Source of the DNA: Lama guanicoe
Taxonomy: Eukaryota
Length of the DNA: 64,000 nucleotides
Reading direction: 5' to 3'
NCBI GenBank assembly: GCA_013239625.1
Contig: MU053884.1
Coordinates: 1-64,000, forward strand
Shown: piece after piece, positions 1 through 64,000 of the stretch
Layout of the letters: the number at the start of each line of letters is the position of its first letter
How positions within the stretch are numbered: the stretch's first letter is position 1
Program-made: the position numbers and the translations under genes
The notes under the pieces: model-generated
Databases searched by the model: none
Told to the model about the DNA's origin: nothing
Seen by the model: the letters and a program-made list of their open reading frames with translations, nothing else

Positions 1-512
1 AACAGGTGACTGGATAAAGAAGATGTGGTATATTTATTCAATGGAATACAACTCAACCATAAAAACCGACAAAATAATGCCATTTGCAGCAACATGGATG
101 CTCCTAGAGAATGTCATTCTAAGTGAAGTAATCCAGAAAGAGAAAGAAAAATACCATATGAGATCGCTCATATGTGGAATCTAAAAAACAAAAACAAACA
201 AACAAACAAAAACAAAGCATAAATACAGGACAGAAATAGACTCATGTACAGAGAATACAGACTTGTGGTCACCGGGGGTGGGTAGAGGGTGGGAAGGGAT
301 AGACTGGGATTTAAAAATTGTAGAATAGATAAACAAGATTACACTGTATAGCACGGGGAAATATACACAAAATGTTATGATAAATCACAGAGAAAAAAAT
401 GTGACAATGAGTGTGTATATGTCCATGAATGACTGAAAAATTGTGCTGAACACTAGAATTTGACACAACACTGTAAAATGATTATGAATCAAAGAATCAA
501 AATGTTAAAAAA
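1..512 (+). mobile_element. LINE-1 3' end (ORF2 C-terminus and 3'UTR), young camelid-type
   Basis: ORF2 C-terminal motif (ccatttgcagcaacatggatg...tcattctaagtgaagtaa), G-rich 3'UTR tract (ggggtgggtagagggtgggaaggg) and A-rich end near 505-512. Confidence 0.9.
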
Positions 513-527
513 GGAAGACAAGACACT

Positions 528-655
528 CTAAAAAAAGAATATAAAAAGAAATATATATATATATATATATACATGTATAACTGAATCACTATTCTGTACA
601 CCAGAAATTAACATAACATTGTAAACAGAGTATACTTCAATTAAAAAAAAAAAAG
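528..655 (+). mobile_element. Second L1 3' terminus (different subfamily) with (TA)n and poly(A)
   Basis: ataactgaatcactattctgtacaccagaaattaacataacattgtaaa...tatacttcaattaaaaaaaa is a typical cetartiodactyl L1 3' end. Confidence 0.8.
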
Positions 656-1061
656 AAGGAAGCCTGTTAAGTATATCTTTAAATGGCTGAAAATGGAGTA
701 ACTGGTCGCATGTTCTTTTGGAGACAAGTCTGTGATAGCAGAACCAATGAAAATATCCCTTCTACATCTATAGAATTACTTAGGTTATGAACTAGTTGTA
801 ACCCATGAAGGGGATATGCGTCCTTTCAAGGGAGAACCTACCACTGATTCAGGGGTCAGCAGGTGCTAGCTGTATTCATTCTGAATAGGACCAGTTAAGC
901 TATGGACATGCCCTGAGGGAAATAGTGGAAGTGACAGCAGGTCTCTGCTGATGAAAGCTTCACATGCTTTTCATACTCCTTGAGATCTTAAAATGACAGG
1001 TATTCATACTCCCTGCATTTGCACAAGATTCATGCCCCTGATCCATTGTAGTTTTGACTGT

Positions 1062-1565
1062 GTGGACCCAAGGGCAACGGGGGTGTCTGAAGCATAATTT
1101 GTACGTGGCTGATAGGGTTTCAGTTCCTCACTAGGCAGGGTTTTTTCTGGCCACTGAAGAATGCACATTAACTACCTTCTTTATTCCAGAAGCATGTACT
1201 CAGTGTCCCTGGCTGCTCCTGAAGGCTGCCCCAGAGAGAAAGCTACAAAGAATGTGAATTTCAAGACTAAGTGAACTACATCATTTTATTTTATTTAAGT
1301 GGACCCAAGGGCAACGGGGGTGTCTGAAGCATAATTTGTACGTGGCTGATAGGGTTTCAGTTCCTCACTAGGCAGGGTTTTTTCTGGCCACTGAAGAATG
1401 CACATTAAATATCCCATTTTTAAACTGTTTTCCTTCCTTCTACCTTCTTGGTCATATTCCAGAAGCATGTACTCAGTGTCCCTGGCTGCTCCTGAAGGCT
1501 GCCCCAGAGAGAAAGCTACAAAGAATGTGAATTTCAAGACTAAGTGAACTACATCATTTTATTTA
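1062..1565. repeat. Near-perfect tandem duplication (1062-1297 / 1299-1565)
   Basis: Both copies run gtggacccaagggcaacggggg...gtgaactacatcattttattt. Copy 2 has two extra segments (31 nt at 1409-1439 and ggtca at 1450-1454); the copies are otherwise identical apart from the ttta end run. Confidence 0.95.
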
Positions 1566-1624
1566 CAGTAAAAGCGGGAGGCTGGCTTGCACCTGCAGGG
1601 GAGAGCAGAGGGAGTGTTTACAAG

Positions 1625-1855
1625 CCCCTCCTGGAGCCACACTCCTGCATCTGGATCCCAGCTCCAATGCCAGCTGTCCAGCCTTGTGCAAATTTCTTAA
1701 CCTCTAGGGACTTCAATCTCCTCACCCATATAATGGGGGGATAATAGTAGCAATTTATAGGACTATTGTGATGGGTCAATTATTTACTAATTGTGAAAAC
1801 AATTGGAACATTAACCACAGACATGTGGAAAACTCTACCTAAGTGTTAGCTATGA
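1625..1855 (+). mobile_element. MIR SINE
   Basis: MIR-like core gccttgtgcaaatttcttaacctct...ataatggggggataatagtag...aagtgttagctat. Confidence 0.7.
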
Positions 1856-2189
1856 ATATGGTGACCAAAGTCTTAAAAAGGTGTTTTTCTTAGTTTTTAA
1901 GCCATCAGTTTGTAGAGAAACCATTTTATTTCCTCCTCTACTCTCTTTCATCATCCTTTTCTTCACAGTTAAGGCTTCATGCTTGTGAAAGTAATAACTT
2001 TTTGGTGTGTGTGTGATTAAATGTGAAAATTAGTTAAGGCTGAGAAAAATGTATTATAGAAGGCATATTAAGCCTTCCTGTCTTGTACAGCACATATAAG
2101 CCATTTAAATAGTATGCATTTTTGAAAAGTCTTCATAATGATTATTTAATTATGTATTAAGTAATCATACTAGTCAAGATTCTTTAAAT

Positions 2190-2350
2190 GCTTACTTTTG
2201 CTCCAGCACACATCTATTTTTCTAAATCCTCACAATTACCCTGTGGGGAAGGTAATAATATATCTCTTTTACAGATGAGGAAATAGAGCCACGTGGAGAT
2301 GATGCAACTTGCCCCAAATGGAGCAACTATTAAGTGAAAGAATCGAAATA
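2190..2350 (-). mobile_element. MIR SINE fragment
   Basis: aatcctcacaattaccctgtggggaagg...ttttacagatgaggaaatagag...aacttgccc. Confidence 0.65.
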
Positions 2351-2859
2351 CTCAAAGAGCCCAAAGACACAGTAACTGTAGAGCACTCTCTCCTACATAT
2401 TCTGTGAAATCAATTCTAATTCATTTCAGAACTTTTACAAACTTGACACATTTCCATTTTTCTTCCAAGCACTCAATGTGTTCAATATTTCTGAAGAAAA
2501 AGGAAAGCTTTCCATTCTCCTTCCTCAAGTTTCTTCTTACTTATCTTTTCTGATCATAACTTTAATATTTGCTATTAAAGAAAAGTTGAAAGTACTCAGT
2601 AGTGAACAGAAATACTGTCCTGGATCTGTCCCCAGTCTTAGAAGAGGACCCAGATTTTGCTTTAGGATAAATAACCTCCATTCTGTTTTTAGCCCTGTGA
2701 TTTAAGCTCGATTGACCCACTCATTCTGAAGCACCATAGGTAGACCTCAGTTGGCTCAAAACAAATAATACCCCTCATTCTATTGGCCTTGCACATGATT
2801 TGAGAATTGGCAAATAACCCAGTAAGAGCCACTATTATGTAAGGAGATACATGCTGGTT

Positions 2860-3178
2860 CCCATGTGAATGATAAGCTTCCCCTATCAAGAGAGGAAGCT
2901 GCCAAAAGAGACCTCTCTTGGTTTGGATGGATGATCTGGGATGCTGAGTGCCTAGAAGCAGCATGCTGAGACATCCTTGGACACAGAATGAAGACAGGAC
3001 AAAACCAGCCCTTGACATCATCTGGGCTACAGTATCTCTCCTTGACTGAAGCCAGACCTCAGACCTGAGGTTTTCATTTACAGGAACCAATAAATCACAT
3101 GCATCCCCATTTTTTGGTTGTTGTTTAAACACATTGGAGATTGATTTTTGTCACCTACAATCAAAAGACTCCAACTCT
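2860..3178 (+). mobile_element. MaLR (MLT1-type) LTR 3' portion
   Basis: gaaccaataaatc...gtttaaac...gatttttgtcacctacaatcaaaagactccaact resembles the MLT1 LTR end. Confidence 0.6.
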
Positions 3179-3339
3179 GGAAATGAATAAAAAATAAAAT
3201 AATAAAAATGTTTCTATCTGTAGACATAATTCCTTTGGAAATGTGCACTGTTTGTATATTACAAATCACTTTATATATTAATTTTATTCTCAAGCTTATC
3301 ATAAGCATAACAATTTGATTTGTCATAAAATATTTTCAT

Positions 3340-4500
3340 GGACACACTTTTTCATGGCTGCATAATATTCTACTATGTGAAGGGTTGGAAGAATATTTTG
3401 GCTGAGATTTTATATATGTATACATAGAAAACTATGCCTGTGATTTGCATCCATTCTGACTTTCCCCTGCCATTTTAAAATACTTCCTGATTAAATGTTT
3501 TTCAAAGCTGAATTAGTGGATTAAACCATATGAATATTTTTGACTCTTGATATAAACTGCCAGATTGCTTTCTAAGAAGGCTGGAGGAGTACACCAGTAA
3601 TTATCACGGCATTGTAAATCAACCATACTTCACAAAAAATATCCAGTAACCTAGGCTTGGGATTGGTGATCACTGGCACTTCATCCTCATAAACAGATCT
3701 ATGTCAGTGGAGAGGTGGAAAACTATTTCATTCTGATGTGCACTGACTGAATTACCATTGGACTGTGACATCAATTTTTTCCTTTGTGAAGGTGTGTTCA
3801 TCTTATCTGCCTTCTACGCTCCTGAGACTTTTTGATATTACCTTTGAAGTGATCTGAACTCTCTATGTATTGAAGGAATTAGCCCCTTGTTGAATTTGTA
3901 AACAAATAACATCCTCTGGTGTTTTGTTTAAAATTAGCATGCTTCTGATGCATGGAAATCTTTATATATTTTCCTCTGAAACTTACTGCTCATCTAGAGG
4001 TTGTATATTCATCCATATTTATTTCTAGTTTTTTTTCTAATTGTGTTACTTTTTAAATGTTTCTGGAATTTATCACAATATATGTTTCACTGTATGATTT
4101 CAATCTTTTCTTTTCCCCCAAGTAGCTAACAAGTGTTTCATTTACTGAATAACTTTATTTATCTCCCTGATTTGTAAAGCCTTCCATCTCTTATATTAAT
4201 TTATTATCAATATCAGAGCCCATATGTGGACTTCCTGTCCTATTTTCTAATCTGGCTATTCTTGAACTAGTAAAACTCTCATTATCTTATTAATTATTAT
4301 ATTACTAATATGATTTTATTCACAATAAACACCAAATCAATTTTATAACCTGATATTTTGGAGATATGATCTTTTAATCTAGAATCATGTGATTAATGTA
4401 TCTTTTATATCTTTCAGTAGTTTTTACTTTTATTTTTTGATAGTTCCTACTATCCTTTTGTTAGGCTATCTTAGACATTTTACCTTGGTTGTTACTCTTG
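3340..4500 (-). mobile_element. Ancient L1M fragments
   Basis: T-rich degenerate antisense L1 ORF2-like sequence (tgccagattgctttctaagaagg; tttactgaataact). Confidence 0.55.
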
Positions 4501-4774
4501 GAAAATTTTAGAATTTTTATTGTCTCCATCTGGTCTCTTAATCAGACACTGGAGAATCCTAAACCACTGATCTGATTTGAACAAATGAGGTGAAAAGAAT
4601 TGGGGGAAGCACTGTGATCAGAAGAGACTCTGGAACCTCCAGAGTGGTGCCCTGTGTTGGCTCAGATGTTCTCTGGAAAAAGTTTTCTCTATGAGACTAC
4701 ATAGTCCTCAGCTTGACTTTCAGTTTTCTCAGCATTTCACATTAGATTTTAAAAAGTGTGTGGCAGGTCCCTAC

Positions 4775-4850
4775 CCAGAAAAAGAGCACTTCCACAAAGG
4801 GTTATATGTATACACTTTCCCCAGTTGGTAAAGGGAACATGCTCTTCTTT
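4775..4850 (-). pseudogene. ANO6: ANO6 exon 12 homologue (76 nt vs 78; 2-nt deletion)
   Basis: ttttaattag|AAAGAAGAGCATGTTCCCTTTACCAACTGGGGAAAGTGTATA...TTTTTCTGG|gtaggg = KEEHVPFTNWGKCIHITLCGSA-FFW. Confidence 0.9.
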
Positions 4851-5399
4851 CTAATTAAAAAAACAAAGATTAATGAAATGATTTTTCTCCTAACTGGTCA
4901 CTAAATCCTAGACATAATTAAAAAAAATAATTTTCAGACATAGCCTCCTTATTTGTAACTGCATGGTTTTTTTCTTCTTTTTTTTCTTTTCTTTTCTGTT
5001 AACGATGTCAAACACACAACAAAATATGTACAGTGTTCATTTTAATACTATTTTTTGAAAATGCACATGTGAACAGCAAACTGTTTCCCTGCCATGGTCT
5101 GAGATTAGGGGCCTGGGTACCTGACAAGGCCAAGCTGTAAAGCTCTATTCCTGAGCTTGCCTTAGATTTCAGAAGTGACGGTAGTGGCAGCTTAGAGTCC
5201 ATGTAGGACAGGAAGTTTCACAGGTGTCTGCAGCTAACTGGTCTCCACTGTGTGTTTCTTGATTGAGATTTATGTGTTAATTAGCTACAACTATGAAGTT
5301 TTAGAGTTTCCATTTTAGAGTTTGTATTTAATTTCATTTTTAGAGATGAAATAACTAAGACTCAAGTTTTACCTGGATAATAAAAGCAGATATAGTATA

Positions 5400-5640
5400 A
5401 TAATAGGTGTCACTAAGTACATGGCCCTTCCTCTGTGCCAGGAAGTCTTCCAAGTAGATTCTGTACATTAATAAGACCCGTCCTTACCACAGTCATGAGG
5501 AAGCAACTCTCTTGTTCTTATTTTATAGGGAACTATGGCACAGAGAAGTTAAGTTGTCCAAGATCACTCAGGAAGTAAGCTGCTGTGTTCAAATATGAAT
5601 TTAGGCAACTTCATTCCCAAGGTCTCACTACCACAATGCT
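5400..5640 (-). mobile_element. MIR SINE
   Basis: ctatggcacagagaagttaagttgtccaagatcactcaggaagtaag is the antisense MIR core. Confidence 0.65.
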
Positions 5641-6874
5641 GGCCTCTCTAAACAATGGAGCATGCATTCACAATAAAAGTAAAATGCTTCAATTAAGAAA
5701 CTAAAAAAAAAATTAATTTTTTAAATAAGTAATAATGGTAAAGTGAAATGAGTCTTCTTCAATTTTTCAACAAGCATGTTCCAATGAAAATTTAAACTTA
5801 TTAGTTGGCAATTTTAAATTTAAAATTGGCAGTTTAAATGACAAAAAAACTTTTCTTCAGTATTTTTTGTATGTTGCCAATATGATATGTTTTTGTTTTT
5901 CAGGACTCAAAAACATTATGAACATCTAATTTTGTCTAAGTTTCAGCTTTCATCTCTGAATGTACAGTCTTTCACCAACATATGCTTTGGCCCCCATCTT
6001 CAGTTGTAAACAATGGGAACTATTCATAATGGGGATTATTAGAAGCTTATTACATTGTAAAAGACAAATGTCAGTTTCTATTGGTAGCTGAACCTCATTT
6101 TTTTCCATTTATAAAGAGGACTTTGACCTGATCCCTCCAGACGTTTCAGTGCCAACATTCTGTAGATCTATGATTCAATTTATTAAATCTATAGTTGGAG
6201 ACATTTTCAGATGCTCCTAGTAAAAGCATTTTTTTCCAAGAGTTATTCAGGCTCACAACCTACTGTCCTGCTGCTGCTGACTGCAAGTACCATCAGCTCT
6301 AAATTATCTCAGCTGATGGAAAGAAGCAATAATACAGATGACACAAAAATCATCTTTTCATAGCTCTGGAATGTTGATACAAAGTTTTATATTTTTAATT
6401 TTGCAGCAAGAGTGGCAGCAATAAATTTACATTTCCAATTATATAAGATGCCTAGCTCAAACACTGTTCAAATACTGATGGCACCTCAACAAAGAATTCC
6501 CTGCTTCTTCTACCCTTTCTCTGACTTTAGGATGAGAGCCATGCTGCTTTGTGCACATCCCAAACGGAAGGGGGAGCAGTGACCAGGACTTAGTTCAAGG
6601 GGCACCTAGTCTACAATGAAAAGGAGGCCACAATAATGAAGGCACATGTGAAAAAATGGGAGTCAACTATAAAAACCAATGTGTCTTTCCTTCTACATCC
6701 ATGTCATAGTGGCTAATTTATATTTTGCATTTTTTATTGGTGTTATGAAAGAATACAAATCAATGCCTCTTTTCTTATACACTTATACCAAAATTTTTCT
6801 TTCCCCGTTTTTACTGTTATTATGAAAGAAGGACCACACTTGTCTTCTGAGTCCACCATTCCAGGCAGTGCTCC

Positions 6875-7045
6875 TTCACCTTGGCTGCACATTAGAATAA
6901 CCAGGGGAGCTTCAAAAACTTCCCTATGCCAGAATGCATCCCAGGCCACTAAGTACCATCAGAGTTTGCAGTGATGGAATCCAGGCACCAACATTTTTTA
7001 AGGTCCCCTGGTGATTCCAACATACAGCCAAGGCTGACAAGTCCA
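6875..7045. mobile_element. MER5A-like hAT-Charlie DNA transposon
   Basis: ttggctgcacattagaataaccaggggagcttcaaaaa...ccctggtgattccaacatacagccaaggctga. Confidence 0.7.
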
Positions 7046-7088
7046 GAAGTAAACAGACTAAAGTGCATCAAAACAGCACCCGCTTGTC

Positions 7089-7225
7089 CTGGGTAATCTC
7101 ATCTATCTCCACGTGGGGACACCACACCTCCTATTCTGGCCGGACTTGTTCTTCCTGTTCAACCGTGTCCAATTTGTACTCAAGTTCTGCCTGGCACCGC
7201 TTCCAGAACTCCAGAAGTATGGTGA
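7089..7225 (-). pseudogene. ANO6: ANO6 exon 11 homologue (137 nt vs 143; TAG at 7133-7131; donor GT>GA)
   Basis: ctctgttag|TCACCATACTTCTGGAGTTCTGGAAGCGG... = TILLEFWKRCQAELEYKLDTVE--QEEQVRPE*EVWCPHVEIDEITQ|gacaag. Confidence 0.92.
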
Positions 7226-7554
7226 CTAACAGAGAGAGAGAACAGCAGAATGTGGATCTTCAGTGATGACTGATGCTTCAGAAATCTGCATTTAATATTT
7301 ATTACCGTTAACACTTTGGTAAATGGTTAATAAAATCACATTTTATTTATAGATGATACTAAAGAGAAACATGAGTTAATGCCTTTTTTTAAGAAAAAAG
7401 AAAATGTAGATAATTTATTGAACTTGTGAAAACAGACTATCTAGCTCTCTAGCTCAGGGAAAGGTATTAACGTGATGGTCAGAGGCAGGTGACTGTGTCT
7501 GATGCTAAAGAACCTGCTACCAGCACATTATGCCTACTAAAAACACAAATATTA

Positions 7555-7660
7555 GGGGGAAGGGTGAGTAGAGCTCAGTGGTAGAGCACGTGCTTAGCAT
7601 GTACAAGGTCCTGGGTTCAAGACACATTACCTACATTAAAAAAGAAAGTTTAAAAAAAAA
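7555..7660 (+). mobile_element. tRNA-Ala-derived camelid SINE (Vic-1-like)
   Basis: agctcagtggtagagcacgtgcttagcatgtacaaggtcctgggttcaa followed by an A-rich tail. Confidence 0.85.
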
Positions 7661-8074
7661 CACAACTGTCATGATTTAAAAGCAGTGCATGGTCCACCCT
7701 CCACGTCTTCTCCTCACATTCCTCTGTCTCTTCTGTCCGAAGGGCCTGAGGGTGTGGAGGAGGATGAGAATGCTTTAGTAGCTCCTGCATTTCTGTTTTT
7801 CACCACCCCCGTCACACAAAATTAAAATAATATTCTTAAATATGGAAAGCTGCCATTTTCTTCAATCTTCGGTAAAGTAATTTTTAGAAATCATCATTCT
7901 GTTTTAAGACTCATAACTTCAAATAGTAGACAAAAACAACATGAAATGTTAATTGAAAATGTGGCTTCAGGGTAAATCCCCTAAGCCCTCTTCCAACCAG
8001 ACTGTTACCCCTAGGCCCCAACTCTAGAGAAATTCCAGAATAACCACTGTTCCCTCCACCATTATACCTGAGTC

Positions 8075-8860
8075 TCTACCAAGCTCTGAGAATAAAGAGA
8101 AAAAAGACACAGTCCCTGCTTCGGGGAGCTCCTAGGTGCACAGTAGTCATCGTGAAATGATGGCTGAGGAGGCGTGTTAAGAGAGCTTGGATAACAGTCA
8201 GCAGAGGGTGCTCGGGGCAGAGAGCCAGAACTTTAGCCAAGGCTCTCCCAGAGGAGGGAACCACTGTGCTGAGTTCTGAGATGCCCTAGAAGTAATCAGG
8301 TGAAGGTATAATTTTAAGGCCATTTCTCCCTGGGGAGCTGCACATGCAAAGGAGGGAGGCCAAAAAGATCCAGGTCCCTTCCAGGAACTGCAAATAGTCT
8401 AGAAGTGAGCACAGGGTGTGGGAGGCAGGTGAGGCAACCAGGTGGAGAGATCACAGGTACACATCACACAGGAAACTGTGTGCCTCCAAGGTAGAGGAGA
8501 CATGCAAAGTGATCTAGAAAGAGACAAGATAGAGGCAGGGAGACCTATTGGAAGGGTCATGTGAAGGCCTACTAAGGCCCCACCAGGAGGAGAGAGAAGA
8601 AAACATTTCAGCAGGTGGACGGATTGGCCACAGATGTGATGGAAGGGCAGGAAGAAGTCAAAGATGCCGGCCAGCTTTCTGGCTTTGGCAGCGTCCTAAA
8701 TTAAAGTGCCATTCCCTGAAATAAAAAGGGCAGGAAGAGGGGCAAGTCATGAGAGGAGACAACTGATTCAGTTCTGGCTGTGTGCCTGTGGGCTCCAGGA
8801 GAGATGTCCAGTAGGCAAATAAAAGTCTAGAAATAGGGAGAAAGTTCTAGGCTGAGCCAA
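8075..8860 (-). mobile_element. L2 LINE fragment
   Basis: aagacacagtccctgcttcggggagctcctagg...gagatgtccagtaggca are antisense L2 3' motifs. Confidence 0.6.
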
Positions 8861-9024
8861 GTAGCTTCCCTGTTTCAAGAGGCTAATGGGTGTGAGTGGG
8901 CAAGCTCAAGAGAAGAGGTATGGAGGGGTAGCTCTCATCCTCCTGCACATGGGAAGCATCTGGGAGCCTTTAAAAAATAGTGTGCCCCAGCCTGGAGTGG
9001 GGACTTTGTATTGTTTATTGTTTT

Positions 9025-9152
9025 TTAAATACTTCTTTCCTTTTTGGGGGTGTAGTTAGGTTTATTTATTTTAATGGAGGTACTGGGAATTGAACCCAGG
9101 ACCTCTTGCATGCTAAGCACGTGTTCTACCACTGAGCCAGACCCTCCCCACC
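9025..9152 (-). mobile_element. Vic-1-like SINE (inserted in a MER5A-like element)
   Basis: ggaggtactgggaattgaacccaggacctcttgcatgctaagcacgtgttctaccactgagc is the reverse complement of the tRNA-Ala head. Confidence 0.88.
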
Positions 9153-11124
9153 TTTTTTTGTTTTTAGACATTAGCTCTACTGAGAAATCAGGGTTGAGAA
9201 TCAACCTGTAGAGAGCAGAGAGCCTTGGGTTAGAGATCCAGGAGAAGCTGCGCAGAGCCCTGCAGACCCCACCAGGGGCAGCCGGAGATGCAGGGGGCCT
9301 CAGACGGGCTGTGAGGAACGTGAACTCAACACTCCCCAATGGCGAAGATGACAAACTTGTTTCAAGCACCCACTTCCCAGCAGTGTTTTTTCTGACTTTA
9401 CTAGTTTTCCAGTAATACTGAATGAGAATAGAAATAATCTGGACACAGGGATCAATTTCAAATGTTGGTTCTGACCATTCTTAGCTGCATGATTACTGAT
9501 TAAAAGGTTACCCGTGTGCCATGTGTAAAATGGTGGACCTAGAACCGTGCTCGTGGGCTGCTGTGAGCGTAATGAAATGACATCTGTAAAGGCCCTCCTG
9601 ACTCTCAGACATAATTGCTACTACTGTCCTCATTTAGGACACCAAGAAACAGAGGCACAGGAAGCTTCAAACATTTGCCCAAGATGAGGGTTGGGGTCAG
9701 GAATCAAGCCAATGACTTCTTGGATCTAGAGCCCAGCATCTTCTTATGAGCAACATGGCACTGCTCAGGCTCCCAGCTCCAAAAGCCACCTCCCTTTGGC
9801 TCAGTTCCATGGCACCTGTGATGCACAGATGTCATCACTGCCCGCCTGCCCACCCGGTGTCTGACTCCGCCACTCCTCCCTCCATCCCACACACTGCTTC
9901 CTTGGGCACACGAAACCTCACAAGGCCATTGCTGTGGCTACTCGGATGTTGACACAGAAACGCAGGTGGCAGCCCAGCTTTCTTCTATAGCTGCTGCTGT
10001 CAGTGGAGGCAAAGAGCTCACAGTTGGTGAGAGAGGCCATTTCTGGTCTCCCCCTTGGCTGGAGAGCTGGATGGAATCCAGTTTCCTTCTGCAACTTAGA
10101 CATCCAGCATGAGAGATATGTAAGGCCATCTGGCCTCTCAACATAGAAATGATGCCCCTGCAGTCGTACTTAACATTGTAACCTCCTGGCTCCACCAGCA
10201 AGCAGAGGCCATGGCTTATTGTCCACCAAGTTTTGTTTCCTTGCACAACAGCTACAATTGGGTGAGTTAACACCGGACCAGAAAATCTACAAAGCCCTCG
10301 TGTACTATTTCCTGACACTTGCAGGTCACCCAAATACCCCAGATCCTCCAAGAAAACAACTAGTAAGAGGAACTGAGATGGCTCATCTGTCAGATCCCTG
10401 ATGGCAGGGCTGATGTGGCCTCTTCTGCTCTCAGGATGATCCATTCTCCTTCTATGTGCCCTTCCCCGAGTGCAAGAGACTGTTCTTTGTTTATGGGCTG
10501 GGGAGTATTTGTGGCTCTCTGACCAGAACCTTTAAAAGTAGAGCTCTTGGTGAGAATGGAAGCATGGCACCCACATCTCATGAGCTCAGCTACCCAACAG
10601 CCTCATCTAGTCAAGACTATGGCCAAAACCAGGGGTCCATTCTGTTGAGTGTTGGGTCTGGAAAGCAATGCCTCCACCACTGAAAAGCTGTCCCACCACT
10701 TGTGCCATTGTCCCCATCCAGGGGGAGGGGACGCATCCATGGGATGAAAGCATTGAAGGCACTAGGTGACTGTGGACCAAGCTGTGACTGGCTGGTCCTG
10801 CTCCCCATGTAACCCATGTTAGCCTCATATGCAGAAAATCCCCAAAGAGACCCCTGCTTGAGTGAATTGGTCACCTATAAGCCAACTGTTCTCGGGCCAC
10901 CTAAGGAGCAACACAGTATACACAGTGAGCCACCCACTCACTGAATTCCCCAAGGCTCACAGCTCCCTAAAGTGACACCAGGTACCCCCAGCAAACAGAA
11001 GACCCTTACTTTATAAGTGAATTTAGAATTCTACTGCCAACACTGCCTTCCACCTTCCACTTATGAAGTTCCTTCCACTCTGTCCCCTGCTCTGAAATTG
11101 TGCAATCAGTCCAGAGCTCCTTCA

Positions 11125-11732
11125 TGAGACAGGAGGGAAGGGGGCCGGGCACAGCCATTAAAAGAATGGCACAGCCATTAGCACCAAGACGATGGAAAAG
11201 TCAACTCCCTTTAGGTCTTGAGCTTCAATACACACTCACCGAAATATAGCAGGATGCTAAATGGCACTCCGACAGGTGCCAGGACAGGTTCAAGGCTGAC
11301 CATAAAAGGTCAAAGGGTGAGTGGTGGCCCAATTTCTGGGAATGCCAACACCTTCCCCAAAGCGGTTGGAATATTCCTCCCACTTATAAGCATATGAAGA
11401 TACTTAGTTCATAAAACTAACCCCACACCTCTTGGCCACTCACTCTGCTGAGGGAGACAGCCCACACTCTGTCTGTGGAGTGTGTATCTACATTTACTTT
11501 AAACTGGAGCACCCAAACCCCACATTTCATGGCCTTTCTCTTGCCTTCTGAAACAGCCCACTCTGTCTATGGAGTATATATCTCTCTGAATAAATCTACC
11601 TTTACTGAACTGTGGCTCTCTCTTGGATTAGTTCCTTTGCAAACCAAGGACCCACACTTGGTGAGGTGCATCCCAGGGACCCAAATAAGAACTGGGATAC
11701 GGCCATCCTCTCCCCCATATTTTCCTGTATCA
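11125..11732 (+). mobile_element. Solo ERV LTR (probably ERV1 class), 608 bp
   Basis: TG...CA ends with terminal inverted repeat TGAGACAGGA / TCCTGTATCA, internal AATAAA near 11589, 4-bp flanks ttca/taca. Confidence 0.85.
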
Positions 11733-11759
11733 TACATTCCTTCCCAAAGGATCTCACCT

Positions 11760-11932
11760 TGTGCACTCCAAAATTGACAGCACTCATGTGTCCTGACCTG
11801 GATCTGCTTCTGCATGTATCATTTCTCATGTCCACTAGAACATTGCCTTCATGAGGACAGGGATTTGGTTCTGTTCACAATGGAAGCACCAGCACATTAC
11901 AGGTGCTGGAGAAGTATTAGCTGAATGAATGA
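11760..11932 (+). mobile_element. L2 3' end
   Basis: ccactagaacattgccttcatgaggacagggatttggttctgttcac...gctgaatgaatga. Confidence 0.7.
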
Positions 11933-14010
11933 GCTGTGGGAAGTCCTGGGAATTCCACCTGGAACTCCTAGCCACTTGGGACCCAGCTGACTCCAGTTGC
12001 TCCCTGCTACCCATGGCTGACCTCTTGCCACCACTCTCTGCTCTGCCATCACCTGAGCTAGGATGAGCTGAGATAAGCACACACCCAAGAGAGCATGGTG
12101 GCTGATTTATGAGCTTACAAAACACTCGCCCTCTGACTGCCAGGGGTTGCTTAGGATGGACAAACTGAAGGCAGCACCATGTGCACCGCCCTACCCCACA
12201 ACTCACTTGAAGCACCAGGACTGCACACAGGGGAAATACTGGCCCTTTCCAACCTAAGGAGAGGGACTATGGGTGAGAAGAGGGTCTCTGTCAACTAACA
12301 GTCTCTTTACAAACCCAGTCTTAGAAACCTCTTTAAAGACACTTTTTGTATCTTCCTTGTGTTTCTGTAATCCCTCTAGATTTTGTCGTTTTAATCTATG
12401 CATCAGAAATACAGATGCTCTTGAAATCTCTATTGATTTTCAATGAAGAAAATCCTCAATTACCTTCTCTGCTAAGAAAATTACTGCACTTTATATAAAA
12501 AAAATCAGCTTCCTTTCATGAGTTTCTATCTTCAAACACCTAATTTCACAAGAATCAGTGAAGCAGGACATGAAAATAATGCTGTGCTTTATCACCTACA
12601 GGTGGGTAGGAATGAAATGAATGAGTACTGATCTCATGAGATGGGAAGGCTGGGGCTGTCTTATTCCTGCTACAGATGGAAGGGTCCATATCTGTGAGGG
12701 TGAGGAAGGACCAAGGATTAGAAACAAACATTTTCTAACCCATTTCTCTTTTTCAGAGTCACAGACAATACAGTGTGATTGTATCAAGAAAAACAAGAAC
12801 ATCAGCACTCTTCTAAAAGCACGCTACAACTTTACTACTACACACGGCCCTCTGTCACTGACATAAAGGCTGATGACAGCCAAGAAATTTGCAGGGATCT
12901 TATTCTGTGCTCATCCCTTTTTGTCTTTGGAACCTCAGGATATTTGCCTCCTCTCCCTGAGTGTCATTTTCCTCATCCTTCATATGGGAGTGTAACAGTC
13001 ATTCATTTGCTCAGTGTCTATTTGACAACAGGAGGCGGCTTATGAAAACAACAACAAAAAAAGCAAAATAGCAATTGTGATCTGTGCTGTCTTCCTCCTC
13101 CTCCCTGAACATGAACGTACAGGGTAAAATGGCATCTTTCACTAAATCCCAAATTTAAGGAGCAGTTCTGATAAGGATGTCACAGGACTGCCGGGAAATG
13201 ACCTGGTGAAAAAGAATGAGTTGCCAGAAAATCCTCAAAACCCATAAGGGTGTAAACCCTGGGAGCTACAGGCATGGGTGGGAGATCCTTATTTCCCCAT
13301 TTCACAAAGCCGAGAACTTTGCAGGGTCCATAAAAGACACAGAGAGCCCAGTACAACCACACCATGTTTTGGAGTACACTGGGGCCAAATCGCTGCTGAG
13401 CTACACTTCTTTGTGTCCCAGAGCAAGAGTCCTGGGTGGGGGTGACTGTGTTTGAGGCTGGACAAGAACTTCCTGTTCTGTCTCTTTTGCTCTCTCTCTT
13501 CCTGCAATAAAACAACTGGTAGGACTTTGGTAGGGAGCACTGCACCCACATTCTCTGGCAAACCCCACACCAGGCAGCTCTAGCTGATCTGAGAGAGGAC
13601 TTTTCAATGAAAATACATACACCAAAGTCAGGCAGAAGGCTGCCTGTGACCTTGGGAATCCAAACCAGCTTGTCCTGTTAATCAGGATATTAGACATCTA
13701 AAGAAAGTCTGCACCAGATGAAGATGATGCCTTAGACAGTGTTGGTGGTTATGTGCAGCAGTGTCTAAGGACAAGTCATGCTCTGGTAGATGGGAGCAAT
13801 TTGGTTGCTTTAAGTTTGCTACTAAATGGCTGGGACGTTTCATTGGGCCTTGAAACTCCAGGCCTCTTTATTCACAAAGGCAGACAAGTTAGGTTAGCCA
13901 GCTCAGCCTTTATTCCAACTTCCTAACCAAAATGCTGTGAGGTTGAAAATATATTTCTCAGACTTTTATGCAGCATGGGTTCCAGAAGTGCCCTTAAAAA
14001 TTCCCATCAG

Positions 14011-14250
14011 AGATTGAGATTTGCAAATATTAACTACTATATATAAAAATAGCTGAAAAAAATAGTTTCTTCTGTATAGCACAGGGAACTATATTTAATA
14101 TCTTCTAATAACCTTTAATGAAAAAGAATATGAAAAGGAATTCATACATATATATGTGTATATGAATGACTGGAACATTGTGCTGTACATCAGAAATTGA
14201 CACATTGTAACTGACTATACTTCAATTAATATATATATATATATATATAT
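14011..14250 (+). mobile_element. 5'-truncated L1 3'UTR insertion with target-site duplication
   Basis: L1 3'UTR motif ctgtatagcacagggaactatat...tatacttcaatt, (TA)n tail, TSD aat(t/g)cccatcag at 13999-14010 and 14251-14262, TT|AAAA target site. Confidence 0.9.
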
Positions 14251-15559
14251 AATGCCCATCAGCAGCATCTGAGTGTCACTGAAAACAGAAGCCCTGATGA
14301 ATGGAGGCAGAGGTGGTTGGAGGAGCTACGTTATTTTGCTGGGGTGGATTTAGCTGGCATGGCAGAGATCTAGAAGGAATGGTCACAACAGCCACTCACT
14401 GATCTGCAAATGAGTTAGGGTAACAGCTTCCTGAAATCCTCCCCGCCCCCCCGATGAGCCAGGTGTCTGGTGATTCTCTGGAAATCACTAGGCGCAGTCT
14501 GGAACTAAAAGGTAAAATTTAAAAACTGCAGTCATGCAGTGAAGAGACTGGCAGGACACGTTGGACAAAATTAGGTCAGAAACAACAAGGAAAGGGGAGG
14601 GGATAGAACCTGTGCTGAGGACCCTGACTTCAGTGGTGGATTGTCCATGTTGAGGACTGTGAGTCAGTATGAGTAGATGGATTGGTGTGGACTAAAATGG
14701 TGGCCATTGTTCAGATAAGTGTGTGATTTGGACTATATTTATTAGAGGAGGGTTTTTTTCCCCTTCAAAATTGATCATTTCTAGGGAGCAGAAAAATACT
14801 CTGCCACACAATATCTAAGAGCAAAAGAGATGCTACGGGATGATGGTGGTATGAAAAATTTCATTTCTGCACATCCAAGGTTTCCTTAATGAGGTTCACA
14901 GCAGTAGGTACATAAAATAATGACATCATCATATGTACATATCCTTAAAGATACACATATGGTGCTATAAGTGGGCCTGAATTGTGGTCTGCATTCTAAA
15001 ATCAGATGAAATAAAACCAGTAGCTCAATATGCCTGTCGGCTCTATAAACATGATGTAGTTAATGGTCACAGAAAGCAAGATCAGCTTGGAAATTTGATA
15101 TTTGTCTTTTCCAGTGTCAAAGCTAATACTTTTTGCTTTACTTAAAAAGCATTTTTTTAATTAGGGCTGTCAGCATCCATTGGTATACGGGGTTCAGTAG
15201 ATGTGTTCAGATGTTCTAGACAGTGAATCAGAGCAAAGACTGAGGTTTAGACAGTAGTTAAATGTCTCACCCGTATGATCAGCACCCACATACTGCTATA
15301 CTGAAAATCCTTAAAAGTGAGAACTTCATTAAAGCAATGAAAAGAGAGGGAAAAAGAATAGCCACAGACTAGTGGAAGTTTTGTAAAGTGTAAAAATGAC
15401 AAAGGGCTATTCATGAGCACATTTTTAAAAACTCCTACACTTTAATAAGAAAAACAACAAACTGACAACAGGTTGCACACTGCTCCTTGTAGGAGAAACC
15501 ATGCAGATGGACTCTTATGTGAATGGGGCTGGAGCTGTAGAATTAGTTAGTCTTGCAAG

Positions 15560-18500
15560 TAACTCAGTTAAAAACAAATGCAAATGGGATACACTTCTAG
15601 AATATCTGAGTAAAAGTCTTGGAAAACTTACTCCTCTATGAAGCAATGACAATGGCAAAATTTGCCAAAGTTAACTTCTGCAGAACTCTGGAAATTAAAC
15701 AAAGGCTTCCAGCAATCCGGGGAGTGTTTATTTGAGAAAAACAAAAAAACAGCTAAATCTCCATAAAGATAGTGAGTTTTGTGGCATTTTAACTTGATCT
15801 ACCCCCATCCCCATATCCTCACCTAAATGGTGGCCTTTTAAAGCAACAGTCTCACAATCAAGGTAGGGGCAGAAGTGATTTGAAGTTACCCAAATAATCC
15901 GTCCCCAGAGAACTGTCACTATTTGACCTATCTCAAACTCATGCTGTGCAAACAGCCTGTCCCCAGAGTGTTTGTGGAAAACAATCAGCAGTGAGTATTT
16001 AACATTACAACTGCCTGAGGCAGTGGGACCAGTAGAGGCTAACTAGATGCTGACTAGGAAACTTAGAAGGAAAAATTGAGTAATGAGATATTCTAGGGGT
16101 GAAGGTAGGGTTAAAAATTCTGAGAATTGAAGAAGGCCGTACACATGTTTGGCACATGGCAAGGAAAGATCTGAGAAAATCTTAAGCCTTCAACACTGGC
16201 TGAACTTGAGGTTCTGCATAAGCAAGAACTAAAGGCTACAGAAGAGCTGCAGACTGCCGGCCAGTGCTGAGGGCATCCCTCAGCAAGCAGACACACAGCC
16301 ACCTGGCAACAGCTCAAATGATTGGCTCCAGTCATTGAAAAAATTCACTGTCCTATCATTATTACAGTGATAACAACTAGGCTTTCTGCACACATACTGA
16401 TCTCATGGCCATGCATGAAAAAGAGTACAGACTTTAAAGAATTTGTTCAGGAAAGTAACTAAATAAATAGCTGCAGCAGCAATGACAATGGAAACAACAA
16501 TAAACCCTGGAGATGAGGAAAGTCTGGCTTTCAGGTCTGCCACATTGTAATATTTTAAATGTCCAGTTTTCAACAGAAAATTACAAGACGTACAAAGAAA
16601 CAGAAAAGTTTGGCCATAACACAGGGGAAAAAGTAGTCAATAGAAACTCCCTGAGGAAGCCCAGACACTGGACTTACTAGACAAAGACATAAATAAGCAA
16701 TTACACATATGTTCAAATAACTAACAGAAACCATACCTAAAGAATTAAATTATGTGAACATCTGATTGTACAGAGAATATAAATAGATAAAATTTATAAT
16801 AAAAACCATCTAGAAATTCTAGAGAAACAAATATAATGACTAAAATGGAAAATTCAATAAGGTTTCTCTGTAGATATGTACTTGTTGAAGAAAATGTCAG
16901 TTAACTTAAAACTACTGAGATTATCCAGTCTGTGGAACAGAAAGAAAAAGGAATGAAGAAAAAATGAACACTGTGTCAGAGATAGGTGGGACACCATTAA
17001 CAATACCAATACACACATAATGGGAGCACCAGAAGGAAGGAGAGAAAAAAAAGGGGTAGAAAGAATATATAAATAAATAATGGCTGAAAACTCCCCAAAT
17101 TTTATGAAAACATTAATTTGTACATCCCAGCAGCTCAGCAAACTCCACGTGGTATAAACCTAGACACATCTAAAATAGGCATATCAGGCTCAGTGTTTCA
17201 AAAGACAAGAACAAAGAATCTTGACAGCAGAAAGAGAAAAGTGGCTCAATATATACAAAGGCTCCTAAGTAAGACAGTTGATTTCTCATCAAAAACCATG
17301 GAGACCAGAAGGCAGTGGGATGGTATTGTCAAAGTGATAAAAGGAAAAGAGTATCACCAAGTATTTTATAGCCAGCAAAATGATTCTTCAAAAAAATTAA
17401 AGGAGAAGATAAGACACTTCTACAGGAACAAAATCTGAAAGAATCCATTGCTAGCAGGCCTGCCCTTCAAGAAATACTAAGGATAGTCCAGCAGGTGTAA
17501 ATGAAAGGACGCTCACCTGAAAAATACAGAGCACTAGTAGAGGTAACTACATGAGTAAAAATTAAAACAGTATAAATAGAGTATTATATGTAAGTGTTTT
17601 CTTCTATTTGATGTAAAAGACAACTGCATAAAACAATAATTATGAAACTGTGTAGATGCGCTTATAAATGCATAAAGGTGTAATTTGTATGACAGTGACA
17701 GCATGAGGAGGGGGAGGGAAAAGATTGATACCAAAAAAGCAAAGTTGTACCATTGAAATTAAGTTGGCATTCATGTGAACTAGATTGCTTTAAAACAAGA
17801 TGTTAATTATAATCTCCAGGGCAATGGAGGAGAAGGAGGAGGAGGAAGAGGAGGAGGAGAAGAAAAAGATAAAATAAACAACAAATTAAAGTGGCACACT
17901 TGAAAATGCCTACTTTGTACAAAAAAGTGTAGTAATAGAGGAATGGGAAAAAAAGACAGATAGAAAGCAGATAGTAGATGTAACTTCCACCTGATAAGTA
18001 ATTACATTAATGCAAATGAATTAAACATTCTAATCAAAATACTAAAGTCAGAAATAAATGGAATAGAGGATAGATGAACAACAGAGAGTAATCAACAAAA
18101 AGAAAAGTTAGTTCTTTGAAAAGATCAACACAATTTACAAATTTTTAGCTAGTACTGAAGAAAAAAAGAGAGAAGATTCAAATTACTAAAATGAGAAATG
18201 AGAGGAAGGATATCACTACTGCCCTTACAAAAATAACAAGGAATATAAGGGAATACCATGAATAATTATATAGCCAATAAATGAGATAATCTAGATGAAA
18301 AGGATAAATTCATAGAAGGACATAAACAACTGAAGCTAATTCAAGGAGAAATAGAAAACTCAAATAATCCTACAATAAGCGGTGACTGAAATAATAATCC
18401 AAAACATTTCCACAAGGAAATGCTTGGCCCGTATGGATTTCTGGTGAATTCCATCAACTACTTAAAGAAAAAACAAAAACAAAAACAAAAACAAACAAAA

Positions 18501-20910
18501 ACAAAAACAAACAAAAATACTTCACAAACTCTTCTAAAAATAAGGAGGTGGGCACACTTCCCAATTCATTTAATGAGACTAGTATCACACTGATACCAAA
18601 ACCAGACAAAGGCATCACAAGAAAGCTAAAGACTACCTCTTATGAGTATAAATGCAAAAGTCCTCAACAGAATACATTCAAATTCAATCCTCTAACATAT
18701 AAAATTGACCACAATTAAGTGGGATGTATCCAGGTATGCAAAGGCAGTTCAACATGCAAAAGTCAATACATGTAATCCTCCATATTAATAGAATAATGGA
18801 TATAAACCTGGAATAGAAGTTCCTAAACTTGACAGGGAACATCTATGGAAAACCTGGAACAAAGATCATACATAATGGTGGAAGACTGAATTATTTTCTC
18901 CCAAAGTCAACATTGTACCATAGGTTCTAGTCAAAGCAACCAGACAAAGAACATAAAGCCTCTAGATTAGAAAGAAAGAAATAAAGCTATTTCAATTCCA
19001 CATGACATGATTATTATATATTGAAATCACAAGGAATCCACAAAGAAAAAATAAAAAGAGGGAAAAGGAAAAAAAAAACCTATTAGAATTAATAACCCAG
19101 TCTGACCAAAATTGTAAGATACAAATCAATATATAAAAAAGTAATTATATTTCTATACAATAGCAGTGAATAATCTAAAAATAAAATGAAGGAAACATTT
19201 TCATTTACAATAGGATCAAAAAGAATAAAATACTTAGGAATATTAAGAAAAATATGTGGAATACTGAGAAAAATATCAGAAACTTGTATATTGAAAACTA
19301 AAATACTACTGGTAGAATTTAAAGTGACCTAAAATAAATGGGAAGCTCTTCTGTGTTCATGGATCAGAAGCCTTATTATTGTTAGGATGGCCATTGTCCT
19401 CAAAATGATCTATAGATTCAGTGCAACTGTGGCTTTTTGGCAGAAATGAACAAGCTGATCCTAAAACTAATATGGAAATGCAAGATACCCAGAATAGTCA
19501 AAACAATCTTGAAAAAGAACAAAGTTTTGAAGTTTCCAAATTCAAAACTCACTAACAAAACTGTAATCCATACAGTGTGGTACTTGAATAATGGACAGAC
19601 AGATTGAGAGAAAAGAACTGAGAGTCCATAAACAAACTCTGACACGTAGCCAGTTAATTTTTGACAAATGTGCCATGACAATCCAATGGGGAAAAAATAA
19701 TCTTTACAAAAATGATGCTGGGACACCTGAACATACACCTGGAATGAAAGAAAATGGAACTTTTAACACCATTTATGAAAATTAACTCAAAATAAATCAC
19801 AGACCTGAAACTAAAAAACTTTTAGAAAATGAACAATGAGAAAATCTTCAGGACTTTGGATTACAAATACTTCTAAGATATGAGACCAGAAGCACAAACA
19901 ACAAAAGAAAAAAAATCAAGTAAACTGGACTTCAATAAAATTAAAAACTTCATTGCTTCAAAGGACTTCGTCAAGAAAATAAGAAGACAATCCACAGAAT
20001 GGGTGAAAATATTTCCAATTTTTTCCCTGATAAGGGACTTTTATCCAGAATAGACAAAGAAGACTTAAAACGTGACAATACAAAGACAAATACAATTAAA
20101 ATGGGCAAAGAATTTGAATAGATGTTTCTCCAAAGAAGGCATATGAATGGGATATAAGCACATAAAAAGATGTTCAACATCAGTAGGCATTAGGGAAACA
20201 GAAATAAAAAGCACAATGACATGCCACTTCACATCAACTAGGATGACAAATATATATGATATATGATATATAAATATTTATCTATAAACCCGGTAATAAA
20301 AAGTGTTGATGATGATGTGGAGAAACTGGACTCCTCATACATTACTACAGGAAATATAAAATGGTGCAGTCACTTTAAAAACTACTTTAACAATTCCTCA
20401 AAATTTTAAAAGCAGAATACATCCCAGCAATTCCATTTTTTATATCCTCAAGAGAACTGAAAATATGTGTTCACACAAAAACTTGTCCATGAGCATTTAC
20501 AGCAGAATTATTCATCATCAACTGATGGATGGATAAGCAATGTGGTGTTTTTATAACAATGGCATATTATTTGAACACAAAAACGAATTTGGGTACTGAT
20601 ATAACCTACACCATTGATGAGCCTTGACAATGTCACACTAAATGAAAGACAACAATCAAAAAAGCCAGCATACTGTATGGTTCTACTTATATGAAATGCC
20701 CAGAACACGTAAATCCGTAGAGGCAGAAAGTAGAGTGGTGGCTGCTGGGGGCTAAGGGAAAGGAATTTTAGGGAGTGACTTACTAAAGGGTACTGGTTCC
20801 TTTTGGGGATGATGGCTACACAAACCTGAAATGTACTTAAAACCCTAATGCACACTTTCAAAGGCTTCATTTTATGATATGTGAATTATATCTCCATAAA
20901 GCTGTTATTC
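15560..20910 (+). mobile_element. Old L1M (L1MB/MC-like) with decayed 5' region, ORF1, partial ORF2 and 3'UTR
   Basis: ORF1 remnant (DFSSKTMETRRQWDGIVKVIK), ORF2 remnants (QLIFDKCAMTIQWGK), 3' end gtgaattatatctccataaagctgtt. Confidence 0.85.
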
Positions 20911-20916
20911 TTGAAG

Positions 20917-23900
20917 CTAAGCCCACCTATGGAGCAACTGGCACAGCACTGACTGCGGAATCTGGATGGGGAGTGACCCACCCGCCCACTGCGAAGGAGA
21001 GCAACACCTGACCCAGTGTTGGAGGGGCACGATCTTCTTGCCGAAAGACACTGTGAGCAGCACAGATGAGGGGGCCAAGAGAGCAAGTTGAGTTTGTGAA
21101 ACAGGGCGAAGACACAAAGACCTCTCAAGAAAACCATTAACAGTACACAGTCTCTAGGAGAACACATCTTTGTTTTTTAAATCTTTTTATATCTGTTTTG
21201 TTTTCTATTACCTTTTCAATCTTTATTTTTAAACAGTTCTATATGTTTATAGTTCTCATTTCATTTTTAATTCTCTTGGTTTTGATCTGTTATTGATTAT
21301 TCACAGGTTTCAAGTATTGTGTTTTGATTTTTTCTTCTTTTTATTATGGTTTTTAGAAGACATCTCAACTCGATTCCTAATCTGCTTCAACTTGCTCTTC
21401 TATTATTGACTGTACACTGTTTTCAAACCTTCTTTTCCTCCATTCTTTTAAAATTCTCTCTCTCTCTCTCATTTTTAAGTTTTATTCCAGCATAGGCTTT
21501 AGATAGATAAATAAATAAACTCCTTTAAGGACCACAATAGATAACTGATACTCCTTAAGCCACAGTGCCAGAGAGACATGAGCAGTATGAAGAAGCAGAG
21601 GCAGTACTCCCAATTAAAAGAGCAAGAGAAATCCCCTGAAAGAACGATCAATGAAATAGACATTGATGGCCTACTAGATCAAGATTTCAAAAAAAGAAGT
21701 TATCAAATTACTGAAGGAACTAAAAGAGATAGTGTTTAGAGACATAAAAAATGTCAAAAACAAAATACAAGCTATAAAGAAGAGTCAAGTAGAATTGGTA
21801 AATTCATTGGCTGAAATGAGAGCTGACCTAAAGGCTGTACAAAGCAGGCTAGATAATGCAGAGGAATGAATAAGTGACCTAGAGGACAGGACAACAGAGA
21901 GCACCCAATCAGAACAGCTGAGAGAAAAACAAATAAAAAACAATGAAAACAATTTAAGGAACCTATGGGATAATATAAAGCATGTCAACCTATGTACAAT
22001 AGGGGTTCCAGAAGGGGAAGAAAGAACAAAGGGGATGGAAAAGGTATTTAAAGAAATCATGACTGAAAACTTCCCAAACCTAAAGGAGGAATCAGACACC
22101 CAAGTACAGGAGGCTCAGAGGTTCCCAAACCGGAAGAGCCCAAAAAGACCCACACCAAGACATATCATAATCAAGATGGCCAGATTGAAGGATAAAGAAA
22201 TGATCCTAAAGGCAGCAAAAGAAAAACAAAGAGTGATTTACAAGAGAAGGCTCTCAGCTGATTTCTCTACAGAATCACTACAGGCCAGAAGGGAGTGGCA
22301 AGATATATTCAAAGTCTTGAATGAAAGAAAAGATGCAGCCTAGGATACTTTCTCCAGCAAGGCTATTCTTTAGAATAGAAGGAGAGATAAAGAATTTCAG
22401 ATAGAAGCAAAAACTAAAAGAATTTAGCAACACTAAACCCAAGCTAAAAGAAATATTGAAAGGTCTGTTCTAAATAGAAAAGAAGCGCGATGCTACAGAA
22501 ATGAGAACTCATAAGTGGAAAGGTGATAACTACCATGAATTACAAATAGAATAAACATGAAATTGTAAAAGAAGACATCTAAATCATTGAGTGGGAGAGG
22601 GAAGTAAGAAAATGTAGAGTATTATTTTCTTTCTTCTTTTTGTTTAAATTTTTTGTTCTCGGTAGGATGGGTTTGAGATTACATTTCTATCTGTTTAGTA
22701 CACATAGTTATAGTAATTGGTTAACAGACTTACAAAAAAGTGTAACTACAAGCCAAAACTTGCAAGTGAGTCACAAAATCTAAATACAATCCAAGATAAT
22801 ACAAAGGAAAATTACCATACCACAAAAGGAAGGAGAAAGGAACAAAGAAGAAATAGCAAATCAACTGCAAAAATAAGTTCAAAATAGCAATAAACACTCA
22901 TCTATCATTAATTACTGTAAATGTTAATGGACTAAATGCTCCAGTCAAAAGACAGAGTGGCAGACTGGATAATAAAGCAAGAATCTTCAATACACTGCAT
23001 ACAAGAGACACACTTTAGGGAGAAGGACACACATAGATTGAGAGTGAATGGACGGAAAAGTTTATTCCAAACAAATGGAAATGCCAATAAAGCAGGTGTA
23101 CCAGTACTGATTTCAGACAAAATAGACTTGAAAACAAGGGCCATAAAGAAAGATAAATAAAGACATTTTATAATGATTAAAGGAGCAATACAAGATGAGG
23201 ATATTACAATCATTATTATATATGCACCCAACATGAGCACCTAAGTACATTAAACAAATACTAACAGAGATAAAGGGGGAAATTGATGGGAATACAATCA
23301 TTGCCAGAAATTTTAACACCACATTAACATCAGTAGAGAGATCTTCCAGACAGAAAATAAAGAAGGCAACAGAGAAATTAAATGATACAATAGAAAAATT
23401 AGATTTAGTGGATATTTTCAGAGCATTACAACCCCCAAAATAGGATATACATTCTTTTCAAGTGTGCATGGAACATTTTCTAAGATTGATCATGAACTTG
23501 GTCACAAAAGAAGCTTCAACAATTTTAAGAAGATAGAAATTATCTCAAGCATCTTTACTGACCACAATGCCATTGAAACTAGAAATCAACTACAGAGAAA
23601 CAAAGGAGAAAAAAAAGGAAAGCATAGAGATTAAACAACATGCTATTAAAAAACAAATGGGTCAATGATAAAATCAAAGTTGAAATTAAAGAACACCTTG
23701 AGATAAAGGAAAATGAAAACACAACCACAAAAAACTTATGGGACGAAGCAAAAGCAGTGCTAAGAGGAAAGTTTAGGGCAATATAGGCTTTCCTCAAAAA
23801 AGAAGAACAATATCAAATAAACAACCTAACCCACCGACTAAAAGAACTAGAAACAGAAGAGCAAAAACTCCCAAAAGTCAGCAGAAGGAAGGAAATAATA

Positions 23901-26514
23901 AAGATCAGGGAGGAAATAAATAAAATAGAGACTAAAAACAATAAAGAAAATAATCAATCAAACCAAAAGCTAGATTTTTCGAAGAATAAATAAAATCGAC
24001 AAACCTCTGGCAAAACTCACAAAGAAGAAAAATGAGAGAGCATAAATTTGCAAAATAAGAAAGGAAAATGGAGAAATTACAACAAATAACAGAGAAATAC
24101 AGAATATCATATGAGGATATCATGAAAAACTACATGGGAAAAAAATGGATAACCTAGAAGAGGTGGACAAGTTTCTGGAAACATACAGTCCACTAAGACT
24201 GAATCAAGAAGAAACTGACCACTTGAACAAACCAATCACTAGGATTGAAATCAAATTAACAAGAAAAAAAACCTCCCTAGAAATAAAAGTCCAGGATTGG
24301 ACAACTTCACCAGGGAATTCTGTCAAACATACAAAGAAGAACTCATATCAGTCCTTCTCAAACTCTTCCAGAAGACTGAAAAGAAGGAATATTCCCAAAC
24401 TCATTCTATGAAGCCACCATCACCCTGATACCAAAACCAGCCAAAGACACCAACAAAAAAGAGAATTACAGACCAATATCACTGATGAACACAGATGCAA
24501 AAAGTCCTTACCAAAATACTAGCACATAGAATCTAACAACATATAGAAAAGATTATACATCATGCTCAAGTGGGGTTCACCTCAGGGACACAAGGGTGGT
24601 TCAACATATGCAAATCAATCAATGCAATACTTCACATCAACAAGAGAAAGGACAAAAACCACATGATCATCTCAATAGATGCAGAAAAGCTTTTGATAAA
24701 ACTCAACACCAATTTATGATAAAAATTCTCACCCAAGTGGGTATTGAGGGAACATATCTCAACATCATAAAAGCTATATATGACAAACCTACAGCCAGCA
24801 TAGCACTCAACGGTGAAAAACTCAAAAGATTCCAACTAAAATCTGGGACAAGACAAGGATGCCCACTATCACCACTCCTATTTAACATAGTCTTGGAAGT
24901 CCTGGCCACAACAATCAGTCAAGTAAGAGAAGTAAAACGGATCTAAATTGGAAAAGAAGAGGTAAAAGTGTCACTATATGCAGATGACATGATACTATAT
25001 ATAGAAAACCCTAAAAGGTCCACACAAAAACTACTAAAGCTGATCAAAGAATTTAGCAAAGTAGCAGGTTACAAGATTGATGTTCAAAAATCAGTTGCAT
25101 ATCTTTACACTAATGATGAATCAACAGAAAAAGAAAGTAAAGAAACAATCCCCTTTAAAATAGCACCCAAAGGAATAAAATATCTAGGAATAAATCTAAC
25201 CACAGAGGTGAGAGAATTATACACAGAAAACTATAAACCATTGGTGAAGGAAATTAAAGAAGATTTTAAGAAATGGAAAGGTATCCCATGCTCTTGGATT
25301 GCAAGAATCAATATTGTTAAAATGGTCACACTGCCCAAGGCAATCTACAGATTTAATGCAATCCCTATCAAATTACCCCAGACATATTTCATAGAACTAG
25401 AACAAATCACAATAAAATGTTTATAGAACCATCAAAGACATAGAATTTCCAGGGCATTACTGAAGAAAAAAAGAAAGAGCCTTCAGAAAATACTATAGAG
25501 TTACAGTCATCAAGACAGCATGGTATTGGTACAAAAACAGAGATATAGACCAATGGAACAGACTAGAGAGCTCAGAAATGAACCCACAAACTTTTGGTCA
25601 ACTAATCTTCGACAAAGGAGGCAAGAAAATACAATGGCATAAAGACAGTCTCTTCAGCAAGATAAACATAAGACAAGATACAATAAACCTCCTAGAAGAA
25701 AATACAGGCAAAATATGTGATATACATCTCAGAAATGTTCCCCTAGGGCAGTCTACACAAGCAATAAAAATAAAAGCAAGAATAAACAAATGGGACCTAA
25801 CGAACTTACAAGCTTCTGCACAGAAAAATACACCCAAAGTAAAACAAAAAGACAACCTATGGAATGGGAGAACATTTTTGCAAATGAAACTGACAAAGGC
25901 TTAATCTCCAGAATATATAAGCAGCTTATATGACTTAATAAGAAACAACCAAATAACACAATCCCAAAATGGGCAGAAGACCTAAACAAGCAATTCTCCA
26001 AGGAAGACATACAAATGATCAATGGGCACATGAAAAAATGCTCAATATCACTAATTATCAGAGAAATGCAAATCAAAACTACAATGAGGTGTCACCTCAA
26101 ACCAGTCAGAATGGCCATCATACAAAAATTCACAAGTGACAAATGCTGAAGAGGATGTGGAGAAAGGGGAACCTCCTACTCTTCTGGTGGGAATGCAGTT
26201 GGGTGCAGCCACTGTGGAAAACAGTATTGAGTTTCCTCAAAGGACTAGGAATAGACTTGCCATATGACCCAGGAATCCCGCTACTGGGCATATATCCTGA
26301 AGGAACCGTACTTCAGTATGACACCTGCACCCCAATGTTCATAGCAGCACTATTTACAATAGCCAAGACATGGAGACAGCCTAAATGTCCACCAACAGAT
26401 GACTGGCTAAGGAAGTCATATATTAATACAATGGAATACTACTTGGCCATAAATACTGACAATATAAGGCCATTTGCAGCAACATGGATGTTCCTGGAGA
26501 ATGTCATTCTAAGT
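20917..26514 (+). mobile_element. Younger camelid L1, near full length but disrupted and 3'-truncated
   Basis: ORF1 from about 21578 (ATG) to 22473 (ENFPNLKEE..., ADFSTESLQARREWQDIF). ORF2 EN/RT pieces ([38 protein letters not shown]). Stops, frameshifts and small internal deletions. Ends at ...gtcattctaagt with no 3'UTR or poly(A). Confidence 0.95.
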
Positions 26515-26547
26515 TAAGCATGGCAGCAAGGAATAAAGAGAAGTTAC

Positions 26548-26682
26548 CTCCAGGTACAGTTATTTTGATTAAAATATCCATACAGAAAGCAAGTCACCTG
26601 CACGAGTGCTGCCAGGAGGATCATCTGAGTGTAATAGCCCAGCCAAGCAAAGTATATTTCAACTGTCTCTCCATAGAATTTC
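26548..26682 (-). pseudogene. ANO6: ANO6 exon 8 homologue (135 nt, frame open; first transmembrane helix)
   Basis: ctttctgtag|G AAA TTC TAT GGA...ACC TGG AG|gtaact = KFYGETVEIYFAWLGYYTQMILLAALVQVTCFLYGYFNQNNCTW. Confidence 0.95.
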
Positions 26683-26754
26683 CTACAGAAAGACAGAAGG
26701 TAGTTTCAGAAGACACACTATCACTCTGTAGCTTCATCCTCAAGTTAATTTCTT

Positions 26755-26885
26755 TCTTCTTTGCTTTTTGGGGGGCATAATTAGGTTTACTTATTTGTTT
26801 TTTAAATGGAGGCATTGGGGATTGAACCCAGGACCTCATGCATGCTAGGCATGCACTCTACCACTAAGCTATACCCTCCTCCCAC
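26755..26885 (-). mobile_element. Vic-1-like SINE
   Basis: ggaggcattggggattgaacccaggacctcatgcatgctaggcatgcactctaccactaagctataccctcc. Confidence 0.9.
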
Positions 26886-29312
26886 CATACTAATTTCTGA
26901 TTCTAAATCAAGAAGGCTTTAAGTTTAAACCTTTGACTCAATTCACACTTAAAACATATGCGTTTTCATAGCAGCCCCCAAATTCTACCATGAAATAAGA
27001 AGTATTTTATGTATCATAGAAGTACAGATCACTGGTTCACCTGCTGAAGAGAGATAAATGAGAACAGAGCAAAGGAGGGGACGAGGCCAACTCCAGAGCA
27101 GATGCAGGGGATCATCACCACTCACTGGACAGTCTGGCACATTCAACAAATCCCCTCAAAGTTCATTCTTAACAGGCTTGACACAAGAGAACATCAACAA
27201 CTGGCTCAGTCATCTGCTCCTGCTTTATCTCGGGAACTTCCCTGGAGCAAATGCATCGTAAACCAAAGATAATAAGGAAATGGCTGAAAATGATAACAAC
27301 TGGGAGTGCAATGTCTCTCTGACAAAATATTTATAAAACTCATTGTGGGAATGGGAGAGGGCAGGAGGGATGTGACTGAGGAAGGTATTGCCCTGTATTC
27401 TTTGTATCTAGCATGTCTGTTCTTCCTAGGTTTTAAAAACTCTTCAATGTTTCTCAGTTAATCTGGAGTAGATGGAACAGGCCAGGGAGGCAAGATAAGA
27501 AGAAAGGTGGCAGGGCATGAAGTGCTGCCAGGCTAGTCCTGAAATGGAGACAGACACAGACAGGCAGACACAGAGGGTTTAGGTATGAGGCGGAACAATG
27601 AGACGGTGGCTCAGTTGTGTCTTGCTGTTGCTGATACTTCCCTCAACTGTCTCACTGCTGACTCGGCAGTGCTGGATAAAACCTGTGGATTTCCTCAGCT
27701 CTGAGTTCTCTCTGAGGCTTCCGGCTCAGTCTGGAGCTGAGATGAGTTCTGTGGGCTTAGCCTAGGGGGGACTCAGCTCTGAGAATAGCCTGGAATCCTG
27801 GAAAACTTCACGCAGGAACCCCGGAGGCTGGACCAGCACTCACAGGGCTGCTGTGAGACCAGCTCCATAGTCAGAGCCCTGGGCGTGGACCATTCCATGG
27901 GGAAAAGGGCTGAGCCCGATGCCAAATCAGATAGGAGCGAAAAAGTGTGTTCATTCTCATGTGACTGGGCTTTGTGGCCTGGCTCACGGGTGGCAGGCTC
28001 AGGATGGTGTCTGGCAGAGAAAACCCTGGCAATGGGTTTGAGATGTCTTGGACTCTTTCTTGTTAAGCTTTTTGTAATACATTCTTATCAACTATCCATC
28101 CTGAAAATGCCAAATTCAAAACTGAAAGAATGTTAGAAGTTGCCTGCTCTAACTGCCCAATGGTAAACACACCCTGCTACAGTTAGAGAACTGGTCAGGC
28201 AGCCTCTGCCTGGATATTTACAGTGACGGGGAGTTCATTACTTCCAAAGGTTACAAGTCGGCAGGAAGGTCAGACAGAATTTTTGAACCTTAAACAGATA
28301 TCTGCCTCCTAGTCCTTGCTGAAAGGCAAGGAATAATGAGGATCCCTTCAAATGTAGTTTTGCCTGATTGTTATCTCTCTCTGTCAAAAGCACCCCAATT
28401 TTTTTTTCAAAATTCAGCTTTGATTTCTTTTTATCAAAGTAATGCCATACATTTAATAAAGAGTCAAACAGTTCTCGAACACCGATTGTAAAAAGGAGCA
28501 GTTCCCATCAACCGCCCCATTTCCTGGCCAGAAACAACCACGTTCAGCTCCTACTGCTGACTCTTGGAATACTTACTCCCTTTCTCTGACTAATATCCTT
28601 GTAACACAGCCTACTGACTTTTTCAGCTTTATGTATCACCTATTTAACTTTCTATTTTGGAAAATGAGGATTCAGCTCTCTTTCAAACCCCATCTCATCT
28701 ACACACCCAAACCTTCATTCTTCCAACCTTTTGATACAATTACATTATAATTTTGATCAGTTCAGTAGCCTTGCTTTACATTATTAGGACTCTGTACAGA
28801 CTGTTCACAGCTGTAGCAAGTTGCCTACTAGGCTTACTTTTTCCTTCCCTACTTTGTTTTTCCTGGAGTTAATAATTGTCTTGGTGGTTCATAGCTTAGG
28901 CTTCTGTGCACTTAACAATTCAACCCCAGACCTTCTCCTAATGAATAACTTTCTTAATGCTTTTCAATACATTGTCTAAAAATTTCATCTCCTTGAATAA
29001 ATCTCTTCAGATCTCCTTCAACCTGGATTAACCACATGCTAGCCTTGTCACAGAGCTCAAGGAGCCACTAGTGGGAAACAACAAAGGGAACACATGGACC
29101 AGGAGCAAGGAACAAATCAACATATTTTCCTTGGCAAAACATACTTAAAATAGTGGTAAAATTGTTTTCTTTACAAACACAAACAAACACACAAATCCCA
29201 AAAGCCCATAAAGAATGATTAAAGAGCCATCAAACCAATTGCCCTGACATCAAATACTGTATAATATAAAACAAAAATAACAGAAGGAAAATATCATATA
29301 ATATGAATCTCA

Positions 29313-29420
29313 AGGGGGATGTGGTACACTCAGTGGCAGAGTGTGTGCTCAGCATGCATAAGGTCCTAGGTTCAATCTTCAGTACCTCCATTAGAAAAAA
29401 AATTAAAAAGAAAAGAAAAA
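29313..29420 (+). mobile_element. Vic-1-like SINE
   Basis: ctcagtggcagagtgtgtgctcagcatgcataaggtcctaggttcaatcttcagtacctcca plus A tail. Confidence 0.85.
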
Positions 29421-29469
29421 TGTATCAACTTTAAATATTTACATATGTACAAACATCGTCTTTTAAAAC

Positions 29470-30262
29470 TGTGTTCTACACAATAACCCGGGTTAATGAG
29501 AAAGTGCCTCTTCATGACTGTGTTCCTGCTGATAATTGAGGGAGGAAATTAGAGTATGACCACATGAAATAAAGTCCCTTATGAAATAATGATCTCGGGT
29601 GACAATCATTATTGGCTGCTGTCATCACAAAAAAGAGAGTCAACTGAACATTATGTACTTATGACAGGAGTACAAAACTTCACATAACAAGTATTCTTGC
29701 ACAAAGTTGAACCTCAATCAGATCAAGCTTTTAGGGGAGGATCAAATCACTTAGCTAAAGCAAATACATAGGATGGAGAAACAAGTCTAACACCACAGGG
29801 GAGAATGAAATCAGCCAAACAGGAAATAGAGAAACCCCTCAGCAATTTCAAGGAAAATGAGAAACAGGAAAATTATAGATTAGAACCCACATGAGAGATA
29901 TGCTAGCTGCAATGTCTGAACCTAGTCTGGATCCTGATTTCAACCCCAAAACTACTTAAAAGTAAGTGTATTTTTGTGACAATAAGAGAATTATTTTCTA
30001 ACCCTAAAAAAAAAAGGAATATTCCAATTGTATTTGACAGAGAACTTGTCATTTCACTAATGAAAGGTTAAGCTATGTAGGATTGTCTTAAAAATGATCC
30101 CGTAGTGGGAGAGGGGAGGAAGTGGAGATGAAAGATGCAACAACAGTGACTCTGAGATTATAATTCTGGAGCTGGGTGACTGATATAGGCAGGCGGGCTG
30201 TGCTACTCTCTCTACTTCTGTACATGTTTGAATCTTTCCATAATATGTGAAACAAACAAAAA
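29470..30262 (+). mobile_element. Ancient L1M 3' end fragments
   Basis: tgcaatgtctgaacctagtctggatcctgatttcaa...ctctacttctgtacatgtttgaatctttccataat. Confidence 0.6.
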
Positions 30263-30369
30263 GACTTCCATGTTTTAAAACCCTCACTTTGAAAGTTAAG
30301 AGGTTGGCCCAAGTAGGAGTGCACATGCGTGGGGCACTGAGATTAGAAAGAACAGGCACCTGACTCCAG

Positions 30370-30950
30370 GCCAACCTGGGGCTAACTTGACCCTCCTCTT
30401 CTCCTCACCATCCACAGCCAGCCCATAACTGCATCCTGTCAGCTCCACTCCCCAAACGCATTCCTCCCTGGCTCCCACCATCTCTCATCTGGCCCACTCC
30501 AAGAGCCTCCTACCCAGCCTCCCTGCTTCCTGGGTCCCTGCAATTCATTCTCCACATTGTCTTTGCAAAATCTAAGTGAGAGAAAATTACTTTAGTGCTT
30601 AAACTATCATGACTGCTTCTCACTGCACTTAGAGTCTACACTCCTTTCTGTGCTACTGATGCCCTTCTAAACCTCGTGTCTCATCACTCTCACCAGTGCT
30701 GGCTCCAGTATCTCCTCAAACCTACTGAGCACATTTGTACCTCGGGCCAATGGACAAGCTACCTCTATTCCTGGGGTGACTTTTCCCAGATCCTCAAAGT
30801 CCAGCCTCCTTATCACCATCTCAGCTCACATGTAACCTACTCAAAGATAGCTTTCTTGACTCACTTCCCCCCAAGTCTCCCATCTCAACACTGTGTTATT
30901 TCCTTCACTTCAATCTGACATTGTTTCCTTATTCACCTGACTATTTTTGT
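30370..30950 (+). mobile_element. L2 fragment
   Basis: ccaccatctctcatctggcccactccaagagcctcctacccagcctccctgcttcc...caattcattctccaca. Confidence 0.65.
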
Positions 30951-31144
30951 TTGCTCTGTTGTCCTTGGCCTCCCTCCCCCCAGCAGCCTTGCCCAAATAC
31001 CATAAGCTCCCAGGGAGCAGCCGGCACTGCTTCTCTGAGAAGACACATGCTGAGCACGACATTACAGTCACGTGGTGTAGTGAAACGGTGTCGAACAGCA
31101 GATACAGCAAAGCAGTGAGAATTCCTTCTTATTTTATAATTTAA

Positions 31145-31595
31145 GTGAAACCTAACATTTACTCCTGTTTAATGAAGAATTTGGTAGGTCTTTGGTCCCA
31201 GTTCCTGGACGGCAACCCCTAAAGCCTTGAAATTTCCCAAGATTGGATTGTCTTTGCTATTTATAGTGGACCCTTGGATGGCTTGTGTTCATGAGATGAC
31301 TCAGGATGGGGACTGGCCAGCCAGAGACACCAACCATGTGATTAGAGGAGTGGAGCTTTGAGCTTTGTGACAAGTCAGTGACCAGAAGGGGAGGAAGGGG
31401 CTCAACGATTAGGGCTAAGGAAAGGTTTGAGTTATAGTTAGGGTTTGGGTTAGCCATGTTGGTAGTGACCCAATAAATCATGTCTTTGTTATGAAGCCTC
31501 CAGTGAAAACTAGGGGCAACAAAGCTCACAGCTCCTGTGAGCTTCCTGGTTGTTAACACTATTGGAGGACTGCCACACTCAGATGCCATGAGGGC
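31145..31595 (+). mobile_element. MER21-like LTR fragment
   Basis: ggtctttggtcccagttcctgg...gagatgactcaggatggggactggcc...accaaccatgtgattagagg...gagcttcctggttg. Confidence 0.65.
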
Positions 31596-31639
31596 AACCC
31601 TGATCCCTTCCCACTGGAGTGCTCTCCACAACAGCTCAC

Positions 31640-31754
31640 CTGAGGAGATCTAAGGGCTGCTTCTTGTCTATGCTTTGAGGAGGAGCCCATTCCCTGTACA
31701 GAAGGCCCTGTTCACTGGGGCAGCTGCGGTCCTCTGACGGAGGCTGAAGTTGCA
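31640..31754 (-). pseudogene. ANO6: ANO6 exon 7 homologue (115 nt vs 116; 1-nt deletion)
   Basis: cttcccag|TGCAACTTCAGCCTCCGTCAGAGGAC...GATCTCCTCAG|gtgagc = CNFSL/SEDRSCPSEQGLLYREWAPPQSIDKKQPLDLL. Confidence 0.93.
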
Positions 31755-33289
31755 CTGGGAAGCAGAAGCAAACACGTGAGCATCACTGTCACCACGTGAT
31801 CATATGTTCTGTTGATAAAATGTGGTGCTAACACTTTGTGGTCATTTGTAAATAAGGGGCCCTCACTTGCCAGAATGTATGGAGGTACCATATAATTTTT
31901 CATAATTCTCACCCAGGATTAATACTAACCTCTTCAGGGTCATTTGCAAACGTGGGTGGAAAGGAACGCTTGGATGTTACAATCCTGGGACCACCATGGG
32001 TACCTGATGAGAGCCTTGCAGATGCTTAATGTCCTACAACCAGGCCAGTCTTCCACAGCAAAAAATCTAGGCCACCCAAGAGCCCAAACTGCTGCAGTGC
32101 AGGGACACCTGATGGTCCAGCCCCCTCCTTGGACACCCAGAGGAACCTGGACTCTGGCAGGTTAGGGGCAGGGTCAATTCTATAACCCTGGCTTTTTTTT
32201 CCCCACAATTCAGTAGTTATTCAGTGACAGCACATGGAATATAAACAACAAAGAAACTTGACATGATGTTATATATTTAGCTTACTCAAGAAACAAAATT
32301 TAAATCCAGTCATTCTCCTTCCCACCTGACCTACTTTCCTTTCTCCTGTACTAAAACCAGATTATCGCCCACCCAGCCTTAACATGGGTCCTGACTCCAA
32401 TTTCCTCCCTCCCAAACACCACATGAGATGATTCCTCAGCCTGGATGTGGGACCAGCACTTACAAAATGCTTTAGTGGAAAAGTAATGGTTGTGCGCCAA
32501 TGCCAACTAAACACTGTAGAATCCTGGTGTCCCACATTATTAATCATGACAGCTGTTTGCCAGTGTCCCCAAAGTTCATTTCAGACTCTCACTGCTAATT
32601 TTGCTGGGACATATATATAAAACAGGTGGACTGCTGGGCTGGACTGCTATGCTGGGTCTCTGATCCTGGAAGCTCAGTTTCTGCTCCCTGCATCCAGCTC
32701 CTTGTTCTGTTCATGCATGTGCATCAAGCAGCTGTTTAGTGTCCATTTTAATATCTTAAACAGTGCATTTCAGTATTGCCTTCATCCACAAATACGTGTA
32801 CCACACAGTACTAATAATCAATCTCAGTCTTTGCTTTCTTTGGTCTTAGAGAGTCAGATAAATGGATAGCAAAGATAACAAAGTCATAGAGTGCTATAAT
32901 ATAGTATTTCCTTTATTTCAATGACAGGATTTATTTAAAGAGCTTAGATATAACATCCTTGCATTTATGGCATCTTTAAGTGTCTGAAGCTGTTACATTT
33001 TAAAAACGTCATTTCATATGAGATGTTATCAGTTAGAGAAGTGCTCCTGAATTTGAGGGGTTGATATCATCTCAGACGGAGTCCCTAAAAAATGTCAACA
33101 CTCTGCAGTATTGCCATCATGACAAGAACCCAGACAGATGAAATTTGGAAAGCCCTGTGGCTTCCTAGTGCACAGACAGAAAATGGTATTTCAGAGGGAA
33201 AAATCCTGAATTATAGAAAATGATAAATGAAATGATCTAACATGTATTTCCCTTACAAAGAACTAATACTCCTTGGTTTTATAATAACA

Positions 33290-33510
33290 TCTGTCAGTAA
33301 TAATGAAAAGAGCTGACAGATGCATAGTACTTACTATTAGCCAGGGCTGTTCTAACATTGACAGAGATTCATTAATCCCCATAGCAACTCTACGAGGTGG
33401 GTACTATTATTATCTCCACTTTGTTGATGAGGAACTTGATAAACACAGAGGCTAAATGACTTTTAGAAGGTCGACAGGGAGAAACCAGCACAGGTGTTCC
33501 AGCCTGAGTC
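33290..33510 (-). mobile_element. MIR SINE
   Basis: aatccccatagcaactctacgaggtgggtactattattatctccactttgttgatgaggaact. Confidence 0.7.
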
Positions 33511-33560
33511 TGTGCTCTTGGCCACATCTCTTTTTTTTTTTTTTTTTTTGGGGGGAGGGA

Positions 33561-33764
33561 NNNNNNNNNNNNNNNNNNNNNNNNNNNNNNNNNNNNNNNN
33601 NNNNNNNNNNNNNNNNNNNNNNNNNNNNNNNNNNNNNNNNNNNNNNNNNNNNNNNNNNNNNNNNNNNNNNNNNNNNNNNNNNNNNNNNNNNNNNNNNNNN
33701 NNNNNNNNNNNNNNNNNNNNNNNNNNNNNNNNNNNNNNNNNNNNNNNNNNNNNNNNNNNNNNNN
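33561..33764. other. Assembly gap (204 N), preceded by the poly(T)/G-rich tail of a probable antisense SINE
   Basis: Run of N; the left flank tttttttttttttttttttgggggaggga resembles the tails of the other minus-strand SINEs. Confidence 0.95.
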
Positions 33765-33987
33765 TGGGGGAACTTCATTCCATTCCCTCGTTAAAAAACT
33801 CAGCCTTCCCAGTGCCTGGGATTCCACAGTGAACAAGACAACATGGTTCCTGCCCTAAATGAGCTTGTCGCCTCCTGATATATTATCTTCATTTTACCCA
33901 GGAAGAAACAAGGTCAAGATTAGCCTTTTCCTGTTAACACTGGAGGATACATGACGTGATTTATTTCATTTCTGCCATTTGACTTAC

Positions 33988-34102
33988 ACCATGGGGAGAG
34001 AAAGCTGCCTTCCAGTTCCCGGAGCTCACAAACCTGTTAATCCCGAATTTTTTTAACACTGTCCCTTACTTGATACTTGATCTGAGAACGGATGAAATAA
34101 AC
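33988..34102 (-). pseudogene. ANO6: ANO6 exon 6 homologue (115 nt vs 114; +1 A in an A7 run)
   Basis: cattttag|GTTTATTTCATCCGTTCTCAGATCAAGTATCAA...CCCCATGGT|gtaagt = VYFIRSQIKYQVRDSVKK/FGINRFVSSGNWKAAFSPHG. Confidence 0.93.
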
Positions 34103-34326
34103 CTAAAATGATTCTAAGAGAGTGTGTGGTTTATACAGAGTAACTAACCAGCCACTGTTTACTATCCTAACAGGAATCTGTAGGCATATTTCTTTTCCTT
34201 CTTTTTTTTCCTTTTTATGGGCAGCTTTTAAAAACCAAACCAAACCAACTAAGCCAAATCACTGATAATTCAACAGCAGGTTCTAACTCACCCCCAAGAC
34301 AGCAGCTAAACTTGGTTTAGACTTAC

Positions 34327-34611
34327 AATGCGGCTTCTGGTGGCTGGATTGAAGAATGTATCTCTGTCCTGAATATAAAAGTCATTCACGCAGTTGTTCT
34401 CAAATAGGGCAATGAAAAACTCTTGCCCTGGCTTGATGATACTTTCATCCACTTGGAGGACTTTCATCAAACAGCTGAAGTTATCAAAGGCTGAGGATCG
34501 GATTTTCAGATCATTGGGCTTCAGAGGCAATTTTATGTGCAGTATCTCAGCGTATGTACAGAGCACTTACAGGGTGTGTACTTTTGCAAACACAACCTTG
34601 TCATCCAAAAC
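34327..34611 (-). pseudogene. ANO6: ANO6 exon 5 homologue (285 nt vs 288; in-frame TAA at 34569-34567)
   Basis: ccaatatag|GTTTTGGATGACAAG... = VLDDKVVFAKVHTL*VLCTYAEILHIKLPLKPNDLKIRSSAFDNF...FFNPATRSRI|gtaagt; the conserved HAPWE motif is destroyed. Confidence 0.96.
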
Positions 34612-35488
34612 CTATATTGGGAGAATGAAAACAGAAACCAGGAAACTATTTTCACATTTTTAGTACACAGATTATTCTTACGTTGCTGGTAGATAAAGCA
34701 CTTGTACAAACACACACACATATGACACTGGCAAAAGTGAAGATATAATAAAAACAGATTTGCAAACCATCATACATTTTTGCCTTAAAGATAAATTCTT
34801 TGTTGAAATTACTGAAAAGTTATTTAAAATCTTTAGAGTTCATTCATAAAATAACCATTGTTTTACATGAAGAAAAGCAAACTTGATAATTTTTAGTACA
34901 AATTAGTAACAAAAAATAAAAACACCGTAATATTATTTGCAGTGGTATTGTAGTGACAATTTTTTAAATTTCTGAAACCTAGGACTATTTATATATCTGT
35001 TCAATATAGTGTTAAACAGCCATTAAAAGGGAATTAAAAGAATTTTATTTATTGATATGGAATATATCATAAAAGGAAAAAGCAAAAAAATGTGAAATAA
35101 TAATTTTCCTTTTTGGAAGGGAAAAATATCTAAATTTGAACAAAAAAATGTTTAGAAGGATTTTAAGTTTCTTTATGTATAATTAAGGTACATATAATTT
35201 TTAATTCCACTCTTCTTTCATTTTCAAATTTGGGGGGTAAATTTTTATAATAAAAAAATCTTTAAAAAGGTTCTTGCATTAATACATTAATAGATATATT
35301 TATGACTAAATTCTCTGGCTTTTAAAAAAGATCTCCTAGCTTTGGATCTGAAACATACATTGCATAATGCAGATCCTGACTGACTCGCCTCCCAGCCCAC
35401 AGTGAAGGTACAACTAAGGTGACATATTTCAAATACCATTCCAGGTAACATGTAGGCTCCCAGTCAATGGCTGCAAAGGGACTGACAC

Positions 35489-35553
35489 TGATCAGGTTGC
35501 TCCCAGCTGCAGACCATCACAGATGAGGTTAGAGTCATAGGCTCATATTTTCT
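35489..35553 (-). pseudogene. ANO6: ANO6 exon 4 homologue (about 65 nt vs 66; frameshift, TGA codons)
   Basis: ttttgacag|AGAAAATATGAGCCTATGACTCTAACCTCATCTGTGATGGTCTGCAGCTGGGAGCAACCTGATCA|gtgtca = RK/(*)AYDSNLICDGLQLGAT*S. Confidence 0.88.
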
Positions 35554-36287
35554 CTGTCAAAAGAAATCAGAAAATTTTAGGCTTTTACTTTCACCAAAGG
35601 AACAAGAAGTTGTTTGATTTTTTTATGCAAAAAAATAACAACAAACCATTTTGAACCTGATGAAAATACATTTGCTCAAAACAACACAGTAGCAATGCAT
35701 GTGCTTTGGCTGGCAGGGACTTGTTGGTTCCCTGTGAGTGCTGGACTCCTCACATGGAATTCCCTTGGCACTCCAGAAGGCCTGTGATTGTCCCCATGTG
35801 TTTGTGGCCATATGTGGTGCACAAAAGTCTCTGGCTTTGCCACAATTTCAAAGCCTTTTTTGGCTTATGAAAGACTTTGCACTCAAATGGAGTTTTCTTG
35901 AGTCCACTCACTGATGTCATTCACCACAGTTATAGTCCAGATCTGACATTCTAGACTCTTAAAATCTTGCAGACATTCAAATGGTTCAGGTTTGGATGTG
36001 TATTCACCTCTGCAGGCCTGGACCTAATTCGATAAAGCCACCCGGACAAGTTCAGCAAAATGCAAAGACATTTTTCTCTCTGCAAGACTGAAATGTCTGT
36101 GAAGCTATAAAAACTTCTGAATCTACAAATATTGGGAACCAACTCATCAATAACATATCTATCCATAATGCATGGCCATTTAAAAAAATACTGTATTTGC
36201 TGCTATTAAATTCTATCTGGCTTTTGCCAAATTGTGTCCTAAACTGTAAGGAAAGTATATAAATGTAGAGAATTTTTTGACCTTTTA

Positions 36288-37050
36288 AGAGAAAAAGGAA
36301 CCCTCCTACTCGGTTGGTGGGAATGTAAATTGGTGCAGCCACTATGGAGGACATTACAGAGGTTCCTTAGAAAACTAAAAATAGACTTCCGTGTGATCCA
36401 GCAATCCCATTCATGGGTATATATCTGAAGAAAAATATAATTCAAAAAGACACATGCACCCCAATGTTCACAGCAGCACTATTTACAATAGCCAAGACAC
36501 TGAAACAACCCAAATGTTCACTGACAGATGACTGGATAAAGAAGGTGTGGTATATTATATATATATAGGTACATATAGTTATATATAGGTATATACACAT
36601 ATATATACACACACATATGGAATAGTGCTCAGCCATAAAACATAAAATAATGCCATTTGCACTAACATGGATGGACCTACAGTGTATTATGCTGAGTGAA
36701 ATAAGAGAAAGAAAAACAAATATTCTATGTATTAACATACGTATATTTAAAAAATAAAACAAATTAATGACTATATTAAAGCAGAAATAGACTCACAGGA
36801 ACACAGAACAGACTGGTGGTTACCAATGGGGTGAAGGAGGAGAGGGGAGGCAGGAAGGGGGTAGAGGATTGAGAGGTAAAAATTACTACATATAAAATGG
36901 ATAGGTTACAGAGCTGCATCATACAGCACAAGGAAATATAGCCATTATTTTATGGTGACTTTAAATGGAATATAATCTATAAAAATGTTGAGCCTCTGTG
37001 TTGTACACCTGAAACTAATATGATGTAAATCAACTACTCAATTACAAAAT
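36288..37050 (+). mobile_element. L1 3' fragment (ORF2 end and 3'UTR)
   Basis: gagaaaaaggaaccctcctactcggttggtgggaatgtaaattggtgcagccactatgg...tgttgtacacctgaaactaatatgatgtaaatcaact. Confidence 0.9.
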
Positions 37051-37054
37051 TTTT

Positions 37055-37277
37055 TTAACATATTTGTTGATTTATAATCATTTTACAATGTTGTGTCAAA
37101 TTTCAGTGTTCAGCACAATTTTTCAGTCATTCATGGACATATACACACTCATTGTCACATTTTTTTCTCTGTGATTTATCATAACATTTTGTGTATATTT
37201 CCCTGTGCTATACAGTGTAATCTTGTTTATCTATTCTACAATTTTGAAATCCCAGTCTATCCCTTCCCACCTCTACC
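37055..37277 (-). mobile_element. Short young L1 3'UTR insertion, antisense, with TSD
   Basis: Reverse complement of the 3'UTR seen at about 280-510; flanked by caaaattttt at 37045-37054 and 37278-37287. Confidence 0.88.
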
Positions 37278-37329
37278 CAAAATTTTTAATCAAAGTTTTC
37301 TTTTCATATTATTTGCAATAAGTTAGGAG

Positions 37330-37620
37330 CCAGCACTGTCAATAGAAACATAGTGCAAGTCACAATTTTCCAGTAATCCCATTAAGACAATAAAAAGGAA
37401 CAAGTGTACTTAATTCCAGTAATAATTATATTTATCCCAAAATATCCAGTATACTATCACTTCAAAAGTGTGTTTAACACTTTTAAAACTTAATAATAAA
37501 TATTTTACGTTATTTTTGTTGTACATAGTCTTCAAAATCTATTATGTATTTTCCACTAATAGAACATCTCAATTCACAATGGCCACATGTGGCTAGTGGC
37601 TACCATACTAGACAGAGCAG
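37330..37620 (-). mobile_element. MER33-like hAT-Charlie DNA transposon
   Basis: cagcactgtcaatagaaac...ggccacatgtggctagtggctaccatactagacagagcag. Confidence 0.75.
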
Positions 37621-37800
37621 TTACACCATTCATACTTCTGATAATTACCTGCTCTTACTTATTTAAAAAACTTGCAGAAAAGACTTTAGATATTCCCTAT
37701 ATCAAACAAATCAACCTTGACAGGTGGGGAGTATCTTCATTATAAATTGAAAAATAAAGGTAAGAGAGCCATGGTTACATGTATGTTAATGTAACAATAC

Positions 37801-37926
37801 CTTCTTAATACATTCAGGACTTTACAATCTTTCTTCATATGCCAAGGATTCACTGTCACTGCACAATGTTTTTCACTATTATCATCTTTGGAATTGAGAG
37901 GCTTCTGATGACCCTGCTTTGTGCAT
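37801..37926 (-). pseudogene. KLHL2: Isolated KLHL2 (Mayven) exon 2 copy, 126 nt, open frame, canonical splice sites
   Basis: ttctcttatgtacag|A TGC ACA AAG CAG GGT CAT CAG AAG CCT...TTA AGA AG|gtattg = CTKQGHQKPLNSKDDNSEKHCAVTVNPWHMKKDCKVLNVLR, versus recalled human CTKQGHQKPLDSKDDNTEKHCPVTVNPWHMKKAFKVMNELR. No other KLHL2 exon found. Confidence 0.92.
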
Positions 37927-37982
37927 CTGTACATAAGAGAAAATAACAAAACAGAGAAAAAGGCCTTATTAAAGATAATTAA

Positions 37983-38138
37983 GGGGGGGAGGGTATAGCT
38001 CAAGTGAAAGATCATATTCTTAGCATGCACAAGGGCCTGGGTTCAATCCCCAGTAGTTCTTCTAAAAATAAAATAAATAAATAAAAACCTAATCACCACC
38101 CCCCTGCAAAAATTAATTACTTTAATAAAAAGTTTAAA
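37983..38138 (+). mobile_element. Vic-1-like SINE with TSD
   Basis: gggggagggtatagctcaagtg...tagcatgcacaagggcctgggttcaatccccagta; TSD aaagataatt at 37971-37980 and 38139-38148. Confidence 0.88.
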
Positions 38139-39204
38139 AAAGATAATTTAGTGCACGCTTATCAGGCTACAAGAGCTACAATGAATGTCTCTCCCCCATT
38201 AATTTAGAAGAAGTCTCACAGTATTTCCCAACATAAAGGCTAAAATATAATTCAGAACACTTTCTGATGATCAGCATGATTTTAACAAAAAAGTAGATAA
38301 TTACCTCCCTGGTGTCAAAGCACTGTCAGAGATGTGCACAGAAAATTTAGTAAAAACGATTTTGCAACTACCTTTGAAAAAATGGTGAGAAATGATCTTT
38401 TCTGTTGGAAATTAGTCTGCTTTTACATTCTGCAGTAGGCATACGTGTTTACAAACCAGGCAGGAACTGGATCATATTTTACACATACCTTAGAAACTGA
38501 TTTGAATTTTGCTGTTTACCTGCAAGGCTATTTTTAAGGTAATAACATAAGCTGGACACTGTACAAAATTTTGTTTCCCTGTTTGCTTAATCCTCACAAC
38601 AACTCTGAAAGCTGCTATTATTACCCCCATATAACAGATAAAGAGCTTGAGGCAGAAAATAATTTGGGTAACTTTGTAAATGGTGGAGCTAGGTAAGACT
38701 GCAGCCAGTCTGACACTGAAGTCCATTCTTCTCACCGATGTCTGATACTTCTACCTACATTCAGCAATGACCGTTGATTTCATATTTAAATGTAATTTCT
38801 AAAAGTGCAAAGCTATATTAGTACTGCTGTGTAAATTATACTTTTGAGATGTGATTGCCATAAAAACAAAAACAAATAAAATCAGGTTGCCACCAGGGGG
38901 AAGCTGAACTGCATATGAACGGAAACAAGGGGACTTTTTGAGGACACAGTTGCACAACTCTAGAAATAGCTATAATGGCTGCCTTGTACAATTATAATGT
39001 GTGAATTTAATGGACTGTAAATTACACCTTAATACAGCTATTAAATTAAGAAACTGGGATACCAAATTAAGACTACAACACATATATATATCACACAAAG
39101 AACAACAGGCAAATATCATTATTTACTGAACCATTTCCCTTCATGCAGTTTCCTTTCCTCACTTGTTCCTGAAAGGATGAATCATTTTTAAAATAGTCTT
39201 TTAA

Positions 39205-40210
39205 TCTATTCAGCAAATAAATTTTGACTTCCTACTATGTACCTAGGACTAGTCTAGGAACTTGGAATAGATCAATAAACAAAACAAAAGTCCTGTCCTC
39301 ATGGAGCTTGGTTGGAGTCTAGCTGGGGTGGGGGGTGGAGATGGCAATTCACACAACAGAGAAGCAGAGGAGGTGGCATGTTAGGAAAGAAGAATCATGG
39401 AAAAAATATAAAGGGCATGGTAAAGAGAGTTGAGGGTATGGGATGAGGGTGGTGTTGTATTAAATACCAGAGCAGGCCACACTGAGGAAGGAGGTTAGAA
39501 CTAGGACTAGGAGGTGAGAAGTCCCAGGTGGACGGAATAACCATCACCAAGGCCAGCGTGCACCTCGCATGTTCCAGAATGGGGGCACGGCTGGAGCTGC
39601 GGAGAAGGGTCAGTACAGATCCTGTATGGCCTTGGAGGACGTTGTAAGGACTGTGGCTCTTACCCAGAGTGAAATGGGGAGGCACTGCAGAAGGATGACA
39701 CAATCTAACTTAGGTTTTCAAGGCTCACTTGAATGCCGGATGAGAATAGTCGAAACGGGTCAGAGATGAAAGGAGGGAAGCCACTGAGAAGGGCTGTGCA
39801 GGAGAAGAGGACAGTGGCTCAGGGCAGGGAAGCAGCAGTGGAGGCAGGAGCCATGGTGAGAAGTGGCTGGGCTCTGGATATGTTTTAAAGGCAGTGTTAA
39901 ACCAGATCAATTGACAGAATTCATGTGGTATGTTAGTGAAAGTCAGAATAACTCCAAGTTTTTTGACCCAAGCAGCTGGAAGGATTAAGTTTCCACTAAC
40001 TGAATGGAGGGTGCTGCAGAAAGAACCAGCTTGGGGGTAGGAGGACCAAAAGCTCAGTTTTTACACATGTAGGTTTTAAGATATCAGAGTTCCAAGTGAA
40101 GATGTCAAATCAGCAGATGATTGTAACAGTCCAGAGTTGGAGAGAAAAAGTCTAGCAGGAGACAGAAATGTGGGAATTATGGGTCACACAGGTGGTACAG
40201 GAAGACATGA
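39205..40210 (-). mobile_element. L2 fragment
   Basis: attcagcaaataaattttgacttcctactatgtacctagg...gtcctgtcctcatggagctt...ggctctggatatgttttaaaggcag. Confidence 0.75.
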
Positions 40211-43200
40211 AACCCAGGTACTCAAACATTAAGATAACATGGCATTAACCATAGAAGTTGTCCTTGAGGGCCTGCCTACTAGGTGTGGATATCAGTCCTA
40301 TTTCCCGACCACTCGAGTTTTAAAAAGGAACTTACAAATGAATTCGTGCAAGACACTGCCTCCAGGGGGTGGGATCAGAGCTAGAGTGGGAGAATAGGAT
40401 TTTGCACGCTACTCCCTACGGCAGAATGTATGTGCTTGTGTGTGTGTATGCATGTGTGTGTGCGCAGGGCGATGAGTTACACCTGGCTTAAGAGAAAGAG
40501 CTAGTAGGTCTAGAAGCCGAAAGATGAAAGAACATCCAGATCTGATAGAGGGAACAGGGGAAACACTGTGTACTGTAAGACATATCCACATAATGCCATT
40601 TCCCACCATCCTTTCATCAGGAAGACAGTTAGAAAGGGGGGAATTATGTAGATACGTGCGATGACACAAACTTTCTGACTATGTAACACTGAATATCTAC
40701 ATATGTAGCAAGTTAATGATATTTATATCTGTTTCAAGTTTAAAAACAAGTTCACAACAGAGGGAAAATAAAATATTGAGGACTGGTAGAAGTATCATAG
40801 AAGGCCTTTCAATGCTCAGAATGGAAGCAAAAGCAGCTTCACCCCACAAAGAATGGCGTTAAGGGTCAAGAATGTTTATATTTGCTTAAGAAATTGAGAG
40901 TTACAACTTCCTGCTTTAAAGAATTAACTTTAAGACAGATACCATAATACAAGCAACTTCTATAGTGGTGCATTCTTAAAGCTATTTTTAGTTCCTGCTT
41001 TTTCTGATGTACTCCAGAAACTCTGCAAAGAAAACCTTCTATTCAAAGGCTTAAAGGAATAAAAAAAGAAATAACACTGCATTCTTCTAAGTGTTCCCTG
41101 TACTGAAAGTCACTTGCAAATGCAGCACCCTGCCACACGTCTACATTTTTAACAATAAAGTCCTTTGCGCAAGTTTTCAATTGCTATGTGACTTTGTGTC
41201 AGTCTGTCACTCAGAAGCAGAATGGAGTACCAGAAAATGACACATCATGTCTAAAACTACAGATGTGGAAGATGAACGTACACCAGGAAACAGCTAAGTG
41301 GGAGGGTAAGGTTTCCCTTTAAGTTACCGTAAGTGCAGTTACACCTTCTCCCTGCTTCCCTTGTGAAGTGAAGAACTAGTCTTTTCCAGAAAAGCTCTCA
41401 TTCAGAGAACTGCCTTCTTTAAAATATTTGGAGATTCTGTTTTATGGTTCTTTCACTTTTAAGTCTTTCCCCAACTCTACATCCAATAACAAGTGTTAAA
41501 ATTATCCAATAGCCTATTTCTACAGAACATACTCTACAAAAGCTGAGGTTTCCCAGGGTTTGGATCCCAGAACTCTGCCACCAGATAATCCTAAAGCCTT
41601 GCTTCCATAACTGACTCTTCTGCCAATTCCCAGCTGCGGGCAAATTCGGCTTCTCAGACCAGGTAACTTTCTAACTCTGCCTACGAACATTCTACAGCCA
41701 GTAAAGGAACTCTCAGCCAGGAAGCACACAAAGCCCCTAGTGAGGGTTGCGTCTTTCAAACAATCAAGATGCCATCACCAAGCAAATATTTAAACCTACT
41801 GTAAAAGTTCTGAAGCCATCTTAGAAACAATATAGTTTCTATAGATGCCTACAATTTGCTCTGGAACAGTGATCTCCAATGGAGGGAATATAGGACCCCA
41901 TGACCCAAGCAATTTTTTAAAACTGCACACAACAGTCCCTCTTCACATGAGGACTCAGGCAAGCCCGTCTTATAGGTCTAGGTGTAACAGAATGACAGCA
42001 GCTCTAGGAGTAGGGTGAAAAGCAGCGAGGTAGACTTTTAGTGAAAGGCAGTGATGTAATAGGCCCCATCACCCACTTACCTCCCACCATAGGACAATCA
42101 TCTCAGATCGAGAACAAATACTTTGGGAAACAGAGGTTGTTTATGTTTTTATGGTTTTCTGGTGGAAATAATGCCCTGAGTCATGTGAAGTTGTGGCTAC
42201 CAAACTGAACATGGGACCAGACATTTTCATGTTCAGGACACAAATAACCCCCGGGTTACCACCATATCTGCTCTCCCCTTTGCCTGTTCACCCCAAAAGC
42301 TGCAGGACTCTCCTGCTTGCAATGACACCCACCACATCTCACAAATTCCTGCCAAGATCATGTCAGCAGCTGGTGGTGTCAAAGTCACCATTTGTACTGC
42401 TCTGAAGTCCCTCAATTCCTTTATATCCCTTCTATTTTCTCTGTTGTCTTCTTAGCTACACTTGCATTCAGAAGCTGGTTATTGCACTAACATTGCCTCT
42501 GTAATCAGTCCACGATATAGGAAGTAGAGATTCAACTGTAACCAGTCCCAGAATACTTGTCATGCCACTCTAGTTTCCCAACAAAATACTCTGGCATCCC
42601 TCATCTCATCCAAAGAACCACCGCATTACTTAGAGGTTGTAAAAGTAGAGGGCTTTCTCTACTGGGAAACAGTGTTGCTTGTGGTAGAGTTGTCATTTCA
42701 GTTTTTGTAACTAGTTACAGGCAAAAAGACATGTTCTGCAAATTTTCTTCAAGCATTTGGAATTTAAATTTTTATTAGATACAGAGCCAGCGGACTAACT
42801 GTAATCTATGAACATATGGTCATATTACCAAATAATGTTCATGTCTGCCTTACAGACATGTAAGAACTTGAATTACACCTGCAGCCTGTAGGCCTTTAGA
42901 ATTGGATGTGAAACATCCTGTGAGATAAAAAACCTCCTATCCAGTCACAGAGAACCTTACAGACAACATCACATTATTGCCACTGAATACATTAGTAGAT
43001 TCCATGTATGTTTAAATTACATCTCCAATTTCTCAGAGCTGGAAAGCAGATGTCTAGAAATGCTGGAAAAGCCCAATTACCAAAACAGTTCAAAAGTTGA
43101 AGCAGACTCCTTCACCTCCCAGAGCGGAGGGTGGAGTGGCTTTGCCCACCACCCTGTCCTCCCCCATGGCGTGGCATGTGGGGAAACAGGCAAGAGTGGG

Positions 43201-44059
43201 TGGCTGGGACTCGGAGGTGGAGAGGTGATGAAAGCAAGAGTGGAAATGCTCTGGTCCTTGAAAAACAGAGCTGTAAAAAGCTCGGCTTCAGTTCAACCCG
43301 CTCCCTCTCCCAATTTCCCTCCCACCTACGTGACAAACAGAACACAGTCAGGCACTTTCTGCCCATGACAGTGACTACTAGCAGGAAAGGGACCAGGATA
43401 AAAGCATGTCCTATAAAAGATCAGTCTGATTTTAAAGACTATGTTATAAATAATGAACAGCACTGTCAGAGTGGGACAACTGTGAGGCACTCAAATAGGA
43501 AGGAGGAGGCTGAGGATCCATTTCCAGCACTTCCATGTCTTTTATCACTCCTATTTCTGACCTTTCCTTTGCCACTTTTTGTAGCACTGCCATCACTGGC
43601 AGGTAAAGGGGCAGCAATGGGGCTTGGCTGTTTTACTGATCGGGCTACATTTCCCAGCACCGGAATGAAAAGGCACTGGAAGAGAAGCAGTTGGAAGATA
43701 TGAACCGCGGTCCTGGCCTGTGCCAAACACTAACCAGGTGACCCTGGGTTAGGCTCTTCGTCTCTCTGGGCTTCCGGCTGTTTACTTATAAAAGAAGGTT
43801 TTGTCATTGCACAAATATATCCAATATGAAATGTAACATGAAAGTCAAACATAATGACATCTCACCTGCTTGCCTCAGGGAACTGTATAAGCACTGAACA
43901 CTATGTGAATGTAAACACAGAGTTAAGAAAACCGTTGAGGTAAAGCGCTAAACTGAACATGGAGATAAAGTTTTATGGATTTTCTAGGTTTTCTTTTTTA
44001 ATTGCAACACTGAATTAATAGTTATTAGCTATACTCCACACCACCACCCCTGCGAAAAA

Positions 44060-44880
44060 ATATAGTAGGTAAGCACTGCCTGGATGCCTGCTATTGCCCG
44101 ATGCTAAGCAGGGTGAGGGTTATAAAGGAGGCTGAACAAGGGAGTCTTCTCCAGTTATGAGCTAAATGAGGAGACACATTGGAAACCACCTGGGAATAGT
44201 ACCAAGTCAGTACTCAAAGCCAAGATAACAGGCTACCAATCATAAACAGTGCAGGAATACAAAGAGGAGCTAGAAGTATTTGGAGTAAATAGGGAAGGCT
44301 CTAAGAAGGGTATGGGGATCCAACTAGTCCTCAGGGCAATTCTAAGCTGTTTTAACTGAGGACTGGATAGGAAAAGGCTGGTGACTCCTGGTTTTTAATA
44401 AGGCACATGTTACCCTAGCAGGCTAAGTCACATAATGATTGGAACACATAAGGTAAGGCCAAAGTGATGGAGGGTCGAGACTACCTGGCTGAGATCTGGT
44501 TGTGGTAAGTCTTTGACTTGACTCTAGATGTTGGAGGGTCAAAACTGTAGGTTGACTGAAAGGAGGGTGAGAGAATATCCAAGAATTCAACAGAAGGAAA
44601 AATTCATATATCATGTATGAAAGCTCTTCATCAGAGTATCAGCAATCAGAATAGACACTTGAAACCAAAAACATACAGTTTCAGAAGCTGAAAAAATGTG
44701 GAGGGTGGTGAGAGGAAGATGAATCAAAGACCATTCCAAACCTTTGGGTATTCAAGACAGGAACAATGATTATCCCACTGAATTAGTAGAGATGCTGCAA
44801 GAAAAAAGATTATGAAATCAGCTTTAGACATGTTGAATCTGACATATGAGCTAAAAGTAGGTGTTCTCTAAGAAGCTCAA
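44060..44880 (-). mobile_element. Degenerate L2 fragments
   Basis: gatgcctgctattgcccgatgctaagc...cagctttagacatgttgaatctga. Confidence 0.5.
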
Positions 44881-44929
44881 AATTCAAAACTGAAGCACAG
44901 ATGTTGAGTACAGGCTTCAGATGCAGATG

Positions 44930-46048
44930 GACAAGACATGACAAATCTCCTAAAAGAAAACATAGACAAAACATTATCTGACATAAATCTTAGCAACGTT
45001 CTCCTAGGGCAATCTACCCAGGCAATGGAAATAAGAGAAAAAATAAACAAATGGGATGTAATTAAACTCATAATTTTCTTCACAGCAAAGGCAACCATAA
45101 GTAAAACAAAACATCAACCTATGAATGGGAGAAAATATTTGCAAATGATAGGACTAACAAAGGCTTAATTTTCAGAATATATAAACAGCTCATACAACTT
45201 AATAACAAAAAAACAAACAACTCAATCCAAAAATAGGCAGAAGACCTAAACAAGCATTTCTCCAATGAAGACACAAATGGCCAATAGGCACATGAAAAAA
45301 TGCCCAATATCACTAATAAACAGAGAAATGCAAATCAAAACTACAATGAGGTATCATCTCACACCAGTCAGAATGGCCATCACTCAGAATTTCATGAATG
45401 ATTAATGCTAGAGAAGCTGAAGAGCGTAGGGTACCCTCTTACACAGCTGGTGGGAATCCAGTTTGGTGTAGTCATTAAGGAAAGCATGGAAATCCCTCAA
45501 AAAACTAAAAGTAGGCTTACCCTATGAGCCAGCAATCCCACTTCTGGGTATATAACTGGAAGGAACTCCAATGTGAAAAGATACCTGCACCCCAGTATAC
45601 ATAGCACCACTGTATACAATAGCCGAGAAATGGAGGCAAGCTAAATGTAGCAACAGATGACTGGATAAATAAATTCTGGTATATTTATACACTGGAATAC
45701 TACTCTACCATGAAAAGGACAAAATAAAACCATTTACAGCAACATGGATGGAGCTAGAGATCGTCATTCTAAGTGAAAGCAGCCAGAAACAGAAAAATAC
45801 CAAATTATATCACTCATATGTGCAATCTAAAAGAAGAGAGAAAAAGACACTGTGAACTCATCTACAAAACAGAAACAGACTTGCAGACTTAGTAAACAAT
45901 CTTAAGGTTACCAGGGAAAGGGGATGGGAAGGGATAGATCTGGGAGATTTACAAATTTTAGCCACTATAAAATAGATTTTAAATAAGTTTCTTCTGTATA
46001 GCACAGAAACCTATGTTCATTATCCAGCAATAACCTATAATGAAAAAG
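44930..46048 (+). mobile_element. L1 fragment (ORF2 3' part and most of the 3'UTR), truncated at both ends
   Basis: NLLKENIDKTLSDINLSNVLLGQS... ORF2 remnant; ends at taacctataatgaaaaag without the last ~110 nt and tail seen in the 14011-14250 copy. Confidence 0.9.
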
Positions 46049-46089
46049 CCGATACAGCCACCAACTGAGGAAGCAAGAGAAGAAAGGGG

Positions 46090-46965
46090 AGTTAGTTATG
46101 CTGGGCAAGACCCCACCTCTAAAATCCTTGTCAGGCACTGAGGCTGCCCCGAGTACACTGAGCCCTCCTCCCAGGGGCAGGCTGACATGACATGTGTCCT
46201 GCAAACCTGGGGCAGCAGAGGCTGTCCCCAGGTCTGGCCCTGGGGGAGATGGGAGCAAGTCCACCTGCTCTCCCTGGGGCAGCACCCCTCCCCACAGCCC
46301 TTGCCTCCTGACTGCACCACGCCTGCCTCTCGGGAAACCACTGACTTGAAAACAAGTGATCCACGAACCTGGGGCAGCGGCAGGGAGATGGGCAGCGACC
46401 TGGCAAGCTGGTCGATTTGCCCCCATCTCCCCCACGGCCTGTCCAGGGCTCGGCCTCTGCTGCTCCAGGCAGAGTCCCCAGGTCAGCCTGCTCCCGGGAG
46501 GAGGGTGCTCTGTGGTCGAAGGCAGTTGCTGGTTATGGGGTCTGCCCATGGGTGCCTTTGGATTTGCTTCAAACTCCCCAGCGCATGGCCTGAGCTTGGC
46601 CTCTGCTGCCACAGGTTCGTGGAACTCAGGTTACAGGTCAGCCTGCTCCTGGAAGGCGGGTGCTGTGCTGTCAGGGAATGGCGGCGGCTGCGATGGCGGG
46701 ATTGGGGCTGCCTTGTGAGAGCGCACGGATTGCAACCATTTCCCACTGCTGCTGCAGCCATCCTAGCACACTGATCACACTGCGTCCACCTCCCAGGAGC
46801 AGCCTGACCTGTAACCTGAGTCACAAAAACCTGGGTATTTAGAGGCCACCCCCAAGGTCAGGCCGTGGGGAAGATGGGAGCAACTCCAGGGGCTCTCATG
46901 GGGCAGCCCCTATTCCATCCCAGGCCCCGTGACCGCACTGCACCCGCCTCCTGGGAGCAGTCCAT
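46090..46965. repeat. Degenerate GC-rich ~158-bp tandem array with an internally inverted block (about 46405-46746)
   Basis: Anchor motif CCTCCCAGGAGCAGGCTGAC occurs on + at 46167, 46326, 46789 and 46947, and on - at 46482-46501 and 46637-46656; spacings 159, 155 and 158. Confidence 0.8.
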
Positions 46966-47450
46966 GGTCTGAGGGCAAGTCGGAGATGCTCCGAAGCCGT
47001 CCGGTTCCCACCCACCTCGCGGGGCTGTACCTGCTCTCCTAAACCCGGGTGTAAGCGGCGGCAAAAACGGGGGTTCAGGAACTACTAATAGCCGGTTTAC
47101 CACGAACTACAGCGGCGGGTGGGACCCACCTCAGTGTCCTAACGTGACGCGCGGCCGGGACTTCACCTCTGCACCCCTCCCTGGGCGCCTCCCCAGCCTC
47201 ACAGCCCAGGCGTCACCCGCCGGCTCCTCGAGCAGCGCGCCCCTAACAGCGCTCCCTTGACTGCCTGGCAGCGGCAGCCGAGCCCCGGGCAAGCGGCGGC
47301 CCAGACCCCAGGCCGTGTTCCTCTTCCAGGAGCTGGTCCAGGAGCAACCAGCTCCCGCCTGTTTCCACGCATTCTGGGCGGGTTCCGGCGTCCGCGCGTC
47401 GGTCAGTCTACGTGTGCAAGCCCCTCCACCTCCCGCCTGCAGCGCAAACT
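46960..47450. promoter_or_regulatory. CpG island / candidate promoter and first exon
   Basis: Dense CpG relative to the rest of the window; GC box GGGCGGG 47376-47382 next to ETS TTCCGG 47383-47388; ACGTGACG 47142-47149; minus-strand donors GAG|GTGGGT (GT at 47129 and 47015) and CAG|GTACAG (47030). Confidence 0.65.
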
Positions 47451-48757
47451 GCTCGGGTGGGTCTCCTGCTTTACCGGACTTGGCCACTGGGGCCGGGAGG
47501 AGCCAGGTGGGGCCCCTCCTGCTCATCCGCGCTGAGTCTCCATCCCCAGAGCCTTCACTCCGCCACCGACTGGGTTCTGGCACTGAACTAGAACCACGAC
47601 TGCCCTGGGCCAGGCCACACACCGCCAGCCCCACTTCCCCTGCTATCCTTCCCATCCCTGTTACTACCCTTCCACCCCTGGCCAGGCCCAGTCTTCCACC
47701 AGACCTTGAAGAAAGGGCTTCTTCTCCTCACACTGAGGTCCCTGCCCTGACACTCCAACCTGCTAGGTCTTAATCTATGGTCCCTACACCCACAATCTTA
47801 CCCCTCATGCCTCAGCACAGGACCCCCAACATCCTGAAATTGTCCCCCTCACCTTTCAGCCAGGTCAGTTCCATTCTAAGTGGGCCCCACACCCCTCAAC
47901 CTGTACCCCCCACCATGGGATCCCCTTCACTCTGAGTGCACCCCTACCCTGAGCTCACTCCCTCACCCCTCACCCTGTGTTTGGGGTAGGGAAATCCGGG
48001 CTCCAGCAATGATGACTACTGCCACCGGCGGGGGATCCAGCCTAGTGTGCACCTTCATAGCTAATGTCTGAGGCTACAGGGCGAGGCAGGCTGGGCTGAA
48101 GGCCGTCCCAATTCCTGCCCTGGCACCCTGATCCCTGCACCCTGTGCCTCAAGTGACCCGATGGGTCAGGGTGATCCCAGCCTGCCAGCCAGTGGCCTGT
48201 GGGCCTTGGGTGGTTGATGGTCATGATGGTGGTCTGGACCCTTAGGGTGGAGGCACTGGGCACACGGACCTTTGAGGTGGGGGAGTTCAGAGGGTGCACT
48301 TGAGCCCAGGGGTAGACAGCAGATGGTGGGCTGTGTGCATGGGGCTGTGTGCGTGGCCTGGCCTCAGCCCAGGTGGGTGCAGGGATCTTGTTCATTCACA
48401 CCAGGCCAGAGGGAAGAGGGATGGGAGCTTTTAAAGCGTCAAAGTTAGGAAGCCAAGGCTGGAGAGCAAAGTAGGCAGGTGCACTGGCCTGGCCACCGTG
48501 GAGCCTGCCGCGATGCTGGTCCCTTCCATCAGGGGAGACTGGCAGTTGACTGGCCAAAGAGACATCCCCTGCTGTGGTATAGTTTACAGGCAATTGAAGG
48601 GATTTTGACAGGTAATTTTAATCCAATAATTGTCCCTTTCTCTGCGAAAGATCAGGTCCAGTCATGGTGAATCTGGCAGGGATCCTGCCTGACCTCCAGC
48701 CTGGGACAGTGGAGGACCCACCCAGGAATCATCCTCTTAGCTCTCACCAAAAGGCAC

Positions 48758-49470
48758 TGTAATAGAGAAGAACAAATCTGACTCCATATTGGATCTGTTC
48801 CTTTTCTTTAACCCTCTGCAGTGTTTTCTAGGCTTAGTCTTGCTAGCTCTGCAACTTTTGTAAAACAATGTTGCCTTTAGCCTGAAATAAACAGGAGAGC
48901 CTATTCTCAAAACTCTGACCTTTAAGGATATTAATACTTTTGCACTCCTATAAAGATAACAAGTTCCAGAATAGAAAAATTTTGTTTTGATGCAGGTTTT
49001 ACAGGAACACCATGATCTGACTCATGTGGACAGCTGCAAAGGATTCCAAGAACAAAGAAATCCTACACCAAGAAGTTTGCAACAACCAACCACAGCCCCT
49101 CCCCTATTTACTAGAAAAGGAGCCTGAATTCTGACTTGGGGAAGATGGTTCTCCAAGATATTAGTCTGCCAATATCTTGGCCTGCAGCTGTCTATGTAGA
49201 CCAGGTCATAGTGCCTCTGTAAAACCTCTAACAAACCAAAAGCTATTTTATATTCTGCAACTTGTTGTCTTTATATAAGTGCAAAAGTGTTAACATCCTT
49301 AAAGATCAGAGCCTTGAAAATAGGCTCTCCTGTATATTTTAGGCTAAAATCAACATTGTTTTACAATATGTGCAGAGCTAGCAAGACTAAGCCTAGAAAA
49401 GAGGGCACAGGGTTAAAGCCAAAAAGACAGACCTTCTATGGAGTCACATTTTTTTTTCTTTTCTATTATA
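48758..49470. mobile_element. LTR with an inverted duplicate of its 5' ~285 bp (fold-back structure)
   Basis: Left arm 48758-49038 (tgtaatagagaagaacaaatctgactccata...gacagctgca) is the reverse complement of 49183-49470, including identical blocks such as ttttctaggcttagtcttgctagctctgca and tgtaaaacaatgttg. Confidence 0.9.
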
Positions 49471-49474
49471 CTAT

Positions 49475-50432
49475 ATTCTATTTTTGTTTTAAGTTTATAA
49501 GAATAAAGTTTAGCCTTTTCCCACTTTAAATTGTGCAATTTCAAGGAGAATTAAGTGCATTCACAATGCTGTGAGACCAACACCACTGGTTTAGACAATT
49601 GTCTTCCTCAAACTAAAAGCTTGTATACAAATCGCACCCCACATCCTACCTCCCCCAGCCCATGAGAAGCCCTAATTCCCTTTCTTTCTCTATGTCTTTA
49701 CCTATCCTCGAGGTTCCCTAGCAATGAAATCATATAAAAGGTGACTTTTTTTTTTCTCTCTCTGCCCACATATCTGAAGTAGGGACCGGTGAATTTTTTG
49801 TTTGTTTGTTTTCAAGTCAATTAGCATTTTTGTATTTTGAGAGGAAAATCCAGATGGATTAAAGATGAGACGTACCAAATGAAGCCCTTTTAGTAACTCT
49901 GTGCATAATCGCAGGGTAGGCACTGCTGTTCTAAGTGTGAAACCAGAGCCAGAAGGGAGATGATTAGCTCTTCTTGTGGTAAAATAAAACCAAACAAAAG
50001 CAGAAGACAAAGGCCAAGAAAGACAGCTGGAAAGACAAACCACAGCCTAGAAAAAGCTTTCCTCATGACCCGAGGTTGGAGAAAAGCTTCACATCCCTGT
50101 GGTCCAAAAACCTCTTGACACCCAGTGTTCTGAAAAGAAACAAAACACACACAGGCAGTTCCAACGAGAGGCAGTGCAGGTGACCAGTGTGTGCTAGAGA
50201 TGTTCGACCTGTAATGAGAGGACATAGGTAGACGGTCAGACTACAGAGACAGCATTGGACACCATCACACTGGCAGATCTTTAGCCCGGTGACAACCAGC
50301 CCTTGTGACAACGTGAACAGGCAGGTCCCCTGGAGGGAAGAACAAATGGACGCTCCTCTCCAGCAGAACAAGTTGCAGGATACATCAAAGTGCCACAAGT
50401 GCATCCCTTCCCTAGCAGTGCTGATCTTTAGA
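49475..50432 (+). repeat. Diverged ~950-bp direct duplication, copy A
   Basis: Shares blocks such as tttaaattgtgcaa, ttttagtaactctgtgcataatc, ggtgacaaccagccc and cccctggagggaaga in the same order with 53105-54076. Confidence 0.9.
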
Positions 50433-51502
50433 GAAGATCTCATCAAAGTGCTTGCACAATTTTCAAAGATAGTTTTTCTTCAGTAACATGAATTCCAAAT
50501 AATCAATATGTCATCAAGGGATTTTCAGAAGTGAGCTGCCCTGGGCCTGAACAATACACACACATAAATACACACATATACACATAAATATATGCATACA
50601 TACATACAGGAAAAGAGACAGACAGACTGAAACACAGAGAAGCATGGGAGACAGAGAAACAGAGGGAGAGACAAGACAGAGAGAGAGAGGCACTGAGAGA
50701 CAGAGACAGACAGAAGGAACACTGGAGCTGGGAAGGAGTGGAACTCACGCACATTTTCACAAGTCAGTCTGCATGTCAGCACCTGGTCTCAAAGTCCATC
50801 CACCCTCCAGGGGAGGGTGTGGGGATCCCACAAGGGCATGGGAACAGAAGGCAAAAAATAGGAAGCCTTTGTGGGGCAGCCCACAACAGAGGCCGAGATG
50901 GGACACTGGGCCTGTATGTCAACATGACAGAATGACTAGGAGGTTGTATGCCAGAGAGGAAGATGTTACAGTTGTATTTAATTTTAGTCACACGACTGGG
51001 AGCTGGGAAGCAAGCAGTAAGGAAAGTGACTTTCTCCAGACCCCAGGGCAGACCCTGGCCTGTATAGCAAGTGCTCTGCGCTCTGCCAGCACTCTGTGGG
51101 GTCCTTCCTTTGCTGAGTCTGTACACGAGCTCCTTGTGATGCCAACCCAAGGGGGTGAAAAACGCATCAGGTGTTTCTAGGTCTAGAGACAGAATGGCTT
51201 CTCTTGGAAGCAGGGGCCAGAATGATCCCCACTATGCCGATGGGGGATTGGGGAGACCCTGAGAGGCACGTGGCTTGTCCAGGTTGATAGCACTGCTGAG
51301 TGGAGGGACCCATGTCTCAACCCAGCTGTGTCTTCAGAGCTGTGGCACTGGCTGCATCCAGGTCCCCCCACGGCTATGAGGGAGGCTGAGTTGGTGTCAC
51401 TGTGTGTGGACATGGCATTGAATGAGAAATGAGAGATTGGCAGCCTAGAAAGGCCCTTGGGGAGCTTTGTGTCAGGAGGAAGCTTGGGTAAGTGGACCCC
51501 AG

Positions 51503-51518
51503 GAAGTGACCTCACTTC
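51503..51518 (+). promoter_or_regulatory. ETS/CRE-like near-palindrome GAAGTGACCTCACTTC
   Basis: One base from the perfect palindrome GAAGTGACGTCACTTC, about 100 bp upstream of the decayed start of the MxCC gene. Confidence 0.4.
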
Positions 51519-51615
51519 ACTGGCAATAGAGCCCAACAGAACTTGGAACCGAAGTCACCAGGCACCCACTCTGTAGAGAAGTCCCTACTCAGCTCACTTG
51601 TTTGGAGACAGAGGC

Positions 51616-53139
51616 AAGCTCTGCTGCATTCCAATATCCCGAGGCTGCAGCCCCCAGAAAGCCGCAGTGAGGGGCTATACCAATGCTGCCGGCGCTGGGT
51701 CAAGTCTCACCCAAGGCGCCTCTGGCCTTTTGGCCAGAGAGACCCAAAGGTAACACAGGGAGGCCCAGGGCAGGACCGCCCAGGCCGGGCCACCACTCAG
51801 ATCCCACTCAAGAAGACCCACAGCCCCTTCCTGGATGGTGGAGGTGGAGCAGTCACGTTGGGGTTGGGTTTCTGCCTCAGGCAAGAGCAGGTCAGAGGTC
51901 TGGAGGGCCGGTCACTTCCACAGCCCAGGTCAAATATGGCTGGCTGGAATGTGGAGAGCTGGGGCATGGTACTGCTGCCCAAGGTGGAGCCCATGCATTC
52001 TGGGTATGTCTTTTCCCTCCCAGGTATCTGAGCTGAACAAAGTCCCAGTCTGATCTGGCAGCAGAGGGTCGAGTGGACAGAATCAGGAGTGTTCCTGGCC
52101 GGGCAGGGCTCTGAGACTTCCAGGCCGGGTCAGCTGCTGGTCACTGTCATTGAAGAGCCAGATACCACATATTGAACAGAAGCTGATGAATAAGAACACC
52201 AATGCCCCCTCCCCAATTGAAGGGCTGGTGTGCCACTCTTCTGAGGGCCAGCGCAGGATCCAAGTGGGTCTGGATATGGAGGGGTCCCAACCACCATGGC
52301 CCACAAATCATTGGGGCAGGCCTCCGACCCAGACCTCACCCAGGGCTCTCCCCAGGGACCTGCCCAGGGGTGACGGGTTGCTCAGCACACCCGGCTCTGA
52401 CCTGGAGCACCGTGCCCACCTCGCTGCAAGTCAGGTGGAGGACCAGGAGCCCTCGAAGCAGAGTCCGAAGGTCAGAAAGCAGGGCTGGTGCATGTGTGTA
52501 AGTGAGGGAGGGGCGAGGGCTGGGCCACACTGGGAGGTGTCCCCAGAGGCTACTGTTGGGACCAGAGCAAAGAATGGCCTTAGACCACCTGTCTGGAAAA
52601 AATTCAGTCACAGAACACATCCTCTGGGCACTTTCTGGGTGGGAGCTGTCTGGAAAGCTCTGGGAAGATTTCTGTCCCTGAAGAGGCACAGGGAAAGGGA
52701 GGCATGTGGGTACATTTTTCCTCTCACACAGCATGAGCTCTTCCACAAGACTTAAAACTCTCTCCACATCCAATAGTTACAGAGGAGGCAGGGGCAGGGG
52801 AAGATGGCAGAGACTAAAAATAGGATGATCTGGATTCAGCAGGAGACCCCGAGCTCCCTCCTGCCGCTCCTGCAGCTCCTCCTGAACTTGCATCTGCAGC
52901 TGGACTGCTGGGCAATGGAGAACCAGTTCAGGCATCACCACCACCTGGGGCAAAGCCCCCTCTGCACCCACCCACACCTTCTTCTCCAAAATGTTCTCCA
53001 AAATCCCACTATCAGTCCCCCCCGCAAACTTGACTTCCCTTCTGCTGGAGATGTTTTTGTTTGGTTTTCTTTAGTTTCCTTTTTTTGCCACGTCATTAAT
53101 GGCGTCCTTTATTTTTCTTTTTAGAGTTTCATTATTAAA
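51616..53139 (+). pseudogene. Decayed ~3-exon copy of a multicopy 'MxCC...RRLWPF' family gene (N-terminus resembles proteins annotated RalGDS-like); no RasGEF domain seen
   Basis: Exon 51616-51749: (AAG in place of ATG)LCCIPISRGCSPQKA/SEGLYQCCRRWVKSHPRRLWPFGQRDPK|gtaaca, with a 1-nt frameshift near 51664. Possible exon from 52024 (cctcccag|). Pro/Ala-rich last exon from about 52750 (DPELPPAAPAAPPELAS) ending in hydrophobic VFVWFSLVSFFCHVINGVLYFSF*, then ATTAAA 53134-53139. Confidence 0.5.
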
Positions 53140-54076
53140 ATATAGACTTTCCCCTTTTAAATTGTGCAACTCAGGAGCATTAGGGACATACACAATGTTG
53201 TGTGACAATCACTACCATCTAGTTTCACACTATTTCTTTACTCAAAGTTAAACCTTGGATTCAGAGCGTGCACTCCCCTCCCTCCTCACCCAGCCCCTGA
53301 CAACCCCAAGTCCTCTTTCTCTCTGCGTGTCTTTACCTCTCCTTGGTGTTCCCTGTCAATGAAACTTTAAAAAAGTTTTTTTTGGCCCTGTGCACATGTT
53401 TTAAGCTGGGGCTGGGGATTTTTTTTTGTTTTCACTTGAAACAGCATTTTTATCATTTTAAGGGTATATCCAGGGGGATTAAAGATATGATGTACAAAAT
53501 GAAGACATTTTAGTAACTCTGTGCATAATCTCAGGGTAGACACTGCTGTTTCCCCATGACACCACAGCCAGAAGACAGAAGGGAGATGCTTAGCTCTTCC
53601 TGTGGCAAAAACAAAATCAAACAAATCAAAAAAATTAGCAAAAGCCCAGAAAAACTGCTTGAAAGTGTAACCACAACCTGGAAAAAGCATTCTTCTTAAC
53701 CCAATTTTGGAGAAAGGTTTCCCATCCTTGTAGTCCAAAATCCTTTTGAAACGCAGTGTTCTAAACAGAAACAGAACAGACATGGGCAGTTTCAATGAGA
53801 GGCAATGCAGGTGGCCAGTTTGTGTTAGAGATGCTTGAACTCTCAGGTGAGAACACAGGCATATAGAAACACTGCAGAGACAGCACCGGTCATCATCACA
53901 CTGGCGGGTCATTAGTCAGGTGACAACCAGCCCTGGTGACAATGTAAGCAGGCAGAGGCTCCAGCAGATCCCCTGGAGGGAAGAGTGAAGGGACGCTCCT
54001 CTTCAGGAGAAGAGGGTGCAGGACACATCAAAGGGCCACAGATGCATCTCTTCCCCAGAAGTTCTGATCCTTACAG
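53105..54076 (+). repeat. Diverged ~950-bp direct duplication, copy B
   Basis: Paralogue of 49475-50432. Confidence 0.9.
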
Positions 54077-55019
54077 TTCATCCCATTATAATCCCTACAC
54101 ACCTATTCAAAGATGCCTTTTCAAGGGTGATCATCACAGCACTGGTTGAAACAGTCGGAATTAAAGCAACACTAATGTTGATGGAGGGATGATGGGGTCC
54201 ATTCATTTTGATCCATGTGGATGAATGAATGCTGTGCAGTTGGAAATGCGGGTGCCTGGTCTCAACCCAAAGTCAAGGGAGGCCTCAGGATGGAAGCATG
54301 CAGACCCACTGTCTTCCCCCAGGGTCCCATTTGTACGACCACATATGTGTGAAATCAGCATAGATGTAAACTGATCTGATTGTGAGTGTGTGAGAGACAG
54401 AGATGGAGAGAGACATACTGAGAGACACAGAGACTGAGACTTAAGCACCAAATCATTCGTGACAGTCACCTCTGTGGGTGGGAATTACAATCTCTTCTCT
54501 TTTAGGCAATATTTCAATTTTTTGTAATGTGTCTCTATTACTCCACTAACTCTAAAATGATTAAAATCCTATCTTAATGTGACCCATTCATTACTCATCT
54601 ATGGAGTAATTAAAGTACATTAATCATATTTTTGAAAGAATTTAAAGCCTTCTCAGGACTCAGTTCCATGTCAGCTCCGTGGCAGCAGAAGTTCTCCAGG
54701 AGGTCGTGTCTCTTCTGAAGTAGCATCCAAAAGAGGTGAGGAAGAATTACCAGACTTCGACATTGAAGACTACAATAGATTAGAGATTCTGTTGAGAGAA
54801 ATTAAGACCTACATTCACAGAGAATAATCCCTTATTCATTGAGCAGAAGGCTTCATTCTACTAAGATGACAATAGTCCACGTATAGATCTAAGGATTCAA
54901 AGAATGCCTACCCAAATCCCAGGTGGTGTTTTGCAGGAATTGACAATCAATCTAAAATTCACGTGGAAAATCCAGGGGCTCAGAATACATGAGTGAATCT
55001 TGAAAAAGAAAACAAAGTT

Positions 55020-55330
55020 TGAGGAATGGAAAGTCAGATGGAACCCATGGTTAATACAAAAGCACTTTAAGCTGAAGACAACTGAGATTCAATAGAGGTA
55101 GAAGAAAACTTGTCATGGAAGCCAATTCTCTCCTCTCCCTTTGTCCTATTAAGTTAGATTGATAAAAAAGCCTTTAAGTTTCACCATTTAACATGGTAGT
55201 TACTTTTCTGGTTGGCTCCTGCGTGTGTATAAATAAACTGTTTCTCTCGTTCATCTCCTCTTTACTTCTGTGGGCTCTTTGGGAGGGACTCTGAATGATG
55301 GGGACCTGCTTTTTTCTCACCTTCTTTAGA
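55020..55330 (+). mobile_element. Possible LTR remnant
   Basis: Starts tgagg; tataaataaactgtttctctcgttcatct resembles an LTR R/U5 region. Confidence 0.4.
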
Positions 55331-55703
55331 GACATCTTTTGTCCATGGTGAAGTGCTTAAAAAAAAAAAGGCTCATTGGTTTTGGGTCAGATTTGGAACA
55401 TGTATACTTTTGGAGACCCCCTGGAGGAACAAGGTGGTTCAATAGTTCTGGGAGAATTTACTTATCCAAATGCCTAACAAGATGCTATTTGCATAGTTGT
55501 TTTTTTTTAAAGATTCCTATCCTAAAAAAAATACCCTATCTAAACCTCTTGGATGATCAAAAAGAAAGAAAAAAGGAGGATCATGTCTGGCCTAAGAACT
55601 CTTTCTTAACAAAAGGGAAGGATAGAATCAGATTCAGAGCAAAAATCAAAACCCATTTATACCATCAACCCTCCCACTCTTTTGTACACTGTCCTCACGT
55701 AAT

Positions 55704-55717
55704 CTGCCAGATGGCGC
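55704..55717 (+). promoter_or_regulatory. CTCF-like core motif
   Basis: CTGCCAGATGGCGC matches CCRSYAGRKGGCRS at 13/14 positions. Confidence 0.45.
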
Positions 55718-57279
55718 CCTAGAGAAGGCCCTTTGCCCAGAACTTGTGTTCATTTTCAGAGCTCGGCCAAGTGGGAGGTTGGTCCCCAGGGCCTGAGAGG
55801 GGCTATTTGTGAAATCTTCTCTGCTGAGACACACTAGACTGAAAGGAACTGTGTGCTCTGAGGGATAGAGAGCACACCGAGCCTCTGTGGAGGCATGTCT
55901 GGGATCATCCCAAAGGCACACAGCTCTAACTCTGGAAACGGGAATTTTTGATTGGCATCTTAGTTGGAAATCCCCTCCTGGATAGAAAGAAGCAGATTCA
56001 AGATGTTGCAATTGGATGGGCAGGTCGGCCTCTAGAATTTGTTGATGAGAAAGACACGCAATTCACTGCAGAATTAGGAACACCCATACCTGCCCTGCTG
56101 AATTCATCTAAAGAGAAACAGAGACTCGGCTCTAGGGGGAATTAAACACCCACCAACTTTTCTTACTGACGTCAGCGTCCCCACTTTATTCTCCTGTCAG
56201 GTCTCTGCACAAAAACTGTGGCTCAGCCCCAAATATCAAACACCCATCACCCTTAACCACTCTGTGTCTGTGTCCAACTCGAGCATTATGGCCTGTGACC
56301 GTTACTGTCAAATCATGTCACCCTTTCAGCCCGTCTCCCGCCATCATCCCAGCCCAACCTCGGTGTTTCTCTCTAGGTCAGCAGCACTCTTCCCACTGGC
56401 TTCCCGTCAGCTTACCTTGTCCTGCTTTCACTGCTTATTCCCCATATGTTACCCACAGTGGTCTTATTAAAGTATGAATCGGATCAAGTTATTCTGCTTT
56501 GCAAAATATTACCATGATTTTCCATTATATTCAGAAGGATATCTAGAGTCCCTACCAAGGCCCTGTGTGATCCAGTCCCTCACCCGTCTCTGCAGCCTCA
56601 GTTCTCATCGTTCTGCTCCAGCCCATCTTCACCGCCCAGATGGTCCCCACCAGGACAGCTGTGTTTGTAACACCAAGTCTTGTACTTACACTTCTCCTGG
56701 CCTGGGAGGATTTTCTTGTCTGTTACCTATGTGGCTTATACTTTTGCTTCATTCAGGACTTTGTTCAAATTATTTTACCCTCAGAGAGGACTTATCTGAC
56801 CACATTATTTAAAATAGCACGCACATATTTCCTATTCAATCATTTTCTCTCCTAATATGTTTATGTTTCTCTGTGGCAATTATTAGTACCTGGCAGTACG
56901 TCATATATTTATTTGCTTACTAGTTTATTGTCTGTATTTCTTACTAGACTTATATTCATGGAAAAACAAATAACTGTTTTAACCAGTAACTTTCAAACCA
57001 CCTTTAAATGAACTCTTTTATAAAATGAGAATTTCAGACCCTTTCAGACGGGTTGCTTAGGGGAAAAAAGAGAAAGGATTCAGGTTGAACTAGGTTACTA
57101 AGGACCTGGGAGTTGGTTATTTATTTTATACATAGTAGTGTGTATCTGTTAATCCCAAACTCCTAATCTAGCAAAACACCAAGCTGACTACTATTTTAAA
57201 AGACATTTTTTCTTTTTTTAACTTGGGTTGTTTGAGATCTCTTTTCTTATTTGTTATTTTTCTTTTATTTTAAAGACTT

Positions 57280-57358
57280 TTTCTTATCTTTTTTTACATT
57301 GAGGTACTGCGAATTGAACCCAGCATGTACTCTACCCCTTGAACTATACCATCCCCTC
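57280..57358 (-). mobile_element. Degenerate Vic-1-like SINE with internal deletion
   Basis: gaggtactgcgaattgaaccca...tctaccccttgaactataccatcccc. Confidence 0.7.
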
Positions 57359-59514
57359 CAAAGACAATTATTTTTATACTTTACTTAATTATTTTTATAC
57401 TTTGACAATACCATATTGAATTAAGATTTTTTGTTCCATTTTTCCTTCATAGAGTTTATAACTGAGGGAGAGAGTCAGACGAAGCCTTGGGCCATCCCTT
57501 CCTTCTCAGCGGGTTACTACACAGCAGAGGAGCTAGGCTGTTGCCAGGCCCAGCTCACCTTTCTGCTCTGAGGGCCGACTTAGGCTACTTCTCTAAACAG
57601 CAGCATGTTAGAAGCAGCAGAAAGCCAACTAGTGAGCAACAATGACAAAACTGACCCACCTGCAGTTGGACATCATCTGCTCTGAAACGAACCTCTTAAA
57701 GCTCTTCTTCCTATTAGTGGATGGTTTTCAAAAATATTCCCAAGGAGATGAATCTCACTCCATTTTTCTGGATTTCTTGGGCCTTCTATGACTTTAATTG
57801 CAGGCTTGATTTTCTAGAGAACGTCTGCAGAGAAGCCAGGCAGAACATGGGAACAGACCCTGCAGGCCACGGCTGAGGCCTCTGGTCAAAGCATCCTTGT
57901 TGTGCAGAGCTTACGTTCATGGGGCCATTTTCATGACTGCTGTAATTAGTTCTCATCCAAGTGTCCCACCGGCAATGTTTCTAGATGGAAGGTGGCCTGA
58001 CGCAGATGAGCAGTGGGGATGTGGGATGCAGATGGCAGACAGACTGGAAGGAGAAAAGGGAAATATTTCTTCAGGCTTCAGTTTGGAAGGTTTCTGATTT
58101 TTATATGGACATTAAACTTGGTCAGGCTGAAGCACCGTTTGCTCTAAGATGGGTTGATGTACACGTATGCCTACAATTTTTAAAAAATATGTTGAAGCTG
58201 GACGTGACAGCCTAGGAGATAGACAGCTTAGAGTGACACCTATGTTCCAGGATGCCTATGATCTCGGGCTCACAAAGAGGAAAAGAATACACATATTTTG
58301 CCTCTGTAGTTCTATGTGAAATTATTCTGACCCTTGCCGGATGGTGTAAAATCAGAGATCATGTAGTCTTTCTTACATCGCAAAGATGTCAATTCTTCTT
58401 GATGAGTCAGCAGACAGTTTCAGATGGCCCGGGATCTGTGCCAGACATTAACTGTCTAGACAATTACCACACAGCTCCCATCTCTCAAAGAGATCACAGT
58501 GTGTCGAGGAAGAGACAAATTTAAATAGGTTTTCAAAACAATGTGGTAAGAGTCACTTGACATCATGTATACTGTATGTTCAGAGGGGTTATTGCACTGC
58601 CTGGGGCTGGGTTCTAGAAGGTAGGGAAGGTGTCAGAGAGGAAATGCTTTCTGCACTGACATCTGAAGGATTCCAGCAAATCTCTAGACCAGGAGAGTGC
58701 GTGGTGGGGACGGGATCCTCGGCAGCTTGCGTGTCTCGTGCAGAGGTCTGGTCGTGTCTAAGAGCACTTTGCACTTAGGGAAGGAAGGTCAGTGAGGCTA
58801 GAGGCTGTGAGGAAGTAATGGAAGCTGAGGCTGAAAAAAAGCAGCAACTAGATGATGAGAAGGTGTGACATTAAATCAGGGAGCGTGCACTTCCTCAAAT
58901 ATGCAGCGGGGAATTCTTTGGGGTTTTAAGGGGGAGAGTGATACAGATTAGTCATTAAAAGTGAGCAAGGTGGATTGTTCACTCTAAAGAACAGCACTGG
59001 GGGGAGTAGCGTGGGGTGTGAATTAATGCAGTGGGGAGTGAGGGGCGGGAACTTAGTTGGGGGACATTAAGTAATAGAATTGTAGTACTGACAGGGGTGA
59101 AGGAGTGGAAAAGTAAAGGAAAACCCCCAGATGTATGACACGGAAAACAGATGGGATAGTGATGCTATTGTTTGATGAAGTAAACCTAGTTCTGAGTGAG
59201 TGTAAATCCAAACATACAGAGCTTGAGTTTTTTGGGGGCTTATCAAATGGGAATGTGTACTTGTCAATTAGAAGTATATTTCTGGGAATGAACTGAGATG
59301 TCCATGCTGGAAAAGATTTGACAGTTAATCAGTGGACAGAGAGCAGTTGAAGCCACGGGAATAAATGCCACCCACTGACAGTTACCAAAGAAAAGGGAAG
59401 GAGGGCACTTCTGGTTCAGAAAATATGGCAGACTGGAAACTTGAAGACCCACTCACTGAAGACACATAAAAACGTAGGACAAAATGCCACCAATCTTTTC
59501 TTGTTTGTTTACAG

Positions 59515-60140
59515 GCACCTTTATTGTGGTATGATTCCTGTACAGTAAAATACACATATTTCACATGTACTATTTGATGAATTTGATAAATGTCTACACC
59601 CAGAGAACCATCACCACAATCAAGATAGCTAACATTTCCATCACTCCCCAAGAGGGGCCCTTTTCGAATTCCCATATTTATCCCTTCCTGTCCCATTCTC
59701 TCCCTGGTAACTGTAATTCTGTTTCTGTATGTCTGTGTGTCTGTTTCTCTTTTGTAGTTAAGTTCATTTGTGTCTTTTTTTAGATTCCTCATATAAATGA
59801 TATTATATGGCACTTTTCTCTTTTTCTGTCTTACTTCACTTAGAATGACTATCTCTTCGTCCATCCATGTTGCTGCAAATTATATTATTTTGTTTTTTCA
59901 TGGCTGCATAGTATTCCATTGTATAAATATACTACTACTTCTTTATCCAGTCACCGGTCAATGGACATTTGGGTTGTCGCCATGTCCTGGCTATTATAAA
60001 TAGTGCTGCTGTAAGCACTGAGGTGCATGTGACTTTTTGAATTAGAATTTTCTTCTGACATATGCCCGGGAGTGGGAAGGCTGGATCATGAGTTAAGTAC
60101 ATTTTCAGTTTTTAAAGGAACCTCCACACTGACTTCTCTA
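59515..60140 (-). mobile_element. Antisense L1 3' fragments (older 3' end plus younger ORF2-end segment)
   Basis: tccatccatgttgctgcaaat...ggacatttgggttgtcgccatgtcctggctattataaatagtgctgc. Confidence 0.85.
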
Positions 60141-60353
60141 GTGACAATGCAGCCCATTTTGGGAAAGCAGAGCCATGCTCAGAAAGCAACAGGTATTTCT
60201 AGGGGCCAGACATGAAGTGCAGTGAGTGTGGCCTGTTCAAGAATCAGAGGGCAGTCTGCCAGGGCTGGAGAAGAGTGACAAGGGAAGTGTGGTACAGGTA
60301 GGATTCAGACCACGTGGGGACCTGACAGGCTGGGATAAGGAGCCTGGACTTTC

Positions 60354-60812
60354 AGTCATCCCTTGGTAACCATGGGACACTGGTTCCAGGACTCCCCTGA
60401 GACGTCAACATCCATGGATGCTGACGCCTCTTGTATAAAATGACATAGAACTTGCATGGAACTCATGTACATCCTCCCATGTACTATTTTAATATATATA
60501 TATACAAACTTTTTATTGAGTTATAGTCATTTTACAATGTTGTATCAAATTCCAGCATACAGCATAAGTTTTCAGTTATACATGAATATACACATATATT
60601 TGTCACTTTCTATTCTGCTGTGTCCTCCTGTGTACTTTAAATTATCTCTAGATTACTCATGGTATCTAATACAACATGAATGCTATGTAAGTAGTTACCA
60701 GTGTATGGCAAATTCAAGTGTTGCTTTTTGAAACTTTCTGTTTTTTTCCCGAATATTTTAAATCCACAGTTAGTTGAATCTGCTGGATAGGGAGCCCCTA
60801 GATATGGAGAAC
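60354..60812 (+). mobile_element. MER2-like TcMar-Tigger DNA transposon interrupted by an L1 fragment
   Basis: cagtcatcccttggtaaccatgggacactggttccaggac...tactttaaattatctctagattact...ggcaaattcaagtgttgcttttt. Confidence 0.8.
60486..60622 (-). mobile_element. Short antisense L1 3' end with a 14-bp TSD
   Basis: ttttattgagttatagtcattttacaatgttgt; TSD tcctcccatgtact (60472-60485) / tcctcctgtgtact (60623-60636). Confidence 0.8.
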
Positions 60813-62974
60813 CCCCAAGCTCCTCTTTCCCACTGCCTAAATTTCCACTGCAAGAACTGAAGGGGTCCAAACATAGAAGAGTGCCATCTACCTGCTGGAA
60901 ATCCTGAGGAATTCCTTCAGCGTATGTAGCGCAGGAGAGAAGGCTTAGGGCCAACTAGTGGGAAAGGAGGACCTGCTTGGAGAAGAAGGAGGAAGGACCA
61001 CAGTGGAAGCTAGCTTGTACCCTTACTGGAGCTAGCTGATAGCAGTGAGGGACGCCGAGGAACTGGGGACAAATTACGTGGGGGGTGATCCTGGCTGCCA
61101 GGTGCAGGGTTCACATAGCTGGGACCCAGTTTGCAAGATGAAAATAACAAGGAGGGAGAGGGGCTGCCTCAGCCCCGGGATCCTGACAACAGCCACAGCG
61201 CCGTGACCCCAACTAATGCGGCTCCCCTAGTAAGCCAGAAAAAGGAAACTTTGAGCCAAGATATTGTAGATTCTACCGCAGCCACATGGATAACTAGATC
61301 TCTAACCTGACAAAATGTAACCATCAGAAACAGGAATTTTTTCTTTTCTCTTCCTTTGGACCGTTGGACAGGGAGCCACACATCTCTGACGGGAACCACC
61401 TTTAATCCGATAGAGAGTTCACTTTTTCAGGAATAAGCAAGGAGAAAAAGAGTGGGGTGATGGTTTAAAGCGGAAGTCAAAGCGGAAGCCCATCTGAGAA
61501 ATGGTAAAAACATGCTTCTCAATGAATTCGAGATAAAAAAAGAAGGGGTTAAGGAAATCTCTATTAATATCCATTCACCATAAAAGACTAGCCAGCCATA
61601 AAAAGACAGCACCTTAAATTAAGAAATATTTTTTTTGGTAATGAAAAACAATGCCTTATTTTAAAACAAGGCTCGGGCCATCAACAACACGCTGAGAGTT
61701 GTTGAGGAGGAGAACATAAATCTGCATATAGATATGTAAGTGTTCCAAGTCCACCGCTCGAAAAAAATTAGTCAATCATGTGTCCAGTTGATTGGGAAAT
61801 CCCGATAAGTAAATAATTCAAAAGTGGGAAAGACATGGGATTAAATAGTGGTAGTGAGCAATGAAATCCAACATGTTTATACCTATATTTTCTTTGTTAA
61901 TGTAACAAAGTGTAAGCAACTGTCTAAAAAGTAGTAAATGGAGCACAAACACACACACACACACATACAATTTGGAACAGCAGAGAGGTAAAATATGCTA
62001 AGTTTATCAATATTGAAAAACAGGATCTAATAGATTATTGCATTTTTGAGACTCTTATAGGAATACTGGTTCTATTGCATATAAAGTTATGAACTTGGAG
62101 ATGATTTATAAAAATTTAGAGAGAATTTTCATTAAGAGGCAGTATAGCTTCCAAATCACTGAAAAGAAAATTAACAATAAAAAAATTAATCAATCCAGGT
62201 AATATGGAGTAACAGAGACCGTATTTACCATCCTAAAATAAACCACAAAATGGATAAAATATATGAAGCAATGATTTTTAAGACATGTGAAAACGATCAT
62301 CCACTAGGACCTTTTTCCTGCCACCTCCATACCAAGGCTGCTAGGCCTCCTAATGCCATCACAAAGGATGTCCACCAGGAGGCGACATTGCCTCCCTCTG
62401 CTTCTGCTGCAGAGACAGTCCTGAGCAGTCCTTTTCCAGGTTTTGGCTGGAAGCTCCCAGAAGTGCTCTCGTGGGTCTTTGTCCCTTTTAGCCACCAGCA
62501 AAGGGATCAAGGATGAATAGAGAGCCTCCTTCCTCATCCAAGACCTAGGAACCTATCTGACTTCTGAGCAGCCCTTCACCCTTGTCTGCTGTCTGGTACT
62601 CTCTGCTCGGTTTCCCGAGTCCCCGGCATGGGCATCCTGCACCCTTGCCACAGCCCATGAGAGTCTGTTCCCCCGCCAAGAGGCCACGCGTGATCGTGAG
62701 CAGGGCTCCAGGCCTCTGGAGTAGTGCAGCTTGGACTGTGTCCTGGTCCTGGGCTCGTGAGTTTCATGCCCTTGGCTGAGTCAGTTAACATCTCAAAGCT
62801 ACAGTTTCCTCATCAGTAAAATGAAGACATAATCAATATGGAAAAAAATGAGAATCTGAGGGGGACTAAATTTCTGGTGATTGAAGATTATTTTAATTTT
62901 GATTTATACAGCAAAGGACATCATACAATTTTTACTACATAATTCTAAAGGACAGCTTCTACTATTAAAACTAA

Positions 62975-63250
62975 TGCATGCACGTACACACAAACACACG
63001 TGCAGACACACTGGATCTGCTCCACATACATCCCCACGTGCACACACACATGGATTCATTTACCACACACACACATCCCATACACACAACCACACATGTC
63101 CTCAGGCACACACACACACATAACATATAAAACCACATATATCCCCAGGCGCGCATGCACTCGCGCGCGCGCACACACACACACACAGTCATAGTCATGT
63201 ACCACACTCGTCCCCAAGTGCGCACATGTGCACACACACGTCATACACAC
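62975..63250. repeat. (CA)n-rich low-complexity / compound microsatellite
   Basis: Interrupted cacacaca runs with a (CG)n patch. Confidence 0.85.
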
Positions 63251-64000
63251 TTTGGCGTTATTCTAAATCAATTTACAATTGAGGGTCACAGTGTCCATTG
63301 TTTTATCCACTCAGAAGTTCCTGACTTTGGAGTGTGAAGCAAGAGCCCCTCCTCTCTGGAGATGGTCTTTACAACTTACAGTGTCAGTAGAGCCAACATA
63401 ACTGCTATGGACCTCTGGAAGTGCAGGGCCAGAGCATACCTGGGAGCTCACATCCAATACATGTAAACATGTTAAGTGCATAAGGTTCTAAACTGCTGCC
63501 TTTACAAATATACATTCATTATAAGGGGGAAGTCCAGGTTCAAATTTAGAATTCCCAGACACAGGGGAGTCCAGCAAAGAAAGTGAGCTTGTGGGGAGAG
63601 CTGATTCCCAGTCTCTGATCACTAGTCTGACCATTTTCTTCCCAATGCTGGGTCTATCCCTTGCCACAAGGGGCCTTGGATGTGCACAGGGGGACACTCA
63701 GAACTCACGTCCGGGCTCTGCTCATACCCTCCATGCAAACAGCTGCCCTTTGGCCTCTCTGTGAGTCCTGGGAATCTGAACTCTGGGGAGAGCCGGTGCA
63801 GGCAATAGAAATGGGTCAGGCTTAGGCAGGGCATTTGGGGTCCTGGGTTTCTAGAGCACGGGATGGAGCCAATGACCGTGTTCCCTTGCCCTGCTGACTC
63901 CACCCCATGGAGGGTGTGGCCAGAGGAAGTGTCAGGGCCAGAGGGACCCTCTGTAGTGCAGGACCCAGGGCAGCGGGTCCCCTTGCCGGGGTCTAAGGGT

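Follow-up and report, generated by a model that had tools for sequence, protein, structure and literature searches.

The first 64,000 nt of contig MU053884.1 of Lama guanicoe (the window, numbered from its first letter) carry on the minus strand an exon of KLHL2 upstream of exons of ANO6, and an earlier note on this DNA read them, together with a CpG island farther upstream, as a potential chimeric transcription unit. The question is whether this is a working fusion locus or something else. Here we conclude, with considerable confidence, that what the window holds is not the ANO6 locus but a copy of a duplicon, a mosaic segmental duplication that is old and restricted to camelids. All 64 kb fall within one copy of this unit, whose length is put at some 90 kb or above (64-90 kb as a minimum). 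Three sources contributed to it: the part of ANO6 from intron 3 on, a 9.4-kb piece of KLHL2, and a GC-rich third block.

The KLHL2-derived segment (37279-46047, minus strand) covers exon 2 with the proximal part of intron 2 on one side and 8 kb of distal intron 1 on the other, and aligns to C8970:2863970-2872643, within the contig of the true gene, at 86.1% identity over 37279-37983 and at 84.7% over 38139-46047. Between these two stretches lies a SINE (37984-38138) that is absent from true KLHL2 intron 1, and since all 39 other scored copies have it, at least over 37984-38050, it is a shared derived marker. The exon 2 copy (37801-37926, minus strand) is, just as the earlier note described it, 126 nt with an open frame and canonical splice sites, preceded by AG at 37928-37927 and followed by GT at 37800-37799. 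Its 41 codons correspond to KLHL2 residues 10-50 (tblastn, E 2e-17, 80% identity), and in a search of 5.8 billion proteins it was 83% identical to KLHL2 of many mammals (E ~1e-14). Across nine copies the same exon has stops in two, keeps its AG in seven and its GT in six, and its divergence, 0.052, compares with 0.057 for the flanks. A tblastn search with full-length KLHL2 recovered neither exon 1 nor exon 3 of that gene in the window.

The ANO6-derived segment (1-36650, minus strand) runs from within intron 3 downstream and is colinear with the corresponding parts of contigs C8363 and C2810; 33774-36836 aligned to true ANO6 at C8676:7162101-7165196 with 82.8% identity. The exon 4 remnant (35489-35553) begins at 35553 after an AG acceptor, 2,247 nt downstream of KLHL2 exon 2 where 2.2 kb had been claimed. 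At 65 nt (66 in the true gene) it shows a deletion of 1 nt and a TGA in the frame of ANO6, and 4 nt are missing at its donor. Exon 5, part of the Anoct_dimer domain (34324-34611), has a 3-nt deletion and a TAA; exon 6 (33982-34141) is frameshifted and was recovered by tblastn as two HSPs; exon 7 (31639-31761), exon 8 (26550-26696) and a remnant that starts at residue 369 of protein P0071 and has an in-exon stop (6915-7250, detected at about 7250-7040) were likewise located by tblastn; and gene-model mapping placed a last one, EEHVPFTNWGKCIHITLCGSALF, at 4779-4850, all on the minus strand. The 3′ part of the 6915-7250 remnant matches sequence that P0071 apparently reads through. What had been called ANO6 exons 4-12 amounts to these seven detectable exon remnants, with in-frame stops and indels. 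Residues 321-368 were not found in the window, and tblastn with full-length ANO6 recovered nothing before residue 86, in keeping with the claim that exon 3 is absent. The ANO6 part is a pseudogene, and C8363 and C2810 each have five or more ANO6 exon matches that are interrupted by stops or frameshifts. The segment also contains a run of 204 N (33561-33764), either an assembly gap or a withheld stretch, and, on the plus strand, an L1 element in ANO6-derived intron (21870-26518), shared with C8363 and C2810, with ORF1 and reverse transcriptase domains (Pfam Transposase_22 at 21870-22343, RVT_1 at 24530-25426). The 3′ end of this L1 is the same repeat type as that at the ANO6/KLHL2 joint.

The third source segment (46048-64000, minus strand) was not found at the KLHL2 locus and is commoner in the genome than the other two. 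We considered whether its CpG-rich block might be KLHL2 sequence and rejected this, as the segment has no homology to C8970:2861001-2863969 and no C8970 match among 150 scored places; its 39 ORFs held no Pfam domain. First-look candidates numbered 291 for 46.2-46.6 kb, 108 for 52.0-52.4 kb and 71 for 62.2-62.6 kb; the GC-rich block has about 290-300 candidates genome-wide. A CpG island is conventionally at least 200 nt long, with a GC content of at least 0.5 and an observed/expected CpG ratio (o/e) of at least 0.6. The island reported about 9 kb upstream of exon 2 exists as a residual core of 400 nt (47001-47400; GC 0.685, o/e 0.83) that lies within these limits, but its 2.6-kb surroundings (46048-48700), although GC-rich, are CpG-depleted (o/e 0.37) and fall outside them. 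Elsewhere the same core has an o/e of 0.51 (C8363) and 0.59 (C2810). The first exons of related gene models map to 47372-47256 and 47440-47249, and P0108, a UniParc entry that is a gene model and not RNA, has an alternative first exon at 46350-46472 (minus strand) spliced straight to ANO6 exon 4.

Exons of two parent genes thus lie on one strand with usable splice sites, but the frame is not open across their junction. Splicing from 37801 to 35553 reads AGA GAA AAT ATG AGC CTA TGA, or R-E-N-M-S-L-stop; exon 2 stops two bases into a codon, while the true exon 4 of ANO6 opens with a complete one. The earlier inference that no fusion channel can result is borne out by this reading, and any transcript of the window copy would be non-coding or would stop after a short KLHL2-derived peptide. 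On paper, the layout of CpG core, KLHL2 exon 2 and ANO6 exons can still be spliced, and computational models built on other copies, from Camelus ferus and Vicugna pacos, do take the proposed path from a GC-block first exon through KLHL2 exon 2 into ANO6 exons; the models P0002, P0004 (Camelus ferus) and P0007 (Vicugna pacos) hold KLHL2 exon 2 and ANO6 exon 5 sequence together. From several copies, in four camelid species, annotation pipelines further predict proteins of 184-353 amino acids that match Anoct_dimer. These predictions vary in frame and exon use between copies, and the chimeric proteins, predicted by RefSeq-type models from Camelus and Vicugna, derive as pipeline products from better-preserved copies. 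By database annotation the arrangement is known so far from camelid records only, which agrees with the lineage specificity that had been proposed.

Positions 652-63999 of the window are colinear with C8363:135464-202907 and with C2810, and between those two contigs homology runs from C8363:117996 to at least 207751, about 90 kb in common, with left flanks that are unrelated to each other. A segmental duplication is usually defined as at least 1 kb of sequence with at least 90% identity that is not a transposon. The homology here extends well past 1 kb between non-allelic sites, and it concerns ordinary genomic sequence whose parents are single-copy for KLHL2 (C8970) and ANO6 (C8676), the parent of the third segment not having been found. 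The ANO6 and KLHL2 introns are kept and align to the parental introns, which excludes a processed pseudogene or retrocopy. The KLHL2 and ANO6 parts recur some 50 times in the genome with an identity of roughly 90%; the copy numbers are first-look candidate counts in a fragmented assembly (55,231 contigs), open to inflation by uncollapsed haplotypes, and not a census: the 284-nt KLHL2 probe gave 51 candidates for exon 2 (40 scored, 39 of them non-self places at 90-95%) and the 401-nt ANO6 exon 5 probe gave 52 (40 scored, 39 non-self at 88-94%). Both pieces occur together on 26 contigs besides the window's own, spaced 3.07-3.51 kb apart in 23 of the 26 and 3.45 kb apart in the window. The comparison over tens of kb covered three copies, and the other 47 or so are known through the 284-401-nt probes, and many of them may therefore be partial. 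Some copies lie at contig ends and others deep in large contigs, such as the nearest one, on C2129 at 7.58 Mb, which is 93-96% identical to the window in four probes.

Copy-to-copy p-distances are 0.086-0.092 over 59,509-84,879 sites, so that identity counted on substitutions is 90.8-91.4% (BLAST identity with gaps, 87.8-92.1%). The distance of a copy from its parent is 0.120-0.131 for ANO6 (about 3,000 sites) and 0.104-0.125 for KLHL2 (about 680 sites).

The joint between the two genes lies in an L1-derived repeat (36293-37053) that is found in both parental introns, with the crossover at about 36600-36680. Diagnostic sites for the ANO6 parent stand to those for the KLHL2 parent as 49:15 at 36293-36600, where 15 of 71 such sites favour the "wrong" parent, then 7:10 at 36601-36650, 1:8 at 36651-36700 and 3:36 at 36701-36840, and this pattern is identical in 9 of the 9 copies examined, on separate contigs. 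Beside the joint, a SINE-like insertion (37055-37278, 95% identical to a repeat elsewhere) is private to the window copy, being missing from C8363, C2810 and seven other copies. L1-derived sequence is found at both borders of the KLHL2 segment.

The structure just described is observed, and the events that formed it are our reconstruction. Some 9.4 kb of KLHL2 (exon 2, flanked by distal intron 1 and by 1.3 kb of intron 2) would have been joined to ANO6 from intron 3 onward by L1-L1 non-allelic homologous recombination or by homology-guided template switching, a mechanism suggested by the gradient of diagnostic sites and by the position of the joint inside L1-derived repeats at corresponding places in both parental introns. 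A GC-rich CpG-island block from the third source would have been placed upstream in the same orientation, and the composite, of at least 64-90 kb, then presumably spread to some 50 sites across many contigs; in both Camelus and Vicugna, annotation puts it on several chromosomes. The copies have since drifted about 9% apart, acquiring stops and frameshifts, losing splice sites and undergoing CpG decay at a neutral rate.

The alternative that survives best is that the duplicon is a functional amplified family, kept for a chimeric RNA or short protein that some of its copies express, for which an ANO6 dimerisation-domain fragment or a KLHL2 N-terminal peptide would be the candidates; primate core-duplicon families such as NPIP and NBPF are analogues. 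Exon 5 of ANO6 is broken in 16 of 26 copies, the window's included, but 10 are still open, the acceptor AG is kept in 26 of 26 and the donor GT in 25 of 26, and the window's CpG core retains its o/e of 0.83, so some transcription or weak constraint may persist on the copies. The Anoct_dimer predictions in four species, and an NG86 dN/dS of 0.21-0.45 among four open copies, also point that way. The larger test, however, is neutral: 13 disjoint nearest pairs of exon 5 differ by 153 nonsynonymous and 51 synonymous changes, a nonsynonymous fraction of 0.75 against a spectrum-matched neutral expectation of 0.735 (p = 0.69), and the three intact-intact pairs give 30:11 where 0.74 is expected. Nor is the divergence of exons lower than that of flanks; the protein predictions disagree among copies on the frame and the exons used, and frameshifted subfamilies kept on being copied, two 1-nt deletions in exon 5 each being common to several copies. 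Judged by these comparisons the exons tested decay at the neutral rate, with no sign of positive or purifying selection, and we regard a functional family as quite unlikely.

Transposon-mediated capture, in which L1 3′ transduction, a Helitron or an LTR element moved KLHL2 exon 2 into ANO6 and spread it through the genome, would account for L1-derived sequence exactly at both KLHL2-segment borders and for the 290-300 candidates of the GC-rich block. We consider it very improbable: transduced flanks are a few kb at most, attached to an L1 3′ end, and the unit here is at least 64-90 kb, retains introns including 8 kb of KLHL2 intron 1, and shows no transposase or reverse transcriptase ORF at its ends as far as these were seen, while the L1 pieces at the joint were already present in the parental introns.

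The reading closest to the earlier note, a single lineage-specific rearrangement at the ANO6 locus that produced one chimeric transcription unit by bringing a CpG-island exon and KLHL2 exon 2 in front of ANO6 exon 4, fits the window's own anatomy of one strand, canonical splice sites and a CpG core. It is nevertheless hardly credible, because parental KLHL2 and ANO6 remained intact on other contigs of the same genome (KLHL2 exons at C8970:2871986-2969664, without stops, 75-96% identical to the non-camelid query P0166; ANO6 exons at C8676:7099050-7162939, 91-98% identical to the alpaca protein), the joint and both its flanks are found about 50 times, and the window's ANO6 exons carry stops. Of that reading, the duplication-built juxtaposition of DNA from two unlinked genes in one orientation stands; its placement at a single locus, and at the ANO6 gene itself, does not. 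An assembly artefact from misjoined contigs, uncollapsed haplotypes or contamination, which the earlier note had named, for the 36-37.3 kb join, as what would refute it and which 55,231 contigs, copies at contig ends and the 204-N gap might invite, is equally remote, given one crossover pattern in 9 of 9 copies on different contigs, between-copy distances of 4.6-9.0% that argue against allelic pairs or haplotypes, copies deep within large contigs (C2129), and joint-spanning models from independent Camelus ferus and Vicugna pacos assemblies.

As a mosaic duplicon, the family has practical consequences. Dozens of camelid models named "anoctamin-6-like" or "uncharacterized" probably stem from it and should not be taken for ANO6 paralogues or for gene loss or gain, and some 50 look-alike copies will confound mapping, CNV and variant calling near camelid ANO6 and KLHL2. 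It offers a well-resolved three-part mosaic duplicon outside primates, with a founding joint that is resolved to about 80 nt inside an L1 repeat and was amplified after its formation. If most copies were full length, the family would by extrapolation amount to several Mb. The timing of the burst relative to the Camelini/Lamini split could be read from two kinds of marker, the SINE shared at 37984-38138 and the frameshifts that copies have in common. A literature search found no publication on the KLHL2-ANO6 duplicon family.

Like known mosaic duplicons, this one is a tens-of-kb block with pieces from unlinked loci copied to many sites, with repeats at its junctions, fusion gene structures and predicted chimeric transcripts. 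It differs from them in belonging to camelids, in the age of its copies, which at about 9% divergence stand at or below the usual 90% cut-off, and in tested exons that bear no sign of positive or purifying selection. That the block and its commoner GC-rich upstream segment are a camelid counterpart of the primate core duplicons, with some copies transcribed, is an unlikely proposition; if true, exon 5 would stay open and the CpG promoter unmethylated in a subset of copies, which would make chimeric RNAs or short proteins with a fragment of the ANO6 dimerisation domain, perhaps in the germ line, that could act on the ANO6 scramblase or KLHL2/WNK signalling or be a source of small RNAs, and the duplicon would also shape camelid chromosome architecture. 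Duplication-mediated exon shuffling has yielded chimeric genes such as Drosophila jingwei, primate PIPSL and TRIM5-CypA, and as in these, a promoter-like region and the 5′ part of one gene here precede the 3′ part of another in one orientation, with the parents kept; unlike in them, the canonical KLHL2-ANO6 junction does not keep the frame, the exons beyond it have been disabled, and the product is a pseudogene amplified about 50-fold. Closer to home, the main text of a study of the alpaca genome describes pseudogene-rich repetitive blocks, among them NEK10-like (19 copies), ATF5, FMN2-like and ABHD17A-like, which its authors attribute to segmental duplication followed by degeneration (PMC13751797, Chromosome Res 2026). 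That main text mentions neither ANO6, KLHL2 nor anoctamin, and the blocks it describes resemble the KLHL2-ANO6 family in being multi-copy, fragmented and gene-derived in camelid genomes; they are, however, reported there as absent or reduced in Camelus, whereas the KLHL2-ANO6 family is annotated in both Camelus and Vicugna.

The window is a mosaic segmental duplication carrying a fusion pseudogene, and its parts recur at many places in the genome. When the window's own assembly (2.05 Gb in 55,231 contigs) was searched, a 351-nt stretch around the KLHL2 exon found at least 39 more full-length matches at 89-95% identity, while the same probe with its 5' SINE removed gave 51 first-look candidates, 40 of which were scored. 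A 401-nt probe spanning ANO6 exon 5 gave 52 candidates, and the 40 scored matched at 88-94%. Among the scored matches, both pieces occur together on 26 contigs besides the window's, and in 23 of these they are spaced 3.07-3.51 kb apart (3.45 kb in the window; 5.1-10.8 kb in the other three). The intact genes lie elsewhere: KLHL2 exons without stops are found at C8970:2871986-2969664, and ANO6 exons, 91-98% identical to the alpaca protein, at C8676:7099050-7162939, both on other contigs of the same assembly. The window is not the ANO6 locus. With its pieces present in many copies and both parents intact on other contigs, the single KLHL2-ANO6 fusion locus proposed in the earlier note has to be abandoned, although the sequence observations behind that proposal hold in part.

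The KLHL2 exon 2 copy occupies 37926..37801 on the minus strand (126 nt), with ...tgtacAG before it and GTattg after it. Its translation from 37925, CTKQGHQKPLNSKDDNSEKHCAVTVNPWHMKKDCKVLNVLR, corresponds to KLHL2 residues 10-50 (tblastn E 2e-17), and a search against 5.8 billion proteins matched it to KLHL2 of many mammals at 83% identity (E ~1e-14); 7 of its 41 residues differ from the KLHL2 exon 2 of its own genome. The earlier note was therefore right to describe a 126-nt exon with canonical splice sites, and it was also right that neither KLHL2 exon 1 or 3 nor ANO6 exon 3 can be recognised in the window: full-length non-camelid KLHL2 (P0166) matched no KLHL2 exon in the window besides exon 2, alpaca ANO6 (P0071) matched nothing before residue 86, and KLHL2 exon 1, with the N-terminal motif as in P0166, was not found on the minus strand at 44-50 kb. 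The ANO6 exon 4 remnant starts at 35553 with an AG acceptor in front, and splicing 37801 to 35553 gives AGA GAA AAT ATG AGC CTA TGA, exactly the codons of the stop-terminated reading that had been predicted. In the true gene, ANO6 exon 4 spans 66 nt and has both ends on codon borders, while the last codon of KLHL2 exon 2 is cut after its second base. Since the phases differ, the canonical join is out of frame in the whole family and not only in the window.

Database models reach long open reading frames by other routes, namely read-through of the exon 2 donor, exon skipping, or reading exon 4 in the + 1 frame as far as a cryptic GTATGT donor near 35357. These models vary among copies, and their frames hold stops in the window copy. 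Their accessions are all of the XP_ or UniParc type, which marks them as predictions; one protein entry, P0108, was considered as an open reading frame derived from spliced RNA and rejected, as the UniParc entry is a model. A run search with sampled words found 0.17-0.19 of the words in four RNA-seq runs labelled ‘reproductive system metagenome’, which is not evidence of expression, and also turned up three raw-read RNA runs.

The exons themselves are decaying. The window's exon 4 has lost 1 nt, meets a TGA in the frame of ANO6 and lacks 4 nt at its donor; exon 5 combines a 3-nt deletion with a TAA; there is a frameshift in exon 6 and a stop within the exon at about 7.2 kb. Stops or frameshifts affect at least five ANO6 exon matches in each of two other long copies, on contigs C8363 and C2810, and ANO6 residues 321-368 were not found in the window or in C8363. 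KLHL2 exon 2 keeps its 126-nt length in all nine copies compared, of which two contain stops, seven keep the AG and six the GT; its divergence is 0.052, versus 0.057 in the flanks. ANO6 exon 5 is open and full length in 10 of 26 copies and broken in 16, with the acceptor AG present in all 26 and the donor GT in 25. Two different 1-nt deletions in this exon are each common to several copies, so disabled copies kept duplicating. At 34612-34617, all 26 amplified copies have the acceptor ATATAG where true ANO6 has ATACAG; a TAG flagged near exon 5 as a shared exon stop was rejected when the alignment placed it in this acceptor, and it counts as a stop in six-frame searches, where it can mislead.

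For selection on exon 5, 13 disjoint nearest-neighbour pairs spanning all 26 copies were compared by pairwise counts, with the neutral expectation obtained by placing the same base changes randomly on matching bases and CpG contexts. The pairs show 153 nonsynonymous and 51 synonymous differences, a nonsynonymous fraction of 0.75 against an expected 0.735 (p = 0.69), and the exon distance of 0.0545 is not lower than the flank distance of 0.0405. We read exon 5 as being in neutral decay. Constraint on this exon, as drawn from NG86 dN/dS values of 0.19-0.45 in a few copies (0.21-0.45 among four open ones), was not confirmed by this spectrum-matched test.

The mosaic can be resolved into its sources. 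Window 33774-36836 aligns at 82.8% with true ANO6 from intron 3 to exon 5, and 37279-37983 and 38139-46047 align with the intact KLHL2 contig at 86.1% and 84.7% (the latter over 8,075 columns); the KLHL2 counterpart is C8970:2863970-2872643, comprising proximal intron 2, exon 2 and the distal 8 kb of intron 1. Both parental alignments enter one interspersed repeat at 36293-36840, a 3'-terminal part of an L1 that matches window 25670-26518, which lies directly downstream of open reading frames with Pfam RVT_1 and L1 ORF1 domains. We took as diagnostic the sites where the parents differ and at least seven of nine copies follow one of them. Sites following the ANO6 and the KLHL2 parent number 49 and 15 at 36293-36600, 7 and 10 at 36601-36650, 1 and 8 at 36651-36700, and 3 and 36 at 36701-36840, which thus puts the crossover at about 36600-36680, within the L1 homology. 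The crossover is identical in all nine copies, which we take to reflect a single founding event, probably by non-allelic recombination between L1 elements or by homology-guided template switching. The true KLHL2 intron lacks the SINE at 37984-38138, and each of the 39 other scored copies carries at least the first 67 nt of it; this SINE is a shared derived character. A SINE-like insert at 37055-37278 is in the window copy only among the nine compared. Rfam found three tRNA-like matches in the whole window and nothing else; we read these as SINE heads. A run of 204 N at 33561-33764, between ANO6 exon remnants 6 and 7, is either an assembly gap or withheld sequence.

The KLHL2 homology ends at 46047, at the edge of another L1 3' end. 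Over its next 3 kb the true KLHL2 locus lacks a CpG island and does not resemble the window, and a six-frame genome search with a 198-aa open reading frame over the CpG core scored about 150 places, none of them on the intact KLHL2 contig; the block from 46048 therefore comes from a third source. No obvious single-copy parent is seen among these roughly 150 matches. Pfam found no family in 39 open reading frames at 46-64 kb that reach 90 aa or more, and a protein search with residues 1-146 of another protein entry, P0121, matched only P0121 itself. The third segment is commoner than the KLHL2 and ANO6 parts (51-52 candidates), with 291 candidates at 46.2-46.6 kb, 108 at 52.0-52.4 kb and 71 at 62.2-62.6 kb. 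It may represent an older and larger duplicon family to which the KLHL2-ANO6 part became attached. First-look candidates number about 291-301 across 46.2-47.7 kb, the copy number climbing toward the GC-rich block. The CpG island of the earlier note survives as a CpG-rich core at 47001-47400 (GC 0.685, observed/expected 0.83), while the 2.6-kb GC-rich block enclosing it, 46048-48700, has a ratio of only 0.37. The core ratio is 0.51 in C8363 and 0.59 in C2810, values consistent with progressive loss plus some difference among copies.

Several repeats accompany this segment. Seven contigs (C837, C8825, C895, C4123, C4868, C6062 and C1709) carry two copies of it in opposite orientation, 9-300 kb apart, for example at C8825:186047(+) and 194780(-), which suggests inverted-pair or clustered arrangements. 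Direct repeats at 49644-50458 and 53279-54101, about 0.8-1 kb long, 75-82% alike and 3.63 kb apart, have no Pfam domain between them and may stem from an old LTR pair or from local duplication. An inverted repeat at 48806-48978/49246-49418 (173-nt arms, 87% complementary, 267 nt between) probably consists of two SINE-like elements head to head. Within the GC-rich block, imperfect inverted repeats at 46206-46292/46383-46469 and 46597-46674/46771-46848 (75-76%) recur in other copies.

The extent of the unit was compared at long range in three copies, the window, C8363 and C2810. Window 652-63999 is colinear with C8363:135464-202907 and with C2810, local insertions being the only breaks, and C8363 and C2810 match each other between C8363:117996 and 207751 or beyond. 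The unit thus measures 64 kb or more in the window and about 90 kb or more in the other two. Left of C8363:117996 their flanks are unrelated. ANO6 exon matches continue up to residue 837 in C2810 and stop near residue 767 in C8363, so copies end differently. Past the loss of C8363 homology, C2810:143938-144140 holds ANO6 exon remnants for residues 770-837. Window 1-651, the contig start, is off the colinear path and matches repeat sequence elsewhere, possibly as a contig-end artefact or an insertion; the ANO6 exon for residues 492-566, expected just past the window start, is missing there and present in C8363 and C2810.

The three long copies are separated by substitution distances of 0.086-0.092 over 59,509-84,879 sites, and nine copies compared over about 1.96 kb by distances of 0.046-0.090 (median 0.063), the closest pair being the window and the copy on contig C2129. 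The copies stand 0.120-0.131 from the ANO6 parent and 0.104-0.125 from the KLHL2 parent. General mammalian neutral rates are about 1-2.2e-9 per site per year, which would put the copying at roughly 20-45 My ago and the founding event somewhat before that. Two Camelus ferus models (P0002, P0004) and one from Vicugna pacos (P0007) contain both KLHL2 and ANO6 sequence, and database entries from C. ferus, C. bactrianus, C. dromedarius and V. pacos include ANO6-like fragments with the family's diagnostic substitutions, a distribution compatible with the family having arisen before the two camelid tribes separated.

The value of the KLHL2-ANO6 duplicon lies mainly in annotation and in the study of duplication mechanisms. 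Searches of the camel literature found nothing on ANO6 and KLHL2 together, and none of the camel papers listed for ANO6 concerns camelid genomes by title or abstract; the alpaca literature on KLHL2 gave nothing relevant, one instance being merely a gene list, no paper listed by a broader camelid search mentions ANO6, and an alpaca Y-chromosome paper does not mention the family. A related subject is treated in a 2026 Chromosome Research paper on pseudogene-rich repetitive blocks of the alpaca genome (PMC13751797), whose main text names neither ANO6 nor KLHL2. A mosaic duplication with a fusion pseudogene is a known kind of structure, and the KLHL2-ANO6 family, on which we found nothing in the literature, is a new instance of it.
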